Source: Candidatus Thalassarchaeaceae archaeon
Lineage (GTDB): Archaea; Thermoplasmatota; Poseidoniia; Poseidoniales; Thalassarchaeaceae
Assembly: GCA_023700245.1 (NCBI GenBank)
Contig: JAJPRE010000001.1
Coordinates: forward strand, 2,022 to 66,021
Length of the DNA stretch: 64,000 nt
Reading direction: 5' to 3'
This document shows positions 1 through 64,000 of this stretch, one piece after another (the first letter of the stretch is position 1; the number at the start of each line of letters is the position of its first letter). The notes under the pieces were generated by a model that saw nothing but the letters and a program-made list of their open reading frames with translations, had not been told where the DNA came from and made no database searches. Both the position numbers and the translations under genes were made by a program.

Positions 1-2341
1 CCCATACAACAACTATTGCAAGAGGTAGCCACATTACGAATCCTTTGAGCATTCCCCTTTGTGGTGTTTCTTCCCTTGAAACATTGATTACAACAAGCAT
101 AAGTAAAATCACTCCTGCAACTATTCCTGTGGATGCTACAGCAGATCTTGCCACATCTTCACTTATTTGAGCAAGAATCAATCCTCTTCCAGATACTTTG
201 TATTCTCCGTCATTTGCATTTAATCCATTATCTAATCCTGTAACAAAATTAACTGTTTCTTGCCAATCTAAAGATGGTGCATAGAAACTAATCACAGTTT
301 GTTTGAAATCTCCTCTTAGATATCTAAAAGTCAAATCTTGATTAGCATCAACCCAATTTTGTAATTGTAACCACTCAGGGCTATCGGTATCTATGGTATC
401 TAATATTGCTCTTAATTCAGCATCTCTAGTGGCTTCTAATTCTAATAATTCCCATACGCCAGTTTGTTCAGAAATACTAGTATCAGCATCTAAAACAGAC
501 ATTGCTTCAAGATAACTATCTCTTCCAGTATCACTGAATACTTCTGTATTAATTACAACATAAAGGGGAGCGGTATTCTGGCCAGCAAAATCATCACTCA
601 AGACAAGGAAATCAGCTACAACTGGGATTTCTTCATCTAACTGATCTCTGAAATCAAAACCAATTTCTAGTTGAGATATTCCTGCACCAATTGGTAAAGA
701 AATTAGTAAAGCAGCGACAATAACAGTCATTGGATTGAGTGCTTGCTCACCTGACCAGATTGAAAATTTACTTTCTTCAATTCTAACAGATTTTGCAATA
801 GCAATCTTTTGAGGCTTTAGAATTGTTAATAATGCCGGTAGAGCAGTAATTGAAAGTAGATAGATGAAAAATAATCCAACTGCGATTACTGTACCAAATA
901 CAACTAAGAAATTTTGAGCTGATAATCTAAAACTCAGAAATCCTACCATATCTGTAAAAATTGCAACAACTAATGCAGCAGAAGTTAGAACAGTTCCAGT
1001 TTTAATTGCCCTAGCCCTTGCTTCTGCAGAAAAATCAGCCATAGTTTCTTTTCCTTCTGAATCTAAATTTGCTAATTCTTCACGGTAACGTAAAACAACG
1101 TGCAATCCGTAATCAACACCTATTGCTAGAAGTAATATCGGTATACTATTCATAGCACCATTAAATTCAAGTTTTAGTATTCCTGCAACTCCATAAGTAG
1201 CTCCAATTGCTAATAAAGTAAGGAAAATAACAATACTAGTATCCCTTATACTTCTGAATTGCCTCCACAATATAATTCCAAGAATTACAATCGATGCACT
1301 AGTAAGAATTCCAATTTCAGCACCAAGATTACCCGCTTGCTCTTCTGCAAATCTATTAAATCCAAATACAGTAATTGTACTTCCATGGGTTTCTTGTAAT
1401 GATTCTTCTAATCCTAATGTCATTTCACTTATTATTGGTGAAACTTCAGTATCTAATTCCATATTGTGAACTGAGGGCTTTGTATCAATTGCTAATGTTA
1501 CTAATGCTATATTTGCTTCAGACCACGGATTATCTCTTGATTCTGAAGGGAACATACTCATCATTCCAGTCCTCAAATCTATTTCTTGAAGCGCACTTAA
1601 TGGTGCTAAACTGGCCATTGCTTGTCCTTGTAGAGGGGCAATTGATGCATTTTGTGTCTCATTCCTATTTTCAGTAAGGCTAGAAACCATGCCAATCAAC
1701 ATTCCAATCTTTTCAGCATTATTCTCTCCTGAATCCATTCTAGATTGCCATTCACCAGGCATTCCAACATTCCAGTTGTCTAAATCATCTGAATCAGGAT
1801 ATTCTGTAGAAGGCATAGTTGAAATAATAATCATAGCTTCAGAAATAGCAGAACTTAGATTCACATCATCAGCCATTGTCACATTCATTAATGCAGTTTC
1901 AACTGCATCTGACCAAGTATCAGATATTGGATCTTGTATTTGTTGCCAAAAAATAACTGAGCTTGCAGGACCTGAATTTGGTGATCCTCCAAATAATCCA
2001 TAATGATAATCAATCATTTTTGAATTTTCTAAATCTCCTGTATGAGTTAACATATCAGATTCTATATTTGCAAGCAAGTTCCATGTTGCTTCATTTTCTA
2101 AATCTCCAACTTCGAATCTAACAATAGATCTGACTAAATCTACATCTACTGTATATGTATCTTCTACTTCATAGAGTAAATCTGTAGTTTCATTATCTGG
2201 ATAAAAAGCATCTTCAGAATTATCAAAAACTATGTATTGAGCAAATGAGGATAAGGCTAGAATACTTATCACAGCTACTGCAATTACAGTTTTTGGTTTG
2301 TCTACAGACATTTCGCTTAAAGTATCGAATGGGTTTTTCAT
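1..2341 (-). CDS. MMPL/RND-family membrane transporter (3' end runs off the window)
   Basis: Hand translation from ATG at 2341: MKNPFDTLSEMSVDKPKTVIAVAVISILALSSFAQYIVFDNSEDAFYP..., a large extracytoplasmic loop, a TM bundle with the RND motif LAIGVDYGLHVV, then a second repeat. ATGA overlap with the stop of the upstream bcp. Not in the ORF track. Confidence 0.85.
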   Translation of the reverse strand, partial: MKNPFDTLSEMSVDKPKTVIAVAVISILALSSFAQYIVFDNSEDAFYPDNETTDLLYEVEDTYTVDVDLVRSIVRFEVGDLENEATWNLLANIESDMLTHTGDLENSKMIDYHYGLFGGSPNSGPASSVIFWQQIQDPISDTWSDAVETALMNVTMADDVNLSSAISEAMIIISTMPSTEYPDSDDLDNWNVGMPGEWQSRMDSGENNAEKIGMLIGMVSSLTENRNETQNASIAPLQGQAMASLAPLSALQEIDLRTGMMSMFPSESRDNPWSEANIALVTLAIDTKPSVHNMELDTEVSPIISEMTLGLEESLQETHGSTITVFGFNRFAEEQAGNLGAEIGILTSASIVILGIILWRQFRSIRDTSIVIFLTLLAIGATYGVAGILKLEFNGAMNSIPILLLAIGVDYGLHVVLRYREELANLDSEGKETMADFSAEARARAIKTGTVLTSAALVVAIFTDMVGFLSFRLSAQNFLVVFGTVIAVGLFFIYLLSITALPALLTILKPQKIAIAKSVRIEESKFSIWSGEQALNPMTVIVAALLISLPIGAGISQLEIGFDFRDQLDEEIPVVADFLVLSDDFAGQNTAPLYVVINTEVFSDTGRDSYLEAMSVLDADTSISEQTGVWELLELEATRDAELRAILDTIDTDSPEWLQLQNWVDANQDLTFRYLRGDFKQTVISFYAPSLDWQETVNFVTGLDNGLNANDGEYKVSGRGLILAQISEDVARSAVASTGIVAGVILLMLVVINVSREETPQRGMLKGFVMWLPLAIVVVW

Positions 2342-2811
2342 ACAATTATTCCTCTGGATTTTATTACTTTCAATGCTTTATTTACGTGACCAGTTACTCC
2401 TAACTGGCTGGTATGTGCAAAGGCAATAATTCCGGCCGGGTCTATTACGAATGTAACTCTTGCCCGCAAGAAGCCAAAGTCCTTCTTCAATTTCAGTGCT
2501 TTAGCTAATGCTCCGCCCTTATCGCTTAATAGCGGATATTGTAATTTATATCTCTTCTTGAATCGCTTATGAGATGAAACAGAATCTGAAGAAACACCGT
2601 ATAGTAAAATTCCAGCTTCACTGAATTTCTCATATCTATCTCTGAATGAACATGATTGTAATGTACAACCTGGAGATTCATCCTTAGGGTAGAAGAATAC
2701 AACCGTCCATTTATTTTCCATATTATCATTAGAAACTAGATTATTTTCATCATCATAAGATTCAAAATTAGGAAATTTAGTTCCTAAAAGATATGCATGA
2801 GCATCAGCCAT
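2338..2811 (-). CDS. bcp: Peroxiredoxin, BCP/PrxQ family
   Basis: FYPKDESPGCTLQSCSFRD (PxxxSxxC with CxxxxC) and the conserved Arg in RVTFVID. Confidence 0.9.
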   Translation of the reverse strand: MADAHAYLLGTKFPNFESYDDENNLVSNDNMENKWTVVFFYPKDESPGCTLQSCSFRDRYEKFSEAGILLYGVSSDSVSSHKRFKKRYKLQYPLLSDKGGALAKALKLKKDFGFLRARVTFVIDPAGIIAFAHTSQLGVTGHVNKALKVIKSRGIIV

Positions 2812-2815
2812 TTAG

Positions 2816-4222
2816 TTATCTCCACTTACCTAGTGAATCACTTAGCGCTGATTGAAGATCTGTATGAATAAATTCGTATCCCGATTCTTGCAAATTCTTT
2901 GGAAGTACTCTTTGACTGTCTAAGGTGAGCCTTGCTCCCATTTCTCCAAACATAATTTTCATCATAAACCCTGGAAGAGGTGCAAAGGCAGGCCTTCTCA
3001 AGACTCTACCTAGGTCCTTTGCAAATTGCTTTTGTCTTACTGGATTTGGAGCTGTTAAGTTGTATTCTCCAGATACTCCCTCACTCATCATTAAGTGATA
3101 CATGGAATATATTTGATCATCCATTGAAATCCAAGACATCCATTGCTTTCCACTTCCTATAGGGCCTCCTCCGCCCATTTTAGCAGGTAACAACATTTTA
3201 CCCAAAGCTCCACCGACTGCAGAAATTACAATACCTGTTCTCATGTGAACTGTCCTTATTCCAGCTTCCTTAGCCGGATTTGCACTATTTTCCCATTCTT
3301 TACAAACATCAGTTAGGAAATAACCATCTTCTCCACTAGTACTACTCTCATCTAATTCTTCATCTCCACGATTTCCATAGTAACCAATTGCACTAGCCAT
3401 CATGAATAAGTCAGGCTTATCTTCAAGACTCGCTAATGTTTTGCTTAGTAATTCAGTACTATTTACTCTACTATCCCTAATTGCTGCTTTTCTCTTTTTA
3501 CTCCATCTCTTGTCGCCTATTCCTACGCCACCTAGGTGGATTACTACATCAAAACCTTCCAATTCTTTTGCATTTATTTCACCCTTGTCAGGACTCCAAG
3601 ATATTTCATTTTTATTTGAATCAGCAGCTCTTCTAACTAATCTCCAAACTTCGTGATTTCCTGTATCTAAGAAAGCTACTAATTGAGTTCCGATTAATCC
3701 AGATGAGCCAACTACCAATATCTTCTTTCTTGGCATATCAAGAAACTTAGCATGATTATCTAAATCTCTTTTCAAACGAAACTCTCTTGCTTTAAACATA
3801 GATGAAATACGTCCTGTAACTAAAGATCCTCCTAGTACTTTGTCAACTAACATCCCTAATGGTCCGAATGGGACGCTATATGTCACATCATCAACAACAG
3901 TAGTAACTCCGTTTTCCTCTTTTAGATAGTGATCATGATCCCATTTCCAAAATGGACCCTTGACCATTGTATCTGCAAAGTAGTTTGGCTTATCGTACCC
4001 AGTATGTTCTGCAACCCATGTCAAATTGATGAATGGAGCACCTGGTGCTGGAAATTTGAATACTCTTTGAGACCCAACTTCTAGTGAATCATCAGCCCTT
4101 ACTTCTTGAGCAACTTCCCAAGGAGGCATTAGTCTTCTGAAAGACCCTTCATGCTCAAACCAAGCAAATGTAGTATCTATATCCGCATTAACAACAGTTT
4201 CATGTTTGTAGTTTGTTGGCAT
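2816..4222 (-). CDS. SRPBCC domain fused to TIGR01777 (YfcH-like) NAD-dependent epimerase
   Basis: N-terminal SRPBCC-like region (FRRLMPPW, GPFWKWDHDH), then GSSGLIG Rossmann motif, SAIGYYG, GSGKQWMSWI and DUF1731-like C-terminus. Confidence 0.85.
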   Translation of the reverse strand: MPTNYKHETVVNADIDTTFAWFEHEGSFRRLMPPWEVAQEVRADDSLEVGSQRVFKFPAPGAPFINLTWVAEHTGYDKPNYFADTMVKGPFWKWDHDHYLKEENGVTTVVDDVTYSVPFGPLGMLVDKVLGGSLVTGRISSMFKAREFRLKRDLDNHAKFLDMPRKKILVVGSSGLIGTQLVAFLDTGNHEVWRLVRRAADSNKNEISWSPDKGEINAKELEGFDVVIHLGGVGIGDKRWSKKRKAAIRDSRVNSTELLSKTLASLEDKPDLFMMASAIGYYGNRGDEELDESSTSGEDGYFLTDVCKEWENSANPAKEAGIRTVHMRTGIVISAVGGALGKMLLPAKMGGGGPIGSGKQWMSWISMDDQIYSMYHLMMSEGVSGEYNLTAPNPVRQKQFAKDLGRVLRRPAFAPLPGFMMKIMFGEMGARLTLDSQRVLPKNLQESGYEFIHTDLQSALSDSLGKWR

Positions 4223-4223
4223 A

Positions 4224-5768
4224 TCATAACCTCTCTATTTCCTTTGGCAATGGGGCGTTCTCTGACCAGCGACTTATGTAATTTTTGAGTTTTAACTTCC
4301 TTCTTGCACTTTCAGTTGTCATATATCGAACCTTTCCGAATACTGGTCTTTCAGGCCCCCAAGCTCTATCATGACGTCCTAAAACCCAGAATATTCCAGT
4401 GTAGGAATTTGGATCTCTTCCATCTAGTGCCCATCTATCATTTATTCGAATCATCCAATCAGCAGCAGTATTCGGGTCGGGAGCCCACTCTAAAATTTTC
4501 TTACCCCAAACCATTCTCATATAATTATGAATTATCCCAGTTCGCAAAAGCTCTCTTTGAGCTGCGTTCCAAACATCATTGTCTGTATTTGCATTTTCAA
4601 TATCTTCGAATGAGTAAGACTCTCGATCATCATCAGCATGCTCACTCAGAGATTTTTTAGCCCAATTTGGTATTGAATCAATGGATTTGTGATCTCTTCT
4701 ATAATGTGCAAAGTTGAATCCTAATTCTCTCCAAGTTATTATTTGGTCAAGGAATGACTCTTCACTTTCAGATAAACCCCACCATCCAGAACGAGTACCT
4801 TTACCCATATCTTCGAAACACGTCATGTCATATGTCCATTTACTTCTTTCAAACAACTGAACAATAACTTCGATAGTTGATAAGTGCCCGAAATGGAAGA
4901 ATGGTGAAAGTGTACTTACTGCCGGATCTTCTGTATTATTCCTATCAGAAGAATATCTTCTTAGATTTATTTCAAGAAACATTTCCATTCTTTTTTTTGC
5001 TTCAAAACGCCCACCTGGTATTTTTTTTACTGGTTTGACTACGTGATCAATATCTAGAGGGGCCATTGCTTCTTGTGATATTTTTCCTGTTTCTGCAACT
5101 CTCCATAACCACTCTAGAGGAGTAAATTGAACTTCTATAGCAGCAAAAAGAGAAACCATTTCTAATTCATCAAACATTAAATTTTTAGCAACATTTTTCA
5201 TTGAATTTCTCAAAGGTAAGTTTAGAAGAGCATCTGCCATACTTCTTTGTACATGTTTTCTAAATGAGTAGGCTGTTAGATGTTCTTTGCCCGCCCATGC
5301 CATTGGTAAAATTCCATTTGAATCTGCTGCTTCTAATTGCACCTTACATATTAAAGCGGCCCTTTCCATAACCAATCTTGGTAAATATGTAGGATAATCA
5401 TCAATTATAACTGCACAAGCGTGACTTGATAATTTCTTTAGCAAATCAACTCCAGCATCTTTGTGAGTTTCAACCCAGGGTAAATATGTGACCTTATTTT
5501 TTGCAAATATTTTAGAATTATCAAGCATACCTTGAACCGTGAAAGCCAATATTCTTTCATTAGCCCATTCGTGCCTAATTGACATACACTCTACAACCAT
5601 GACCGGCTTGTCCATTTCTAGAGATAGCTCAACCGCTCTGTCCAAGGCAGAATTGTAATGAAATCTTCTAGATGAAGTCATCCAATATAGTATGTAGTCG
5701 CCGTTAACATTGGTTTCAAGGGAATTTAATTTGCGAATCCTAGATTCTTTTTCTTGAACCACAACCAT
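4224..5768 (-). CDS. phr: Class II CPD DNA photolyase
   Basis: ILYWM, SxLSPFFHFGHLS, HNYMRMVWGKKILEW, DGRDPNSYTGIFWVLGRHDRAW and FGKVRYM are class II photolyase signatures. Confidence 0.9.
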   Translation of the reverse strand: MVVVQEKESRIRKLNSLETNVNGDYILYWMTSSRRFHYNSALDRAVELSLEMDKPVMVVECMSIRHEWANERILAFTVQGMLDNSKIFAKNKVTYLPWVETHKDAGVDLLKKLSSHACAVIIDDYPTYLPRLVMERAALICKVQLEAADSNGILPMAWAGKEHLTAYSFRKHVQRSMADALLNLPLRNSMKNVAKNLMFDELEMVSLFAAIEVQFTPLEWLWRVAETGKISQEAMAPLDIDHVVKPVKKIPGGRFEAKKRMEMFLEINLRRYSSDRNNTEDPAVSTLSPFFHFGHLSTIEVIVQLFERSKWTYDMTCFEDMGKGTRSGWWGLSESEESFLDQIITWRELGFNFAHYRRDHKSIDSIPNWAKKSLSEHADDDRESYSFEDIENANTDNDVWNAAQRELLRTGIIHNYMRMVWGKKILEWAPDPNTAADWMIRINDRWALDGRDPNSYTGIFWVLGRHDRAWGPERPVFGKVRYMTTESARRKLKLKNYISRWSENAPLPKEIERL

Positions 5769-5896
5769 ATGTACAACTACCTGTAATTTTCGTCTACTTT
5801 CAACTCACCTATAAGTAAGTGTTTTCAAATATTCAAAATTATATTTGTAATGGAAATAAACATCCATTCATAAGCAGCTAGTTTCGCTCAGCAAAT

Positions 5897-6505
5897 ATGA
5901 CTATCCAAAAATGGAAAGGTGCTGAACCAATAGATATTGAAGCCGACGCCATGCTCCCAACTGAGCATGGGAATTTCAAAATAAGGGTCACTGTAGACTC
6001 AAAGGGAAAGGAACACTCTCTTCTATACACAGGAGACTTACAATCTTGCCATGCACCATTAATCAGGATTCATTCTGAATGCCTCACAGGAGATGCGTTT
6101 GGATCAATGAAATGCGATTGTGGCCCACAACTAAGACTATCAATGCAAAAAATCCAGGAAGAAGGGACTGGAGCTATTCTTTACTTGCGACAAGAAGGTC
6201 GTGACATTGGACTTCACTCTAAAATTAAAGCATACGCATTGCAAGATAAAGGATACGATACACTAGATGCAAACCTCGCATTAGGCCTACCAGCAGATGC
6301 AAGAGAATATTCAATAGCAGCTACCATGCTGAAGGAAATGGGGATATCTCAAGTGCGCATGATGACAAATAATCCTCTCAAAGTAAAGGGGTTAGAAGAG
6401 AACGGCATAGAAGTTTTAGAGCGCAAAGAACACATAAGTGGAATAGGACAATTTAACAAAGATTATCTCGCAACAAAGAAAAGGAGAATGGGGCACATAC
6501 TCTAA
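5897..6505 (+). CDS. ribA: GTP cyclohydrolase II (bacterial type)
   Basis: RIHSECLTGDAFGSMKCDCG zinc motif, YLRQEGRDIGL, TNNPLK, YLATKKRRMGH. Confidence 0.95.
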   Translation: MTIQKWKGAEPIDIEADAMLPTEHGNFKIRVTVDSKGKEHSLLYTGDLQSCHAPLIRIHSECLTGDAFGSMKCDCGPQLRLSMQKIQEEGTGAILYLRQEGRDIGLHSKIKAYALQDKGYDTLDANLALGLPADAREYSIAATMLKEMGISQVRMMTNNPLKVKGLEENGIEVLERKEHISGIGQFNKDYLATKKRRMGHIL

Positions 6506-6546
6506 AATTTGGAGTAAATTCTATTTAATTTTAAGGAGAATGAATT

Positions 6547-7020
6547 ATGACATCACTAATCGGATCTATAGCACCAATGTTTGCCCTAAAAACTAGTGAT
6601 AATGAAGACTTTTCATTATCAGACCTAGATGGTCAATGGAAAGTAATTTTCTTCTATGCAAAAGATGGCTCTCCAGCGTGCAAGAGAGGATGTCTTTCTT
6701 TCAAAGACCAGTATGATTTATTTCGTTCTCTGACTCCTCCAGTAGAAGTTATTGGGATAAGTCAAGATTCAGTCGAACAACATAAAGAATTCAAAGAAGA
6801 CTTAAAATTGCCCTTCACATTACTTTCAGACCCTGGAAGGAAAGTAGCATTAGAATATGAAGTAGCTACTCACCTTGGAGTATTTCCTGCAAAATCTACT
6901 TTCTTATTAGGGCCTGATAATACCATTCACCATGTTTACGACTGGCTATTCAGACCTAGAACCCATGTTGCAAAGATACTTTCTTCAATGAGTGAAATTA
7001 CAGATGGAGCAGGATTCTGA
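6547..7020 (+). CDS. Divergent BCP-like peroxiredoxin
   Basis: AhpC/TSA fold (IGISQDSVEQHKEF, LPFTLLSD) but an altered active site: FYAKDGSPACKRGC and AKSTF. Confidence 0.8.
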   Translation: MTSLIGSIAPMFALKTSDNEDFSLSDLDGQWKVIFFYAKDGSPACKRGCLSFKDQYDLFRSLTPPVEVIGISQDSVEQHKEFKEDLKLPFTLLSDPGRKVALEYEVATHLGVFPAKSTFLLGPDNTIHHVYDWLFRPRTHVAKILSSMSEITDGAGF

Positions 7021-8396
7021 TGAATTGGACTACTTTATTAGTCGATGCTGGCCTCTCAGAAAGAGAAGCCGAAGTAGTAATTGTCCTCTCAAATAAATCT
7101 AATCTCAAAGCAAGTGAATTAGCAAAAGAACTCGGAACAACTCGGTTAGATGCTTACAATTCTCTCGAGAGATTACAAAGTACAGGATTAGTAACTGTTA
7201 CCGTGGACAGGCCAATGAAATTTTCAAGTCCTCCATTAAAAAATGTATTAGAGCATTTGATAAATATTAGAAAGGAACAACTCTCTAAGATTCAACAAGG
7301 GTTTGAAGATATCAAACAAGGTAATTCACAATATGTACAAGAAGATGTAACAGAACCAGCAGAAGTAGAGCCAAAATTTGCTGTATTGAAGGAAAGAATT
7401 CATATCTTTACAAAGATGGAAAAGATGGCAAAAGATTCTCAACATTCCCTTATCCTAACATTAGGAAAATTTGGAATATTACACTTGTGTAGAAGTACAG
7501 CTCTTTCTGAAGTCAATAAGGCTGCACAACGAGGAGTCGAAGTCAGAGTCATAGCGCAACTAGATCGCAGAACAATTCGATTCTTCTCAGAGTTAGATCC
7601 TTCAGTTTCAGTTCGTCATAGTGATGATTTAGAATCTCAAGGCACAGTAGTAGATTCCTCTGAAGCAATTCAATATCTAAATACAGAAGAAAATCCAGTA
7701 GGTCGTGGAAAAACTGATGCAGCTTTATTGATTGAATCGGCACCGTTTGCAGACTCACAGAGAAATCTAATCGAAAGTATTTGGGAAGAAGCCATACCAT
7801 TTTCTTTAGCATCAAAAAGATTCACTGAAGAAAGAATCGTTGATCCTCTCAAACTAACATTAGACGGTGGATCGTTCTTGGATAGAATTCGTGATGTTTT
7901 ACAAATATCTGATGAATTACCTGAATCAGACTCTCCATTCAATCTTGATGCTTTCATGGCCTCTGGATTAGAAATAAGTGACGCAAGAAAGAAGTTAGGA
8001 ACTGGGGGAATCGCTAGCCTTAGCACATTCGGTATTGATGTAGGATCTCTTCTACGTCAAGTTGGAAATAGAATAGGTGAAGAATTAGCATTCAGCCTAA
8101 GGAAGATAGATGGGCATGTAGAATTTCTTAGTGAAATGATGGATTGGTATGAATATGCTGGTTTAGGTGAATTAAACTATGATTCCGACCCCACTTTCCA
8201 TATCAAAGTCCACCTATCATCCAACACAGATAATTTGGAAGAACTTCCTTTGTGGGAATTGGACGATGGCATAATTGAAGGTACATTGATGAGCAGATAT
8301 TCAGCAATAAATGAAGTATCAATTGAAAGAATTCAATCTCCAGAAAATTCCGATGAATTTTGTAGATATAATTTGATATTATCTGATGATAATTAG
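7020..8396 (+). CDS. TrmB-family transcriptional regulator with PLD-like effector domain and V4R-like C-terminus
   Basis: N-terminal wHTH GLSEREAEV...ASELAKELGTTRLDAYNSLERLQSTGLV; AAQRGVEVRVI effector domain; C-terminal GNRIGEELA...AGLGEL...GIIEGTL...FCRYNL pattern resembling V4R. Confidence 0.8.
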   Translation: MNWTTLLVDAGLSEREAEVVIVLSNKSNLKASELAKELGTTRLDAYNSLERLQSTGLVTVTVDRPMKFSSPPLKNVLEHLINIRKEQLSKIQQGFEDIKQGNSQYVQEDVTEPAEVEPKFAVLKERIHIFTKMEKMAKDSQHSLILTLGKFGILHLCRSTALSEVNKAAQRGVEVRVIAQLDRRTIRFFSELDPSVSVRHSDDLESQGTVVDSSEAIQYLNTEENPVGRGKTDAALLIESAPFADSQRNLIESIWEEAIPFSLASKRFTEERIVDPLKLTLDGGSFLDRIRDVLQISDELPESDSPFNLDAFMASGLEISDARKKLGTGGIASLSTFGIDVGSLLRQVGNRIGEELAFSLRKIDGHVEFLSEMMDWYEYAGLGELNYDSDPTFHIKVHLSSNTDNLEELPLWELDDGIIEGTLMSRYSAINEVSIERIQSPENSDEFCRYNLILSDDN

Positions 8397-9690
8397 ATTT
8401 AGTATCTTTTTTTATTACTATCAGTTATATTCTATTACATTTGGAGACGTAATCATGAGGTTCTTTACATTCAGTCGTTTTATGTATCAAATACTCAGGA
8501 AAAAGGAGGCAAATCTAACTTGGATTCAATCTCAAGGGCTTCTTGCAGTAAAGCTATCTCAAATATTTGCACTAAGGCCAGATTTATTATCAATTGAGAA
8601 ATGTAAACAACTTCAAACATTGTATGGGCAAGCTTCTACAATTCCAACTGAGAATGTTCAAAGTATATTGAAAAGCAAAGCGTCTAAAAAATTTCATGAT
8701 TCTATTGAATGGTTTGATGATACTCCATTAGCTGCAGCATCCGTAGGGCAAGTTCACAGGGCCCGACTAAAAACAGGTGAGGAAGTCGTTGTAAAAATTA
8801 TAAAAGCAAATCATAAGAATAAATTCCAAAAAGATGTTTACAGAATGAAGAGATGGCTAAAAATTCTAATATTATTTTCACCCAAATTAAGAAAAGTTGG
8901 TAACCCAATTGCTCTATTAAATCACGTTGAAGATTATACTTTGAGAGAACTTAATCTAAATAATGAAATTAAGGGTGGAAATAAATTAAAACAAATTCAA
9001 TCCGATTTAGAAGATAATTTTCCAATGCCAAGACTCAAATTTCCAAAATATTATGAAGAATTATCAAATGAAGATGTTTTAGTATCGGAATTTATAGATG
9101 GAATAACATTAGAAGAAGGAATTAGGGCTCAAAACCTAGATTGGGATTATTTAATTGAATTATTTAGAATCCATGGAGCATATATGTTTGGAGTCGGAAC
9201 TTTCCATGGTGACCTCCATCCTGGTAATTGTATAATTGATAAAGATGGAAACTTTGTATTCATAGATAATGGTGCGATTTGTGATTCTCCAAAACGTATC
9301 AGCCTCTCCCTTTTCAGATTCTTTGAGCACCTATCTGCCGATTCTAAAGATGATGCATACGAAGCTCTACTAACTCTGGCCGAATCACGACCTAGTGAAA
9401 ATAAAATCATCAAATTTAAAGGAAAAATGTCTGATATTTATGACGGATTTGCAGACAGATCTGTTGGAGAACAAAGCCTCACAGAAGTTATGATGAGGAC
9501 AGTGAGAGCAGCAGTAGAAGAAGCAGGTGCAGATTTTGGAGAAGAAGCATTTCCCATTATTAGATCACTTATGTACATGGATGGATTAGTAATCCGAACC
9601 CATCCAGAAGTAAAATTAATCCATGAAATGGGCCCATCTTTGGATGAGTTCAGAGAAGGATTAGGATTAGGAAAGGAGATATTAGTATGA
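8386..9690 (+). CDS. ABC1/UbiB (AarF) atypical kinase
   Basis: VKLSQIFALRPDLL, PLAAASVGQVHRA, VVVK, FHGDLHPGN, FIDNG. Start may instead be ATG 8455. Confidence 0.9.
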   Translation: MIIRFSIFFYYYQLYSITFGDVIMRFFTFSRFMYQILRKKEANLTWIQSQGLLAVKLSQIFALRPDLLSIEKCKQLQTLYGQASTIPTENVQSILKSKASKKFHDSIEWFDDTPLAAASVGQVHRARLKTGEEVVVKIIKANHKNKFQKDVYRMKRWLKILILFSPKLRKVGNPIALLNHVEDYTLRELNLNNEIKGGNKLKQIQSDLEDNFPMPRLKFPKYYEELSNEDVLVSEFIDGITLEEGIRAQNLDWDYLIELFRIHGAYMFGVGTFHGDLHPGNCIIDKDGNFVFIDNGAICDSPKRISLSLFRFFEHLSADSKDDAYEALLTLAESRPSENKIIKFKGKMSDIYDGFADRSVGEQSLTEVMMRTVRAAVEEAGADFGEEAFPIIRSLMYMDGLVIRTHPEVKLIHEMGPSLDEFREGLGLGKEILV

Positions 9691-10421
9691 CAGAATCAAA
9701 AGTTGCATGGATAATAGGAGCTACTGGAGGAATTGGAAAACATGTTGTTTCTAATTTGAATAAAAATGGTTGGACAATAGTTGCGAGTGCTAGGGATGAA
9801 GATAGTCTTAAAGAATTATCAAATGATAAAGATATCTTCACAATGCCTGTAGATGCAAGAAATGAAGCAGAAATGCAAGAAACTGCTAAAGCAATAAAGC
9901 AACAACATCAAAAAATTGATGCTGTAGTTCTAGCTGTTGGCTCAATTTTCCTACGTCCAACGCACGCAACAACTTCTGAACAATTCATGGAAACAATCAG
10001 TCAAAATCTTTTGACAGCGCATAATGCCATTAGCTCAACTGCTAGGATAATGATGAAAGATAAGGGTGGCAGAATAATACTGTTCTCTTCAGCAGCAGCT
10101 ACTGTTGGTATGCCTAATCATGGTGCAATTGCAGCAGCCAAATCTGGGCTTGAAGGTTTAGCAAGAGCAGCCGCAGCAACATATGCAAAAAGAGGAATCA
10201 GAATTAATGTTGTATCTCCCGGACTTACAGATACTCCATTATCTGCAAATCTATTATCTTCAGACGCAGCCAAAGAAATAAGCAACAAAATGCATCCAAT
10301 TGGAAGATATGGGATGGCTTCTGAAGTTGGGGATGTAGCTTCTTGGTTGGCTAGTGATGCACCAGATTGGATCAGTGGCGAAACTATCCATGTAGATGGT
10401 GGATTGTCAAACTTAAAATAA
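9687..10421 (+). CDS. SDR-family oxidoreductase
   Basis: GATGGIG, IRINVVSPG, SGETIHVDGG. The catalytic YxxxK appears as IAAAK (Tyr absent). Confidence 0.9.
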   Translation: MTESKVAWIIGATGGIGKHVVSNLNKNGWTIVASARDEDSLKELSNDKDIFTMPVDARNEAEMQETAKAIKQQHQKIDAVVLAVGSIFLRPTHATTSEQFMETISQNLLTAHNAISSTARIMMKDKGGRIILFSSAAATVGMPNHGAIAAAKSGLEGLARAAAATYAKRGIRINVVSPGLTDTPLSANLLSSDAAKEISNKMHPIGRYGMASEVGDVASWLASDAPDWISGETIHVDGGLSNLK

Positions 10422-10475
10422 ATAATATTGGGCAAACTCTATTTTAATCATGCCTTTCTATCAAGTCATGCATAA

Positions 10476-10655
10476 TTAAAAATAATCTAAATACCATCCA
10501 ATAAAGTAAATAATAGGAATTAGAGGTAATAGTTTGGTTATAATTGGTTTTATCCAATCTCTCCACCACCATCTTTTATCCAAACGTCCTAATGTTATTT
10601 CATAAAGAAAATTTGTAAAATCACCTAGGAAATCACTATTTTCCGCATGAGACAT
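10476..10655 (-). CDS. Small membrane protein, 59 aa
   Basis: Hand translation MSHAENSDFLGDFTNFLYEITLGRLDKRWWWRDWIKPIITKLLPLIPIIYFIGWYLDYF*. Fills an otherwise empty gap and is below the ORF-track cut-off. Confidence 0.6.
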   Translation of the reverse strand: MSHAENSDFLGDFTNFLYEITLGRLDKRWWWRDWIKPIITKLLPLIPIIYFIGWYLDYF

Positions 10656-10750
10656 AATAATCGGGGGATGCTATCTTAACTTTAATATTATTACGTATTA
10701 ATTCTTTAACTAATTAAATACTTTAAGTATTACTCCCCAATCGTGTATTC

Positions 10751-11497
10751 ATGCACGTAGCAACTAAAATTATACTTGGCCTTGGAGTAATCATTACTTT
10801 AGTTGGAGTATTATTTACAATTTCTGGAGGTTCTACCTTAGATAATATTACAGATATAGATATAGAAGAGGTGAGTGTTTGGAATGGAACAGATGGAACT
10901 TACAATTTTAATGATGAAGAAATGCTAATATTCGTTAGAGATAATGTTAGATGCGATTCATTCACGTTTTCAATGACTAATGATTCGGGAGAATACCCAT
11001 ATGAAAATGATAAATGTACGGATGATGGCTCAATGCCAGCAGGGCATTCGAATGATCCTGAAGGATGGTATCACATAGGTTCAGTAAATGCTACTGGGGA
11101 GTATGTTATTGACGCCAGCTCAGCAGTTTATCTTGCACCTAGTCTATCTCTGTTCGGCGAAGTTTTGACAGAAGCTGCTGGAGGCGTTCTTTCCGCATTA
11201 GCGGGACTCGTTCTTGTCTGTTGTGGAATTTTATTCTTAATTCTTGGTGGAATTTTTGCTCTATTTTTGGGGACTGAAGACACTACTGTTGGTTTGGTTG
11301 CAGGACCTGGGGGATTTTCAACATCCTCGGTCCCTACAACTTCAGTAAACATCCCTCTGGCAGCTACAACAGATGTTAACTCGGAAACACCTCCATCTAT
11401 TCCAATAAGTGAAACTCTGCAACAAGAAAGTATTGTAAAAGAAAATACTGAATCTAGCTTTTGGGAAATAGATGACTCAAGAGATATAACTGAGTAA
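10751..11497 (+). CDS. Hypothetical membrane protein
   Basis: N-terminal TM, extracellular domain with two Cys, second TM (LVLVCCGILFLILGGIFALFL), low-complexity tail. Confidence 0.7.
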   Translation: MHVATKIILGLGVIITLVGVLFTISGGSTLDNITDIDIEEVSVWNGTDGTYNFNDEEMLIFVRDNVRCDSFTFSMTNDSGEYPYENDKCTDDGSMPAGHSNDPEGWYHIGSVNATGEYVIDASSAVYLAPSLSLFGEVLTEAAGGVLSALAGLVLVCCGILFLILGGIFALFLGTEDTTVGLVAGPGGFSTSSVPTTSVNIPLAATTDVNSETPPSIPISETLQQESIVKENTESSFWEIDDSRDITE

Positions 11498-11498
11498 T

Positions 11499-12260
11499 TT
11501 AACTAAATATCAAATCATCAATATCTTGAGAAGTTATCTTACAAAAATCACCAATATCCAATTTATAATCGCTTAGTACCATATTCTCGGTGGATAATCT
11601 GTGTATCGCCATCACTTCATTTCCTATTGAGTGAAACATTCGTCTAATCTCTCTTTTCTTACCTTCATCAATGGTTACTTTAACAGTATAATGTGTAATA
11701 TCACTGACTTCTGCAGGCCTGGTATAGTATTCTTCAGTTATATCATGATCTCTAACAATAATCTTAACTCCCTTTCTAATTAGACTAATTTGTTTTTCAG
11801 AAATTATACTTCCAGTCTCTACAAAATAAGTTTTTTTAATATTTTTATTCGGATCTGTTATTTTATGAACAAGTTTACCATCAGTGGTCACTATTAAGAA
11901 TCCAGTAGTTTCTTCATCCAATCTTCCTACTGTAATTAGAGACTCATATACAGTTGGCTTTACTGAATCACGAAATATCTCATATACTGATTTCTTATCC
12001 AACTCTCGTTCATGTGAATTCAATCTAGAACATATATATCCATCTGGTTTATTGAGTAAAAAATATACATTTTCAGTAGGTAAATGTAATTCTTTATTTT
12101 TGTACATCACAGTTTTTTTATTAGTATTAAATTCGAAACTAATATTTTTGACAATTGAACCATTTACAGTAATATCGCCGTCCCAAATAGCCTTTTTTAC
12201 CTCAGCCTTTGAGGAAAATATTCCGCATTTGGATAGAAACTGATGTAACCGTATTTTCAT
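11499..12260 (-). CDS. RsuA-family rRNA pseudouridine synthase with S4 domain
   Basis: RLHQFLSKCG S4 start, LLNKPDGYICS, VGRLDEETTG catalytic motif, EGKKREIRRMF. Confidence 0.9.
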   Translation of the reverse strand: MKIRLHQFLSKCGIFSSKAEVKKAIWDGDITVNGSIVKNISFEFNTNKKTVMYKNKELHLPTENVYFLLNKPDGYICSRLNSHERELDKKSVYEIFRDSVKPTVYESLITVGRLDEETTGFLIVTTDGKLVHKITDPNKNIKKTYFVETGSIISEKQISLIRKGVKIIVRDHDITEEYYTRPAEVSDITHYTVKVTIDEGKKREIRRMFHSIGNEVMAIHRLSTENMVLSDYKLDIGDFCKITSQDIDDLIFS

Positions 12261-12285
12261 AGTCCGCTCTCTATTAGATGGCTAA

Positions 12286-12732
12286 TTATGATTGATTATT
12301 AGGCGTTCCTCTTACTAACGCGTAATTCAATGCAAGACCTATCGGCATTAGCATTACGCCAAAAAATACTGAAGTAATTGTTATCCACTTATCACATTTT
12401 GCTGCCATACATCTTTTCCAAATCCATCTTGTTACAAATATATCTCCAGCTACCATGTGAGCCCATGCGGCTGAGGCACCAGCTTTTGTTCCTAATAAAT
12501 CAGCCAATCCTTGTAGTGCATTTTCTGGATTCATAGAGTCTTTTGCTAACTCTACAAGGCCAGAAGGATCAGAGAATGAAAGTATAAACCAAATAGCAAT
12601 CGGACCTAAGAAAAACCAAGGTCCCTGCATTAATTGTTGAGTCTTTTCATGTTCAGGGTAAACCATCATAGCAACCCAAAAAGGTCCTACCCACATTGTC
12701 GAGAAGAAGAATGATAAGTCAAAGATGTCCAT
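12286..12732 (-). CDS. ABA4-like (DUF4281) membrane protein
   Basis: Four TM segments; AWAHMVAGDIFVTRWIW resembles the WxHxLxxDLFxGRW motif, followed by LMPIGL. Confidence 0.75.
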   Translation of the reverse strand: MDIFDLSFFFSTMWVGPFWVAMMVYPEHEKTQQLMQGPWFFLGPIAIWFILSFSDPSGLVELAKDSMNPENALQGLADLLGTKAGASAAWAHMVAGDIFVTRWIWKRCMAAKCDKWITITSVFFGVMLMPIGLALNYALVRGTPNNQS

Positions 12733-12742
12733 ATTTTTTACC

Positions 12743-13330
12743 TCAATTTAATATATTTTTTATTTCATCAACAATTTCTGATGTTGGCCAATAAGTCTTA
12801 GAAGACCAGATTAATTTTCCTGTTTCGTCCATAATTTGTAAAGTAGGGGTAGAAGGATTTCCGAATGAATCATAAATGGAGTATTGACTTTCTTGCCCTG
12901 TATCCAAATTTACTATCGGTGTATTTTCCTGCGGTAATGCAAGAGTCCAAGAAACTGGATTAGAGGAATTCTTGCCATAAGCTTCTTCTACATAAGATGG
13001 AGATTCAAAAGATGAATATCTGTGAATACTGAGGACTGAAGAATTACTTATGTTTCCACTCTCAACTTCATCCGAAATCATATCAGTCCAAGAATGACAT
13101 CCTCTACAACCAGCAGCTACCCAAATTAATAACACAGGACCTTCGGATACATATTCTTGTAAATCCAAAGCAGTATTATTACTATCATCACCCATTATGG
13201 GTGAACTAAATGATATTCTTTCTGGAGCAGGAGCAATTTCTTCAGGCTCAATCATCTCAGACTTTTCTTCAACACATCCAGATAATGAACCAACAATAAT
13301 AATTAGTGAAAAGAAAAATGCTATTTTCAT
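12743..13330 (-). CDS. Thioredoxin-fold (CxxC) lipoprotein
   Basis: Lipobox LSGC, WVAAGCRGC, and cis-Pro region STPTLQIMDETG. Confidence 0.7.
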   Translation of the reverse strand: MKIAFFFSLIIIVGSLSGCVEEKSEMIEPEEIAPAPERISFSSPIMGDDSNNTALDLQEYVSEGPVLLIWVAAGCRGCHSWTDMISDEVESGNISNSSVLSIHRYSSFESPSYVEEAYGKNSSNPVSWTLALPQENTPIVNLDTGQESQYSIYDSFGNPSTPTLQIMDETGKLIWSSKTYWPTSEIVDEIKNILN

Positions 13331-14895
13331 AATTCAACCTTCATTTTAGATTTAATCTTAGGTTTTTTAATGTCTTCAAACCAAGTGTCTACGCCATTCC
13401 AATCTGGTTCTATTCCTAAATCTGCACAAATTAACTTAGCACTTATTCTACCACTTTCGAAAATAGTCGGAAGGCCACTCCCAGGGTGTGTTCCTCCTCC
13501 AACTAAAAATAAATCATTTAACTCCTCAAAACGATTTTGAGGCCTTCTCCACAACATTTGATCTAGTCCATGAGCTAAATTGAAAACTGCACCTTTGTAG
13601 ATATCTCGTGCACCCCAATCATCAGGAGTGACAATTGTTTCTGAAACAATATGTTCCTTCAAATCATCATATCCTAGTTTTTTCATGGTTTCGAGGACAA
13701 CATCTCTATATTCATGTTTTATTTCTTCCCAATTTATTGAATCATGTACATTAGATACCGGAACTAGGACATATATTGTTGAGTGGCCTTCTGGAGCCAT
13801 TGATGGATCTATCAAACAAGCATTTTGAACGTACAATGATGGATCATCCCACGTAATTTTATTTTCAGTAACATCCTTTAGATTAGTATGATAGTCTTTA
13901 GAAGCATAAATTTGATGATGATCTAAATCGTATTTCTTATCTATGCCAAGATATAGCATGAATGTCGAGCATGAATAAGATTTTTCATCTAATTTCTTAT
14001 TTGACCATCTCTTTCTAAGCTTATCTGGAATTAATCCCTTCATCCCAGTTGCGAAATCAACATTCATAACATATTTTTTTGCTGTATGGATTCCAGTGCC
14101 TGTTTTTACTCCAACTATCTTTTTACCTTCGAAAATACATTCCTCGACTGGCTCATTAAGGCATATCTCTACTCCTAATTCTTTAGCTAAAACTCCCATT
14201 CTCTCGGTTACTGTTCCAAGGCCACCTTTGGCATGATATATGCCATACTCCAACTCTAAAAATGATAGTATTGTGAATAAACTTGGGGCCTGAAATGGAG
14301 ACATACCCAAATACTTCGTTTGAAAACTCATTGCTAATTGCATCCTGTCATCTTCAAAGAATTTGGATAAATCTGATGCAACACTTCTCCATGGACGAAG
14401 AACTTTAGCAACTCTAAGTGCACGTTTATTTGCCAAATCTGTCCAACTTGTCCAGGGAGAATTGAGACAATTTTTAGACAACTTTAATTTTTTCCTGTTA
14501 TCTATTACATAATTTCTAAATCCTTCTGCATCTTTTTCACCGCACAGTTCTTTGATTTGTTCTACCATATATTCAACATCAGTACTTGCGTTTAAGGAAC
14601 CCCCTTCTCCGAAAACCAACCTATAATTAGGATCGAGTCTGATTAAGTTTAATTCTTCGTGGGCATCCTTTCCAATTGCCTGAAATATCTCTTCAATAAT
14701 TTCGGTGTAATGGAAAAAGGTAGGTCCGTTATCATAATGGAAACCATCCTTTTCGAAGACCTTGGTTCTTCCTCCCACGGAACTAGTTTTTTCTAATAAT
14801 TTGACCTTAAGGCCTGCTTTTGCTAATAGTAAAGAACATGCTAGACCACCAGGTCCGGCGCCTACTATGATTACGTCGTTATCTGAAGACTCCAT
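13327..14895 (-). CDS. crtI: Phytoene desaturase (CrtI family)
   Basis: IVGAGPGGL FAD motif, YDNGPT, QTKYLGMSPF, SCSTFMLYLG, LFLVGGGTHPGSGLPTIFESG. Start moved to ATG 14895, about 22-28 nt below a TATTAAG box. Confidence 0.92.
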   Translation of the reverse strand: MESSDNDVIIVGAGPGGLACSLLLAKAGLKVKLLEKTSSVGGRTKVFEKDGFHYDNGPTFFHYTEIIEEIFQAIGKDAHEELNLIRLDPNYRLVFGEGGSLNASTDVEYMVEQIKELCGEKDAEGFRNYVIDNRKKLKLSKNCLNSPWTSWTDLANKRALRVAKVLRPWRSVASDLSKFFEDDRMQLAMSFQTKYLGMSPFQAPSLFTILSFLELEYGIYHAKGGLGTVTERMGVLAKELGVEICLNEPVEECIFEGKKIVGVKTGTGIHTAKKYVMNVDFATGMKGLIPDKLRKRWSNKKLDEKSYSCSTFMLYLGIDKKYDLDHHQIYASKDYHTNLKDVTENKITWDDPSLYVQNACLIDPSMAPEGHSTIYVLVPVSNVHDSINWEEIKHEYRDVVLETMKKLGYDDLKEHIVSETIVTPDDWGARDIYKGAVFNLAHGLDQMLWRRPQNRFEELNDLFLVGGGTHPGSGLPTIFESGRISAKLICADLGIEPDWNGVDTWFEDIKKPKIKSKMKVEL

Positions 14896-15009
14896 ATTAC
14901 AAAGCGATGTCGAAGACTTAATACTTATAATGAGTCGTTTTAAAAATAGAGAATGAATTGTTGTGGTTACAAACACCCATATAAAAGGGGGATGGAAAAC
15001 CACGGCGCC

Positions 15010-16968
15010 ATGTATAACTCAAAAGTTATGATAGCCTTGCTAATGACCGCCAGTCTTGCATTGTCTCCGATCGTTGTCGCAGATGATACCCAAGACATAC
15101 CTACGAATGCCGTTAATACAGGCAATCACGATTCCTTAGTAGCAGCTTTGAGTCATGCAGGTTTAGTAGATACTTTGTCCGGTGAAGGCCCCTTTACAGT
15201 CTTCGCCCCCACAGATGAAGCATTCGCAGCTGCTGGTATCGATCTCTCAACTTTCGATACTGATGCGGAGAATGCAACATTAACTGATATCTTACTATAC
15301 CACGTCTACTCTGGTGCTGTAAATGCAGCAGATGTAACTGACGGTCTGACTGTTCAAATGGTCAACGGGGACGATGCTACTTTCTCAGTTACAAATGGAA
15401 CAGTAATGGTTGGCGGTGCTACAGTAACAACAGCTGATGTTATGGCTTCAAATGGAGTGATTCACGTAATTGATACAGTTCTAATGCCACCAGTGCCTTA
15501 CACAGGTGTAGGAATTTGTTACAACTCAGTTACTCACATGATTGCAGCAGGATCCACAATGGAAGAATGTAACTCTTACATGTACGTAGAGAACTATTCA
15601 ATGGGCGGTCAATCAATCACAGGATGTTACAACACGGCATCCCATGCTTTGACAGAAGTTTCACAAACAATCTGTGAATCATACACATGGACTGCTCCTG
15701 TGGATATACCAACATCAGCAATGGCTACAGGTATACACACATCATTAGTAGCAGCATTAAGTGCAGCAAATCTGGTAAGCGCTCTACAAGCAGATGGGCC
15801 ATTTACAGTATTCGCTCCAACTGATGCGGCGTTTGCAGCAGCAGGAATCGATTTGAGCGCATTTGTAACAGATGAAGAAATTGCAACTCTTGCAGACATA
15901 TTGACCTATCACGTTGTATCAGGTCAAGTAATGTCTACTGATTTATCCGACGGAATGACTGCTACAGCATTGAATGGAGATGATTTAACTTTCACAATTT
16001 CTGACGGTACAGTAATGGTCGACGGAGCAATGGTCACTCTTGCAGATGTACCATCTTCAAATGGAGTAATCCACGTAGTAGATGCAGTATTGATGCCACC
16101 CGCAGATCTCGTGGACATACCATCAACAGCTATATCAACTGGAATCCATACTTCATTAGTCGCCGCTCTTACAGCTGCTAACTTAGTATCAGCATTACAA
16201 GCAGATGGACCATTTACAGTATTCGCACCAACTGACGCAGCATTCACAGCAGCAGGAATCGATTTAGATTCCTTTGTAACGGATGAAGAAATTGCAACTC
16301 TTGCAGATATTCTGACTTATCACGTAGTAGCGGGACAGGTTTTGTCCACAGACCTAACTGATGGTATGACAGCAACAGCATTGAACGGAGACACTCTAGA
16401 CTTTACTGTTTCAACAGATGCAGTTACAGTTTCAGGAGCAACAGTAACATTAGCGGACGTATTAACTACTAACGGTGTAATCCATGTAATTGATACAGTA
16501 TTAATGCCACCAGCTGATGTAGTAGCTTTACCTGATGGATGTGATTATCTTGTTTCTGTAGACGATACAGGATATGCTTTCGATCACACTGTGCTAAACG
16601 TAGCAGTTGGAGAGACAGTTTGCTGGGTCTGGACAGATTCAGCAATGGCTCACAATGTTGCTGAAATTGCAGAGGAAGGAGACACCATGAGGATGATAGG
16701 CGGATTATACAGTGGAGCAGCTGCTACAACTGTAGACTATAGATTAACATTTGATGAAGATCAGACATTTAACTACGTCTGCGAACCTCATGCATCTATG
16801 GATATGGCTGGAAAAGTCATTGTTGGCTCTGGAGTAGAAGCAGTTCCTGAACCAGTACCCGTTGAAGACTCTGATGCTACACCAGGATTCGCATCCTCAT
16901 TAGCAATAGTATCTATTCTTGGAGCAGTTTTAATTGCTCAAAGAAGGAATAACGAAAGGTCCGATTAA
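15010..16968 (+). CDS. Surface protein: signal peptide, 3 fasciclin (FAS1) domains, type-1 copper cupredoxin domain, PGF-CTERM anchor
   Basis: Three GPFTVFAPTDxAF...ILxYHV...NGVIHVxDxVLMPP units; AHNVA...YVCEPHASMDMAG copper ligands; TPGF + TM + RR tail. TATAAAA at 14980-14986 favours start 15010. Confidence 0.9.
   Translation: MYNSKVMIALLMTASLALSPIVVADDTQDIPTNAVNTGNHDSLVAALSHAGLVDTLSGEGPFTVFAPTDEAFAAAGIDLSTFDTDAENATLTDILLYHVYSGAVNAADVTDGLTVQMVNGDDATFSVTNGTVMVGGATVTTADVMASNGVIHVIDTVLMPPVPYTGVGICYNSVTHMIAAGSTMEECNSYMYVENYSMGGQSITGCYNTASHALTEVSQTICESYTWTAPVDIPTSAMATGIHTSLVAALSAANLVSALQADGPFTVFAPTDAAFAAAGIDLSAFVTDEEIATLADILTYHVVSGQVMSTDLSDGMTATALNGDDLTFTISDGTVMVDGAMVTLADVPSSNGVIHVVDAVLMPPADLVDIPSTAISTGIHTSLVAALTAANLVSALQADGPFTVFAPTDAAFTAAGIDLDSFVTDEEIATLADILTYHVVAGQVLSTDLTDGMTATALNGDTLDFTVSTDAVTVSGATVTLADVLTTNGVIHVIDTVLMPPADVVALPDGCDYLVSVDDTGYAFDHTVLNVAVGETVCWVWTDSAMAHNVAEIAEEGDTMRMIGGLYSGAAATTVDYRLTFDEDQTFNYVCEPHASMDMAGKVIVGSGVEAVPEPVPVEDSDATPGFASSLAIVSILGAVLIAQRRNNERSD
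15700..16520 (+). repeat. Intragenic tandem duplication (FAS1 repeats 2 and 3, 411-nt period)
   Basis: GTGGATATACC at 15700 recurs as GTGGACATACC at 16111; near-identical protein with many synonymous differences. Confidence 0.85.
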
Positions 16969-17348
16969 TTACTTAATCTGACTTCAACCCAACCGTCAAG
17001 TTCCCTTGCTGTGTGAACAGCGAGGGGACTTGGCCTTCTCATTTTACCAAGTAATCTTCCATACATTGGAAAAAGAGGGAATGGCGACCATTCCTTTACT
17101 TCTCCACTATCTAAATCATATTTTGTTTGATGGAGTGGACAAGTTATACATCCATCTTTCACCTTTCCCCCATACGCTAAAGGCCAAGCCATATGCCTAC
17201 AGAGAGCATCAGTTACACGTATTTCTTCATCTTCTTTTAGGATCATAATGCTACGTAAACCAATATTTTTCATTTTTTTCTTTCCTGATTTAATTTTATC
17301 AGATTTAATTACTCGATGCCATACATCACTATCCAAGGGTAAACTCAC
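16965..17348 (-). CDS. Rieske [2Fe-2S] ferredoxin
   Basis: CRHM...CPLH ligands, YDLDSG; GTG start. Confidence 0.88.
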   Translation of the reverse strand: MSLPLDSDVWHRVIKSDKIKSGKKKMKNIGLRSIMILKEDEEIRVTDALCRHMAWPLAYGGKVKDGCITCPLHQTKYDLDSGEVKEWSPFPLFPMYGRLLGKMRRPSPLAVHTARELDGWVEVRLSN

Positions 17349-17479
17349 GCATCCTAGTAAGAATCAATATCATATCAATGCTGTTATCTTAACATTTCCT
17401 TTTTTTCAAGTAAATATCTTAAAATTAAAACATATAACCGGGCATAGTTTAATATAAGATTTTTAATATAACTTATGAT

Positions 17480-18172
17480 ATGGCTGATTATGAAATCATC
17501 AACTCTGAAGAATTAAGAATGGTTAAAGTTACATTAAATGGTGAAACTGTACGTGCAGAAAGTGGTGCTTTACATTACATGATTGGAAATATAGAAATGA
17601 AGACCAAAAAACCTAGTGTTGGGGGATTTCTGAAATCATTAGCAACCAGTGAATCCATCTTTAGGCCAACCTATACAGGAACCGGAGAAGTCTTTTTCGG
17701 ACCGCCAACATTTGGAGAATATCACATAATGGAATTAAATGGAGACTCATTGGTCTTGGATAAAGGAGCTTATATTTGCTCTTCTGAAGGGATTGAGGTA
17801 GGTATTATGAGAAATAAAGGGCTTAAATCAATGGCTTTTGGTGGAGAAGGCATATGGCAAACTACTGTTTCAGGTACTGGAACCCTAGTATATTATTCTC
17901 AAGGCCCTATCCAAGAAATTAATTTACAAAATACTACGATTACAGTAGATGGTGACTTTGCAGTTGCTAGAGATTCATCATTACAATACCAGACAACTTT
18001 ACTAGGAAAAGGATTGATGTCAAAGATGGCTGGAGGAGAAGGTTTCGTCAATGTAATTTCAGGTACTGGAAAAGTATATCTTTCACCAATTCCAAGCAGA
18101 TTCAATAATCTAGCAAGTAGGGTCATCGGCGATACAATCTCTGGATTAATCCCGTTTGTGGGTAAAAAATAA
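17480..18172 (+). CDS. AIM24-family protein
   Basis: VRAESGAL, GGEGIWQTTVSGTG, GGEGFVNVISGTGKVYL repeats. Confidence 0.85.
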   Translation: MADYEIINSEELRMVKVTLNGETVRAESGALHYMIGNIEMKTKKPSVGGFLKSLATSESIFRPTYTGTGEVFFGPPTFGEYHIMELNGDSLVLDKGAYICSSEGIEVGIMRNKGLKSMAFGGEGIWQTTVSGTGTLVYYSQGPIQEINLQNTTITVDGDFAVARDSSLQYQTTLLGKGLMSKMAGGEGFVNVISGTGKVYLSPIPSRFNNLASRVIGDTISGLIPFVGKK

Positions 18173-18213
18173 CTCGAATGAAGCATTCATAAGTTTATTT
18201 TTTTGATTGGAAT

Positions 18214-19221
18214 TTATTTCCAAAGTCCTAATAGTGAAAATGCAAAACCAATCTTTTTCATGAAGCCTAGATTTAACTTTCTTGATAAAACATCACCATG
18301 TCTATTTTCTGCTTCTGACAATATTTCAGAGTAAACTGCACAAATTATGGACGGAGAAACTCTTGAATCTTCATTCAATAACGGAATTAATCTTTTTGCA
18401 TTATCCCTATGAATTTTAGTTCTAAAAATATAATGACGCATAAATGATTTCCATGAGTCTTTTTGCGGTAACTGAGGATCATCCAAATTAGTATAATCTA
18501 TTCCAAATCTTGTTAATTCTTCAGTAGGAAGATATACTCTTCCCTTATTGTAATCTTCTTGAATATCTCTCAATATATTTACCATTTGAAGGAAAATACC
18601 CATTTCTTCAGCATGTTCTCTTGCATCAGGATTAGAATACCCATAAATTTCTATCAGAACTAAACCTACTGTTGAAGCAACTTTGAAACAATAGCCCCTA
18701 ACTTCCTCAAAAGTCTTGTAATTAGTAGGAAATAAATCATCCTCCATTCCATCAATTAACATTTCCAAATATTCAATATTTATTGAAAAATTATTAATCG
18801 TATCTTTAAGTGCAATAAATATTGGATGGACAACCGATTCATTATTTCTGATTCTATTTAGATTATCCCTAAACCAAAGTAGGGCCAATACCCTTTGTAA
18901 ATGAGAAAAATCACCATTTACTGGTTCTTCTTGCTTTTCAATTGCCAATGATATTGCCCTGTCTTCAGATCTCATTTGCAGATTCATTGATGTCTCATTA
19001 GATAAATAATTAAGATTAGGTAACCAATCTCCATCTACTACATCATCCACTCTTCTGCAAAATGCATATACGGCATAAACAGATCTTCTTTTTTTGGTCG
19101 GTAGATGTCTGAAAGATCGTAAGAATGATGTTGATGATTTACGTGTTATTTCTTCACAATACTTGTAAGCCTCTTCGATGGAATCATTTGATAATTTTGG
19201 TTCACTATTAATCAGAACCAT
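18214..19221 (-). CDS. crtB: Phytoene synthase
   Basis: YAFCRRVDDVVD, YCFKVASTVG, QMVNILRDIQED, GRVYLP. Confidence 0.92.
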   Translation of the reverse strand: MVLINSEPKLSNDSIEEAYKYCEEITRKSSTSFLRSFRHLPTKKRRSVYAVYAFCRRVDDVVDGDWLPNLNYLSNETSMNLQMRSEDRAISLAIEKQEEPVNGDFSHLQRVLALLWFRDNLNRIRNNESVVHPIFIALKDTINNFSINIEYLEMLIDGMEDDLFPTNYKTFEEVRGYCFKVASTVGLVLIEIYGYSNPDAREHAEEMGIFLQMVNILRDIQEDYNKGRVYLPTEELTRFGIDYTNLDDPQLPQKDSWKSFMRHYIFRTKIHRDNAKRLIPLLNEDSRVSPSIICAVYSEILSEAENRHGDVLSRKLNLGFMKKIGFAFSLLGLWK

Positions 19222-19318
19222 ACTAAATCTTATGCCCCTCTACATATCAACGACTGTTCCAATTATGAATACATTTGAATAATAATTTAGCGTACATTCA
19301 AGACACCCATGTATATGG

Positions 19319-19648
19319 ATGGATATGGAGGACCATAACCTGTTAACAACTATCGAGCGTGATGAAGAATCTTGTATACTGAGATTCAAAGATGGTAAGT
19401 CATTTCAAGTTGATTATTTAGAAATTCGTTTTCGTTGCCGATGTGCTAAATGTAAACCAAGGCAAGAGAATGAACAAAGAATAGTGGAATTTCATGAAGA
19501 AATTTCTAGACTGCGTATAGAAAAACCCAGTGTTGAACCAGTTGGACATTATGGTATCCAATTAACATGGCCATCAGGTTGTTCAAGTGGCATACATTCC
19601 TTTTCTCATCTACGATCAATTGCAGAAGAATCTGGAAATGAAATTTAA
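19319..19648 (+). CDS. DUF971 / gamma-butyrobetaine hydroxylase N-terminal-like protein
   Basis: RFRCRCAKC, VGHYGIQLTW, SGIHSFSHLR. Confidence 0.8.
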   Translation: MDMEDHNLLTTIERDEESCILRFKDGKSFQVDYLEIRFRCRCAKCKPRQENEQRIVEFHEEISRLRIEKPSVEPVGHYGIQLTWPSGCSSGIHSFSHLRSIAEESGNEI

Positions 19649-19728
19649 TTTGCGAAGCAGTCAAATGCAAAGTACTCTACCACCAAATGTCGAAGAATAG
19701 GGTCGCCCCTTTCTCGATAGGTGATATA

Positions 19729-21159
19729 ATGTCCAAAATTACTCCGAAGGATTCAGAAGAAGATAATGATGATGAGTGGCACAATTTCTCTAATGCAGGA
19801 TATTCTTCAGCTAATATAGATGATGAAGATACTGACAATAATCCCAAAGATAATGAAAATGAAGAGTGGTTTGATGGAGATGATTTTGAATTCGAAGGGA
19901 AGACTCTAGATTGGAACTCCCCTCCGTGCCCAACTCCTCTTGGTATTGCACATATTATCAAAATTGGCGTTTGTAATCATTGTATAGAACGTGTTGGAGG
20001 TAAGAAAAACCTGTCAGGCGAAGAGACAAGATTAGAGGCATATGTCAGAGATGATACTCTAGAAAGCTCATTTGATAATGATTTATGCCCATTATGTGAA
20101 AATTTATTTGACGATGTAAACAATATTGTAAATAGAATTATCGAAAAAATATCAGATCTAGAATACTCGGCTATGCAGATTGGCATACACCTCCCTAAAG
20201 ATCTAATTAATGATGAAGATCAAATCAGGACCAGGCATGGTGCAACAGGTTCAAGGCCTCTTAAATCTGCTATGGTTGATGCAATACAAAATGAAATTAC
20301 TCAAAAATTAGACTCTGAAGTTAATTTTGTAAAAGAAAAACCTGATTTAATGGTTCTCATAGATGGACTCACTCTCAGAGTAGATGTAGATGTTCGTCCA
20401 ATATATTTCTATGGCAGGTATCGTAAATTAACTCGCGAAATACCTCAAACCAGATGGCCATGTAGGGCTTGTAAAGGCCGTGCTAGGGGCTGTGAATCAT
20501 GTAATGAATCAGGATTACAATATCTCGATTCGGTACAAGATTTGGTAGGTGAACCAATTCGCATGGCTCTTAATGCCGTAGATACATCATTTCATGGTAT
20601 GGGAAGAGAAGATATTGATGTACGAATGTTAGGAAAAGGCAGGCCTTTCATCATAGAAATAAAGAAACCCATGTCCCGAATTCCAGACCTCGAGGAACTT
20701 GTTAAAACTATTAATGAGAATGCGCTTGGTAAAGTTGAAGTCGATAGTCTGAAAAGAACTGAAAAATCTTTAATAGCAAAAATCAAGGCTTCACGTTCTG
20801 AAAAATCATATACAATCAGATTCAAAGTTTCTGGAGAAATAAATGAAGAAGAAGTTACTAAGAATATTTCTGATTTATCTGGAATTGTTCTGAATCAAGA
20901 AACGCCTCAGAGAGTATCTCACCGAAGGGCTGCGAAGATAAGGAAGAGAAAAATAACTAACTTAGAAAATATAGTGATTGAAGGAGATGAAATTCAATTT
21001 GAAGTCCGATGTGAGGCTGGAACCTATGTAAAAGAACTAGTTCACTCGGACGAAGGGCGTACCATTCCTTCAGTTTCTGGGAAACTAGAAATGGATTGTG
21101 AAATTTTGTGGTTAGATGTTAATGAGATACATGATGATGAAGAAAATCAAGGAAATTAG
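19729..21159 (+). CDS. pus10: tRNA pseudouridine(54/55) synthase Pus10
   Basis: GRYRKLTREIPQTRW, FHGMGREDIDVRMLGKGRPF, QETPQRVSHRR, AGTYVKELVH. SD AGGTGA precedes ATG 19729. Confidence 0.95.
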   Translation: MSKITPKDSEEDNDDEWHNFSNAGYSSANIDDEDTDNNPKDNENEEWFDGDDFEFEGKTLDWNSPPCPTPLGIAHIIKIGVCNHCIERVGGKKNLSGEETRLEAYVRDDTLESSFDNDLCPLCENLFDDVNNIVNRIIEKISDLEYSAMQIGIHLPKDLINDEDQIRTRHGATGSRPLKSAMVDAIQNEITQKLDSEVNFVKEKPDLMVLIDGLTLRVDVDVRPIYFYGRYRKLTREIPQTRWPCRACKGRARGCESCNESGLQYLDSVQDLVGEPIRMALNAVDTSFHGMGREDIDVRMLGKGRPFIIEIKKPMSRIPDLEELVKTINENALGKVEVDSLKRTEKSLIAKIKASRSEKSYTIRFKVSGEINEEEVTKNISDLSGIVLNQETPQRVSHRRAAKIRKRKITNLENIVIEGDEIQFEVRCEAGTYVKELVHSDEGRTIPSVSGKLEMDCEILWLDVNEIHDDEENQGN

Positions 21160-21234
21160 TATCTTATAAAATCCGAGTCCTTAATAATACGGTGTAAGTC
21201 GCCCGGTTCGACGACATTGTCGTTAGGTGATATT

Positions 21235-21531
21235 ATGGTTACTCGCACACATGGGCTTCGTCAAGGAACTCGCAGTATTCTTAGAAAGAATAAAAGAGAC
21301 AAGGGCCGAATTTTTATTAATAGGTTAATGCATCAATACAAGGCTGGAGATAAAGTAGCTATTGTTTTAGATGGAGCACAACAAGGTGGCATGCCACATC
21401 GAAGATTCCAAGGAAGAACTGGAGAAATTATGGGTTCACAAGGGCGTGCATTCATTGTAAGTGTCAAGGACGGGAACATGCAAAAAACTGTAGTTGCTAG
21501 ACCAGAGCATCTAAGGCCAATTGAGGGATAA
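21235..21531 (+). CDS. rpl21e: 50S ribosomal protein L21e
   Basis: GMPHRRFQGRTG, RPEHL; SD AGGTGA before ATG 21235; conserved archaeal gene order. Confidence 0.95.
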   Translation: MVTRTHGLRQGTRSILRKNKRDKGRIFINRLMHQYKAGDKVAIVLDGAQQGGMPHRRFQGRTGEIMGSQGRAFIVSVKDGNMQKTVVARPEHLRPIEG

Positions 21532-21533
21532 TT

Positions 21534-21896
21534 ATGTCAGAAGAAAAATTCGTTGATGTCGCAACTGTTAGAGACTTATTATTAGATGCTCAAAAGAGAC
21601 GTGGTGAACTATCTTATGAACAAACAATGGCATTACAACATGCAGAATGGTCTGCTAGTGCACAAGGGCATCCTTCCGGAAATATGAAGACTGATCCAAA
21701 GGTTTTTACTGATTTATATAATCAATTAATGGAAAATGAAAAGTTAAATCAATATCCAGAAATTTCTGCTAAAATTGCAGAATTATGTCCGATGTCAGTT
21801 CCAGATATTAGAGTAGTAATAGCTAGTAAAAGAATTGCTATGGATACATCAGAAATTGAAGAACTAATTACCATAATCAGGCAACATGTACTTTAA
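21534..21896 (+). CDS. rpo4: RNA polymerase subunit Rpo4 (F)
   Basis: ELSYEQTMALQHA and KIAELCP motifs; position after rpl21e. Confidence 0.85.
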   Translation: MSEEKFVDVATVRDLLLDAQKRRGELSYEQTMALQHAEWSASAQGHPSGNMKTDPKVFTDLYNQLMENEKLNQYPEISAKIAELCPMSVPDIRVVIASKRIAMDTSEIEELITIIRQHVL

Positions 21897-21934
21897 TTAG
21901 ATATTTTAATGCTTATTTATGACTATATTCATGA

Positions 21935-22525
21935 ATGATGTGCTCTCAGAAGGTTTTGTTAAAGATGCTACCTAGAAAACAATCTGCTCCTGTAGATGAT
22001 ATTTTTACTAAGGAAACACATGTAAAAATTCTAGATTTATTGGAGAAAAGACCATTTGGTTTTGAGATAGAAGGAATTACTTCCCCCTCGCTATATTTGG
22101 TAAAGGCGCGCCTTAATGATGAATCACTATCAAATGGAGATAAAATTGAGTTACCTTCAGATAAAATTGGCCATCTTAATGAAATTCGATATAAAGATAT
22201 TACAACTACTTCACAATCAGAATTAGTTGAAGGAATCATGGAAGAAATAAATTTTAATCCTGATAATCATCTAAGTTTCTTTAACAGGGCTAATAATATA
22301 TCACTAAAAGTCCATTCATTCCAATTATTACCTACTATTGGTAAATCAAAGGCACAACAAATGGTTCAAGCAAGAGGCATGATAGGTTGGGAAAATTTCT
22401 CAGATATTGATGGCAAATGTTCTATTGAATCCGTTCGATTACTAGCAGAAAGGTATGTTGTCGAAATGGAAGATTCTGTTCAAATCCCCCGCTTACTTGA
22501 TTTGCTGCTTCGTAATGGAATGTGA
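21935..22525 (+). CDS. DUF655 RNA-binding protein
   Basis: FFNRANNISLKVHSFQLLPTIGK helix-hairpin motif; position between rpo4 and ksgA. Start may be 21965. Confidence 0.8.
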   Translation: MMCSQKVLLKMLPRKQSAPVDDIFTKETHVKILDLLEKRPFGFEIEGITSPSLYLVKARLNDESLSNGDKIELPSDKIGHLNEIRYKDITTTSQSELVEGIMEEINFNPDNHLSFFNRANNISLKVHSFQLLPTIGKSKAQQMVQARGMIGWENFSDIDGKCSIESVRLLAERYVVEMEDSVQIPRLLDLLLRNGM

Positions 22526-22528
22526 CAT

Positions 22529-23437
22529 ATGTCCCTACTTGATGATCTTGATACTCGTTTACTCGTAGATTTATTGCGAGATAGAATGAAACCCCAAAAA
22601 GCTCTAGGGCAACATTTTTTGGTAGATGACTCTGTAATTACTAGAGCTATTGAAATTGTTTCTGAAAAATCTAATTCATTAAATTCAGATTCTCATGTTC
22701 TGGAAATTGGCCCTGGACCAGGATCACTATCTCTTGAAATACTTAAATCCGGAGCTAAATTAACTGCTATAGAAATAGATATGGAATCTGTTCTACATTT
22801 AAATCGTGTTTTTACGGATTTAGAATCCCAATTAACAATAATTGAACAGGATGCATTAATTGGTAATTGGCCCGAAGGCTTGACTCATGTAATCTCCAAC
22901 CTTCCTTATCAGATTTCAAGCCCAATTATTGAGAAAATACAAAATTATCATTTAAAAACACCACTTTCTTGTATAGTTTTACTAGTTCAAGAAGAGTTTG
23001 GGGAACGCATGGCGATGAATAATGGGTATCATACTAGAGGCCCGTTGGGAATGTCATTATGGTTAGATTTTGATGTATCTATTGATAGAAAAGTCCCTTC
23101 AAACTGCTTCAGTCCCGCACCTCAGGTTAATTCACGACTTGTAGTTTTAACTCCAGCATCTAGGGAAGAATTAGTCGATATTAACAGAAAATTATTCAGA
23201 TTAATAACAAAGCATTGTTACTCTAATAGGAGAAGAAAAATACGAACCTCACTTTCTAAATCTCCAAAGAGGTTGAATAGAATTAATGATTGGCATAAAA
23301 AAAGATGGAATTTAGCAATGGAAGAAATTCTTAATGAATCTATAGAAGGCTTACCTGATGACTGGCCCGATCTTAGGCCTGAAGACCTAGGGCCGATAGA
23401 ATGGGCACTAATAACAAGTAAAATTTCCTCAAAATAG
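22529..23437 (+). CDS. rsmA: 16S rRNA m6,2A dimethyltransferase KsgA/Dim1
   Basis: LGQHFL, VLEIGPGPG, ISNLPYQISS, FSPAPQVNS. Confidence 0.95.
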   Translation: MSLLDDLDTRLLVDLLRDRMKPQKALGQHFLVDDSVITRAIEIVSEKSNSLNSDSHVLEIGPGPGSLSLEILKSGAKLTAIEIDMESVLHLNRVFTDLESQLTIIEQDALIGNWPEGLTHVISNLPYQISSPIIEKIQNYHLKTPLSCIVLLVQEEFGERMAMNNGYHTRGPLGMSLWLDFDVSIDRKVPSNCFSPAPQVNSRLVVLTPASREELVDINRKLFRLITKHCYSNRRRKIRTSLSKSPKRLNRINDWHKKRWNLAMEEILNESIEGLPDDWPDLRPEDLGPIEWALITSKISSK

Positions 23438-23538
23438 TACTTTTTTATGCACATTTTTACCACTACTTGAAAGAGGAACCCCTTGTGCGCTGGCTACGGT
23501 GAACACTAACTAGTGCACCAAAGCAATGAGGGGATGAG

Positions 23539-24630
23539 ATGGCAAAGAAGGACACATATCTTGCATTACTTCGTCGAGGAATTGACGAAAATACTGCCCA
23601 GATACTCTCAGAAGGTGGAATTAAAGTTGGAGATCTAAAAGATTTAGATGTCGACACCTTAGTTAATAACTATGGATTAAAGAAAGAAATTGCAAAATCA
23701 GTACTTGATGCAGTCATTTCAGGCCCACGTGCATCAAGTAAGCAAAGATATCTAGCAGATATTTTGTCAGATGGAACAAAAAAGAAAGTCGATAAAATCG
23801 ATGAACAAAGATTCAAGCGTGAACAAAAAGATTTACACGGAGAATTATTAGAAAAGAAAGAACAATTAAGATTAGCGAGAGTTGAATCATTTAGGAATAA
23901 GAAATTAGTAATGAATAGACTTGGAAAAACAGTCGAACTTATTGTTAAGTTAGAGAATACACTTGATGATGAATCCAAGGTTGAACAACAATCTAAGCTA
24001 AGAGACCAATTAGAAACTAGGGGATTAGAAGCTGCTCGTGATCATGAAATGTTGGAATTATCAGGAACTCCACAAGATATTGTTGATTTTAGAAGGAAAA
24101 TAGCACCTGTACTTTGTCTTCATGCTTGTCCACATTGCGGTGATGAGATGGATCCAAGGGGCAGTAGTATTCTTGATGATATGTCCGATTTTAGATTTAT
24201 CTGCTGGGATTGTGAAGAAGAATTCTTATCTCCAATGGCTCAATTAGTTGATGATAGATTAAGTAACGGCGCTAGAATAACTTTAGATTCCAATATTAAA
24301 CCTAGATTAAAGGTAATAGCTCCACCTTCTAGGACTGGAGTTTCTAATATTGAAGAATTGATTGCTAGAGATCTGAAGAATACTGGGGCGTCAGCAAAGC
24401 AATTAGAGGCAGCAATTGAAGCAAGTAATTTATCTGGAACTTTGATTAGTATTGATGAATGGATTGATCAAACTATAACTGCAAAAGGATATATTCAGGC
24501 TCAAGAACATCGTGAAGAATTCATCATTGCAACTGGTGCAGGTGCAACTAAATTCAATAAATGGATGAAGAAAGCTGGACTTTATTTCAATAAACAAACC
24601 GGAAGATGGACACGCTGGGAAGACCGTTGA
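23539..24630 (+). CDS. Hypothetical protein: N-terminal HhH-like domain, coiled coil, CxxC/CxxC zinc ribbon
   Basis: RGIDENTAQILSEGG...YGLKKEIAKSV resembles a helix-hairpin-helix; CPHC...CWDC; basic, Trp-rich C-terminus. Confidence 0.6.
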   Translation: MAKKDTYLALLRRGIDENTAQILSEGGIKVGDLKDLDVDTLVNNYGLKKEIAKSVLDAVISGPRASSKQRYLADILSDGTKKKVDKIDEQRFKREQKDLHGELLEKKEQLRLARVESFRNKKLVMNRLGKTVELIVKLENTLDDESKVEQQSKLRDQLETRGLEAARDHEMLELSGTPQDIVDFRRKIAPVLCLHACPHCGDEMDPRGSSILDDMSDFRFICWDCEEEFLSPMAQLVDDRLSNGARITLDSNIKPRLKVIAPPSRTGVSNIEELIARDLKNTGASAKQLEAAIEASNLSGTLISIDEWIDQTITAKGYIQAQEHREEFIIATGAGATKFNKWMKKAGLYFNKQTGRWTRWEDR

Positions 24631-24639
24631 GGCGGTTAT

Positions 24640-24936
24640 ATGCCAGAAAATGAATCAATTCGTTTTTTCAGAGGAAATCTACCAATTGGTATAGGAACTA
24701 AAGAACCAGATTTAACAATAGTAGAAATAGCATATAATGCAGGAATAAATATTCCAACAAATTGCACTTCGGGAACCTGTGGAACTTGTTTAGTCCGTTT
24801 AAAAAAAGGATTTATTGATTATCCAGAAGATCTACCTCCTGGGCTTGATGACTTTTTGGTAGAAGAAGGAGGGTTTCTTCCCTGTTGTATGATGCCAAAA
24901 GGTGAATGCGAAATAGATATAATACCACCACTTTAA
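24640..24936 (+). CDS. Plant-type [2Fe-2S] ferredoxin
   Basis: CTSGTCGTC...LPCC. Confidence 0.9.
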   Translation: MPENESIRFFRGNLPIGIGTKEPDLTIVEIAYNAGINIPTNCTSGTCGTCLVRLKKGFIDYPEDLPPGLDDFLVEEGGFLPCCMMPKGECEIDIIPPL

Positions 24937-24948
24937 TGGAGATTATGT

Positions 24949-25101
24949 ATGTCAACTTGGACTGAACCATTCTTTATACAGAGCTTAATCATTTGTCTAC
25001 TCGGACTTTCCATCTCATATTGGTGGCTTTCTAATAAAATAAAGTCTAAATTAAGGGAAGTCGAAGAAAGGCAATCAAAAAGTAGAGAATCTAAAAAATG
25101 A
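24949..25101 (+). CDS. Small single-pass membrane protein, 50 aa
   Basis: Hand translation MSTWTEPFFIQSLIICLLGLSISYWWLSNKIKSKLREVEERQSKSRESKK*; GGAGA SD at 24938-24942. Confidence 0.65.
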   Translation: MSTWTEPFFIQSLIICLLGLSISYWWLSNKIKSKLREVEERQSKSRESKK

Positions 25102-25106
25102 AAAAT

Positions 25107-25400
25107 CTACTCATTAACCGCAGCAGTCCACCTTTCTTTTTGTGGTACTTCGACTATTTCTATATGGCATGCCAATATTTCTTTATGACTTCCAATTTCA
25201 TTCCTTAGATTTACTAAGCCATCTAAACAACATGGACAATGCGGGTGAGGGGGTTTAATCCACAAATCTATATTCCCAGCAGCACTGATTTCGACTCCCC
25301 TTAATATCGATTCATCTGTTATAGGTTTCCCATGATACTCAGTAGCGTTTCTTAAAATCTTTGCAAGACGTTTCTGTGCAGTAATTTTTGCTTTAGTAAT
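25107..25400 (-). CDS. DUF59/SufT-like Fe-S assembly protein, probable ATT start
   Basis: Open frame of 97 codons: (I/M)TKAKITAQKRLAKILRNATEYHGKPITDESILRGVEISAAGNIDLWIKPPHPHCPCCLDGLVNLRNEIGSHKEILACHIEIVEVPQKERWTAAVNE*. No ATG/GTG/TTG near the 5' end; GGTGA lies 4 nt before ATT. Confidence 0.7.
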   Translation of the reverse strand: MTKAKITAQKRLAKILRNATEYHGKPITDESILRGVEISAAGNIDLWIKPPHPHCPCCLDGLVNLRNEIGSHKEILACHIEIVEVPQKERWTAAVNE

Positions 25401-25404
25401 AGTC

Positions 25405-26658
25405 TCACCACTCAGTTATCTTTGGGAATTTATTTCCCATTGTTAGGCATTCCATCCCATCATTTGTTCTAGTCCAAGTATCTTCAATTCCAATCGCCCC
25501 ATCCTTATGAATCACTTTTGGCTCAATGGCCATAGTACCCCTAATATTGAGTTCACAATCAAAACCTCTTGCAACAACAGGCGTTTCATCTAACTCTAAA
25601 CCAACCGAGTGTCCTAAAAATTGTGCCTGATTTGGCTTCATTCCCATCAAATTTTCCAAATGACCCATTTCATCAGCCATATCTTTTCCACTCTCCCAAG
25701 CACTGGAACACATTTCTCCCTTTCCTAACTTGTCCACAACTAATTCACTAATTTCTGACATATCTTCTAACCTTTGAATCCAATGTTCAGCAAGCCTCCC
25801 CTTACTAAACATCCTAGTGCAATCAGAAACATATCCTCTATGGAGGTGAACAATATCTACTAATACCGGCTCATTTGCTTTAATTTTAGCAAATCCCGCC
25901 CCTAAGGAAGAAATTGGACTTGCACCCAATCCTCCAATTGCCGAATCAAAATATGATGGAACAGCCGCTGATCTTCCAGCCGCAATTACTACTCTATCAC
26001 AATCCATTGGCCATTTTCTCATTCTTATCCTACCTCCAAAGCCATTGGCCCTACTAACTTCATCAGCAATAGCCGCTAATTCTATCTCTGTATTTCCCAC
26101 TCCACAATTATCTCTTATTGAATCAAACATTAGTTGATTAATATCGCCACTAGCCTTATGCATCGATATTTCCCATTCTGACTTAGTTTCTCTCAATTTA
26201 TACATCAAATTTGAACAATTTTCACTTTCTCCTAATAAATTACCAAATTTAGAATTAAGAAATTCCCACCTGTCATAAGGAATCTTAGATGATAATAACG
26301 CAGGTTTTTTTGTACAGCCTAATGACCTCAGAGAATCTTCTAGAATATTCATTCTGGGATGGGCTTCAATTGTATGCGGTGCATCATCTCCTCCAGCTTC
26401 AAAAATTGCACGATCTAAAGATTTCCTTACCCAATGACTAGTTTTCACATCCGACCCCTGAGCTCCAATTATTATTGCGGAATTTTGCCTTCCTCCAGTT
26501 AACCAATACAATTCAACTGGATCATCTATCCATGCAGATTCTATATTATTTCTAAGGAGGCTATCTGCAACTAATCTTTGTCTATTTTGTAATTCAGATA
26601 CTGGAACTCTCCAATCTTCATTTTCCGGGCCCGTCAAACATGCGACATCCCAATTCAT
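25405..26658 (-). CDS. M24-family Xaa-Pro peptidase
   Basis: LVD...GYVSDCTR, LGHSVGLELDETP, AIEPK, GIEDT. Confidence 0.9.
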   Translation of the reverse strand: MNWDVACLTGPENEDWRVPVSELQNRQRLVADSLLRNNIESAWIDDPVELYWLTGGRQNSAIIIGAQGSDVKTSHWVRKSLDRAIFEAGGDDAPHTIEAHPRMNILEDSLRSLGCTKKPALLSSKIPYDRWEFLNSKFGNLLGESENCSNLMYKLRETKSEWEISMHKASGDINQLMFDSIRDNCGVGNTEIELAAIADEVSRANGFGGRIRMRKWPMDCDRVVIAAGRSAAVPSYFDSAIGGLGASPISSLGAGFAKIKANEPVLVDIVHLHRGYVSDCTRMFSKGRLAEHWIQRLEDMSEISELVVDKLGKGEMCSSAWESGKDMADEMGHLENLMGMKPNQAQFLGHSVGLELDETPVVARGFDCELNIRGTMAIEPKVIHKDGAIGIEDTWTRTNDGMECLTMGNKFPKITEW

Positions 26659-26754
26659 ATACCATCCTAATTTACATCAACAAAAAGTATTTTTGTTTTT
26701 TATCGCAGATATCCTTCCACAACGGCCAAATGCGAAGCGCCAGTCGCTCCGGAT

Positions 26755-28002
26755 GTGCAAGGCGTCCTGTCGCTTGATGCAATAGATTTGCAAGGGCGCA
26801 CCGTGTTATACAGAGTAGACGTAAATGCACCTCTAAATCCAATAGATAAATCTCTTCTGGATGATTCTAGACTTAAGATGATCAAACCAACTTTAGAAAT
26901 TTTAAAAGAGTCTAAAGTAGTTATTTTAGCACATCAATCTAGGCCCGGCAAATCTGATTTCTCTGATATGTCAAAACACAGTGAAAGACTTTCAGAAATA
27001 ATAGGAAGAGAAATTAAGTTTATCCCAGACATTTGTAGTGATTCTACTATTGAGTTAATTAAAAATATGAGTGACGGAGATATTATTTTTCTTGATAATA
27101 TGCGTTCTCATATTGAGGAATATGGTACTAAATATGAACATTGGAGAGATACTGAATCTTCAGAAATAGTAACTAAATTATCTTCTGTGGCAGATTTATA
27201 TGTTTCCGATGCATTCGCTGCAGCCCATCGAAGCTCCCCAACACTTACTGGTTTTGCACATTGCTTACCTTGTTTTCCTGGGCAATTAATGATGGATGAG
27301 TTATCAAATCTTGATATCGCAACTAAAAATCCTCCTAGGCCTTATCTTGCAATACTCGGAGGTGCAAAATGTGATGACTCTCTCAGAGTTGCGCTTAATT
27401 TAATCGAGAAAGAAATAGTCGATAAAATAGCACCAGTAGGCTTAGTTGGTAACTTAATGCTATGGGCAAACGGAAATGATATAGGAGGCCCAAATAAAGA
27501 ATTCCTTAAAAATACTCTAGCAAAAGATTTTGATGAGTCTTGGGAAATGGCAATAAAATTAATCAAAAACTATTCCGAATTACTAATTCTACCTGTTGAT
27601 TTTGCAGTTGAAATCAATGATGAAAGAGTTCCAATGTCATTAGACCAACTTCCAACAGACTATCCAATATATGACGTTGGAATTTTATCTTTGATGAATC
27701 TAAGGCCAATAATATTGGATTCAAAATGTATACTTTGGAACGGTCCTGCTTCTTTCTTTGAGAGGCCCGGTTTCGCATTTGGAACTATTGAAATTTTGAA
27801 TATGTGTGTTGAAACTAATGCGATTACAATAATCGGAGGAGGCCATACAAGTGCACTAGTGAGTAGCCGTGGTGCAGCTTCCCAAGTCACTCATAATAGT
27901 ACAGGAGGGGGTTCTACAATGTGTTTATTATCGGGTCAAGAGATGCCTGTTATAGATTCTCTAAGAGAGTCAGCCACTAAATTTTCAAAGAATAATTCAT
28001 AA
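26755..28002 (+). CDS. pgk: Phosphoglycerate kinase
   Basis: RVDVNAP, AHQSRPG, DAFAAAHRS, LGGAK, WNGP, GGGHT, STGGG. Confidence 0.95.
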   Translation: MQGVLSLDAIDLQGRTVLYRVDVNAPLNPIDKSLLDDSRLKMIKPTLEILKESKVVILAHQSRPGKSDFSDMSKHSERLSEIIGREIKFIPDICSDSTIELIKNMSDGDIIFLDNMRSHIEEYGTKYEHWRDTESSEIVTKLSSVADLYVSDAFAAAHRSSPTLTGFAHCLPCFPGQLMMDELSNLDIATKNPPRPYLAILGGAKCDDSLRVALNLIEKEIVDKIAPVGLVGNLMLWANGNDIGGPNKEFLKNTLAKDFDESWEMAIKLIKNYSELLILPVDFAVEINDERVPMSLDQLPTDYPIYDVGILSLMNLRPIILDSKCILWNGPASFFERPGFAFGTIEILNMCVETNAITIIGGGHTSALVSSRGAASQVTHNSTGGGSTMCLLSGQEMPVIDSLRESATKFSKNNS

Positions 28003-28050
28003 TTATTTCATTGGATTCATTTTAATAATTCTTATAATGCTGGCTATAAC

Positions 28051-28626
28051 ATGGATGGAACAGGCAACTCTCCTTTTGATAAACCTCCAACGGCCCAAAT
28101 TACTGATAATCCTCCAACAGCTCATATTTCTGGTAATCCTGTGAGTGGATTCACAGCACCATATGTTATTGGAAGAAGTAAAAGTAGCGGCCCAAAGATA
28201 TTTGGGGTAATCGCGATTATAATAGCGATATTTGGTACTTTGTATAACTTTTATTTTCTTTTATCTATTGAATCAACATTGGATAACTATGAAAAAGTAG
28301 GTATTGATGTTAGTAGTTACATGTCCATCTGGACATACATTACTCCATTTATAGGCATAATATCTTCTATTATTTTTGGTTATGCGGGTTTACAACTTTA
28401 TAATTATCAAAAGAAGTCTATATTCATAGCATTAGCAACAGTCGGTATCAGCTTAGCTTCAGGAATTATAGGATCAGTAATAATGGCAGATAGTCTAACT
28501 CAAGGTAATGATGAATTAGGAGGAATTTTTGCTGGAGTAGGAATAGTTACTACAATAGTATGGAATTCTTGTTGTGGTTTTGCAATTCTAATGCCGCTTT
28601 TAATAAATGGTGAAGATTTAGAATAA
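28051..28626 (+). CDS. Hypothetical membrane protein (4 TM)
   Basis: Four hydrophobic segments, Pro-rich N-terminus, CCG in the last TM. Confidence 0.7.
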   Translation: MDGTGNSPFDKPPTAQITDNPPTAHISGNPVSGFTAPYVIGRSKSSGPKIFGVIAIIIAIFGTLYNFYFLLSIESTLDNYEKVGIDVSSYMSIWTYITPFIGIISSIIFGYAGLQLYNYQKKSIFIALATVGISLASGIIGSVIMADSLTQGNDELGGIFAGVGIVTTIVWNSCCGFAILMPLLINGEDLE

Positions 28627-30018
28627 TTATTTTAATTTCTTTAAATCAACAATGTGCCCTATACGGGCATTAACATCTGCAAGAATATCGTCCAATGCAT
28701 TCTTGTCTCTTCCTTCAGCACGCATTACTAGAATTGGTTCTGTATTACTGGGCCTACACAAATACCATCCATTTTCATATCTTACGCGAATTCCATCAAC
28801 AGTAGATTTCTTCATATCCGAAAATGCTTCTAAAACTGCAGACATTGTCTCTTCACGTTCACCTGTAAGTGGAACTTTACCTTCATCAGTTGTTGGATAT
28901 TCAGGCATAAAATCAAAACGCTCTGAAAATGTCGGACCGCCATCACTAGGGGCTTCATCTCTCCCAACTATCTGCAATAACCTTGCAGCACTGTATATGG
29001 AATCATCAAATCCATACCAATCATCATTCATGAAGAAATGACCCGACATTTCCCCAGCAAGAGGAATTCCAGGATGCTCCCTCAATTCAGTCTTCATGAA
29101 TGTATGTCCAGTACGTACCATACGAGGAATCCCTCCTAGATCATGAATGGCTTCTTCAACAGCCATACTACATTTAACATCAAATAAAATTGTTCTTTCA
29201 TCATCTGTGGAATCTTTGGTTATTCTTGCTAAAACATCTTTTGCAAATATTCCTATAAGCCTATCAGGATGAATAAATTCTCCATTTTCATCTACGACTC
29301 CAAGTCTATCTCCATCTCCATCCATGCCAATTCCAAATTCAGCACCGTGTTCTATTACAGATTTTCCCAAATCAATCATATTACTCTGCCTAGTCGGATC
29401 TGGGGGATGATTGGGAAATGAATTGTCCCATTCGCAATATATTGGTATTACTTCTACTCCTAACCTTTCTAGTGCCTTTACTGCCAATGGCCCAGGAACT
29501 GCATTTCCACAATCTAATACGACCTTAATATTCCTCTCAATTTTACCTATATTTTCAAGAACTTTTTCCATATATTCTTCTTCATAATTTTCTACAAGAG
29601 TATAAGTTCCTTTTCCTTCTCTAAATTCACCTTTTTCAAAAGTCATTCTTATGTCTTGCAATTCTTGACCTCCTAAAGGCATAGTCCCTTCACAAATTTT
29701 GAATCCATTGTATTCTGGAGGATTATGGCTTGCAGTTATAGCAACCGCAACATCGACAGGAAGATCTACTGTTGAGCGATATAATACTCCAGTTGTAGTT
29801 ACGCCTAGGTCCATAACATCTGCACCAGATTCAAGTAAGCCTTTCACAAAAGAGGCGTGATACTCAGGACCAGATTCTCTAATGTCTCTAACTACTGCAA
29901 CTGCTTTAGCATCTAGATGTGTAGCTATGGCTCTGCCCAATCTTTCAGAAAACTCGCTACTCAATTCTGTTCCTGCGATACCCCTTATGTCGTAGGCCTT
30001 GAATACAGTCATAGGCAA
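28627..30018 (-). CDS. Phosphomannomutase/phosphoglucomutase
   Basis: FKAYDIRG, TASHNP, DGDGDR, GEMSGH, RPSNTEP. Confidence 0.95.
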   Translation of the reverse strand: MPMTVFKAYDIRGIAGTELSSEFSERLGRAIATHLDAKAVAVVRDIRESGPEYHASFVKGLLESGADVMDLGVTTTGVLYRSTVDLPVDVAVAITASHNPPEYNGFKICEGTMPLGGQELQDIRMTFEKGEFREGKGTYTLVENYEEEYMEKVLENIGKIERNIKVVLDCGNAVPGPLAVKALERLGVEVIPIYCEWDNSFPNHPPDPTRQSNMIDLGKSVIEHGAEFGIGMDGDGDRLGVVDENGEFIHPDRLIGIFAKDVLARITKDSTDDERTILFDVKCSMAVEEAIHDLGGIPRMVRTGHTFMKTELREHPGIPLAGEMSGHFFMNDDWYGFDDSIYSAARLLQIVGRDEAPSDGGPTFSERFDFMPEYPTTDEGKVPLTGEREETMSAVLEAFSDMKKSTVDGIRVRYENGWYLCRPSNTEPILVMRAEGRDKNALDDILADVNARIGHIVDLKKLK

Positions 30019-30054
30019 CCGAATCGTGTTGTATACATGACTTCTTTGGCGGCT

Positions 30055-30432
30055 TTATTCAACTTCTAATCCTCTAAATGCTTCACATACAATTTCAACC
30101 AAAGCATTTGCTGGTAAATTAGGAACTTCATAGGCTGCGCGAGACGGAGCCAACACATCTTCTAACCATTCTCCATAAATTTTATTGATTATTCCATAAT
30201 TTCCAATATCGGTCATTAGAATTGTTACTTTTACAAGATCTTTCTTTGAACTATTCGCTGCCTCTAATAAAATATCAATTTTCTCCAAAGTCCCTTTCAT
30301 CTGCGATTCAATGTCTTCACCCGAATCAATACCTATCTGACCAGAAAGCCAAATATGGTCACGCACTGATATTCCAGGACTATAAGGGGCCCATTTTTTC
30401 TCGCCTGTATCTATCTTTACTTTGCGATGCAT
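30055..30432 (-). CDS. RidA/YjgF-family protein
   Basis: PYSPG, LSGQIG, PSRAAYEVPNLPANALVEI. Confidence 0.9.
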   Translation of the reverse strand: MHRKVKIDTGEKKWAPYSPGISVRDHIWLSGQIGIDSGEDIESQMKGTLEKIDILLEAANSSKKDLVKVTILMTDIGNYGIINKIYGEWLEDVLAPSRAAYEVPNLPANALVEIVCEAFRGLEVE

Positions 30433-30462
30433 GTTAGTTCGATAAGGTCAATGTTGTTAGAA

Positions 30463-30927
30463 CTATTCATTTAACATATCAATTAACATTCCAATTATAT
30501 TGATGTGATCGCCAGCAATATTATTTTCTGTTAATAAATCGATTGATACCCATGCAGCTTCTATCGCATCATCTCCAGCTAATGGTTTGGAATCAGGTTC
30601 CACATCTACAATATAGAATAATCCTACACAGTGCTTTCTAGGATCCCTGCCCGGCTCTCCAAGTATTGCTAATGAGACGGGATTTTCACCTATTACGCCA
30701 GTTTCTTCTTTTAATTCTCTAATAACCGCGACTTCAGGATTTTCTCCATAATCTACAAATCCACCAGGAAATGCCCATTTACCTTCCCATTCTGGAGGAA
30801 ATGGTCCTCGTTTAATCATTAAAACTTCAGCCCCTTGGGAACTCTCTCTAAGGGCTACTGCATCTACAGTAACTGCAGGATTTCTATACTCATCTCTTCC
30901 ACATTCTTTACATACTTCATTTGCCAT
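30463..30927 (-). CDS. NUDIX hydrolase
   Basis: [24 protein letters not shown] Nudix box, RDPR, AGDDA. Confidence 0.9.
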
Positions 30928-31798
30928 ACTTTCGTCTCCTATATTGATATGATTCTATAGCTTCATATAGGTTATTACGAGAAAATGATGGCCAATGTAC
31001 ATCCGTAAAGTATAACTCTGAATATGCTATTTGCCATAGCAAGAAGTTTGAAATCCTCTCTTCTCCGCTGGTCCTTATTACTAAATCTGGATCTGGAATT
31101 TCAGCGGAATAAAGACGGCTAGAAATTTCATCAGAATTTATATCTAAAAGCGACAACTTACCTGCAGCATGATCTGATGCTACTTCTTTAACAGCATCCA
31201 CTATTTCTTCTCTACCTCCATATGCCAAACACACTGTAAAGATAAAATCTGAGTAATCTGAAGTTTTTTCTTCTGCAATTTTAATTGCATTTTGAACTCT
31301 TTCTGGCAACTCATCTAACCTTCCAACAGCTTGTACCTTTACTTTTTTCGAATGAATCAAATGATCATCTGCAATTTCTTTAAGTCCGATTTCATATAAA
31401 TCATATAATGACTCTAACTCTTCAGGATCCCGTGCATTAATGTTTTCAGTAGAAAGGGCATATACAGTAAGATATTTTATTTCCAAATTTAATACCCATT
31501 CCATGACTTCTTTCAGTTTTTCTTTTCCTCTAAAATGTCCAATTTCTCTTTCGAGTTTATTACTCCATGCAAATCTTCGATTTCCATCCATAATTATAGA
31601 AATATGATTTGGTAATTCTTCATTACTAATTCTATTTCCTAATCTTCTTGTTCGAATTCTATCTGTTCTTGACACAAGGCCCCATGTAAACTTGGAATTT
31701 GATATATATCGGGCAGGAATTACAACTATCCTAAATTTTAGTAGCCATTTTGCTATCCCATCAATCATATTCCCTAATGATCTTTTTTGACGGCCCAT
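30917..31798 (-). CDS. uppS: cis-prenyltransferase (polyprenyl diphosphate synthase)
   Basis: [39 protein letters not shown]. Confidence 0.95.
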
Positions 31799-31809
31799 TG
31801 TATCACTCG

Positions 31810-32379
31810 TTATTCAAAAATAAAATCTACTGAATCCCCAACTTTATCTAATAATCCTTTTTCAGGATTTACTACAATAACTTGGCCACAATGTTTCCAG
31901 ACATCTATGTCATGATGACTATTTCCAGCATAAGCAAATTTTTTCAATCCATATCTTGCAACTAATGCATCGGCTTTTTGCAAACCTCTGAGATTGAAAT
32001 CACGATCAGATGCCATTACATCAGAGAATAATCCAACATGTGCAGCAACTTGTTCAGCAACAATTCTATCTGAAGCAGTTGCTAGGATAAGTTTCCTTCC
32101 TCTTGCAAATTCTCCAGTTATCCAATCTAAAAACGTCTCATGATATTCTAAATCTGCAGGATCAAAAACTAACTTTTCTGCAAGAAGCCTTTTCCATTGT
32201 GCTCTTTTTCCACTAATCTCCTTAATCAATACTTTTGGTATTAACCAAGGTTTTCGGATTAAGACTTTAGTAATGCTAATTTTACTCATGTCAGAAAGAA
32301 TCAATGTTCCATCCATGTCAACGGCGAGAGGCATGTCCGAGGTAGTGCCTTCCATACTACTCGACAAGAGTACATGCAT
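31810..32379 (-). CDS. HAD-family phosphatase resembling the N-terminal domain of HAD-UbiA prenyltransferase fusions
   Basis: PLAVDMDGTLILSD, LILATAS, NLRGLQKA, FAYAGNSHHD, VVNP. Confidence 0.8.
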   Translation of the reverse strand: MHVLLSSSMEGTTSDMPLAVDMDGTLILSDMSKISITKVLIRKPWLIPKVLIKEISGKRAQWKRLLAEKLVFDPADLEYHETFLDWITGEFARGRKLILATASDRIVAEQVAAHVGLFSDVMASDRDFNLRGLQKADALVARYGLKKFAYAGNSHHDIDVWKHCGQVIVVNPEKGLLDKVGDSVDFIFE

Positions 32380-32441
32380 TCAAGTCTTCTTAGACCGATT
32401 GCATGAATAATGGAACCTCTTCCTGAATATGGTGGAGAAGC

Positions 32442-33704
32442 ATGGTTAGTTTGGATAATTCTTGGAAGCCTTCTGCAATGGTTGAATCAGAAACTCAAGG
32501 CGAAGCGCCATTTGGTTTTACTTCAGTACGATTAGTAGCACAAAGAATTGTAATGGACATTATAGAGCCAACTAAATTAGAAAACTCAGAAGATTGGAAA
32601 ATTTTAATTTCTGAATTAAAAAATTGGGGGCAAGTTCCTAATCCTGATACATTATCAATTATATCTACCAAAAATACTGAAAGAGGACTATTGGTAAAAC
32701 TTGAAAGTGATGGAATTAATTGGATTGCTGAATTTCTTCCTTGGGGTTCAGATGGTCGCTTACAATCCAGAGTGGCAAATTCTCACTCTGAAATGAATAT
32801 TCCCAGCGGAGGCTATTCATGGAATGATTCAGATATAATTATTTTACGTAAATCATTAAATTATGAACAAAAAGTTGGAGAAAAACTTCATCAATCCCTT
32901 ACTGAAAGTAATTTTGAAGATAGTAAGTCAATACTTCATGAGGCTGGTAAAAAGTTAGGATTGTATCATTCATCAATTGAATCTGCTAGAATAACTCCGG
33001 TAGACCAACAACGTTGGAATAAAAGGCTAACGAAACTTGAAGAAATTCTCAAATCGAATACTATATGGAGGGCTCCGTTTACACGTGATACTCCTTGTGT
33101 GTTAAGTCTTGGAGATGTAAGATTTGATGATTTTTTAATTAAGGAAAACGGTCTTTTTTCCTTGAGTATAAATCCTCCAAGATTAGCTGATGGTTTATTT
33201 AAAGATGAATGTGAGTTCCCTGCAATAAGAGATTTTGCATGTTTAATGCATGATTTAAGTAGGATATACCATAAAAGTAATTCCAATATTGACATAATTT
33301 TATTACGAAAATCTCTAATCGACGGATGGATTTCTACTGCTCCCGAAAAATGGTGCTCTTCAAATGCCTTTTATGCCCACAGAGGAGGCTTAGTAATATG
33401 GGAATATGAACAATCCCTATTAGATGTACTTGAAGCATTTGCCCGTCAATCCGGCGCTCCCGAACCGGCAGTCAGCATTATCTCCAAAGTCATTCCATTT
33501 CAAAAAAAGATGTATAGTAATAGGTCTCCAGCTGCAGTCGCTTTCGTGAGCTTTTTCCTGGGAGTGATTACAATATATCATCAAACTCCAACTACTTTAT
33601 CCGAATTATTAATGCCTGTATTTTGCATTACTGTAGGAATTGCTGGATTCTATTTATACAGAAAAGCATCGCCTTCTCCAACAAAGCCAATTACTCATTT
33701 TTAG
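32442..33704 (+). CDS. Maltokinase/APH-fold kinase-like protein with C-terminal TM hairpin (degenerate)
   Basis: AGKKLGLYH, LGDVRFDDFL and PAIRDFACLMHDL align with Mak/Pep2 motifs (LGxxLAxLH, HGDLHLGQVL, PLRDVAGMLRS). Confidence 0.5.
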   Translation: MVSLDNSWKPSAMVESETQGEAPFGFTSVRLVAQRIVMDIIEPTKLENSEDWKILISELKNWGQVPNPDTLSIISTKNTERGLLVKLESDGINWIAEFLPWGSDGRLQSRVANSHSEMNIPSGGYSWNDSDIIILRKSLNYEQKVGEKLHQSLTESNFEDSKSILHEAGKKLGLYHSSIESARITPVDQQRWNKRLTKLEEILKSNTIWRAPFTRDTPCVLSLGDVRFDDFLIKENGLFSLSINPPRLADGLFKDECEFPAIRDFACLMHDLSRIYHKSNSNIDIILLRKSLIDGWISTAPEKWCSSNAFYAHRGGLVIWEYEQSLLDVLEAFARQSGAPEPAVSIISKVIPFQKKMYSNRSPAAVAFVSFFLGVITIYHQTPTTLSELLMPVFCITVGIAGFYLYRKASPSPTKPITHF

Positions 33705-34290
33705 TTATTATGCCATCATTATAAGCATAAATACGAGGTATACCAGTTGGTATTTCGACATTAACAATTTCTTCTGGAGATATATTTTCTATATGCATCA
33801 CGATTGATCTCAAAGAATTACCATGCGCCGCTACTAATATATTTCTTCCATTTTCTAATTCAGGTAGTATTTCTTCAATAAAATATGGAATAGTTCTCTC
33901 AGCCGTCATTTTCAGACTCTCTCCTCCCGGCGGTGCAATATCATAGGAACGTCTCCATATGTGGACTTGTTCTGCTCCATGTTTTTCTGCAGTTTCTTTT
34001 TTATTTAGTCCTTGCAATTCACCATAATTTCTTTCATTTAACCTAAAATCAAAATAAGTAGAAAATTTTGATGATACATCATTATTTTCCATAATTATTT
34101 CAGCAGTTTTTTGTGCCCTAATCAGATCACTGGTATGTACGGAGTCGATACTTATTTTAGAAAGTGATATCCCGGCATCCAATGCTTCTCTTTCTCCTTT
34201 TTCTGACAATTCAACATTCGTCCAACCTGTAAATCTATTTTCTGCATTCCATATTGATTGACCGTGCCTTATTAGGATAAGAATGGCCAT
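33691..34290 (-). CDS. gpmA: 2,3-bisphosphoglycerate-dependent phosphoglycerate mutase
   Basis: LIRHGQSIWNAENRFTGW, LNERNYGELQG, AHGNSLRS. Confidence 0.95.
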   Translation of the reverse strand: MAILILIRHGQSIWNAENRFTGWTNVELSEKGEREALDAGISLSKISIDSVHTSDLIRAQKTAEIIMENNDVSSKFSTYFDFRLNERNYGELQGLNKKETAEKHGAEQVHIWRRSYDIAPPGGESLKMTAERTIPYFIEEILPELENGRNILVAAHGNSLRSIVMHIENISPEEIVNVEIPTGIPRIYAYNDGIITKNE

Positions 34291-34300
34291 ATTGATGCCT

Positions 34301-35380
34301 CTAAAGTTGTTTATGGTCCCTTCTTCGAGGTTCATGGAAATTCAATTGATTATCTTTTGCTCTAGCTCTAGCCATCAGTAAAATATCTTCTGTAAATTCT
34401 CTCTGAGTTGCTGCAGATGACATACAATAGAAGTTAGTTGCAACAATCACCATTGAAGGCGCAAACGACTTTACTCTAATCCATGAATCTTCAGATTTCA
34501 TAGATCTTGGATCATCAATTACCTGCTTACATAGGGAATCACAGAATTTTTTGAGTGCATCCGGATCACTATTGACTTCAAAATCAAAAGTTGGTTGAAT
34601 TCTTCTAAATCTTCTTTGACTAAAGTTCTCAACAGAAGAATTAGTAATATTTGAATTTGGTACAGTAATCATTGTATCCGCTGAAGACCTGATTTGAGTA
34701 GTTCTAAGTCCGATAGTAATAACCTCTCCTTCAACATTACCTACTACAATCCAATCTCCGACGTTAAATGGTTGATCGATTAATATGGAAATAGCTCCAA
34801 ACATATTTGCTACAGAATCTTTAGCAGCTAAGGCAATTACAAGGCCAGTTACTCCTAATCCTGCAACAAATGAATTTGCATCTACTCCTGCAAGCCCTGC
34901 AACGATGAAGAATCCAACTACCACTACCACTACTCTGCCAATTGATTCTGCTACACTTGCCAATGATCGCCTGGCGGCCATATTATCTCCTTCTACTACG
35001 ATTAAAACATCAATATAATCTACTAATCTAAATGCTGCTAATAGCATCAAAACAACAAATCCAGCATAAAATAAGTTAGATATCGTGTTCATATAATTTT
35101 CATTCCACACAGGGTCTCCATTACTTCCTATCCAATCTAATGTAAGGCTCATTATCAAGAAACCAATCATCCAGCCAAGTGATCTAGGGGCGAAAATATC
35201 CTTACCATCTATTCTTTCAGTTTTCGAAATTAAATCTATGATTCTGGGAAATAATAGTCTTCTTGCTATGATGCCAGATGAGATTGCAACCAAGCCGCAT
35301 AGTAACACTGCGAATAGGGTATTTTGTGAAAACCCAAGAATTACTTGTTCTCCTGATAAGAAATCTTCTAACTTTTCCAT
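34301..35380 (-). CDS. mscS: MscS mechanosensitive channel
   Basis: AGLGVTGLVIALAAKDSVANMFG, PFNVGDWI, IGLRTT, VPNS. Confidence 0.9.
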   Translation of the reverse strand: MEKLEDFLSGEQVILGFSQNTLFAVLLCGLVAISSGIIARRLLFPRIIDLISKTERIDGKDIFAPRSLGWMIGFLIMSLTLDWIGSNGDPVWNENYMNTISNLFYAGFVVLMLLAAFRLVDYIDVLIVVEGDNMAARRSLASVAESIGRVVVVVVGFFIVAGLAGVDANSFVAGLGVTGLVIALAAKDSVANMFGAISILIDQPFNVGDWIVVGNVEGEVITIGLRTTQIRSSADTMITVPNSNITNSSVENFSQRRFRRIQPTFDFEVNSDPDALKKFCDSLCKQVIDDPRSMKSEDSWIRVKSFAPSMVIVATNFYCMSSAATQREFTEDILLMARARAKDNQLNFHEPRRRDHKQL

Positions 35381-35479
35381 ATATTGTCCCACGTGGTGCA
35401 CTTACATTAAAGTACTCTCGTAAAATAACACTGGAATACGTGGGATTCAAGACCATATGATGTTTCGGGTGTATAACAT

Positions 35480-37681
35480 ATGACGTCAATAACTCGAGAT
35501 GATGCAAGAAAATATAGCAATAGGCTACCTATTATTGCTTTATTGTTACCGCTACTTCTTTCAATTGGTGCTCCCTTAGCATTAATGCCCCCAGTCGAAG
35601 CACAGGAGATTTCCGAAGTTTCTGCTAGTGATTTATGGTCTGATGATTATGTAAACCAAATATTCCCATGGGGCGGAGATGATAGGATACAATTCAGGGA
35701 ATACCATGACTACTTTTCCATGAAAGATAGAATGCAATTTCTTGCCGACAGAAATCCAGACTTTATGAGTTATCATGAAGGATTAATTGGAGGAGTAAAT
35801 GCAAGAGGTGAAGACATGGCTCTTGATGATTACAAGGGATGGTATTACAATCACCCTAGTCCATGGATAAAAATCACTGGAGGCGGTGAAGAATTAGGTG
35901 GCGTTACAGGAGGAGACTGCAATACTTTTGTTGGGGACTGCGGAAATTATGCAGATTTACCTGATATTATGCTTGTTGGTAACCATCACGCAAGAGAATG
36001 GATGTCATATGAAGTTCCTATGTTTTTCCTTGAAACTTTAGCTTATTATTATGGAATGGCTGGAGTGGATAATGACGGTGACGGCCTAATCGATGAAGAT
36101 GGATGGGACGGAATCGATAATGATGGGGATTGTTTAATGTTAAACATCACTGCTCAAGATAGTAATGGTGATGGAAATCCATGTGGACCTGGAGATTTAG
36201 GAGTCGATGAAGACTTTTCAGAACAATTTATCACCGATATGGTAAATACAAGGGAAATATATCTGATTCCTATGCTAAATACTGATGGTAATCGATATGA
36301 TCGTGAAGTTTGGGTCGATGCTAACTGCGATGGTGAAGCATGGGATGATTGCCGAACTTCAGGTTGGAGAAAAAACCTTAGAGACAATACTGCAACTGGG
36401 GTAACTCCTCTTCCTGACATCGATGAAGAAGTAGATCCATCCTGTGATGGAGTTGATTTGAACAGGAACTATCAGTTCGAGTGGGGTGCACCTTTGGGTG
36501 CAACTGGACCTTTGTTCCCAGGTATGTGCTATGCGGGTGAAGCTGGAGCAAATAATGATGTATACAACGGACCCGTCAATTATGAAGATAATGATGGAGA
36601 TGGGTTAGTCAATGAAGATCATGTTGATGGCAAAGATGATGATGCCGATGGCCAAATTGATGAGGATTGGTTGGGTGGAAACAGTGAACCAGAGACTAAA
36701 TTTATTCAAGATATGACTGAAATGAATGATGATAATGGCGACGGTTCTTCAGAATTCAAGGCTACAATAACGTGGCACGCATTTTCCGAACTGGTATTGT
36801 GGCCATGGGGACATTGTACAAATTGTTATTCTACTGATGATGAATTTCTAGTTTATCATGGCAATGTAATGGGACAAATGACTGACTATGCGCCAATGCA
36901 ATCATCTGACTTATATCCTACAACTGGAGATTTTTGTGACTGGCATTATGGTGTTCATGATTCATATTGTTATACAATTGAAATTGGTAATGCTTTCCAC
37001 GAGAGCCCAGAAGATATAGCACACATCGCAGTTAGAAATTTAGGAGTACCGTTCTATATGACAGAAGCAGCGGATGATCCGAGATATAGGGCTATTGTCG
37101 GTATAGAAAATACTACCTCCAATCAGCTTTTACAATCGCCAGAAGACGTTGAAATACCAAATAAGGGAAATATACCAGTCAGTATGTGCTTAGAAACTTC
37201 TTTCCCATATACTTCCAATATGACTCGAACACATTTGATGTGGAGATTTGTTGAACCAACCAGAAATCAAGATGACTTTGGACCAACTGAATGGAACTAT
37301 AAACCATGGGAAATGTCTGGTTTTGAAGAGTTGAACCAACAATGTCAGTTAAAAGATGGAATGAATGGGACCTTAATTTCAGCAGATATTCCTCTGCCTG
37401 ATACTGCAGTAGGTGAAATTCATTATAAGGCGATGTTAGGTACTACGAATGGGGCATTCCCATTCAGATATCCTCCTGCAGATGAGGGCGATTATTACAC
37501 ACTATCATTGCCTTACAGGGCAGATTTTGGTTCATCTGTATTTGCCGTAATAATGTTCTTGGTAATAGCTACCTTTGTATGGGGTGGACTAGCATTTACA
37601 CTGAGAGCAATGTTTTCTGAAGATCAAAAGGTATTGGGATTACCTCCAGAAAGAATTCCGAATACCGATTTAAAATCCTAA
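35480..37681 (+). CDS. Secreted, C-terminally anchored M14 zinc carboxypeptidase with DxDxDG Ca-binding inserts
   Basis: NHHAREW, WRKN, GVDLNRNY, SEPET, TWHAFS, YTIE; signal peptide and C-terminal TM. Confidence 0.9.
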   Translation: MTSITRDDARKYSNRLPIIALLLPLLLSIGAPLALMPPVEAQEISEVSASDLWSDDYVNQIFPWGGDDRIQFREYHDYFSMKDRMQFLADRNPDFMSYHEGLIGGVNARGEDMALDDYKGWYYNHPSPWIKITGGGEELGGVTGGDCNTFVGDCGNYADLPDIMLVGNHHAREWMSYEVPMFFLETLAYYYGMAGVDNDGDGLIDEDGWDGIDNDGDCLMLNITAQDSNGDGNPCGPGDLGVDEDFSEQFITDMVNTREIYLIPMLNTDGNRYDREVWVDANCDGEAWDDCRTSGWRKNLRDNTATGVTPLPDIDEEVDPSCDGVDLNRNYQFEWGAPLGATGPLFPGMCYAGEAGANNDVYNGPVNYEDNDGDGLVNEDHVDGKDDDADGQIDEDWLGGNSEPETKFIQDMTEMNDDNGDGSSEFKATITWHAFSELVLWPWGHCTNCYSTDDEFLVYHGNVMGQMTDYAPMQSSDLYPTTGDFCDWHYGVHDSYCYTIEIGNAFHESPEDIAHIAVRNLGVPFYMTEAADDPRYRAIVGIENTTSNQLLQSPEDVEIPNKGNIPVSMCLETSFPYTSNMTRTHLMWRFVEPTRNQDDFGPTEWNYKPWEMSGFEELNQQCQLKDGMNGTLISADIPLPDTAVGEIHYKAMLGTTNGAFPFRYPPADEGDYYTLSLPYRADFGSSVFAVIMFLVIATFVWGGLAFTLRAMFSEDQKVLGLPPERIPNTDLKS

Positions 37682-37694
37682 AAATGCCCAAAAA

Positions 37695-39542
37695 TTGGAG
37701 AATGATTACATGAATCCCGATACTGGCACACAATCTGATGAATTTAGTGGTCGTTTGGGACTTATATTCGCAACTATAGGTGCAGCTATAGGGACAGGAA
37801 ATATTTGGAGATTCCCAAGGATGGTTGGTGCAAATGGGGGAGGATCTTTCCTAATACCTTGGTTAATATTCCTCTTTTTATGGTCAGTACCACTTATTAT
37901 TGCTGAATTCGCACTAGGTAAAAGAAGTAGGACAGGAACAGTTGGGACATTTCGTATTTTTACTGGAAATAAATTTGCTTGGATGGGACTTTGGACTGCA
38001 TGGATATCAACGGCAATTGGTTTTTACTATGCTGTTGTAACGGGCTGGTGTTTGAATTATTTTCAAACAGCAATACGAGGCGGTTTAGGGTCCGAAGTAG
38101 ATACTCAAGAAGTTTGGAATTCATTCCTTCAAGATACTTGGCAAGTAATTGGATTCCAATTAATTGCAGTAATCATCACCATGGCAGCGATTTGGAAAGG
38201 TGCCAAGGCAATTGAAAAAGTAAATGTTACATTAATGATATCTTTGTTTATATTACTATTTGCAGCATTATTCCTATCATTTGTGATGGATTTGAAAGAC
38301 GGTACACTGGACGGTTTTGTGTACATGTTCAGTATCCAACCTGAATATCTATATGAGCCAGAAACATGGATTAATGGCTTATCTCAGTCAGCTTGGTCGT
38401 GCTCCGCTGGAATGGGAATGGCAATAACTTATTCAGTCTATATGAGGAAAGATGAGGATACTACTCTGAACGCAGCAACCATGTGTCTTGCTAACAATAG
38501 TATCTCAATCATAGCCGGATTAACAGTTATGATGGCTGTATTCTCAGTTTCTGAAGATCCATTAGGGGCCGTCAGTGGAGGAAGTAGTGCGATTACCTTC
38601 TTAGTCTTACCAGAAGTATTTGCTCAGGCTCCAGGGGGGCCCGTTGTACAGCTTTTGATGGTTACAATGTTTTTCCTCGCACTTTCCTTTGCAGCTCTAA
38701 CTTCTATGATATCGACTGTTGAACTCTGTGTAAGAAATTTTGTAGATCACGGCATCGAACGTCAAAAAGCGGTAGGTTTCACTACTATAGCAATCTTCTT
38801 CTTTGGTATTCCTAGTGCCGCTTTGTGGATTAAATTAGATACGGACACTGGCGTTGCATTTCCTCAATTTTTAGAAGTCCAAGACCATATATGGGGATAT
38901 GGGCTAATGTTTAGCGGATTATTCATAGCATATTCAATATGGAAATACGGCTGGTCCAGATATCGAAATTGGCAAGAAGAGAATGATATAACTGGCTTCA
39001 ACTTCCGAGATTATCTTGATAATGGAGTATCTTCTTTTAGAGATGATTTTATCAATACTGGAGATAATGATTGGTGGATAGGAAAATGGTGGGATTATAT
39101 CATGTATTTAGGATTCCCAATTATGTTTGGAGTTCTAATGTCATCCTATTTCATAGATTTACTGATTAATGTCGATGACCCATGGAATCCTAGCAACCCT
39201 GATGGAATATCTATAGTTCTACTTTTCTGGGGAGTAACTGCAGGATTATTCATAGGTATGAATAAGTATATCTTAATCAATAGAGTTATTCCTAATGATG
39301 ATCAATTTTGGTTAATTGCGTTTCTTACTGGTAACTATGAGCTCGAGCCTAGGCCTTTGTATAGAAACGTGCCAGAAGGAGCCAAAGCATCAATTGAGAC
39401 ATTACCTGGAGGAACTGATCCATACATAATCAAAGCCGGAGATAAATTACCTACAACCTTTGTTAATGAATATGGTGAGACGGTTGTCCATACACTTTCA
39501 ACAATGGAAGCAGAAATAACACCAAAAAAAAATCCAAACTAA
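37695..39542 (+). CDS. Sodium-dependent transporter, NSS/SNF family
   Basis: GAAIGTGNIWRFP, NGGGSFLIPW, AEFALG, FAALTSMIS. Confidence 0.92.
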   Translation: MENDYMNPDTGTQSDEFSGRLGLIFATIGAAIGTGNIWRFPRMVGANGGGSFLIPWLIFLFLWSVPLIIAEFALGKRSRTGTVGTFRIFTGNKFAWMGLWTAWISTAIGFYYAVVTGWCLNYFQTAIRGGLGSEVDTQEVWNSFLQDTWQVIGFQLIAVIITMAAIWKGAKAIEKVNVTLMISLFILLFAALFLSFVMDLKDGTLDGFVYMFSIQPEYLYEPETWINGLSQSAWSCSAGMGMAITYSVYMRKDEDTTLNAATMCLANNSISIIAGLTVMMAVFSVSEDPLGAVSGGSSAITFLVLPEVFAQAPGGPVVQLLMVTMFFLALSFAALTSMISTVELCVRNFVDHGIERQKAVGFTTIAIFFFGIPSAALWIKLDTDTGVAFPQFLEVQDHIWGYGLMFSGLFIAYSIWKYGWSRYRNWQEENDITGFNFRDYLDNGVSSFRDDFINTGDNDWWIGKWWDYIMYLGFPIMFGVLMSSYFIDLLINVDDPWNPSNPDGISIVLLFWGVTAGLFIGMNKYILINRVIPNDDQFWLIAFLTGNYELEPRPLYRNVPEGAKASIETLPGGTDPYIIKAGDKLPTTFVNEYGETVVHTLSTMEAEITPKKNPN

Positions 39543-39568
39543 CAAAAAATGATAAATCCAAACTAACA
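39530..39568 (+). repeat. 15-bp direct repeat AAATCCAAACTAACA x2
   Basis: Copies at 39530-39544 (spanning the transporter stop codon) and 39554-39568. Confidence 0.8.
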
Positions 39569-39604
39569 GTTTTGGAAACTGAAATTATTTGAGGAATTTA
39601 AAAT

Positions 39605-40078
39605 ATGATAGCCTCAGATGATTATCCTAGATCTAAGTTACTTCGAGAGTTTACGATGTATTGTGGTGTCGGATGCATCAATGTAGCAATTTTCTTTGTA
39701 TTATATTGGTTCTTTTCGGATTATGCTACTATGACCAAATATCCCGAAACATTCGGTTGGGCCGTTTCATTTTTTATTAGCTCAGTCCAGGCTTTTGTAT
39801 TACATCGCTGGCTTACATTTGAATCAGAATCAGAAATTCGCTCTAGTTTTACTAGGATGATGATTGTATACACAATTCTATGGATTTTTTCAACTGTTAC
39901 TTTCTATGTCTTGGTTGAGATTGTCGAATTAAACGAATGGATATCATGGGCCATCAATACTGGTGCATTTGGATTTTTCACTTTCTTAGCACTTAGATTC
40001 TATGCTTTCCCTCTTTCTGATGGGAGAGTAACTCGTAAAGAAAGGCTCGATAACTTCCGTGAACGACATAAGGCTTGA
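39605..40078 (+). CDS. GtrA-family membrane protein
   Basis: Four TMs, YCGVGCINV, FVLHRWLTF. Confidence 0.8.
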   Translation: MIASDDYPRSKLLREFTMYCGVGCINVAIFFVLYWFFSDYATMTKYPETFGWAVSFFISSVQAFVLHRWLTFESESEIRSSFTRMMIVYTILWIFSTVTFYVLVEIVELNEWISWAINTGAFGFFTFLALRFYAFPLSDGRVTRKERLDNFRERHKA

Positions 40079-40083
40079 AGTGG

Positions 40084-41360
40084 CTTTGTTTGTTCGAATA
40101 ACCGTGGCACAAGGCGTTCGAGGTACTCGAGATTTCTATCCAGAGGATATGAGGCTACGAAATTGGCTTTTTGATAACTTCGATGATGCAGCGCTATCTC
40201 ACGGTTTTGAAGAATATGATGCCCCTATTCTTGAGCATGAAGATCTCTATACAAGAAAACAAGGTGAAGAGATCACTCAACAGTTGTATAATTTTCAAGA
40301 TAAAGGTGATCGTAAGGTCGCCTTAAGGCCGGAGATGACTCCTTCATTGGCACGTATGGTGATGAGCAGAGCAGGTGCTTTACCAATGCCAATAAAATGG
40401 TATTCGATACCTCAATGTTGGAGGTATGAAAGGACTCAACGTGGCCGAGGAAGGGAACATTATCAATGGAATGTGGACATTTGGGGAACTTCTGAAATTT
40501 CAGCAGATGCTGAATTAATATCGGTAGTAGTAACATTTTTTGAGAGTGTAGGACTGTCTTCTGATGATTTAGTTATTAGAATTAGTAGTAGAAAAGTACT
40601 GGAGGAAGTTTTAGGATCTCTCAAAGTAGAGGGAGATATATTTACTAAAACGTGCATAATTGTTGATAAAATGGATAAACTCTCTGTGGATGTAATATCT
40701 CAACAATTAGCAGAATTGGGTCATGATTCACATGCAATACAAACAATTCAGAATATTCTCGGAATTAAAGATATGTCAGATTTAACTTCTGCTTTAGAGG
40801 ATGAAAGTATTGCTGTTTCTGAATTAAATGTTCTTTTTGACTCAATTGATTCTTATGGGATATCTGATTGGGTAGAATTTGACGCTTCTATTGTTAGGGG
40901 GCTTGCATATTATACTGGTTCCGTTTTTGAAGCACATGATAGAGAAGGAAAATTTCGAGCAATTTGTGGTGGAGGACGATATGACAAACTACTTTCCACA
41001 TTAGGAGGTAAGGACTTACCAGCAACAGGATTTGGATTCGGAGATATGGTAATAATGGAATTACTCGAAGAAAAGAAACTTCTTCCTGAATTAATTAGTA
41101 GTACAGAAGATGTTGTGATTCCATTGAGTCCAGATTTGAGGAATGTTGCAGTTATGGTTGCAGCAGCACTTAGGGATACTGGCAGAACTGTAGACCTAGT
41201 TCTTGAGGATAAGAAAATGAAATGGGCGTTCAAACATGCCGAAAGAATAGGTGCAGATCGTCTTGTCATGGTAATGCCCGAAGAATGGAAATCAGAGAAA
41301 GTTAGAATCAAAGATTTGCATACTGGGGAAGAATCTGATGTTTCATTTGAAGAATTATAA
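40084..41360 (+). CDS. hisS: Histidine--tRNA ligase
   Basis: RGTRDFYP, LRPEMTPS, RYERTQRGRGREHYQ, VRGLAYYTG, GGGRYD. GTG start at 40084 is likely. Confidence 0.96.
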
Positions 41361-42170
41361 TTATTCTTCAGGCTTATTGGAAACTAGGACTGCTGCCATT
41401 GCAAGAGCACCCACGCCTGCTATTAGTCCAAAACCAGGTAATCCACTATCTTCGCTATTTTCTGGAACTTCTTCGTTAGGATCAACCACATCTGAAACAT
41501 TTATTATTGGAAATTTAACATCAACTTTCATTCCTTCTTGATTATTTGAATAATACATCTTGAATTCTCCCGCACAATCTTGAACAAAGCACTCTAGTCC
41601 ATTATATCCGGGTTTAGAATATTGAATTCTAAAAATTGGGTCTTCGCCATTAAAACTCCATTTTATAGTATTGTTATCTACAGGAATATCCCATAATATC
41701 TGCTCATCATCTCCACTTGTTGATACTGCAGGGAACTGTTTTGTTGCAACATCTAAAGATCCTTTACTCAATGTGATTTTTAAATCCATACAAGCGCTAT
41801 CATTACCATCATCTTCACAATCTCCTGACCAAGTTGAAAATCCTAATTGAAATGCTATTGTTCCATTGGGATCTAGATGCATGTCTTCTTTGAGGCTATC
41901 TTGTAATCTACATTGATAATCAACATTAACTTGAGAGCCTTGTGAAAATTCTTTCATTCCAAATCCCTCTTCATGGGTTGCCGTATCATTGGAATCAAAA
42001 TGAGTCCAGCAATTACCTAAATCTTGAGTTCCCCAAACATACATCCTTGAATTATCTATTGATGGTTGTTTAGGGTCATCGGCAACTTGAGCCGTAGTCG
42101 GTGCGACCAAAGTCGATAGCGCTAGTAAAGTTGCGAGAACAATTGAGAGTGTGACACGCCCTGCTTCCAT
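41361..42170 (-). CDS. Secreted Cys-containing protein with PGF-CTERM anchor
   Basis: Signal peptide from ATG 42170; C-terminal LPGFGLIAGVGALAMAAV. Confidence 0.75.
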   Translation of the reverse strand: MEAGRVTLSIVLATLLALSTLVAPTTAQVADDPKQPSIDNSRMYVWGTQDLGNCWTHFDSNDTATHEEGFGMKEFSQGSQVNVDYQCRLQDSLKEDMHLDPNGTIAFQLGFSTWSGDCEDDGNDSACMDLKITLSKGSLDVATKQFPAVSTSGDDEQILWDIPVDNNTIKWSFNGEDPIFRIQYSKPGYNGLECFVQDCAGEFKMYYSNNQEGMKVDVKFPIINVSDVVDPNEEVPENSEDSGLPGFGLIAGVGALAMAAVLVSNKPEE

Positions 42171-42222
42171 ATTACCTACTCCCAACTGCTCTCGTTTGAT
42201 ACTTACCCTCACCTGTTCTTAG

Positions 42223-43350
42223 TCAATCAAATCTCTGAAACTCACTTTCTGACTTATTTCGAACCTTTTTTGCTATATTTAGTGCTTCACCAAGCATATC
42301 TGCACTGAGCATCTCATTATTGAGTCTCTCACTAATAACTCCTGTAATTATTGACATAACTTTGATTGTATCTCCAAAGGCAGGATCCTGCCTTGCTCCA
42401 AATATTACTTGTGCATTAGGAGAAAGTCTTGCTGTCATTAATTCTACAACTTGATTTGCCTGCTCTAAAGTCATATATGGGCCTCCAGTTACATGTATCA
42501 ATGCACCAGTAGCTCCATCAATTTCAATATCTAATAGTGGATGATTGAGGGATTCATGAACTACTTCTTCAGGTCCTTGATCACTCTCTCCATAAAGCAT
42601 CATAGTTACTCCGCCACCTTTCATAATCGTTCTGACATCAGCAAAATCTAAATTAATCAAACTAGGTAATGTAATTGTTTCAACAACTCCTTTGACTATT
42701 TCAGCAATTAATTGATCCATTATACTAAATGCTTCATCCATTGGAAGATTTGGTACATAATGTAGGAGTCTATTGTTATCTAAAACAAGAACTGCATCCG
42801 CAGTATCACGAACCATGTTCAGCCCTTCTAATGCTCTTTTCATCCTCATTTTTCTTTCAACAGAAAATGGAGTAGTTACTACTGCAACAACTAATGCACC
42901 AGCCTTCTTTGCTTCTTCTGCTACAACGGGGGCAATTCCTGTTCCTGTTCCTCCTCCAAGTCCAGCTGTTACGAATACTAAATCTGCACCATCAACTATC
43001 TTCGCAATGACATCTCTACCAGCTTCAGCACATCTTCGTCCCATTGCAGGATCTCCTCCTGCGCCTAAACCTCTAGTAATATGCCTCCCAACAAGTAACT
43101 TTTGCATTGCACGAGTATTGTCTAAATGTTGTTTATCAGTATTTATAGCGACCGTTATTGCACCTTCAACTCCAATATGTGTAATACGATTCATGGTATT
43201 ATTCCCAGACCCTCCACAACCACAAACTAGTATTCTTGGATCAGGTGGACCATATTCTTCTAATTCTCTATCAGTGAGCGCTGTTGGTATCCTTCTAGAA
43301 GATATTCCGTGGCTAGCAGAACCAATTGAACTCATAGGTACCTCTACCAT
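42223..43350 (-). CDS. ftsZ: Cell division protein FtsZ (FtsZ2-like)
   Basis: GCGGSGNN, TRGLGAGG, GLGGGTGTG; LDNNRLLHYVPNLP and PSLINLDFAD match the euryarchaeal FtsZ2 pattern. Confidence 0.95.
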   Translation of the reverse strand: MVEVPMSSIGSASHGISSRRIPTALTDRELEEYGPPDPRILVCGCGGSGNNTMNRITHIGVEGAITVAINTDKQHLDNTRAMQKLLVGRHITRGLGAGGDPAMGRRCAEAGRDVIAKIVDGADLVFVTAGLGGGTGTGIAPVVAEEAKKAGALVVAVVTTPFSVERKMRMKRALEGLNMVRDTADAVLVLDNNRLLHYVPNLPMDEAFSIMDQLIAEIVKGVVETITLPSLINLDFADVRTIMKGGGVTMMLYGESDQGPEEVVHESLNHPLLDIEIDGATGALIHVTGGPYMTLEQANQVVELMTARLSPNAQVIFGARQDPAFGDTIKVMSIITGVISERLNNEMLSADMLGEALNIAKKVRNKSESEFQRFD

Positions 43351-43404
43351 ATATTTCTCCCCCATGCATCCCCGGCATTACTGCCTTACAAACCAACAGT
43401 GAAT

Positions 43405-43434
43405 TCTTTCCCTTCTTAATAGTTGAGGGAAAGA
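43405..43434. promoter_or_regulatory. Perfect 9-bp inverted repeat bracketing the putative ftsZ TATA box
   Basis: TCTTTCCCT-N12-AGGGAAAGA; the spacer contains TATTAAG on the minus strand. Confidence 0.5.
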
Positions 43435-43577
43435 TCGTGTCCATAAGGCTGTTTTCATAGGTTATTTTTTTCACCGGTTATCTTGATAATTTTTAATATA
43501 AAAAAAGAATCTTCGATTTCATTTAGGGTCATTAGATTGGAAAGCAACATAAGGTAATGTATGCTCGTCTAGCACAT

Positions 43578-43691
43578 CCGAGCTTAGCTCAGTTGGCTAG
43601 AGCACCTGACTGTAGACTGGAAATAACAACTTCGGTTGTTGGCCAAATGGCCATCAGGGGGTCCCCGGTTCAAGTCCGGGAGCTCGGACCA
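43578..43691 (+). tRNA. tRNA-Tyr(GTA) with 37-nt intron at 37/38 and encoded CCA
   Basis: Acceptor CCGAGCT/AGCTCGG (C1:G72), D arm GCTC/GAGC, anticodon stem CCTGA/TCAGG, GTA at 43612-43614, intron 43616-43652, T arm CCCGG-TTCAAGT-CCGGG. Confidence 0.93.
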
Positions 43692-43907
43692 CCATTATTC
43701 AGTGAGGTAATCTATCCAAATTCCTGTAAATCAAATCTAAATGAATGTTAAACAGGGCCAATGGGAATTAAATTTGCAAAAAAGAACATTCAAATCGGTA
43801 GGGCCATATCACTCCTAGAGTGCTACAATGCAGTCCTTTGATTTATTTTAGTGGCAAGTAGGCTCTTAAAGGAATGTAATCTCGGCGACTCGCTAGGAGG
43901 TATACAA

Positions 43908-44495
43908 ATGAGTCTAAACCAATATATTAGAGCCGTATGGAAGCAACCTAAAGAAAATATTCCAAGCCGTCATAGGATCGCAAGGATGGCTAGCTGGAGA
44001 AAAGAACCAGTTTTCCAAAGAATCGAAAAACCTACTCGAATAGATGCTGCCAGGAGCGTAGGCTACAGGGCTAAGCAAGGTGTAGTAGTAATACGAACTA
44101 GGATACGCCGTGGTGGATTAAGGAAAGGAAAAATTCACATGAAGCGTAAACCTTCTAAAGCAGGTATTACAAAGATAACTATGGCTAAATCTACTCAAAG
44201 AATGGCCGAAGAAAGAGCTAGCAAGAGATATCCAAATTTGGAAGTACTTAACTCATATTGGGTAGGCCAAGATGGAAAAAATAAATTCTTCGAGATAATC
44301 ATGCTAGATCCTCATCATCCGGTAATTAAAGCAGACAAACAATACAATTGGATTTCAACTGGCAGCAGTCACAGGGGCCGAGCCGCTCGTGGAAAAACTA
44401 GCGCTGGAAAAAGGGGAAGAGGATTATACAATAAAGGAAAGGGAGCAGAAAAGCTTCGCCCTAGTCTTAAGGCTAATAGAAACCGTGGAAAATAA
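43908..44495 (+). CDS. rpl15e: 50S ribosomal protein L15e
   Basis: PTRIDAARSVGYRAKQG, EVLNSYWVGQDG, RGKTSAG; SD GGAGG before ATG 43908. Confidence 0.96.
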   Translation: MSLNQYIRAVWKQPKENIPSRHRIARMASWRKEPVFQRIEKPTRIDAARSVGYRAKQGVVVIRTRIRRGGLRKGKIHMKRKPSKAGITKITMAKSTQRMAEERASKRYPNLEVLNSYWVGQDGKNKFFEIIMLDPHHPVIKADKQYNWISTGSSHRGRAARGKTSAGKRGRGLYNKGKGAEKLRPSLKANRNRGK

Positions 44496-44542
44496 TTTTT
44501 TCTTCCGTCATATTGATGGTTTGAACCTCACTGGTGAAGTCG

Positions 44543-44803
44543 ATGGCTGACTACTACGTCTCGGAGATTCGTGGCCTTCCAGTAATTCTTCCCGACGGAA
44601 GGGTGATTGGAACTGTCAATGATACAATTGTAATAATTGGTGAAGACTCAATTAAATGTAGTCATATTTTTGTTGCAAATCCTCCCAATGAGATAGTTGA
44701 AGATGGCATTCATGTTTCCATACCTTGGCATTGGATTCGTTCAATTGGTGATGTTATTGTTTTACGCTGGTTTCCTCCAACTCCAATTCCTCGAGATTTA
44801 TAA
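44543..44803 (+). CDS. PRC-barrel protein (CdpB-like)
   Basis: SEIRGLPVILPDGRVIGTVND...IPWHWIRSIGDVIVL; SD GGTGA. Confidence 0.75.
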   Translation: MADYYVSEIRGLPVILPDGRVIGTVNDTIVIIGEDSIKCSHIFVANPPNEIVEDGIHVSIPWHWIRSIGDVIVLRWFPPTPIPRDL

Positions 44804-44809
44804 TTTATT

Positions 44810-45805
44810 GTGGAAAGTGGAAAAATGCTTGATTTTCATGTACTTGGGACATCTGGTTCGAGGCCAACTGGTACAAGATCTGTATCAGGAAATTACCTTT
44901 CTACACCTTCAGGAAGTATAGTTATTGATTGTGGTGAAGGATTTCAAGATAGACTTGTTAAACATGAATTAGATCTTAAAAAAAATCCAATAGGCATCCG
45001 TGCAAGAATTTCAAAAATTAAGGCGATATTGCTCACACACTCACATCTTGATCATTGTTGGGGAGTTCTACCATTTTTGAAAACCATGCAGTTGGATGGA
45101 AGAACAAAGCCATTGACTATAATCGGACCTACTACGAAAGAAGCCATTGATTGGGTAGAGAATAATTATGGAAACCCAATTCCTCTAGGATCAGGAATAA
45201 ATCCATCAGACTTTTCTATTTTATTCAGGGAATGGAAATCACATCTTGAGAATAACTCTAATCAAAATAAATTTTCAATAGAGTGGATCCTAATTCCTAT
45301 AGATGGATATGAACCTATTCATTTGCCGGCCCAACCCCTTCCAAATATCCAACTATCTGCCATACCTACGATCCATGGGGTAACTTCAGTAGGATGGCTA
45401 ATTTCTATTGAGGGGAATATAAGTAGAAGAATATTGATATCCGGAGATACTACAAAAAATGTACCTTCATTTAACAAATCTTCGCTAAACGGGCCTTTGG
45501 ATTTACTAATTCATGAAGCGACATTTACTAGTGAATTATCTGAAAAAGCAGAAAAACACGGGCATTCATCTGCCTTAGATGCTGCTAAAGCAGCCTTAGA
45601 TACAAATACTAATACTTTGGGAATGGTACATTTTAGTCCAAGAATAAAAGATATCGGAGTTCTTGAAAATGAAGCTAGAAAACTTCATCTAAAGAGTATA
45701 GCTTGTCAAGACGGAGATATTTTTAGAATCAAAAATGATGGCAAAATTATTCTAATGAGAAAGAACAAAAAATCTTGGTTTGAACATGATAGTCAACGAA
45801 CGTGA
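44810..45805 (+). CDS. RNase Z/BN-like metallo-beta-lactamase
   Basis: LGTSGSRP, DCGEG, THSHLDH, SGDT, HEAT, HGHSS, HFSPR. Confidence 0.85.
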   Translation: MESGKMLDFHVLGTSGSRPTGTRSVSGNYLSTPSGSIVIDCGEGFQDRLVKHELDLKKNPIGIRARISKIKAILLTHSHLDHCWGVLPFLKTMQLDGRTKPLTIIGPTTKEAIDWVENNYGNPIPLGSGINPSDFSILFREWKSHLENNSNQNKFSIEWILIPIDGYEPIHLPAQPLPNIQLSAIPTIHGVTSVGWLISIEGNISRRILISGDTTKNVPSFNKSSLNGPLDLLIHEATFTSELSEKAEKHGHSSALDAAKAALDTNTNTLGMVHFSPRIKDIGVLENEARKLHLKSIACQDGDIFRIKNDGKIILMRKNKKSWFEHDSQRT

Positions 45806-45845
45806 TTGCGATACGATTCAAAAGGCATGTCTAAACGGTCAAACG

Positions 45846-48086
45846 ATGCGTAGCCGACCCGCAAGTATATTTGTTATTCTCATTTTACTCTTATCTTCAT
45901 CAAATATATATGCAGAATCAAAAGGAGTAATTTCAAATTGTATTAACTCTGATATTGACAATTTACCAGAAAGTTGGACATTAGAAGATCAAAGTTGTAT
46001 TAGGATAGATTTAGGAGAATTAAATCAAAATATTGTAATGTCATTTAATATCTTGACAAGTGATGAAATAGATATCATCTTATTTCCTGCTAATTCCCTT
46101 CAAGTATATTTGAATGAACAATCATATCGAAGTGATGCAATTTGGCAAAGTGAATCAACATTTGAAGCATTTAATGGAGATGGAGAATGGCATTGGACCG
46201 TCCCAGAAGATAGAGAAAAAACTAGATGGTATATGATAATCGATAATTTTGCACACCCAGGGGATGACGGACTAGGTAGTCAAGGTGGCCAAGAACCTGA
46301 GGTTACATTCGATGCACAGGAAATTATTTCTGAACCATTCACTCTTTCTGACTCAATTATAAAACTGGGCACTAATAGCCAATCTATAGCACATGGACCA
46401 TTTGTTGTCGATGCTGGCTCATATGTAGAGATATTCGCAAGAACTATGGAAGGCAATCCTGATATTTTTATAATGACCGAAACTCAAAAGGACCTATACA
46501 CAAGTGGTGGAACTGCTGCTTCTAGGATATTAGAAGCAGATATGCTACAAGTATCTACTGAAAGATATCAACCATGGCTGGTACCAGAAGAATATGAAGG
46601 CGTTAATCTATATGTCATGATCGATAATAGGGCAGGACCAGGAGGAGGAGGAGCAGGTACTACAATTACAGGCATAACTCTAACTATCACTATAAATCCA
46701 ATATTAAATCCTGTAATTTCCACACTTGATGGTCAAGAAATATACAATGTTGGAGAAATTATTTCCTTCTCCGCATTAGAAACTCCCAATAGGTCAAACC
46801 AAATTCAAGAATCAGGTTTCTCATGGGATGTCAATGGAGATGATATTGATGATTATTTTGGCCCATATCTTGATTATAGCTGGGACAGTCCAGATAACAT
46901 ATCTCTTAAGTTAAGCATAATTTCTACTGAAGGAATAATAAGTAGTAAAATATTTGCTCTAGAGGTTTCAGACAACTCTCCTCCAAATACTTCTATCTCA
47001 GCCAATGGAGATATACAAAAAGGATATAATCAAACAATCCTATTGAGTTCAACGTTTTCAGATAATTGGGGAATTGATAGAATTGATTGGCTTGTAGATG
47101 GAAATGTAGAAAAAAGTAACTATTCTATTTCTAAATTCACATCCTCATTCTCTTTTATCTTTGATCCATCATATACTTCAGGTGAGCATATAATCGAATT
47201 TATTGTAACTGATAAATCAGGTCAATCTTCAAGTGATACGGTAAAGGTAATACTTTCAGATATAACTCCTCCTGTTTTTCGGGATTATCAAAATACTAGA
47301 TCCCAAAATGTTGGTATACCAATAAATTTCCAAATTATCGCAGATGATTTTGAATCATCAGAAATCCAATATACTTGGATATTCAATCAGGGTGCTGAAA
47401 ATCAAATTCAATTTTCTGGTATGTCAGTTACTTATGATTTCAAGTCACTTGGGGCGCAAAGAGTAGTCTGTATAGCTGAAAACGAAGCCGGGCTTTCTTC
47501 CGAAGCAGAAATCATTGTCAATATTCTTGAGTTAGAAATTGAAGATACTTCACTTGATACTACTTTCATAATATTGATAATAATATTGTTTTTATTAATT
47601 GCCATCTTTGTTTCATTTAAAATAATACAGAGAAAAGTAAAGATAAGAGTAGAAGAATTATCCAATCAAGAAGAAGAAACTATTGAAGAAAATTTACCTC
47701 CTAGTGCTGAAGAACAGAAGCAAATGTGGGGAGAAAATTCTATTATGTCTAATAATCAATTACCAATAGAAGATATTCAAACCTTGATTCCAGATATTCA
47801 AACCTTGATTCCAGAAATTGATATAGAAGATTTATTAGCAGATGCACAAAAAGAAACTCCTCAGAGTAATAATGACTTTGATAGCAATCTATTAAATGAT
47901 CTCCTAGATAAAAAGGAACCTAATATTTCTGAGACCGTATTAAAAGAAGAATCTATTAATCGTTTAATAAAGAAGAACTGTTCATCATGTGATTTATTAT
48001 TTTCAGTCCAACTTCCTGAGAATATAGATTTTGCACGCACTGCATGTCCAAAATGTGGTTCTATAGAAGATGTCAGCATTCTTTAG
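45846..48086 (+). CDS. Membrane-anchored PKD/Ig-domain protein with C-terminal zinc ribbon
   Basis: Signal peptide, two repeated N-terminal beta domains (YxMIDN), PKD-like FSWD/YTWIF units, TM, CSSC...CPKCG. Confidence 0.7.
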   Translation: MRSRPASIFVILILLLSSSNIYAESKGVISNCINSDIDNLPESWTLEDQSCIRIDLGELNQNIVMSFNILTSDEIDIILFPANSLQVYLNEQSYRSDAIWQSESTFEAFNGDGEWHWTVPEDREKTRWYMIIDNFAHPGDDGLGSQGGQEPEVTFDAQEIISEPFTLSDSIIKLGTNSQSIAHGPFVVDAGSYVEIFARTMEGNPDIFIMTETQKDLYTSGGTAASRILEADMLQVSTERYQPWLVPEEYEGVNLYVMIDNRAGPGGGGAGTTITGITLTITINPILNPVISTLDGQEIYNVGEIISFSALETPNRSNQIQESGFSWDVNGDDIDDYFGPYLDYSWDSPDNISLKLSIISTEGIISSKIFALEVSDNSPPNTSISANGDIQKGYNQTILLSSTFSDNWGIDRIDWLVDGNVEKSNYSISKFTSSFSFIFDPSYTSGEHIIEFIVTDKSGQSSSDTVKVILSDITPPVFRDYQNTRSQNVGIPINFQIIADDFESSEIQYTWIFNQGAENQIQFSGMSVTYDFKSLGAQRVVCIAENEAGLSSEAEIIVNILELEIEDTSLDTTFIILIIILFLLIAIFVSFKIIQRKVKIRVEELSNQEEETIEENLPPSAEEQKQMWGENSIMSNNQLPIEDIQTLIPDIQTLIPEIDIEDLLADAQKETPQSNNDFDSNLLNDLLDKKEPNISETVLKEESINRLIKKNCSSCDLLFSVQLPENIDFARTACPKCGSIEDVSIL
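47771..47812 (+). repeat. 21-bp perfect in-frame tandem duplication (DIQTLIP x2)
   Basis: AGATATTCAAACCTTGATTCC repeated twice. Confidence 0.9.
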
Positions 48087-48170
48087 GCTAAACCTGATAA
48101 ACTACAAAGTTAACATAATTACTACTCATGAAGGGCAATAGCCTATATCAGACCTATTCTAGGTGGTAGC

Positions 48171-51100
48171 ATGAGGAAGTACCGGTCTCCAGTATTTCCT
48201 CGATTTACTATACATCCCTCTAAGCTTGCCATTCTTTTGGTATTCTTATTTTTATTACCATTATTTTCTCCGTTTACGTCAGTGGGAGGAGATGCTAGAA
48301 TTGAATCGAATGATTTTGAAATATTGGATGATTTAAATGACTTACTATCAGACAGACAGGATTTGATAAATAGAAATACAATAGGTTCTTTAGCACAACC
48401 TAAAATTGATGATATCTCAAATTCTGTTTATGAATCTGGAGATTCTGATGCACTCTCAAACATTGGCCAAGGAATTAATGACGTTTCTTTAATTCCCACC
48501 TCTCCTCCTTCCCCAAATCATCCAGATCCATATAAGTTAGCAATAAGCGGGGCCAGTAGGCCAGGAGATGTAAATAATATTTGGCAGACGATAATTAATG
48601 TCACAGACTATGTTATTTGGACAAAGTATACTGGATTAGATGGAGAGGTTATTGAGACTTTCGAAACTGTTACTTTTAGTGCTTCATTATTATCTCTTTT
48701 TAATTTTGACACAGATCCATTACTTCATTCTATGGACGTCGATGACGATGGAGATGATGATATCCAAGTCGGACTCTCTGTTGCTTGGGAATTTGCAGGA
48801 GGTTGGGGCATTGAGGGAGATACTCTTTGGATAGAGCCTGGAATCGTATTTTCTGTCAAAGTTCTGGAAGATAGTGTAGATGATTCAGATTGGAATAATT
48901 TAAAATTTCTACAGGTATCTTTAATCAAAGCATTTGCTTATTCATCAAGTGAGTCAGTATTGGCACTCGGAGATGGTGAAAGTTATATTTGGGTAGTTGA
49001 TTCTAGATTTACATCAGCGCCATATGATTTTTCACTTGAGATAGGTATTGAGAGATTTTATTTTGATATTTCAGAAGCAAGTGTAGGATTATTAGCAGCC
49101 CTCACTCTTGGTTTAGTCGACCTAGGCCAAGATGAAACTGGAATAACTTTTGCATCAATAGCTGCACCATATTCAATTAGGCTAAATAATGCTGGTCAAT
49201 CGTCCTGTCCGTCAAGATATTCTCCTTCAGAATTATATAATTATTCTCATGAGGATATAAATTGTGGTCTTTCAGTAGGTCTTGGGTATGTTCATTTTTC
49301 CCCTCCCAAATCAGATGAAACTAGAGATGTATGGGAATTGGCGTATGTCGATGCTTCATTCCATCCTCATGGCGATTCCTTAGAACTCCCTTCCGAAGCT
49401 GAAATAGTAATTAGGACTGATTCTGTTTTACCTACTTCTACTGGATTGGAGGGCGATAAGAGTTTAACAACTATAGAATACTGGGCAGATGAAAGATCAG
49501 ACTTATACTTGCACTTTCATGAAAATAGATCAAACCTTCCTCCTTCAGAATCTGATGGAGATTTTGGAAATGTTACTGACTCATTAGGGTGGTTCAGGGG
49601 TATGCCCGAAGGGTCAATGTCTGCAGGAGAAATATCTAGAATATTTCGTTTATTAGGTTCTGAAGACTCACCAGATTTACCAGGTGGCCAGCCAGTCAGA
49701 TTAGGATTAATAATCGGAGTTAAGAACTTTTCACGAGATACAAGTCAGAATGTCAATGATCTAACTTTACCGATTAATCCTGCTAATCCGCCCAACAGTG
49801 TCATCCTTTTAAGATCAAAACAATCTATAGAATCTATTGATTATAATTCATGGTTTACTCGTGGAGGATTAAAAGAAGATCATAGGGCAATAAATGTTAA
49901 TGCATCTTCAATTCCTACTTCATTATTGGTTTATGGTTCTTTTGAATTAGGTGGCTCCACTGATCCTGATACCAGTTTAGATAGCGCTACTGATTTAGAT
50001 TTCATTTCAAAGGTAGTAGATTCTGTGATTTTGAATCTTGTAGATCTCTTCCTTGATACGGGAAATGTGCTGAATGACGTTCCTACCCTTATTGTAGATT
50101 TACTTAGTGGGTCATCTAGCTCAGGTAGTTTCGATGGACAATCATTTAATCTATTGATGACTAATGATTTAAGGGAATCGAGAATTATGATGCCTCTGGA
50201 ATCAATTGAATTGAATATTGGATCATCTCCGCATCCAACAATTTCAGGTGATCATATGATAATATCAAAAGATAAAAATTTAGGTATAATTCAAGCTGTA
50301 AATGGCCCAGTTGAGCCACTTGTACCAATTGCTGCTAGCCTAAGATTTAGTGGTTTTATGGCAGCATCATTGATAGACAATAATGATACTAATCAACAAA
50401 AGATAGAATTGTTTACAGATTCAACAAATCCATTAGTACTTTCATTTATTGAATATGATTCTGAATTCATTGAGAACGCATCACGTCATTCTATAATGTA
50501 TTCAGATTTTCCAAATGAGATATCAATTACTTTATCTGAAAACACTCTTCAATACTCCGCATCATCTGGAATCGACTCAGTAAAATATGCTGGTAATAAT
50601 GGTGATCAATACCAAGCAGCCAATTTCATAGGTTTACCAGCATCTTTCACTTCAACATTTGGCGACATCATTTCTTGGAATTCAGATACTCCAATTACTA
50701 CAATTGAAGCCCAAATAACAAATTCTACAATTCCTCTAACTATGACAGGAGATCACTTTCTATTTCATAACGATCCTAACTCAGAAAAGGTAAGCCTATC
50801 ATCAAGAATTTCAGGATTAAAAGAAATTGGATGGATTGCACCCCAAGAAGAAGGGGCTTTGGGATTAGCAGGAATGGGGACTGCATATATGTCTATTTCA
50901 AATCCAAATCCTATGAGGATTAATGTTGCTCAAGCCCCTACTGATAATGATGCTAATCTTTCCGTCTTGGCAGAGATTAATCCACTGCCCTCTTCATTAT
51001 CTTTAAGGATACCAACTGGAACTGCTAATACTCCTACTCTGGCAATACCTGACTTTGATACCTCCAATGGTTTGTCCGGTATCGCAGCATTTATTAACGG

Positions 51101-52553
51101 ATTCTCGGATTTAGGACGGTCAGTTAATCAAGCATTGTCAGGCATTACAACCGATATTTCCACAGGCTCTGGAACAGGCTCTGATAATTTTTCATTTGGA
51201 ATAGAATTAGACTCAAATTCAGAATTTGATCTTATCGTAGAATCATTTCATGGCCCTAAAAAAGAGGATAAGTTACCTTGGGTTCATGGTGTATCTTTTG
51301 AATCAAACTCCAAAGGTATCGCAGACGGGTTTCATCTTCGTTTATGGATACCACGTCTCCCTCCCTCTGTAGAATTATCAATCTCAAGGACTACTACTGA
51401 CACTGGTCAAGATTGGACGATATTTGCAGAGTTAGAATCTTGGTATCCACAGCATAATGAATTAATGTTAGTTATGAGTGGAATCAATGGTCAAGATTTA
51501 TTTGTTACTATGAAAGGATTAAGGATTGGAGAATATACTAAGTTAACTTTGGACTCGATATTTGTAATAACAACTATCGGTGAAATAACGGAAGTTTCTA
51601 CTACTACTCAGTATGATTTGTCTAACCGACTAGATTGGATACACATATTATTGATCAATAGGGAAGCTGGTTCCCGTACTGAAATAATGATAAAAGATAT
51701 TCCTGAATCAGTCGCATTACAAGCGAGCCTAGGTACAGCAATATCAATTGATATGAATGTCCCAGAGCAATATCGCTCATCTGAAGGCTTTGCAGTAGGA
51801 TCGATGTTCATTCAACAAATGCAATGGATGGACGGATTTTGGTGGCCAGCGACAATTTTCTTAACAAATGTCCCCGGATCTATGAGCCTAACTACTGAAC
51901 CTGATCTAAATTTTGATATTACTAAAAATCTAGCATTCCAGGGTACTCCTATTCTAGATTTTACAGCTTCCGATGTAGGAATGTCCCTATACATTGAAGC
52001 CTTTGGTCGCGCAATAAATACTAGAGGAGATGTTGTTTTACTTGCGGAAGGAATGACAGATAGAATGATAATCAAGCCAACAGACTCATATGGATTACAA
52101 ATAAGATCAGGAGGAAGTGGTGTTGAAAAAATATATGTCCGTTTTAGTAATAGCCCAACAACTCCGCCAATCGTTATCGATGAAATGGAAGCGTTGGGAG
52201 AGAATCTAAAGAGTGCCACCATACATATCCGAGAAATTGCTGGTCCATATTATAGTGTGATTGATATTGACGACGTTCAGGGGGGGAGAATCATAGCATC
52301 TGCAAAGATTTATGCAAATATGGGCGATAAGAACATAGGATTGAAAGGTGTACTTATTGATGCTCAAATAACGGGAGGTATTCCAACTGGTACAACATTT
52401 GGAATAAATGGATTAGCTTCCGACTTATCTATACTTTCAATCATTCCAGGAGTATCTGGTTCAACGAGGCACATAATGGCACCAGAACCTCTTTCATCTG
52501 GAATTCTTACAGTCATATCTCTTATAGGAGGTGATAATTATGGGTCTTCTTGA
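48171..52553 (+). CDS. Large secreted or anchored beta-rich hypothetical protein (1460 aa)
   Basis: Long ORF, N-terminal hydrophobic segment, DVDDDGDDD Ca-loop; no family recognised. Confidence 0.75.
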   Translation: MRKYRSPVFPRFTIHPSKLAILLVFLFLLPLFSPFTSVGGDARIESNDFEILDDLNDLLSDRQDLINRNTIGSLAQPKIDDISNSVYESGDSDALSNIGQGINDVSLIPTSPPSPNHPDPYKLAISGASRPGDVNNIWQTIINVTDYVIWTKYTGLDGEVIETFETVTFSASLLSLFNFDTDPLLHSMDVDDDGDDDIQVGLSVAWEFAGGWGIEGDTLWIEPGIVFSVKVLEDSVDDSDWNNLKFLQVSLIKAFAYSSSESVLALGDGESYIWVVDSRFTSAPYDFSLEIGIERFYFDISEASVGLLAALTLGLVDLGQDETGITFASIAAPYSIRLNNAGQSSCPSRYSPSELYNYSHEDINCGLSVGLGYVHFSPPKSDETRDVWELAYVDASFHPHGDSLELPSEAEIVIRTDSVLPTSTGLEGDKSLTTIEYWADERSDLYLHFHENRSNLPPSESDGDFGNVTDSLGWFRGMPEGSMSAGEISRIFRLLGSEDSPDLPGGQPVRLGLIIGVKNFSRDTSQNVNDLTLPINPANPPNSVILLRSKQSIESIDYNSWFTRGGLKEDHRAINVNASSIPTSLLVYGSFELGGSTDPDTSLDSATDLDFISKVVDSVILNLVDLFLDTGNVLNDVPTLIVDLLSGSSSSGSFDGQSFNLLMTNDLRESRIMMPLESIELNIGSSPHPTISGDHMIISKDKNLGIIQAVNGPVEPLVPIAASLRFSGFMAASLIDNNDTNQQKIELFTDSTNPLVLSFIEYDSEFIENASRHSIMYSDFPNEISITLSENTLQYSASSGIDSVKYAGNNGDQYQAANFIGLPASFTSTFGDIISWNSDTPITTIEAQITNSTIPLTMTGDHFLFHNDPNSEKVSLSSRISGLKEIGWIAPQEEGALGLAGMGTAYMSISNPNPMRINVAQAPTDNDANLSVLAEINPLPSSLSLRIPTGTANTPTLAIPDFDTSNGLSGIAAFINGFSDLGRSVNQALSGITTDISTGSGTGSDNFSFGIELDSNSEFDLIVESFHGPKKEDKLPWVHGVSFESNSKGIADGFHLRLWIPRLPPSVELSISRTTTDTGQDWTIFAELESWYPQHNELMLVMSGINGQDLFVTMKGLRIGEYTKLTLDSIFVITTIGEITEVSTTTQYDLSNRLDWIHILLINREAGSRTEIMIKDIPESVALQASLGTAISIDMNVPEQYRSSEGFAVGSMFIQQMQWMDGFWWPATIFLTNVPGSMSLTTEPDLNFDITKNLAFQGTPILDFTASDVGMSLYIEAFGRAINTRGDVVLLAEGMTDRMIIKPTDSYGLQIRSGGSGVEKIYVRFSNSPTTPPIVIDEMEALGENLKSATIHIREIAGPYYSVIDIDDVQGGRIIASAKIYANMGDKNIGLKGVLIDAQITGGIPTGTTFGINGLASDLSILSIIPGVSGSTRHIMAPEPLSSGILTVISLIGGDNYGSS

Positions 52554-53094
52554 AAAATTTAAAAGAGATTCTGATCTAGATCTTGAGGAAGAAATTGCTT
52601 ATGAATTACTTGATAAATTGGAAGCTACTGGAGATAAAATATCTCCAAAAAGAGTAATATTTGCTTCATTTGTTGCAGTATCATTACTCCTAATTACTAT
52701 TTTTACATTAGTAATAGCAGTCCCTTATGATAGAGTTAGTGTAGATATTGTCTATCGTCAAGGAGGTTCGGGGCATGTAATTTTAGCTCAGTTGGATAAT
52801 CATGGAAGTAGGGAAATAACTGATATCTCTCTTACAATAAGATTTACGGATGCCGAAGGAAGTGAATTGGGAAGAACTGATTTTTTGTTAGACTCAATGG
52901 GGGCACATAGCTTCTATGCAGGAGATAACTTAGAATTAATAATAAATGGAGCTTCTGTATGGGAAGATTATACTATAGAAACACTACTTGAGTATAATTA
53001 TTATAATGGCAGGGGAGATGAAAGATGGACGCATGATGTTGGAAATTGGACAATGGAACTTTTCACAGACCGTGCACAAATCAAAATATTTTAG
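52540..53094 (+). CDS. Single-TM protein with Ig-like extracellular domain
   Basis: SD GGAGGTGA inside the upstream gene; TM then LDNHGSREITDISLTIRF. Confidence 0.7.
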   Translation: MGLLEKFKRDSDLDLEEEIAYELLDKLEATGDKISPKRVIFASFVAVSLLLITIFTLVIAVPYDRVSVDIVYRQGGSGHVILAQLDNHGSREITDISLTIRFTDAEGSELGRTDFLLDSMGAHSFYAGDNLELIINGASVWEDYTIETLLEYNYYNGRGDERWTHDVGNWTMELFTDRAQIKIF

Positions 53095-53177
53095 AGAAGG
53101 CTCAAATATGATTTATATCAATGTTAATTTATCAAAATACCCATACTATCAAATCGGGTCTTAGGTGGCGTCAAATT

Positions 53178-56100
53178 ATGGATAAGCGCACTGTTATTCT
53201 GGTCCTAAGTTTATTTTTAATTTCATATCTTCCTGTCTTTGACTATGATTATATTAAAAAACCACAAGAAATTGAATATTTAGACACAGATTATCTGAGG
53301 ACAGAAATCTCTCCAAATCCAGATACAATTAGTAATTTAGAAATATCTAATATTTATTTTGGACCTGAAGATAAAAGAGAAGTTAGAGCCGACTCATCCA
53401 TAGGAATTTATACTGAAAATGGCCTAATACCTAGTGTTTCAATGAAATCAGAATTAACTAAATATCGCTCAGACTTAATGATAGTTCTGATAGATGGCGA
53501 CGTGGGATTATGGGATGCTAGAATCAAGATTATGGATTCAGCAAATGTGGAAATACGTTCTACAATTCCTCCCTCGGGCTTTTTAATTCAAGGCACTACT
53601 GATGAATTAAATAAAATAAATAAATTGCCTATTATATCTGCCAGTCATGAAGTCCCCGCTGGCCTTCTTATTGATTCAAATCTTTATAATAATAATTATG
53701 ATGATAATGTCATTATCGAATTATCTGGATGGAAAGATTCTGATTTAATTAGATACAATTCTCCCGGGTTAGATTTAAACAGTTCAATATCAGAAATAGC
53801 TTTAGAATGGATGATTAATCCATTTTCACCCCAAAATGGAACATTTATAGGAGAAATAAAAATAAATAACTTAGATGAAATAGTAATGAACCCAGCAGTT
53901 TCATATATATCTCCTGTTTTTGAAATTCTAACTTTTAATAATCAAGCCAGAGTACATATGGGGATAAATACTGTAGAAAATACGTATGTAACGGGACTTA
54001 ATGGAAGCGGGCATTTAGTAGCTGTTGCTGATACTGGCATTGATCCAGATCATGGAGATTTTGGAAATAGAATTACACAAGTTGTTAATGTGGCCGGAGA
54101 CTCTTCCACTGCAGATACTAATGATGGTCATGGCACTCATGTAGCATGTACTGTCTTAGGAGATGGAACTAGAACTAGCGCTTATGAAGGAATAGCTCCA
54201 AAATCAGAATTATATTTTCAAGCAATGGAAATAGACTCTAATGGTCAACTGTCTAATAGTGGAATATATGGTATGCTAAACAGTGCTTATAGTTCAGGAG
54301 GCGCAAGATTTCATACTAATAGTTGGGGTTCACAAACAGGTGGTTCATATACAACTCAATCCGAAGATGCTGATGATAGGACATCAACATGGGATCAATA
54401 TTGGTTATATGAGGGAATGACAGTTTTATTTGCAGCAGGTAATGAAAAGGATGACGGCATATCCTCGCCTGGAACTGCTAAAAATGTTATAACAGTAGGT
54501 GGGCATGTAAATAGATACTCTGGTGCGCCTGATGAAATGTATTATTACAGTAGTAGAGGGCCTACAGACGATGGTAGGATTAAACCAGATGTAACAGGGC
54601 CTGGTGACTATGTTAGGTCTTGTTTGGCTCAAGAAGCTGAAGACGCTTCAACAAACATAGGGGACTCGTACTACATTGAATACAGTGGTACTTCGATGGC
54701 AACTCCTGCTACTGCTGGAGCATCTGTTTTAGTTAGGGAATATTTGATGGAAATTGCAGAACGCCCGGCGCCCCAAGGTTCCCTAGTCAAAGCAATGCTT
54801 ATTTTAGGTGCAATAGATATGGGGACTAGAGATATACCTAATGGTGATGAAGGATGGGGAAGAATAAACCTTGTAAATACCTTAATTCCAGATGAAGATA
54901 TAGGTATTTTTGTTGATGACAGATCTAGACTTTCAAGCGGGCAAGTTAATGAATATACATTTGATGTTACAAGGGCGGGAGAACCGCTCAAGGCAGTACT
55001 TGCATGGTCTGACTATCCCGGTTCCAGCAGCTCTAATATACAACTTAGAAATGATTTAGACCTTGAAGTAATATCTCCAAATGGGCAAATCACCTATCTT
55101 GGTAATGATTTTAACAACGGGCGATCAACAACGGGAGGATCCAAAGATAATCGAAATAATGTTGAGGTTGTGCTTATCGATAGTGCAACTACAGGGATAT
55201 GGACAGTCAAAGTCCGAGACTCTCAACATGGCGGAAGCCGTACCTATCAACCATATTCAATCGCTATAAGGGGCGTAAATGTAAATGATTTAACACCCGA
55301 TCCTACATTTATTCCAGGGACATTTGAGATATCAACTCCAATACCTCAGGTTGGTGAAGAAGTTGAAATTTCTATAACTGTACAAAACCAAGGTGCAGGT
55401 TCATTCTCTGGAGTGCCAGTTGCAGCATATGCAAATTCCAATCCGATTGGCATTCAAACAATTAGTATGTCACCGGGAGGTTCAGAAGAATTATCGTGGT
55501 CTTGGACTCCAGTTTCCGATGATGAGGGAGAGGTTGAAATTTCTTTTTATATTGATCCTAATGACATATTGGAAGAACTTTCAGAAGTAAATAATTTCGT
55601 TTCCACTCTAATACTTGTCAGTACTCCGGGCATTAGAGTTTCTTCTGAAAATCCTATAGTTAGGCTGGGAGATGCTGCAGATTCTACTACACAATGGGAA
55701 CTTATTGTTACTAATACTGCTTTATTTGAGACAAACGCTACAATATCTGTTTCCGACCCTGTGAGAATTAGGGATGGAGTCACCTTTGAATGGTTCCGCT
55801 CTTTTACAAATGTTAATTTTAATTTAGATGCATCTGAAAATATTGACATTACTCTTACAATGGCTCATCCAGCACCACCTCAACCAGGGTTATACAAGAT
55901 GATAGTTACTGGAAACGATGTAGAAAATAATCTTGATTCAGAACTAGAAATATACTTCGATGTTCCAGTTTTAGCTCAACCTCAAGTAATACTACCTTCC
56001 GAAGAAATAATGGTCAGTTCCTTTTCAGATACCAAGTTTTCTTTTGATATTAAAAATAATGGAAACGGGGCTCAAACATATGATGTATCATTAATTTCTC

Positions 56101-57623
56101 CAGCAGGATGGAATTTAGGATTTGATAAAATTGGGCCATTTGAAGGATCAGTATATGGATCAACTGGAACCTTGGTGAAAGGTGATTCAGTATCGATAGA
56201 AGTTACGATTGAATCACCAGGAGTTATGATTAATGCAGGAAGTGAATTTATAGCAGATTTAATAGTTGAATCTAGAGTAAGTGATGATGTATGGGCAATT
56301 GAATTACCTCTAATAGTTGAAATATTTGATGATATTCAAATATCTTTGGATTCGAATGATACACCACAACAGATATTATCTGATGGTAACTACGAGTTTA
56401 TGTTGGAAATATTAAATGATGGAAATAGGGATATGTCCATTCAACCTATTCAACAATCATTGCCAGGGGGCTGGACTTTATCTGGGCTAGATGAAATAAC
56501 AATAGAAATAGGGCAAAAAATGTATTTTCCTGTTTACCTATCGGGTAATGGTAAAGCAGTAAGTGGTGATTTAAAAATTAGATTTATTTCAGATGATGGA
56601 TTTTCATCAGATTGGAATTATTCTTTAGATGTAATATCAGGTGCAATGCCAATTGTTGATTTTTATAGAATCGAAATTCCAAATGGTCAATCTTCTGATG
56701 ATCCACTAGGCGTTGATTTCCATCCTGTAGGTACTCCTTTTGATTTGGGGTGGACCGTAACTAATCAGGGCACAGTAAGTTGGCAACCCAATGCAATAAT
56801 CGAATTACCTAACTTAGATTGGACTTCATCATGTTCCATATCTCCTCAAAAAGTGTATCCAGGAGAATCATCTAGAGTTTGGTGTACAGTAATCATACCT
56901 ATTTCTGCCGAGGCTAGTTCTGAACCAGAAATAACATTAGTTATGGAAGATGGCGGAGTAGAAACACGTAATCAAATATCACTCCTAGTGGAAGAAATAA
57001 TGCAAGTAAGTTGGACTTTAATTCAACAAAGTGATGTTTATGAAGATTCTTCAAATACTATGTATTTTGAATTACAAAATACTGGTAATACTGTAATTTC
57101 AGACAGAATCTATGCATCTGGGCCTAGTGGATGGGATGTTAGAATTTTAGATGGAATTATGGTAAATTTACAACCAGATCAAATTAAATCTGTCCAAATA
57201 GAATTTACGCCAGATAGTGGTACAGATGGCTCATTAATTTTGACTTTGGGCGATTCAGTTCCTAGCTCCGATAATAGTAAGAATATACCAGTAGTTGTCA
57301 AGGGTATAAATTCAGACAACTCACCACCATTCTTCATAATAGGACTATTTGCATTAATATTAATTGCATTATTAGGTGGATCAGTATATTTATATCAAAG
57401 AAACGATAATGATGTAAAGAGTATATTTAAAAATATTAATATACCCAAGAAAAAAGTTGAACCAGAAATTACTTTATCCTCCGAACAAGAATTTAATGGA
57501 GCATTTTCCCCAACTATTGAAACTTCAAATAATTTAGAAAAATATGATGAATATCCCGGTTGGTTATGGGATTCTGAAAAAGAGACATGGATTCCAGATC
57601 CCGAGCACACTGATGCATCATAA
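53178..57623 (+). CDS. Membrane-anchored S8 subtilase with PPC-like, CARDB and further Ig-like domains
   Basis: ADTGID, GHGTHVA, SGTSMATP catalytic triad; FAAGN, AKNVITVG, GRIKPD; C-terminal TM. Confidence 0.92.
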   Translation: MDKRTVILVLSLFLISYLPVFDYDYIKKPQEIEYLDTDYLRTEISPNPDTISNLEISNIYFGPEDKREVRADSSIGIYTENGLIPSVSMKSELTKYRSDLMIVLIDGDVGLWDARIKIMDSANVEIRSTIPPSGFLIQGTTDELNKINKLPIISASHEVPAGLLIDSNLYNNNYDDNVIIELSGWKDSDLIRYNSPGLDLNSSISEIALEWMINPFSPQNGTFIGEIKINNLDEIVMNPAVSYISPVFEILTFNNQARVHMGINTVENTYVTGLNGSGHLVAVADTGIDPDHGDFGNRITQVVNVAGDSSTADTNDGHGTHVACTVLGDGTRTSAYEGIAPKSELYFQAMEIDSNGQLSNSGIYGMLNSAYSSGGARFHTNSWGSQTGGSYTTQSEDADDRTSTWDQYWLYEGMTVLFAAGNEKDDGISSPGTAKNVITVGGHVNRYSGAPDEMYYYSSRGPTDDGRIKPDVTGPGDYVRSCLAQEAEDASTNIGDSYYIEYSGTSMATPATAGASVLVREYLMEIAERPAPQGSLVKAMLILGAIDMGTRDIPNGDEGWGRINLVNTLIPDEDIGIFVDDRSRLSSGQVNEYTFDVTRAGEPLKAVLAWSDYPGSSSSNIQLRNDLDLEVISPNGQITYLGNDFNNGRSTTGGSKDNRNNVEVVLIDSATTGIWTVKVRDSQHGGSRTYQPYSIAIRGVNVNDLTPDPTFIPGTFEISTPIPQVGEEVEISITVQNQGAGSFSGVPVAAYANSNPIGIQTISMSPGGSEELSWSWTPVSDDEGEVEISFYIDPNDILEELSEVNNFVSTLILVSTPGIRVSSENPIVRLGDAADSTTQWELIVTNTALFETNATISVSDPVRIRDGVTFEWFRSFTNVNFNLDASENIDITLTMAHPAPPQPGLYKMIVTGNDVENNLDSELEIYFDVPVLAQPQVILPSEEIMVSSFSDTKFSFDIKNNGNGAQTYDVSLISPAGWNLGFDKIGPFEGSVYGSTGTLVKGDSVSIEVTIESPGVMINAGSEFIADLIVESRVSDDVWAIELPLIVEIFDDIQISLDSNDTPQQILSDGNYEFMLEILNDGNRDMSIQPIQQSLPGGWTLSGLDEITIEIGQKMYFPVYLSGNGKAVSGDLKIRFISDDGFSSDWNYSLDVISGAMPIVDFYRIEIPNGQSSDDPLGVDFHPVGTPFDLGWTVTNQGTVSWQPNAIIELPNLDWTSSCSISPQKVYPGESSRVWCTVIIPISAEASSEPEITLVMEDGGVETRNQISLLVEEIMQVSWTLIQQSDVYEDSSNTMYFELQNTGNTVISDRIYASGPSGWDVRILDGIMVNLQPDQIKSVQIEFTPDSGTDGSLILTLGDSVPSSDNSKNIPVVVKGINSDNSPPFFIIGLFALILIALLGGSVYLYQRNDNDVKSIFKNINIPKKKVEPEITLSSEQEFNGAFSPTIETSNNLEKYDEYPGWLWDSEKETWIPDPEHTDAS

Positions 57624-57725
57624 ATCTCCTTATTACAGTTTTATACTAAATTTTAATTAATATAAAATAATATTTTTGATACGCATTTATTCAAAAGTCC
57701 TTTGAGTAAAGATTGATTCCGACAT

Positions 57726-60425
57726 ATGATGAGGAACAATCCAGCGGTCACGGTTTTTATCACTTTGATGCTAATTTCTGTCTCTCTTCCATTAGTATCT
57801 GCTTCAGTTAGTGTCAGTTTATCGGCTAGCCCAACTAGTCAATCTGCAACTTCAGATGATGCTGCAGAATACACCATAACAATTCAAAATTCTGGAGATG
57901 ATGATGCAACTGTTTCGCTATCAACATCTCAAGCCGCTGATTGTAATGGATATACTTCAACCCTTGAAGATCAAGTTGTTTCCGTTAGTTCAGGATCTTC
58001 AGAATCTACTACGCTTACAGTTTCCTTAGGTGAAAGTGCAGGAGATAGTTGTGAAACAACTGTAGCCGCGTCTGCCGTAGGGCAAGCACCAACAGATACC
58101 GATACTGCTGACATAACTGTCGAAACATCCAATGAAGACGGAGGTGGGCAATACTCAGTTAAAATAACTGTAAAGGACAACGATCCCCAATTAATTAATT
58201 ATGACAGTGAAGAAGATGGCGATCAAGTAAAGTGGGAACTTATTGTTGAAAACACTGGTGAACAATCTTCAGCCATGCAAATAGAAGTAACATCGGATAG
58301 TGATTGTGACTCGGATGGACTAAGTGCAACTTCAGACAAACAAACAACTGGGAGCTTAGGTTCAGGGGACACCGAAGAGGTGGAGATAACGGTAGATATA
58401 CCAGACGAGGGTGCTACTGAAGCAGACTCTCATTGTTTCATAATAAAAGCCACTGCTGCTCAGGATCCTAATGCTGCAGATAGGGCAGAAGATAATATTA
58501 CTCTAACTGTACAAATTCCGCAATTAAAAGAATGCGACGCATCCTTACAGAAAACTGCACATAGCCTAGATCCATTAGAATCAGCAACAAATTCTATCTC
58601 TTTGACAAATATTGGTAATACGGAATGGACTGTCACTGCTGCCGCAACCTCTGATGATTATGATGTTCAAGATTGGGTTGATTTTGATGCACCACTTAGT
58701 AAATTACTGAGTGAACCCGGAGGTACACAAGACTCTCATACATTTAGTTTTACAATAACTCCAGATGATTCTGTGGAACCTGGTACTATCCCAGTATATA
58801 TTCAAGGACGAGCAGGAACATCAGTTGGTTGTCAAGAAATATTGTATGTTACAGTAGGTCAAAATAAAGATGCTTCTTTATCATTGAGTACAAATAAGGT
58901 ATCCAATGTCGAACCAGGTTCTACAGAAAGAATTCAAGTTTTAGTGGCAAATACGGGCAATGGTCAAGACACATTTGCACTAGGGACAAATGACCTTCCA
59001 TCAGGCTGGCAAGTCTCTTTGTCTCAAAGTAGTGTGACAATAGATGGTAAGCATTGTGGCCCAAATAATTGTAATAAACAGAGCCTGGATGCAGATATTC
59101 AAGTGCCTAGTGATGCATTAGCAAATATTCAATATAGTTTCACATTTTATGTTAATTCCGGAGGTAATCAACACGATTCTATGTCTCTTGATGTTACTGT
59201 GGCAGCAGTTCATTCTGTAATAACTACACTTCCTTCAGACTCACAAACTGGTAAATTTGCTCAAATTGTTCAATTCCCGTTAAGTATAAAGAATACTGGT
59301 AATATTCAAGATACATTGGTGTTGGATGTTTGCAATCCAAACATAAATACCTCATGTTCAACACCTGCCTGGAATGCCTCTTTCTCAAACCAACAAGGAA
59401 ATACAGTATCTAGTTTAACCTTAGATCCCGATGAGATTGGAAATATATTTGTCGATATTCAAGTAGAAGATCCATTTGACAATAGTGAAGAATATTTCGA
59501 GATTAGGGTTGGTATTATTGGCTCCAATTTTCAATCTACCGAACTTGTTAAAGTAACTGTCTCAAATTATAATTATAGTATGGCAATTTCTTTCGAAAAT
59601 CCTGGAGATAGCCCAAGCTCATCTGAACTTGCTCTTCCTCCTGGGGGATTACATAGTACTTCTTTTTGGATTAATAATACTGGTGATGGTGGTGTTGATG
59701 AAGCTATAATTTCAATATATGGCATGGAGTCTTCAGTACTTAAATCAATAAAACTTGATGGAGTAATTACAAATGGTGAAATATCTATTCCTGCTAATTC
59801 TAGAGTTTTAATTGAAATAGAACTTGAGGTTATCGAAGGTGTTGAAAGTGGAAACTCAGGAACTATTACCGTCAGCGTTTCTTCAAAGAAAAATACTGCC
59901 AAAGTTTCTTCGATAACATTCAACATTGATGTTATTGTAATTCATGATTTACAGTATACTATGGATTCATCTCCAGAAGAGTTAACTGTAAAATATCCAG
60001 AAAGAGCTAGCTTTATTATCTATGTTACTAATAATGGAAATGCTATTGAAAATGTAGAAATAATTACTCCAGCACCTCTGAGAGAATGGTCCGTAGACGT
60101 AGTCCCTGATGATTTCAATCTTAATCCAGGGCAAACAAAACAAGTAGAGATTAGAGTTACTCCTCCAGTCGGTTTAAACCAAGATGACACCTATAAATTC
60201 ACAATAATTATACAACCTGAAGATACTCCTGTTGCAGGGCAACCAATAGAATTGACTGTAAATGCCGAAATATCTTCGATAAATTTAGCAAATGGATTAA
60301 TAGGAAAAATTCTTGTTTATAGCTCAATTATATTTGGATCTATTTTAGTCCTCACTTTGTTTTTAAGGACAAGAAAGGAGAATAAAATAATCTCTGAAGC
60401 ACTACTTTCTAACCAACAAGATTGA
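57726..60425 (+). CDS. Surface protein built of tandem CARDB/NEW3-like Ig domains with C-terminal TM
   Basis: Repeated xxNxGN/D strand motifs (QNSGD, ENTGE, TNIGN, ANTGN, KNTGN, NNTGD, TNNGN), paired Cys, signal peptide. Confidence 0.75.
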   Translation: MMRNNPAVTVFITLMLISVSLPLVSASVSVSLSASPTSQSATSDDAAEYTITIQNSGDDDATVSLSTSQAADCNGYTSTLEDQVVSVSSGSSESTTLTVSLGESAGDSCETTVAASAVGQAPTDTDTADITVETSNEDGGGQYSVKITVKDNDPQLINYDSEEDGDQVKWELIVENTGEQSSAMQIEVTSDSDCDSDGLSATSDKQTTGSLGSGDTEEVEITVDIPDEGATEADSHCFIIKATAAQDPNAADRAEDNITLTVQIPQLKECDASLQKTAHSLDPLESATNSISLTNIGNTEWTVTAAATSDDYDVQDWVDFDAPLSKLLSEPGGTQDSHTFSFTITPDDSVEPGTIPVYIQGRAGTSVGCQEILYVTVGQNKDASLSLSTNKVSNVEPGSTERIQVLVANTGNGQDTFALGTNDLPSGWQVSLSQSSVTIDGKHCGPNNCNKQSLDADIQVPSDALANIQYSFTFYVNSGGNQHDSMSLDVTVAAVHSVITTLPSDSQTGKFAQIVQFPLSIKNTGNIQDTLVLDVCNPNINTSCSTPAWNASFSNQQGNTVSSLTLDPDEIGNIFVDIQVEDPFDNSEEYFEIRVGIIGSNFQSTELVKVTVSNYNYSMAISFENPGDSPSSSELALPPGGLHSTSFWINNTGDGGVDEAIISIYGMESSVLKSIKLDGVITNGEISIPANSRVLIEIELEVIEGVESGNSGTITVSVSSKKNTAKVSSITFNIDVIVIHDLQYTMDSSPEELTVKYPERASFIIYVTNNGNAIENVEIITPAPLREWSVDVVPDDFNLNPGQTKQVEIRVTPPVGLNQDDTYKFTIIIQPEDTPVAGQPIELTVNAEISSINLANGLIGKILVYSSIIFGSILVLTLFLRTRKENKIISEALLSNQQD

Positions 60426-60514
60426 CCCTAGTTCAGATTACTTGCCGGATACACTTATGTTTAGTTTTCAGGTGGGCAAGATTGTTGCCCTCTGCTGGGC
60501 GACGTGGTGTCCCT

Positions 60515-60967
60515 ATGTCCGTACCTGAAGATTATATCGCTGTTGCAGTTATGGCACTGGTTGGAATAGGTTTTCCTGTGGGTAGTTTCATCGCTTCTAG
60601 ATTGCTTAGGCCAACTCCAAATCCTAATGATAAAACTCAGTTACGATCATGGTTATTACCTGGTTATGAAACTGATCAGACTCTATATGTTAGGCGTCAT
60701 AGTACATACGAATGTGGTTCTGAACCAGTTGGAGATGCACGCATCAATTTCCATTTCCAATATTACTGGTATGCAATAATATTTTTAGTTTTTGATATAG
60801 CATTCATGTTTCTAGCATTCGGTGGTGTCATAACAATCGAAAAAGGAGGATTACTTTTGTCCGATTCAGAAGTTTACAGCGCTTTATTCACACTTGTTAT
60901 TTTCATGACGTTAATGAGCCTTGGTGTTTGGCATGTTTTCAGGAAAAGAGGCAGAATCTACATTTGA
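60515..60967 (+). CDS. nuoA: NADH-quinone oxidoreductase subunit A
   Basis: STYECG, QYYWYAIIFLVFD. Confidence 0.92.
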   Translation: MSVPEDYIAVAVMALVGIGFPVGSFIASRLLRPTPNPNDKTQLRSWLLPGYETDQTLYVRRHSTYECGSEPVGDARINFHFQYYWYAIIFLVFDIAFMFLAFGGVITIEKGGLLLSDSEVYSALFTLVIFMTLMSLGVWHVFRKRGRIYI

Positions 60968-60976
60968 GGGAATATA

Positions 60977-61573
60977 ATGTCAGAAGATGGTCAAAATTAT
61001 ACAATGTTTAGTAGCCGTATGTTGGTTGATACTGTTGGAGATACTACTGATGCTGCATTGGAGGCCAGTGGCCTCAGGGAGGTAATTGGAGTTCTTGCTG
61101 GGCGATTATTCAATTGGGGGCAAAGAAAATCACTTTTTCCATTACATTTAGGAATAAAATGTTGCGCTCTTGAAATGGCTGCTGCAGGAGCTAGCCGCTT
61201 TGATGCAGAAAGATTTGGCGTTTTCTTCCGCTCTAGTCCACGGCAATGTGATGTATTACTAGTAAATGGCCCTATTACCAAAAAATTTGCAGATCCCATT
61301 GTTCGATTATGGGAACAAATGCCAGAGCCAAAGTGGTGTATTGCAATGGGCGAATGTGCAATTTCAGGTGGCCCATACTTTCAATCATACAATGTACTGG
61401 AAGGCGTAGATACAGTAATACCTGTTGATATTTATATTCCTGGATGCCCTCCTCGCCCAGAGGCATTAATTGATGGCTTTGGAAAACTGCGAGAAAAAAT
61501 TATTCGAATTGGTGCTGTTCCAAGCCACGCTAGGACTGATAGCGTTGCACCAATAATAATCGGAGATGAGTGA
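60977..61573 (+). CDS. nuoB: NADH-quinone oxidoreductase subunit B
   Basis: CCALEM, SPRQCD, MGECAISGG, PGCPPRPE. Confidence 0.95.
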   Translation: MSEDGQNYTMFSSRMLVDTVGDTTDAALEASGLREVIGVLAGRLFNWGQRKSLFPLHLGIKCCALEMAAAGASRFDAERFGVFFRSSPRQCDVLLVNGPITKKFADPIVRLWEQMPEPKWCIAMGECAISGGPYFQSYNVLEGVDTVIPVDIYIPGCPPRPEALIDGFGKLREKIIRIGAVPSHARTDSVAPIIIGDE

Positions 61574-62237
61574 GGAGATTCTTATGAATGGAGTATCGGA
61601 AGAATCGCAGATTTCTGCAGCAGAAGATTTAGTAAATGAAGTTGGCAAAATGGAAGGAGTTTCCGCTTTCGTAGATAAGAGAACTAGTGGAACTCAAGCC
61701 AGACCAATTGTTAATCTCACAGTCTCTCCTGAAAATTGGCGTAAAGTTGCAGAATCTATGTTTTCAGATCATGGGATAGATTACTGTTCAATGATTACTG
61801 GCATTCATTGGCCTGAATCATCAGATAAACAATGGGAAGTAATATACCACTTTCTCAGAACAGGAGTAAAAAATCCTCCAATTGTAGATGGTGTAGTTGA
61901 GCCAATAATAACTGATTCTTCACAATTAAAAGGATCGGATGTACCATTAGAAATTCAGATAAGTATACCTTTACAAGAAACTAGAGACCCCAAAGTAGCT
62001 AGTATTCAAGATATATGGGTTGGTGCTGATTGGAATGAAAAGGAAACATGGGATTTAGTTGGTATTGATTTCGAAGGTCATCAAGGTATGCGTCGAGTAC
62101 TACAACCACACGAAACTCCTAAAGGATATCATCCATTACAAAAACAGCATAAATTAAGGTATCATAACTTTGAAGAAATGTATGATGATGTTCAAGGTTT
62201 CAAAAGAAAACCAGCAGATTCAGAGAAAGTTAAATGA
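61566..62237 (+). CDS. nuoC: NADH-quinone oxidoreductase subunit C
   Basis: ADWNEKETWDLVGIDFEGH, HPLQK. Confidence 0.9.
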   Translation: MSEEILMNGVSEESQISAAEDLVNEVGKMEGVSAFVDKRTSGTQARPIVNLTVSPENWRKVAESMFSDHGIDYCSMITGIHWPESSDKQWEVIYHFLRTGVKNPPIVDGVVEPIITDSSQLKGSDVPLEIQISIPLQETRDPKVASIQDIWVGADWNEKETWDLVGIDFEGHQGMRRVLQPHETPKGYHPLQKQHKLRYHNFEEMYDDVQGFKRKPADSEKVK

Positions 62238-62246
62238 GGTGAAAAG

Positions 62247-63383
62247 ATGGCAGAAATGTGGATTTCAATGGGCCCACAACATCCTATGACGCATGGTCTA
62301 TGGACGTTAAAGGTGAAAGTTGACGGAGAAACTGTAGTCGATACCGAACCCGATTTGGGGTATATACACAGAGGTGTTGAAAAAATATGCGAAGCAAGAA
62401 ATTTTACTCAGATAACAACTTATTGTGACAGATTATGCTATGCTAGCGCCAATACATGGTCTCATGCTTACATCTATGCAGCTGAAGATTTACTTGGAGT
62501 TGAAGTACCAGAAAGGGCAGAATATATCCGCCTTGTAGCAGTTGAATTACAGAGAATAGCAAGCCACCTCATGTGGTTAGGGGCATATGGTCCAGATATT
62601 GGTAACCTGACCGTCATGGTGTGGTGCCTACGTGAAAGAGAGATGATGATGGATCTACTGCAAGAGCTCGGCGGTTCAAGAATGCATTACAATTTTCCAA
62701 GAGTTGGAGGAGTAAAACGTGATTTACCGCATGGCTTTGCAATGAGGGCACGCCATAAATTACGACTATTCTTAGATCGTATCCAGGAATATGAAGCCCT
62801 TTTTGATGAAAGTACGATATTCCTAATACGCAGTCAAGGCGTTGGATATGCAAAACCTGAAGAAATGATCAACCATGGAGTATCTGGTCCTAATTTGAGA
62901 GCAGGAGGAGTAAATCATGATATTAGGACTTCTCATCCATATTCAGTCTATTCAGAGCTAGATTGGGCTCCTGCAGTAGAACGCTCTTCAATTAAAGGAG
63001 CCGACTGTTATGACCGTTATCGTATAAGGGTGGAAGAGATGAGGCAGAGTGCTGATTTAGTATTACAAGCTCTAGATAAAATGCCCGGTGGGGCTGAAAC
63101 TTATCACGAACCCGGAGACCCTAAAATTCTGGCAAAAGCTCCCTCCCGTGCTCCAGAAGGAACCTCTGGATCACATCACTTTGAAGATAGCAGAGGTGAA
63201 TCAATGTTTTACTTAGCAGGAGGGGGAGAAGGAAGAGGCAAGATGCCTTATCGGGTATCTATCAGATCTCCAATATTTATTACAATTCCATATGCATCCA
63301 AATGTATGATTGGTTACAAAGTAGCAGATATACCTGCAATTATGGGTTCCTTTGATCCATGCATTGGAGAAACAGATAGGTGA
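62247..63383 (+). CDS. nuoD: NADH-quinone oxidoreductase subunit D
   Basis: GPQHPMTHG, GYIHRGVEK, DRLCY, C-terminal GETDR. Confidence 0.95.
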   Translation: MAEMWISMGPQHPMTHGLWTLKVKVDGETVVDTEPDLGYIHRGVEKICEARNFTQITTYCDRLCYASANTWSHAYIYAAEDLLGVEVPERAEYIRLVAVELQRIASHLMWLGAYGPDIGNLTVMVWCLREREMMMDLLQELGGSRMHYNFPRVGGVKRDLPHGFAMRARHKLRLFLDRIQEYEALFDESTIFLIRSQGVGYAKPEEMINHGVSGPNLRAGGVNHDIRTSHPYSVYSELDWAPAVERSSIKGADCYDRYRIRVEEMRQSADLVLQALDKMPGGAETYHEPGDPKILAKAPSRAPEGTSGSHHFEDSRGESMFYLAGGGEGRGKMPYRVSIRSPIFITIPYASKCMIGYKVADIPAIMGSFDPCIGETDR

Positions 63384-63387
63384 TTTT

Positions 63388-64000
63388 ATGGCAAGTAGTG
63401 ATTGGCTGAATATCCGTGGCTGGACCGAATCCATTATTGGATGGTCTATGGATACTACTCATGATTTATTGCCTGAATCAGTTCAAGCTGAATTTGCATC
63501 TATTCAACCTGCATTGGAACTATTTTTTATTGCTACAATAATGTGTACAGTAGTTTTCGCTGTTATGATGCTCACCCTTATGGTCGTTCCATATATTGAA
63601 CGTAAATTTATTGGCCGTCTAATGGATAGAATTGGAGCAACAACCTCACTTCGTAGTTTATGGATAGGTGAGGGAAATGCAACTGCTGGAGATTGGTGGA
63701 ATAAGTTACCAATGGGGTTAGGTGGGCCTATAGGGTTTGCAAATAAAAAATTAAACCAATCCTTCGGTAATGAACATCCAGAAGAAACCATTGCCAGAGT
63801 AAATAATCGTGGATATCATGGAATATGGTTTTTATTTCCTGGCTTCTTTCAAGCATTAGCAGATTTTATGAAATTTGCAACAAAAGAACATATGGTTCCT
63901 GATAAGGCTGATAAATTAGTCTTTGAAGTAGCGCCAGTAATTATAATTGCAACTACTATTATGGTATTTGCATTTGTACCATTTGGCCCTCATATATGGG
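63388..64000 (+). CDS. nuoH: NADH-quinone oxidoreductase subunit H (truncated by window end)
   Basis: Hand translation from ATG 63388 gives YIERKFIGRLMDRIG...PGFFQALADFMKFATKE...FEVAP. Not in the ORF track. Confidence 0.9.
   Translation, partial: MASSDWLNIRGWTESIIGWSMDTTHDLLPESVQAEFASIQPALELFFIATIMCTVVFAVMMLTLMVVPYIERKFIGRLMDRIGATTSLRSLWIGEGNATAGDWWNKLPMGLGGPIGFANKKLNQSFGNEHPEETIARVNNRGYHGIWFLFPGFFQALADFMKFATKEHMVPDKADKLVFEVAPVIIIATTIMVFAFVPFGPHIW

Follow-up and report, generated by a model that had tools for sequence, protein, structure and literature searches.

What holds together a stretch of some 19 kb in which genes for DNA repair, peroxide removal and carotenoids lie in divergent operons around one regulator? 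The original prediction saw here, in positions 1-19,648 of a window of 64,000 nucleotides, a photoprotection and carotenoid island of a marine archaeon under the control of a TrmB-V4R protein. The archaeon belongs to Marine Group II (the source names of the regulator's relatives are Thalassarchaeaceae and Poseidoniales), and every gene named in that prediction was found at its position through matches to Pfam and NCBIfam profiles, which establish the gene identities. We found no published description of such a cluster or cassette. We think it probable, short of confident, that positions 2816-9690, along with crtI, crtB and ABA4-like, are this genome's version of a Marine Group II cluster that serves life in sunlight and extends across the order, made of a backbone and a cassette, with the regulator acting on a shared promoter element.

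Both divergent operons are compact, with gaps or overlaps between genes of -4 to +41 nt. The reverse-strand operon starts with a class II CPD photolyase (4224-5768; cassette gene 1), which scores 334 bits against TIGR00591, below the cut-off of 550, and whose residues 12-504 match solved photolyases (8oet, E 3.6e-65; 2xry, E 4.5e-64). Next comes a TIGR01777 (YfcH-like) NAD-binding oxidoreductase (2816-4222; 321 bits against a cut-off of 207; DUF1731, E 5.5e-17) bearing an extra N-terminal domain of 165 aa. No Pfam model matches these 165 residues at E≤1, and their sole match is the N-terminus of PDB 3oh8 (residues 16-118, E 0.0024), a protein with the same two-part build; the label SRPBCC for this part is therefore only plausible. 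A lineage-specific BCP/PrxQ-type peroxiredoxin (BCP1, 2338-2811; PF00578, E 2.2e-35) follows, and an MMPL/HAE3-type RND transporter (2-2341; PF03176, E 1.1e-18; TIGR00921 at 78 bits, far below cut-off) is the final gene of the operon in the source genus; its frame extends beyond the window start to end at contig base 1642. Across the divergent control region (5769-5896), which holds two inverted RAACAY-N4-TATA elements, the forward-strand operon comprises RibA GTP cyclohydrolase II (5897-6505; cassette gene 2; NF001591, 247 bits against a cut-off of 148), a second BCP-type peroxiredoxin (BCP2, 6547-7020; cassette gene 3; PF00578, E 7.3e-31; 34% identical to BCP1), the TrmB-type regulator (7020-8396; cassette gene 4; PF01978, E 5.7e-10), an ABC1/UbiB-family atypical kinase of the backbone (8386-9690; PF03109, E 1.4e-44; TIGR01982 at 158.6 bits, below the cut-off of 487.55) and, at its end, a short-chain dehydrogenase (SDR, 9687-10,421; PF13561, E 3.2e-53).

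The carotenoid genes lie further along, on the reverse strand. CrtI, of the phytoene desaturase family (13,327-15,003; TIGR02734, 453 bits against a cut-off of 238), probably starts at the ATG at 14,896, as read by eye; the alignments of its relatives begin at residue ~39. The other gene encodes a member of the squalene/phytoene synthase family (SQS_PSY, 18,214-19,221; PF00494, E 1.6e-62), which is CrtB by context, every NCBIfam equivalog scoring below its cut-off. On the same strand are an ABA4-like membrane protein (12,286-12,732; PF14108, E 3.1e-22), a frequent neighbour of CrtI, and a lineage-specific Rieske [2Fe-2S] ferredoxin-like protein (16,965-17,348; PF00355, E 1.3e-15). The forward strand carries a surface protein with three fasciclin domains, a plastocyanin-like copper domain and PGF-CTERM (14,953-16,968, probable start at the ATG at 15,010; PF02469, E 1.1e-99; PF00127, E 9.2e-13; TIGR04126). 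Five more genes had gone unmentioned: a membrane protein of unknown kind (10,751-11,497, forward), an RsuA pseudouridine synthase (11,499-12,260, reverse), a lipoprotein-like protein with a CxxC motif (12,743-13,330, reverse) whose thioredoxin-fold signal is weak (AhpC-TSA at E 0.038 only), AIM24 (17,480-18,172, forward) and a DUF971/GBBH-like_N protein (19,319-19,648, forward; PF06155, E 3.9e-16), which forms the boundary with a Pus10-L21e-RpoF housekeeping block.

To what extent is this arrangement conserved? We compared 32 loci of regulator orthologues, drawn from 17 genera in the order's two large families; the genomes are related, so that the counts below overstate independence. A core recurs, with the oxidoreductase behind the photolyase on one side, and RibA, BCP peroxiredoxin, regulator and UbiB/ABC1 kinase diverging on the other, often followed by CrtI and CrtB. 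BCP2 adjoins the regulator in all 32 loci; photolyase, oxidoreductase and RibA are each present in 30, UbiB in 28, CrtI in 22 and CrtB in 19. In Poseidoniaceae-type loci (e.g. L026, L027, L030, L032, L033) the genes from RibA through BCP, regulator, UbiB and CrtI to CrtB are contiguous on a single strand. None of the eight loci of the regulator's paralogue contains BCP2, photolyase, oxidoreductase, RibA, UbiB, CrtI or CrtB; the grouping exceeds chance. The cluster is conserved and centres on a single TrmB-type regulator with a predicted V4R-fold domain, but its conserved unit is smaller than 19.6 kb. MMPL (3/32), fasciclin-copper (2/32), Rieske (4/32) and SDR (7/32) are additions specific to the lineage. 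BCP1 occurs in 6/32 loci, ABA4-like in 11/32, the CxxC lipoprotein in 4/32, RsuA and the unknown membrane protein in 1/32 each, and AIM24 in none.

Could the region be a bacterial genomic island, recently imported? Bacteria commonly carry members of the RibA, class II photolyase, TIGR01777 and MMPL families, and two papers infer horizontal transfer of the Marine Group II photolyase (PMC6461757, PMC10480650). Yet GC content is 0.34-0.40 inside the region and outside it, and the island is thus not foreign in composition; the arrangement is common to both families of the order, and the Pus10-L21e-RpoF junction recurs in several genera (L010, L011, L013-L015, L045). The regulator is itself restricted to the order among sampled genomes: other orders of the phylum (~165 genomes) gave one weak partial match, at 32% identity. 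With no sign of such an event in composition or arrangement, we regard a recent import as highly improbable.

Presence and absence across genomes split the cluster in two. Photolyase, RibA, BCP and regulator are present or absent together as a block: in 5/8 loci from regulator-less genomes, precisely these four genes are gone from between the oxidoreductase (retained in L052-L054, L056 and L057) and UbiB/CrtI, and three of these five cassette-less loci share a genus with full-cassette loci (L010/L011). Among 151 genomes, 96 have both regulator and photolyase, five of the 101 regulator-bearing genomes show no photolyase orthologue and one has photolyase only. The cassette is confined almost wholly to rhodopsin-carrying genomes (regulator and rhodopsin, 90; regulator only, 11; rhodopsin only, 1; neither, 49; n=151), and in L016 the rhodopsin gene immediately precedes RibA-BCP-regulator in the same orientation. 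The expectation that the island would thin out in aphotic lineages is borne out to the extent that its core follows rhodopsin, itself a mere proxy for living in light. The cassette RibA is an additional copy: at least two copies occur in 96/101 regulator-bearing genomes and one or none in 49/50 others, and contig C7 of our genome carries a second RibA, 58% identical to that of the cassette.

These data also bear on whether the neighbourhood was retained by descent alone, its genes being independent and the TrmB-type protein regulating unrelated targets, e.g. sugar metabolism like classical TrmB. Public sources do call the protein a sugar-specific TrmB regulator, and the 19.6 kb include clearly unrelated genes such as RsuA. 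We nevertheless find this account improbable, since gene order and strands hold across two families despite protein identities of 47-66% and changing flanks, the four genes are lost jointly, and their presence and copy number track rhodopsin. Moreover, matches to the sugar-binding domain of TrmB span only the N-terminal half of that domain (2f5t residues 110-241), the C-terminal part of the regulator being modelled as a V4R fold.

The pigment genes behave differently from the cassette. The original prediction had placed the crt genes in the regulator's island, and neighbours they are, as counted above; but oxidoreductase, UbiB and CrtI persist without the cassette, and ABA4-like is present without the regulator too, in L053 and L058. 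Of the 151 genomes, 13 carry CrtI but no regulator and 23 carry CrtI but no rhodopsin; the pigment genes therefore do not depend on the cassette. The regulator travels with photolyase, extra RibA and BCP rather than with carotenoid genes. The backbone comprises isoprenoid and carotenoid lipid genes, with lycopene as product judging from its recognisable enzymes. Alternatively CrtB, CrtI and ABA4-like (perhaps with oxidoreductase, SDR and Rieske) would mainly make retinal for rhodopsin, by a route replacing the missing lycopene cyclase and Blh, rather than serve photoprotection. CrtI is indeed found in 90/91 rhodopsin-bearing genomes, Blh (PF15461) in just 16/151 and in none of the source family, and Marine Group II is cited in PMC7734400 as bearing rhodopsin without blh; our genome showed neither type of lycopene cyclase, although it is just 82% complete. 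We consider this route possible but doubtful: CrtI is present in the 23 rhodopsin-less genomes counted above, CrtI, UbiB, oxidoreductase and ABA4-like persist in loci of rhodopsin-less genomes, and profile searches recognised no cleavage-enzyme fold or motif in the accessory genes.

What kind of protein, then, is the regulator? Structural models predict a wHTH, a coiled coil, a PLD-like TrmB domain and a V4R-fold C-terminal domain. Structural matches are TrmBL2 (5bpd; Foldseek E 3.9e-14, VIA Z 16.2) and TrmB (2f5t; Z 15.8), and the C-terminal model matches MJ1460 (2oso, E 8.7e-4), PoxR (Z 10.4) and DmpR (Z 9.5), while the Pfam V4R model gives no match at E≤1. The regulator also matches positions 118-235 of the MsvR model (E 1.5e-9). 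Unlike MsvR and the regulator's paralogue, which keep the cysteines of the V4R domain, the regulator has lost them: the four cysteine columns are filled in 8/8 paralogues and in 0, 0, 0 and 3 of 19 orthologues. Thiol-based redox sensing is therefore less likely for this domain than the sensing of a small hydrophobic ligand. A search of the 82%-complete genome yielded no MerR-family protein and hence no CarH/LitR, as had been anticipated.

The shared promoter element is the one piece of regulatory evidence for putative control by this protein. RAACRN-N4-TATA is rare and heads the photolyase, RibA, UbiB, CrtI and CrtB units. The two copies between photolyase and RibA (5809-5826, reverse, 17.3 bits; 5856-5873, forward, 18.5 bits) rank third and second of 79 genome-wide matches, and such pairs are kept in the short intergenic regions of the source family. 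Across loci the element was observed before 15/30 photolyase, 18/29 RibA and 16/28 UbiB starts and before 7/22 CrtI and 5/19 CrtB starts, against 1/32, 0/31 and 0/30 for operon-internal genes and 9/231 for other ORFs, seven of these nine being the NUDIX gene at the head of the photolyase operon. ACAC occurs in 1/61 and AACA in 5/61 TATA-bearing upstream regions, a rarity that sets the element apart from generic promoter features. Weighing the other way, only about half of the photolyase, RibA and UbiB starts have a match, rhodopsin promoters match in 4/20, and a loose version of the pattern precedes 37/1199 frames of our genome. Here CrtB has GAACAG-N4-TGATAT ending 22 nt before its start (19,261, reverse, 11.5 bits), and CrtI has a near-match read by eye, AAACGA-N4-TTATAA (14,940-14,925, reverse).

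An operator is not the only way to read this element. It could be a special TFB-recognition/TATA variant that some basal factor reads (an alternative TFB, for example), or a mark of strong promoters; the genes would still be co-regulated, with the regulator acting otherwise or elsewhere. The element lies directly upstream of the TATA box, in the position of a TFB-recognition element, and for each copy the spacing to the adjacent TATA box is kept but that to the inverted partner is not (17-18 bp in most genera, 31 bp in the source genus), which suits a promoter element more than a dimer operator. It also precedes a plastocyanin-like gene, the genome's own rhodopsin gene and the fasciclin-copper gene (CAAACAC-N3-TATAAAA before the probable start; score 10.3 at 14,969), whose region (15,097-17,203) is covered by metatranscriptome contigs in 4/4 runs. 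These contigs, from a single study, also cover the oxidoreductase, RibA, BCP2, regulator, SDR, ABA4-like and CrtI genes, and are uninformative on levels, strands or transcript ends. One regulator-less locus (L058) retains the element, before UbiB and CrtB. Against this, the element is rare genome-wide and occurs chiefly at the genes that open the two operons of the regulator; it is absent before CrtI in all eight regulator-less loci and absent altogether from seven. A basal-factor or strong-promoter role thus seems to us unlikely, if a serious contender.

On the reading we favour, the regulator would bind the element and the cluster would respond to light. An older backbone, with the TIGR01777 oxidoreductase facing UbiB/ABC1 kinase, CrtI, CrtB and ABA4-like, would carry at its divergent promoter a cassette of four genes that are gained or lost jointly and accompany rhodopsin. 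Within it, the class II CPD photolyase would fix UV lesions using FAD and blue light, the extra RibA would raise flavin supply and the BCP peroxiredoxin would clear peroxides. By binding at or beside RAACRN-N4-TATA of the photolyase, RibA, UbiB, CrtI and CrtB units, with its V4R-fold domain as putative sensor of a small hydrophobic ligand, the regulator would control its own synthesis and may couple damage repair to pigment synthesis in sunlit Marine Group II archaea.

The TrmB-type regulator (458 aa; 7020-8396, +) sits in a divergent arrangement of operons, and the ORF listing together with family scans bore out the gene list of the original prediction. On the left, a tight minus-strand operon comprises a class II photolyase (4224-5768), a TIGR01777 oxidoreductase with an extra N-terminal domain (2816-4222), the BCP peroxiredoxin BCP1 (2338-2811) and an MMPL/HAE3 transporter (2-2341, its end lying outside the window). 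A 128-bp intergenic gap (5769-5896) separates it from the plus-strand operon, which runs through RibA (5897-6505), a second BCP, BCP2 (6547-7020), the regulator, an ABC1/UbiB kinase (8386-9690) and an SDR (9687-10421). Right of the SDR lie an unknown membrane protein, an RsuA pseudouridine synthase, an ABA4-like protein, a CxxC lipoprotein and CrtI, followed by a fasciclin-plastocyanin surface protein with PGF-CTERM, a Rieske protein, AIM24, a squalene/phytoene synthase and DUF971; after these come the housekeeping genes Pus10, L21e, RpoF and KsgA. The remaining window holds housekeeping genes, large peptidases and nuo genes, and its GC content is uniform throughout. Two proteins in it, of 1460 aa (48171-52553, +) and 420 aa (32442-33704, +), gave no Pfam match at E<=1e-4 and adjoin a 1500-aa S8 subtilase with CARDB domains. 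ARAGORN reported one tRNA-like gene of 87 nt (43605-43691, +) with an unassignable anticodon, which may be an intron-bearing archaeal tRNA.

Assignments differed in strength among these genes. The photolyase showed full-length similarity to class II enzymes of solved structure (8oet, E 3.6e-65; 2xry, E 4.5e-64; 3umv, E 1.7e-51; the last two are class II photolyases), and its TIGR00591 score was 334 bits, under the cut-off of 550. RibA passed two curated cut-offs (NF001591, 247.4 bits against 148; TIGR00505, 235.9 against 205.85), as did CrtI (TIGR02734, 453.3 against 238.1) and the oxidoreductase (TIGR01777, 321.3 against 207.35, with PF08338 (DUF1731) at E 5.5e-17). The N-terminal domain of the oxidoreductase had no Pfam match at E<=1, SRPBCC included, and matched only the N-terminal part of 3oh8 (E 0.0024), a PDB entry with two domains. 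The CrtB candidate was recognised at family level only (PF00494, 212 bits), staying under the equivalog cut-offs for HpnD (205 bits against 278.6) and cyanobacterial CrtB (167.5 against 550); the adjacency of CrtI in 19 loci favours its identity as a phytoene synthase. Similarly, the kinase did not reach the UbiB equivalog score (TIGR01982, 158.6 bits against 487.55) and is placed only as a member of the ABC1 atypical kinase family (PF03109, E 1.4e-44). The probable true start of CrtI is the ATG at 14896 (-), giving MESSDNDVIIVGAGP; relatives align from about CrtI residue 39. For the fasciclin protein the probable start is the ATG at 15010, from which the N-terminus looks like a signal peptide. 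With these later starts the two genes (window 14850-15150) no longer overlap, and the starts in the ORF listing are probably too early for both.

Contigs from four metatranscriptome runs of one study matched many cluster genes at >=93% identity. One RNA contig spans RibA and BCP2, and the fasciclin gene was covered in all four runs. As the runs consist of contigs, they speak of presence in RNA libraries only, not of levels, strands, ends or day/night behaviour, and uncovered parts (e.g. 17343-20000 and most of the photolyase gene) carry no information on expression.

We searched for the regulator in 151 genomes of the order Poseidoniales and found an orthologue in 101 of them (47-98% identity), as well as a separate class of paralogues (32-39% identity). 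Up to 20 kb was fetched around 32 orthologues, from 17 genera and both large families, and around eight paralogues, and the proteins of the window were compared with each locus; some of the loci are truncated at contig ends. BCP2 was present in all 32 orthologue loci, photolyase, oxidoreductase and RibA in 30 each, UbiB in 28, CrtI in 22 and CrtB in 19. Counts then fell through the ABA4-like gene (11/32), SDR (7), BCP1 (6), Rieske and lipoprotein (4 each), MMPL (3) and fasciclin-copper protein (2) to RsuA and the unknown membrane protein (1 each) and AIM24 (0). None of the eight paralogue loci contained a cluster gene. Several Poseidoniaceae-type loci carry RibA-BCP-regulator-UbiB-CrtI-CrtB contiguously on one strand, and their photolyase operon begins with a NUDIX gene. 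A DUF1295 membrane protein (L024:10285-11106, -) separates the regulator from UbiB in one genus. The counts over the 32 loci indicate that the conserved unit is a core of about 7 kb plus the crt genes, not the full 19.6 kb. The original interpretation is partly borne out: a genuine cluster around a TrmB-V4R regulator exists across the order and is linked to rhodopsin (32 loci, 151 genomes). Its conserved part is smaller than first proposed and has two layers.

The two layers were separated by inspecting eight genomes that have CrtI and lack regulator, photolyase and rhodopsin. In five of these eight the oxidoreductase directly adjoins UbiB/CrtI, and the genes absent are exactly photolyase, RibA, BCP and the regulator; three of the five share a genus with loci having the full cluster, and in these three the Pus10 block follows as usual. 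The four genes thus form a cassette set in an older backbone. Presence was also compared across the 151 genomes: regulator and photolyase occurred together in 96 genomes, regulator only in five, photolyase only in one and neither in 49, and the corresponding figures for regulator and rhodopsin were 90, 11, one and 49. This correspondence also holds within genera of which some members have these traits and others lack them. CrtI is more widespread, being found in 113 of the 151 genomes, of which 13 have no regulator and 23 no rhodopsin. The genes most closely associated with the regulator are photolyase, the extra RibA and the peroxiredoxin, not the crt genes. At one locus (L016), which lacks photolyase, the rhodopsin gene immediately precedes RibA-BCP-regulator in the same orientation. 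The genus to which L016 (G077), G019 and G099 belong has regulator, RibA, BCP and rhodopsin, and no photolyase orthologue; the G019 regulator matches as two separate pieces with the middle missing and may be broken.

RibA follows the cassette as an additional copy: at least two RibA genes were found in 96 of the 101 regulator-bearing genomes, and one or none in 49 of the 50 others. The second RibA of this genome is 58% identical to the cassette copy, and RibB and RibH are encoded elsewhere. A role for the extra RibA in supplying a deazaflavin antenna was considered and rejected, since CofH-like matches (281 and 273 bits) fell below the cut-off of 374; given this and the location of RibB and RibH, we read the extra RibA as a flavin-supply copy. 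Co-occurrence of photolyase and proteorhodopsin in the order is already published (PMC6461757; PMC10480650). Within the literature searched, on Poseidoniales/Marine Group II photolyase and on V4R/TrmB proteins, we found neither the cluster itself nor its additional RibA, its regulator or a link with crt genes; the supplements of PMC6461757 may show neighbourhoods. The literature on DUF4281 appears to deal with plants and algae and does not describe the cluster.

We then turned to the regulator. Its N-terminus is a TrmB-type winged helix-turn-helix (wHTH; PF01978, 39.3 bits against a cut-off of 25.6, residues 9-69). In an AlphaFold model built from 27 sequences (pLDDT 76), residues 1-262 form this wHTH, a long helix and a PLD-like subdomain, and match TrmBL2 (5bpd; Foldseek E 3.9e-14, VIA Z 16.2 over 239 residues) and TrmB (2f5t, Z 15.8, rmsd 2.5 over 130 residues; 3qph, Z 14.8), the matches to 2f5t and 3qph ending at chain residue 241. 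The C-terminal domain (residues 327-458), modelled alone (pLDDT 80), adopted a V4R fold. Its top Foldseek match was MJ1460 (2oso, E 8.7e-4), which was also the best match of a profile searched against PDB sequences (E 0.015); VIA scored PoxR at Z 10.4, DmpR at Z 9.5 and 2oso at Z 9.5, with BcsD, TRAPP Bet3 and H-NOX in that range too. The Pfam V4R model PF02830 gave no match to the regulator at E<=1. The NCBIfam MsvR model matched the C-terminal 120 residues, the V4R part, at E 1.5e-9, and the whole regulator scored 37.9 bits against the MsvR cut-off of 220. Among some 165 genomes of the phylum's other orders we found one weak partial match to the regulator.

The paralogues offer a contrast. 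All four V4R cysteine columns are occupied in eight of eight paralogues, whereas among 19 island orthologues the four columns hold 0, 0, 0 and 3 cysteines. MsvR senses redox state and binds DNA in a redox-dependent manner through conserved V4R cysteines (PMC3729527). The loss of cysteines relative to the paralogue makes the island regulator look like a duplicate that has given up thiol sensing. The paralogue loci (L035-L042) encode a TrmB-V4R protein of 32-39% identity with the four cysteines invariant, in unrelated contexts; the paralogue also occurs in genomes without the cassette and could thus be a genuine redox sensor of the MsvR kind. For the island regulator, analogy with other members of the fold suggests that a small hydrophobic ligand would be the likeliest input. 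The original prediction had seen no CarH/LitR-type regulator, and this held: within the window there is no protein joining a MerR-HTH to a B12-binding domain, and across the genome (82% complete) MerR-type HTH PF13411 had no match, and the B12-binding domain PF02310 appeared in just two frames, of 154 aa and 1106 aa.

Several promoters of the cluster share a DNA element. In the short (about 110 bp) photolyase-RibA intergenic regions of this family it stands on both sides, as inverted copies: [C/A]AAACAC or AAACAY, then four variable bases and a TATA-like box. The 1.47-Mb genome was scanned with a weight matrix derived from these intergenic sites, and the window's two sites ranked second and third of 79 matches. 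The top match lies 23 nt before a gene for a 166-aa plastocyanin-like protein (C23:17495-17995, -; L046:11495-11995). The rhodopsin gene is on that contig too, 8 kb away from the plastocyanin-like gene, and a 1034-aa MORN-repeat Ser/Thr kinase is encoded between them.

A broader pattern, RAACRN-N4-TATA, was counted in the 32 loci when it stood 12-54 nt before an in-frame start. It preceded photolyase in 15 of 30 cases, RibA in 18/29, UbiB in 16/28, CrtI in 7/22 and CrtB in 5/19. For operon-internal genes the values were 1/32 (BCP2), 0/31 (regulator) and 0/30 (oxidoreductase), and for other ORFs 9/231. Seven of these nine are the NUDIX genes heading the photolyase operon, and the others are a thiamin pyrophosphokinase and an Fpg/Nei-type DNA glycosylase (L023:13053-13880, -), an otherwise unrelated ORF of oxidative DNA damage repair. 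In the eight regulator-less loci the pattern never preceded CrtI (0/8) and occurred anywhere in only one. Within the window it stands before photolyase, RibA and CrtB, before the fasciclin gene with a 3-nt spacer, and before CrtI with one mismatch, read by eye.

A loose form of the pattern precedes 37 of 1199 frames in this genome, the rhodopsin gene among them. Rhodopsin was nonetheless rejected as a regular member of the regulon, the pattern being present in only 4 of 20 rhodopsin promoters of relatives; several more resemble it by eye (TAACAC-N4-TTATA) and fall outside that count. We also rejected the element as a generic promoter feature: AAACAC occurs in 8 of 568 upstream regions, and no AACAC consensus was found before TATA-like hexamers. 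A narrower alternative is that it is a specialised basal promoter element. Its location at the position expected for TFB recognition weighs against an operator of the regulator, and so does its geometry, in that each copy is fixed relative to its own TATA box while the spacer between copies varies from 17-18 bp in most genera to 31 bp in the genus of the window. Control of the cluster by the regulator and its response to light are both inferences.

The carotenoid layer raises a separate matter, the origin of retinal. As judged from the enzymes recognised, the pathway would end at lycopene. In this genome Blh (PF15461) and CrtYcd-type cyclase (PF18916) were not found, and for CrtY-type cyclase (PF05834) there were only weak N-terminal FAD-fold matches; as the genome is 82% complete, none of the three need be truly absent. 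Among the 151 genomes Blh occurs in 16, all in the other family and none in the family of this genome, as against rhodopsin in 91. Marine Group II has been noted as rhodopsin-bearing and blh-lacking (PMC7734400). That the backbone is kept without rhodopsin suggests that it does more than supply retinal. In some genomes of the other family (e.g. G040:C10:134-6975 and G082:C21:26444-32993), Blh, a CrtI paralogue (about 31% identity) and a photolyase-oxidase fusion lie within a few kb, in what looks like a second light-related cluster, absent from the family of this genome. The genome does encode a second class II photolyase-like domain (C45:3-2276, -; L048; residues 27-461, TIGR00591 234 bits), fused to a C-terminal FAD amine-oxidase/phytoene-desaturase-like domain in a protein of at least 758 aa. 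It is about 29% identical to the island photolyase, has similar matches in about 50 genomes of the order and could be a photoreceptor or photoenzyme.

Bacterial CarH/LitR (B12) and sigma-E/ChrR regulons combine photolyase, crt genes and accessory oxidoreductases. As in these light and singlet-oxygen regulons, photolyase, carotenoid genes, a TIGR01777/SDR-type oxidoreductase and antioxidant enzymes are grouped here, control appears shared, and the cluster is tied to life in light. Unlike them, it has an archaeal TrmB-family regulator with a V4R-fold domain, an extra RibA and BCP peroxiredoxin in its core, and carotenoid genes that are independent of the regulator's presence. These bacterial light and photo-oxidative regulons are, with the haloarchaeal Bat regulon, the nearest parallels. 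In Halobacterium salinarum, Bat/Brz control bop, crtB1 and brp (PMC2253796; PMC3184054), so that an archaeal local regulator couples rhodopsin with carotenoid (crtB) expression via a shared upstream element, as is proposed here. However, Brz is described in the same sources as a small zinc-finger protein. That regulon provides retinal and bacteriorhodopsin and has no part in repairing DNA or removing peroxide.

The regulator itself resembles several families in part. Like MsvR, a V4R redox regulator of methanogens, it joins an HTH to a C-terminal V4R domain, and we propose a likeness to the way MsvR adjoins and controls oxidative-stress genes and its own promoter (PMC3729527); yet it lacks the four cysteine columns of its paralogue, its N-terminal half is TrmB/TrmBL2-like with a PLD-like domain, and the MsvR site TTCG-N7-9-CGAA given in that text is unlike the element here. 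With TrmB, TrmBL1 and TrmBL2 of Thermococcales it shares the wHTH, the long helix and the PLD-like N-terminal subdomain of the effector-binding domain. It differs in that only residues 110-241 of the sugar-binding domain were matched, the C-terminal part being V4R-folded in the model, and in its neighbours, which are photolyase, flavin and peroxiredoxin genes and not genes of sugar uptake or glycolysis. The phenol-sensing V4R domains of PoxR, DmpR and MopR share the fold of its C-terminal domain at 9-10% identity (5fru, Z 10.4 over 119 residues; 6iy8, Z 9.5) and provide a precedent for a pocket for small hydrophobic ligands, although they are N-terminal sensors of bacterial sigma-54 activators.

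We consider it conceivable, if rather unlikely, that the V4R domain, lacking its cysteines, takes up a hydrophobic molecule derived from light or pigment, such as retinal, a carotenoid or apocarotenoid, or a flavin or lipid photoproduct. The TrmB-V4R protein would then be the transcription factor of a sunlight programme in Marine Group II, acting at the RAACRN-N4-TATA promoters of the cassette genes photolyase, extra RibA and peroxiredoxin, of UbiB-CrtI-CrtB and, in some lineages, of rhodopsin. Its origin would be a duplication, within the order, of an MsvR-like redox sensor that had cysteines, and it would spread or disappear together with the four-gene cassette.

Among the archaea of the surface ocean, those of Marine Group II rank with the most abundant. 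To our knowledge they have never been cultured, and how they sense and cope with sunlight has been deduced only from the presence of rhodopsin and photolyase genes. The cluster turns these two separate marker genes into one defined unit: a rhodopsin-linked cassette with a candidate regulator, a candidate DNA element and the contrast of a cysteine-bearing paralogue. The regulator, its 128-bp candidate target DNA and the crt genes are accessible in vitro or in a heterologous host without culture. The cassette is a sharper genomic marker than photolyase alone for telling light- from dark-adapted lineages, and the carotenoid backbone is relevant to how rhodopsin bearers without blh obtain retinal.

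Follow-up and report, generated by a model that had tools for sequence, protein, structure and literature searches.

What does an archaeal surface protein do when it joins an array of fasciclin (FAS1) domains to a blue copper domain, and does the carotenoid gene lying back to back with it say anything about its function? The gene (15010..16968, + strand; 652 residues plus stop) is supported by the open reading frame, by Pfam and NCBIfam models and by orthologs. It belongs to a member of the Thalassarchaeaceae (MGIIb, Poseidoniales), an uncultured Marine Group II ocean archaeon, and was analyzed within a 64,000-nucleotide stretch of that genome, referred to here as the window. An earlier note had recognized three FAS1 domains, a complete type-1 copper site and a PGF tail, encoded 114 bp divergent from crtI, all of which are confirmed by Pfam, the copper ligands and readings of the tail and spacer. 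It also proposed that the protein was a cell-surface carotenoprotein wired to a one-electron carrier, and did not recognize the fusion as characterized; consistent with the latter, no paper combining "fasciclin" with "Marine Group II" or "Poseidoniales" was found in the literature. The protein, here termed FAS1-Cu, is an uncharacterized variant assembled from known parts.

The open reading frame from the first ATG spans 14953..16968 (+), and the functional start is assigned to 15010 rather than to either of two earlier in-frame ATGs. A TATA-like box, ATATAAAA, lies at about 14979-14986 (+), ~25 nt before ATG 15010, which puts the two earlier ATGs no later than the point where transcription is expected to begin. 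The TATA-to-ATG spacing recurs in the orthologs, with a box preceding the ATG by ~25-35 nt in every upstream region compared, including those of MGIIa genes located directly behind enolase. The divergent neighbor encodes a crtI-family phytoene desaturase (13327..14895, - strand; TIGR02734, E 1e-135). As the crtI ATG is at 14895 (-), the spacer (14896..15009) is exactly 114 bp long. Reading of its sequence, together with the box spacing in orthologs, identifies two back-to-back TATA-like boxes, of which the crtI-side box is at about 14922-14933 (-); both are ~25-30 nt from their respective ATGs. These distances suggest leaderless transcripts and putative promoter function for each box. The two genes, proposed earlier to share a promoter region, have separate boxes within the divergent spacer and not a single shared promoter.

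FAS1-Cu begins with a signal peptide (residues 1-24; 15010..15081, +), assigned by inspection, with probable cleavage after ..VVA and before DDTQDIP. Its N-terminal pattern is conserved in both families that carry the gene, and AF2 predicts a helix at residues 4-17. FAS1 domain 1 (residues 26-161; 15085..15492, +; Pfam; AF2 pLDDT about 78-88) is followed by a Cys-rich insert (residues 162-231; 15493..15702, +), in which Cys170, Cys187, Cys206 and Cys222 occupy columns conserved at 90% or more. The insert is modeled with pLDDT <50 and matches no Pfam family beyond noise at E ≤ 5, the best match being Macin (E 0.11). FAS1 domain 2 (residues 232-365; 15703..16104, +) is supported by Pfam, with its best stretch at 244-363, and by a fold match, and FAS1 domain 3 (residues 369-502; 16114..16515, +) by Pfam and by sequence and fold matches. 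The cupredoxin domain (residues 506-608; 16525..16833, +) has a type-1 copper site and is supported by Pfam, NCBIfam, ligand invariance and fold matches. It leads into an acidic linker rich in Pro and Glu (residues 609-623) and then into a C-terminal anchor of the PGF type (residues 624-652); the two together span 16834..16965 (+). Overall, the Fasciclin model PF02469 matches three stretches, with a score of 329.8 bits (cut-off 22) and E 9.6e-100. The FAS1 and cupredoxin domains are modeled with pLDDT 75-90 in a beads-on-a-string arrangement (pTM 0.31). The ectodomain is very acidic (pI about 4.05) and contains N-glycosylation sequons.

The Pfam Copper-bind model PF00127 covers residues 514-605 (E 8.8e-13; 49 bits against a cut-off of 21.2). 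The copper ligands are His548 (nt 16651), Cys591 (16780), His594 (16789) and Met599 (16804), arranged as Cys591-x2-His594-x4-Met599 after the first histidine. All four are invariant in one alignment of 30 sequences and in a second alignment, of the C-termini of the orthologs in 40 fetched loci. The pair Cys511/Cys538, also invariant, probably forms a disulfide, and Foldseek searches with the AF2 model match the domain to pseudoazurin, plastocyanin and amicyanin. The one-electron carrier site claimed earlier is upheld as a sequence prediction, in that the type-1 site is present and its ligands are conserved. Among NCBIfam models the best match is halocyanin (TIGR03102; 52 bits, E 6.2e-14), which falls under the curated cut-off of 93.8 and makes the domain halocyanin-like rather than a member by that model. 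Like halocyanin and small archaeal membrane-bound blue copper proteins, FAS1-Cu combines a His, Cys-x2-His-x4-Met site with an extracytoplasmic, tethered location. In contrast to halocyanin, ~500 residues of FAS1 domains precede the copper domain, and the anchor is C-terminal and of the PGF type, whereas haloarchaeal halocyanins are anchored through an N-terminal lipobox. A further difference is that no respiratory partner is linked to the FAS1-Cu gene, the distribution of which tracks proteorhodopsin and not the CuA oxidase.

The copper domain is not confined to FAS1 proteins. A total of 46 out of 150 representatives listed as nearest to it were scanned with Pfam, and the tails of 41 were inspected. 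Nine of the 46 are FAS1 plus copper proteins; others include CARDB plus copper, two GSDH plus copper, GH18 plus copper, and long proteins with only a C-terminal copper domain. Stand-alone proteins of 160-193 residues, comprising a signal peptide, the copper domain and a PGF tail, account for 5 of the 41, and another 18 carry the same copper domain ahead of a variant anchor. The Cys-x2-His-x(2-4)-Met motif is kept in 40 of these 41. By sequence, the nearest cupredoxin relatives of FAS1-Cu form a copper-domain-plus-anchor cassette, occurring alone or on other ectodomains too, and FAS1 repeats may have been added ahead of such a unit of cupredoxin, acidic linker and C-terminal anchor. Separately, two T9SS-tailed relatives among the 46 contain two copper domains each and lack FAS1, and none of the 46 is a T9SS-tailed fusion with copper ahead of FAS1.

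The PGF tail consists of Pro625-Gly626-Phe627, a hydrophobic stretch and then RR at the extreme C-terminus, and the PGF motif is invariant in aligned orthologs. The tail scores 19.4 bits (E 6.1e-4) with TIGR04126, under the curated cut-off of 24.5, and has no match to Pfam PF18204 at E ≤ 0.01. The same genome encodes archaeosortase A (ArtA; TIGR04125, G000:C47; 85.9 bits against a cut-off of 75) and has PGF-type tails on six ORFs, FAS1-Cu included. The Pro-Gly-Phe motif, hydrophobic helix and basic end, with ArtA in the genome, are features of PGF-CTERM/archaeosortase A substrates, which include the Haloferax S-layer glycoprotein with its PGF-type anchor. FAS1-Cu differs from these in its tail, which scores under the model cut-off, and in what the tail would anchor, a FAS1-cupredoxin instead of an S-layer protein; processing is predicted. 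The signal peptide, acidic ectodomain and PGF-type anchor, together with ArtA, agree with the cell-surface location proposed earlier. This Poseidoniales "FAS1-halocyanin" is read here as exported by Sec, with probable processing by archaeosortase A and lipid anchoring at the outer face of the membrane.

We consider that FAS1-Cu has about an even chance of being a halocyanin-like electron carrier with a lipid anchor, to which the FAS1 domains add a stalk for binding, and of belonging to a sunlit-ocean gene set. The membrane-proximal cupredoxin, for which copper binding is inferred from the type-1 site, would most likely exchange electrons one at a time with a redox partner at the surface of the membrane. 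The acidic stalk, of two to six FAS1 domains depending on the ortholog, would project outward and bind, for example, another cell, a protein or a glycan.

The FAS1 domains themselves are no closer to AstaP, the algal carotenoid-binding FAS1 protein, than to adhesion-type FAS1. In phmmer comparisons, TGFBIp matches with E 8.6e-54, a Rhodobacter FAS1 protein with 6.4e-31 and AstaPo1 (8C18) with 3.9e-16. Foldseek matches the modeled domains to FAS1 structures with target-normalized TM-scores up to 0.87, this value being for BIGH3 FAS1-4, with 0.53-0.74 for AstaPs. By both methods the similarity to AstaP is below that to TGFBIp/BIGH3. The resemblance to AstaP (PDB 8C18, 22IY) lies in a secreted FAS1 domain and in a link to light, which for AstaP is induction by photo-oxidative stress and for the FAS1-Cu gene consists of positional, phyletic and expression ties to proteorhodopsin and crtI. 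AstaP differs in having a single FAS1 domain (two in one paralog), in being soluble and in lacking a copper domain. Carotenoid binding by AstaP is described as a neofunctionalization, and a 36%-identical cyanobacterial FAS1 protein, the sole non-algal homolog tested there, binds none; according to the authors, there is no rule by which carotenoid binding can be told from sequence (PMC10147662).

Extracellular tandem FAS1 arrays are also found in the multi-FAS1 adhesion proteins (TGFBIp/BIGH3, periostin, insect fasciclin I; bacterial Fdp and MPT70), which give the best sequence and fold matches (E 8.6e-54; Foldseek E 1.3e-29). None of these has a cupredoxin domain or a PGF anchor, while the FAS1-Cu host is archaeal and its gene belongs to a proteorhodopsin-associated set. 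It is unlikely, though still credible, that FAS1-Cu acts mainly as an adhesin or aggregation factor of surface-ocean cells, in which FAS1 would bind algal surfaces, particles or sister cells and the cupredoxin would serve as a conserved pedestal beside the anchor, of minor catalytic significance. Its closest solved relatives (TGFBIp, periostin, fasciclin I and the Rhodobacter protein) fit such a role. So does the number of FAS1 repeats, which is three in the window protein and varies from 1 to about 5-6 among orthologs, as in surface stalks, and so does the presence of CARDB and very long unannotated ectodomains on the same copper-and-anchor cassette. The A. brasilense fasciclin mediates flocculation under the RpoE-ChrR photo-oxidative stress system (Dubey et al. 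2021, cited in PMC10949492), and an adhesive role is discussed for FAS1 proteins of marine flavobacteria (PMC2668756). However, the copper ligands and the probable disulfide pair are invariant in both families and the Cys-His-Met motif is kept in 40 of 41 cassettes, which points to selection for a functional metal site. Very high transcript levels and co-variation with proteorhodopsin are likewise atypical of an accessory adhesin.

A copper-domain match is present in 113 of 151 Poseidoniales genomes (44/74 in family f1, 68/74 in family f3), and strong matches are confined to these two families in a sample of 201 genomes from the phylum. The "strong" orthologs, 85 in number, were defined by an E-value threshold, and 35 were confirmed as true FAS1 fusions in fetched loci. 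In the window, crtI is followed downstream by a 195-residue CxxC lipoprotein-like ORF (12743-13330, -) and an ABA4-like PF14108 protein (12286-12732, -), both of which travel with crtI as a block. On the other side, a small Rieske [2Fe-2S] ferredoxin gene (16965..17348, -; Pfam) is convergent with the FAS1-Cu gene, overlaps its stop codon, and recurs beside or near the fusion in genera g1, g13, g12, g16 and g22. Beyond it is a crtB-like gene of the phytoene/squalene synthase family (18214..19221, -; PF00494, E 1.6e-62), which in some relatives sits between the Rieske and GBBH-like genes and in three loci (L002, L003, L005) is missing there.

Of 35 loci in which the upstream gene can be seen, 4 have crtI as the divergent neighbor (those of the window's genus and its close relatives, plus one from g13) and another 4, from three other genera, have proteorhodopsin. 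In MGIIa the divergent neighbor is enolase, and neither crtI nor proteorhodopsin is adjacent to the fusion in any of 18 loci. By coordinates, proteorhodopsin and the fusion are divergent neighbors in eight genomes of genera g6, g7 and g12, the gene order in g12 being proteorhodopsin, FAS1-Cu, SDR, Rieske. In five larger assemblies the distance from the fusion to crtI is 95-110 kb where both are on one contig (four assemblies), and that to proteorhodopsin is 43-424 kb in four, with separate contigs in the fifth. An MGIIa gene between SDR and Rieske, resembling FAD amine oxidases, was considered as a crtI and rejected, as its resemblance to crtI stops at the N-terminal FAD motif; among models, HpnE fits it best but scores 80 bits where 283 are required. 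Two other MGIIa neighbors, cluster 2 (308 residues) and cluster 14 (350 residues), have no BLASTP match in the window's genome and give sub-threshold hints of HmuY (0.012), GSDH (0.031) and a PQQ family (9e-4). The position of crtI appears to be a lineage-specific arrangement in an old, reshuffled neighborhood, with no conserved operon-like link. The conserved linkage to crt genes by which the earlier note would have judged its carotenoprotein was therefore not found (4 of 35 loci; 0 of 18 in MGIIa), and the claim is unsupported and reduced to a minority possibility.

Across the 151 genomes, 80 have both the fusion and proteorhodopsin, 5 only the fusion, 11 only proteorhodopsin and 55 neither; these counts ignore kinship and are inflated by the physical adjacency in eight genomes. 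Within mixed genera the two are carried or lacked together by the same genomes (6/12 in g6, 3/9 in g9, 1/7 in g7 and 5/10 in g17), and in g17 they are on different contigs. The rhodopsin of the window's own genome aligns best to green-light proteorhodopsin. The Rieske gene, meant as a neutral control, follows proteorhodopsin with the same genus pattern, so the association is not specific to the FAS1-Cu gene, and co-occurrence may only mark a surface-ocean ecotype. In the preferred reading, the gene would be one of a set kept with proteorhodopsin in sunlit-ocean lineages and lost together elsewhere. COX1, in comparison, was found in 38 of 41 genomes of the family, and COX2 with an intact CuA motif is beside COX1 in all four loci examined, of which three come from genomes that lack both proteorhodopsin and the fusion. 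COX1 was not found in the window's genome (82% complete), but three of three congeneric genomes have it, and its absence is read as an assembly gap. Five proteorhodopsin-less genomes (85-97% complete) gave no FAS1 match, while four of them keep other cupredoxins. As a CuA-type oxidase is present without the fusion, the general respiratory-carrier role assumed in PMC9723583 is not required by these data.

This distribution also bears on whether FAS1-Cu could be a major structural, S-layer-like envelope protein of Marine Group II, which is very improbable. High transcription, the PGF-type anchor, the acidic ectodomain with N-glycosylation sequons and membership of a set of only six PGF-tailed ORFs in the genome are what such a protein might show. 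An essential wall protein should be universal, however, and FAS1-Cu was not found in many proteorhodopsin-less Poseidoniales genomes of at least 90% completeness. The variable FAS1 repeat number and the beads-on-a-string AF2 model (pTM 0.31), with no hint of a lattice, also speak against it.

The gene has already appeared in transcript data under another name. Damashek et al. 2021 (PMC9723583) list a Thalassarchaeaceae ortholog annotated as "halocyanin" among the top transcripts. It corresponds to a 776-residue "Beta-Ig-H3 fasciclin" protein that has the same N-terminus as the window protein and is encoded divergently from a rhodopsin gene. Its transcripts co-vary or are enriched with those of proteorhodopsin, and crtI transcripts drop in dark incubations; the account there treats the gene simply as "halocyanin, electron transport", with fasciclin absent from the main text (PMC9723583). 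Halocyanin, cupredoxin and copper are all unmentioned in Orellana et al. 2019 (PMC6864105). In our searches the gene was present in RNA contigs of metatranscriptome runs from four studies. Near-identical contigs of one run (X1) have a word depth of 55-65 on the gene and 2.8-4.5 on crtI and the genes behind it, a weak hint of high expression relative to crtI, since depth is a poor measure and contig depth cannot rank genes. Uncovered stretches of the RNA contigs (e.g., 18362-18835) and the few contig joints are uninformative. The FAS1-Cu gene is highly transcribed, probably from a strong promoter of its own.

Other FAS1 genes are linked to light. In Sphingomonas AAP5, an operon of NAD(P)-binding and fasciclin genes adjoins the xanthorhodopsin operon and has the same light-induced pattern (PMC9897461), and Mycobacterium kansasii has two light-induced fasciclin genes, mpk70/mpk83 (PMC9861118). 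As in Sphingomonas, the FAS1-Cu gene can be found beside a rhodopsin gene and is co-expressed with it, and the g12 gene order, with SDR next to FAS1-Cu, echoes the NAD(P)-binding and fasciclin pair (PMC9897461). The bacterial proteins (Sphingomonas AAP5, M. kansasii mpk70/mpk83, A. brasilense Fdp) are single-domain and without copper, and the likeness is one of context.

These observations return us to pigments. It is distinctly unlikely that FAS1-Cu binds carotenoids or retinoids at the cell surface in concert with proteorhodopsin or the crt pathway. In that case the FAS1 tunnels would hold the cell's own or algal carotenoid for photoprotection, pigment delivery or an antenna role, and the copper centre would re-reduce oxidized pigment or act as a redox sensor. 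The ability of a FAS1 domain to bind carotenoids is established by AstaP, whose tunnel residues recur across many FAS1 proteins (PMC10147662). Divergent crtI and proteorhodopsin genes (each in 4 of 35 loci, with eight genomes by coordinates for proteorhodopsin, plus a published bin), presence and transcripts that track proteorhodopsin, the fall of crtI transcripts in the dark (PMC9723583) and the light-linked genes of Sphingomonas AAP5 and M. kansasii speak for such a role. The recurrent tie to crtI and proteorhodopsin and these bacterial genes would suit a pigment- or light-related function no less than an electron carrier. Yet the FAS1 domains are no nearer to AstaP than to adhesion FAS1, the tested cyanobacterial homolog is non-binding (PMC10147662), crtI is 95-110 kb away in larger assemblies, and adjacency is absent from all 18 MGIIa loci. 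The copper domain, moreover, can be explained without pigment, since the same copper-and-anchor cassette is carried by unrelated ectodomains. Adjacency, co-occurrence and co-expression with proteorhodopsin point rather to a light or phototrophy link of another kind, which weakens the carotenoprotein idea.

It is interesting to speculate on a more specific version, to which we give a slim chance, with FAS1-Cu as a partner of proteorhodopsin. Its tunnels would capture the cell's own carotenoids or xanthophylls shed by algae and pass them to the membrane, where they would serve as rhodopsin antenna, retinal precursor or sunscreen, and the copper site would re-reduce pigment radical cations. If true, secreted FAS1 proteins would be widespread and overlooked light-response pigment carriers of archaea and bacteria, which would explain FAS1 genes that are near rhodopsin or carotenoid genes or are light-responsive in Marine Group II, Sphingomonas and Mycobacterium kansasii.

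FAS1 repeats make up four fifths of the protein, its copper part is a reusable anchor-side cassette, and the gene is kept and lost with proteorhodopsin instead of the terminal oxidase, so that transcript data reported for "halocyanin" are to be read differently. The gene is a cloneable candidate for a step that would connect the capture of light energy with redox chemistry at the cell surface and possibly with the handling of pigment. Even if FAS1-Cu proves to be only a tethered electron carrier or an adhesin, it would still be a defining surface marker of the sunlit-ocean lineages of Poseidoniales.

The FAS1-copper fusion gene (window 15010-16968, + strand) lies among archaeal housekeeping genes such as Pus10, L21e and one resembling KsgA, in a window of about 36% G+C. 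The open reading frame in its longest form spans 14953-16968, but the start is most likely at 15010, because a ATATAAAA box (about 14979-14986) lies some 25 nt 5' of this ATG and the same layout precedes the starts of the orthologs whose upstream regions were printed. The 652-residue product comprises a signal-like N-terminal segment (by sequence), the three Fasciclin (FAS1) domains described in the earlier note (Pfam, E 9.6e-100), a Copper-bind domain (Pfam, E 8.8e-13), and an acidic linker followed by a PGF, hydrophobic and basic tail. The mature ectodomain is strongly acidic (pI ~4.05; 82 Asp + Glu vs 6 Lys + Arg). In the window's 82%-complete genome this ORF is the sole carrier of FAS1 domains, and one further small cupredoxin is present. 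FAS1-1 and FAS1-2 are separated by a 70-residue Cys-rich insert (15493-15702, residues 162-231) of two half-repeats (Cys-Tyr-Asn ... His ... Cys-x-Ser-Tyr; Cys170, 187, 206, 222), which matched no Pfam family, has AF2 pLDDT <50, is at least 90% conserved in 30 orthologs, and recurs at the N-terminus of the protein at ortholog locus L048 and in L046. Just 3' of the stop codon, within the convergent Rieske coding sequence, an 18-pair hairpin and T-rich run occupy 16995-17034 (+); an RNA contig from one metatranscriptome run (X1) reads through it up to 17168.

The claim of a complete type-1 copper site is borne out, as His548, Cys591, His594 and Met599 are invariant in all 30 aligned orthologs. 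The same alignment shows no variation at Cys511 and Cys538, which probably form a disulfide, or at Pro-Gly-Phe 625-627; ligands, Cys pair and PGF are equally constant in a C-terminal alignment spanning both Poseidoniales families. The proposed PGF-CTERM signal fares less evenly: the tail scores 19.4 bits, below the NCBIfam cut-off of 24.5, but has the support of an invariant motif and of an archaeosortase A gene in the same genome (85.9 bits, cut-off 75). Just six ORFs in this 82%-complete genome, the fusion included, end in PGF-type tails. As modelled by AF2 (mean pLDDT 71, 75-90 within domains), the copper domain resembles pseudoazurin, plastocyanin and amicyanin, and the FAS1 domains resemble TGFBIp, periostin and single FAS1 proteins; the pTM of 0.31 corresponds to beads on a string. 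That this acidic protein is S-layer-like is highly improbable.

Searches with the copper domain (residues 495-652) gave matches in 113/151 sampled Poseidoniales genomes (44/74 in the window's own family, 0/2 and 68/74 in two others), and strong matches within a 201-genome phylum sample were limited to the first and last of these families. A large protein database holds many FAS1 + Copper-bind clusters (444-980 aa), named solely 'uncharacterized surface protein with fasciclin repeats', 'fasciclin domain-containing protein' or 'hypothetical'. The nearest relatives of the copper domain were drawn from 1.84 billion representatives. Among 46 of the 150 listed that were scanned with Pfam, the domain is joined to FAS1 (nine), CARDB (one), GSDH (two) or GH18 (one), or is doubled with a T9SS tail (two); many others are 890-1344 aa long with a C-terminal copper domain solely. 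Tail inspection of 41 representatives identified five stand-alone forms (signal peptide, copper domain and PGF; 160-193 aa), a variant C-terminal anchor in 18, and a retained Cys-x2-His-x(2-4)-Met motif in 40. Among the nearest representatives scanned, the copper domain behaves as a C-terminal cassette. Given the many ectodomains and the stand-alone forms, the simplest history would be a PGF-anchored halocyanin-like protein that gained various N-terminal ectodomains, FAS1 among them. The fusion is a new combination assembled from known parts.

The long representatives (P0235, P0239, P0243, P0246, P0251-P0257, P0263, P0265 and others; 890-1344 aa) have no Pfam domains, and their cupredoxin precedes the variant anchor (Pro-Ser-Ile/Val-Gly/Ser-Phe, a hydrophobic stretch, an Arg run), which may represent a relative of PGF-CTERM serving as a second sorting signal. 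Giant cupredoxin-bearing surface proteins also occur (G031:C39 and G013:C22, 2687-aa ORFs; G079:C24, a 4642-aa ORF; SIMO Bin 19-2 gene 515, PMC9723583 supplement), and remain in Thalassarchaeaceae with neither proteorhodopsin (PR) nor the FAS1 fusion.

Divergent from the fusion, with its start at 14895 on the - strand, is the crtI-family gene (TIGR02734, E 1e-135); the spacer measures exactly the 114 bp that had been claimed and contains two back-to-back TATA-like boxes. Conservation of this arrangement was assessed in 40 loci from 20 genera, whose ORFs were clustered jointly with those of the window and of two named relatives; in 35 loci the fusion was present and the upstream gene visible. 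That gene is crtI in four (the window, L002, L004 and, from genus g13, L044), PR (Pfam Bac_rhodopsin) in four (L052 and L055, g6; L054 and L056, g12), a nitroreductase in three (g5), topoisomerase VI-B in three (g4), an unannotated family (cluster 71) in three (g17), enolase in 13 from the Poseidoniales group MGIIa (in L066 with an 82-aa ORF in between), and unique to the locus in five. Neither crtI nor rhodopsin adjoins the fusion in any of 18 MGIIa loci. In five larger assemblies, crtI lies 95-110 kb from the fusion wherever both share a contig, and PR lies 43-424 kb away in four and on a separate contig in the fifth. With crtI upstream in so few loci and distant elsewhere, a conserved crt linkage, whose absence the earlier note took to count against its surface carotenoprotein wired to a one-electron carrier, is largely lacking. 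From gene order, the Thalassarchaeaceae region (GTP cyclohydrolase II, AhpC, TrmB-like, ABC1, SDR, Rieske, PR, crtI block, fusion) looks like an old neighborhood reshuffled by inversions. The crtI block itself (12286-14895, - strand) comprises crtI, a family-less 195-aa CxxC lipoprotein-like ORF on the same strand and an ABA4-like membrane protein (PF14108). The trio is intact in every relative bearing the block (L002, L004, L005, L008, L009, L044), which suggests an unstudied carotenoid-related unit.

The FAS1 domain of AstaP holds carotenoid in a tunnel whose lining residues are common to many FAS1 domains, but a 36% identical cyanobacterial homolog binds none, and sequence is not yet predictive of binding (PMC10147662). 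By sequence and structure comparison, the FAS1 domains of the fusion resemble adhesion FAS1 more closely than AstaP. Sequence therefore neither supports nor refutes carotenoid binding. Light-linked fasciclin genes in bacteria lend the pigment idea some life by analogy: Sphingomonas AAP5 has a light-induced operon of NAD(P)-binding and fasciclin genes next to its xanthorhodopsin operon (PMC9897461), two fasciclin genes of M. kansasii are light-induced (PMC9861118), and an A. brasilense fasciclin under the RpoE-ChrR photo-oxidative stress system mediates flocculation (as cited in PMC10949492). The last case would fit aggregation as well as a pigment role. A pigment-binding partner of phototrophy is distinctly unlikely; an adhesin with the cupredoxin as pedestal domain, for which the FAS1 likeness speaks and beside which the invariant copper ligands must be set, is rather unlikely.

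PR and the fusion are divergent neighbors by coordinates in eight genomes (G011, G047, G051, G073 and G111 of g6; G085 of g7; G061 and G129 of g12). With strong orthologs defined as E <= 1e-28 (n = 85, 35 of them checked as fusions; G002, G017, G043 and G049 dropped, seen or judged to be copper-only or non-FAS), 80 of the 151 genomes have both genes, five the fusion only, 11 PR only and 55 neither, a count inflated by physical adjacency and drawn from related, non-independent genomes and incomplete MAGs. The fusion is absent from PR-less genera g2, g3, g8, g10, g11, g14 and g20; in g6, g9, g7 and g17, identical genomes have both or neither, and in g17 and g4 the two lie on separate contigs. 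No FAS1 match came from five PR-less genomes that are 85-97% complete, four of which retain other cupredoxins. The Rieske gene, chosen as a control, follows the same genus pattern; the counts thus place the fusion in a PR-associated gene set, probably of the sunlit ocean, and do not establish a specific pairing with PR.

This Rieske gene (16965-17348, - strand) encodes a small, soluble-type [2Fe-2S] ferredoxin and overlaps the fusion stop codon. Five genera spanning both families have it adjacent to the fusion or close by. It tracks PR over the 151 genomes (the same 5/10 genomes in g17), and is found in no genome of g2, g3, g7, g8, g10, g11 or g20. In MGIIa genera g16 and g22 (L066, L067, L072), a triad of SDR, FAD amine-oxidase-like (weakly HpnE-like, not crtI) and Rieske genes lies a few genes from the fusion; the window's SDR (9687-10421) is ~4.6 kb upstream.

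COX1 is present in 38/41 family genomes and in 3/3 of the window's genus; the search of the window's own genome, 82% complete, did not find it. In all four loci read, the neighbor of COX1 is a COX2 whose CuA motif is intact, and three of these loci come from genomes with neither PR nor fusion; the oxidase is therefore independent of the fusion protein, whose role as donor in PR-bearing cells is possible, not indicated. A weakly GSDH/PQQ-like gene two genes downstream of the fusion in seven MGIIa loci, together with the GSDH-copper fusions, gives a faint hint that such dehydrogenases might be electron donors. In these loci (L066, L067, L069, L070, L074, L075, L076) the downstream genes encode a conserved, family-less 308-aa membrane-anchored ectodomain protein (missing in L076) and the 350-aa protein with faint glucose/sorbosone-dehydrogenase likeness; no counterpart of either was found in the window's genome (82% complete).

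Damashek et al. 2021 (PMC9723583) place a 'halocyanin', enriched along with PR, in the group of Thalassarchaeaceae genes with the highest transcription, and list crtI as a highly transcribed gene that is depleted when incubated in the dark. The supplement identifies this 'halocyanin' as gene 1221 of SIMO Bin 19-2, a 776-aa 'Beta-Ig-H3 fasciclin' with the same N-terminus as the window's protein, divergent from rhodopsin gene 1220 at 150 bp; the copy in a second bin adjoins the Rieske ortholog. A term search of the main text did not find 'fasciclin'. The fusion gene was found in metatranscriptome runs from four studies, and word depth over near-identical X1 contigs, although a poor measure, is 55-65 for the fusion vs 2.8-4.5 for crtI and the two genes that follow it, consistent with the published transcription.

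The fusion gene is thus real, conserved, highly expressed and uncharacterised. With roughly even confidence, its product would be a lipid-anchored halocyanin-like electron-transfer domain with a FAS1 binding stalk, belonging to the genes that accompany PR in Poseidoniales of the sunlit ocean. What makes it interesting is its abundance and its tie to proteorhodopsin.
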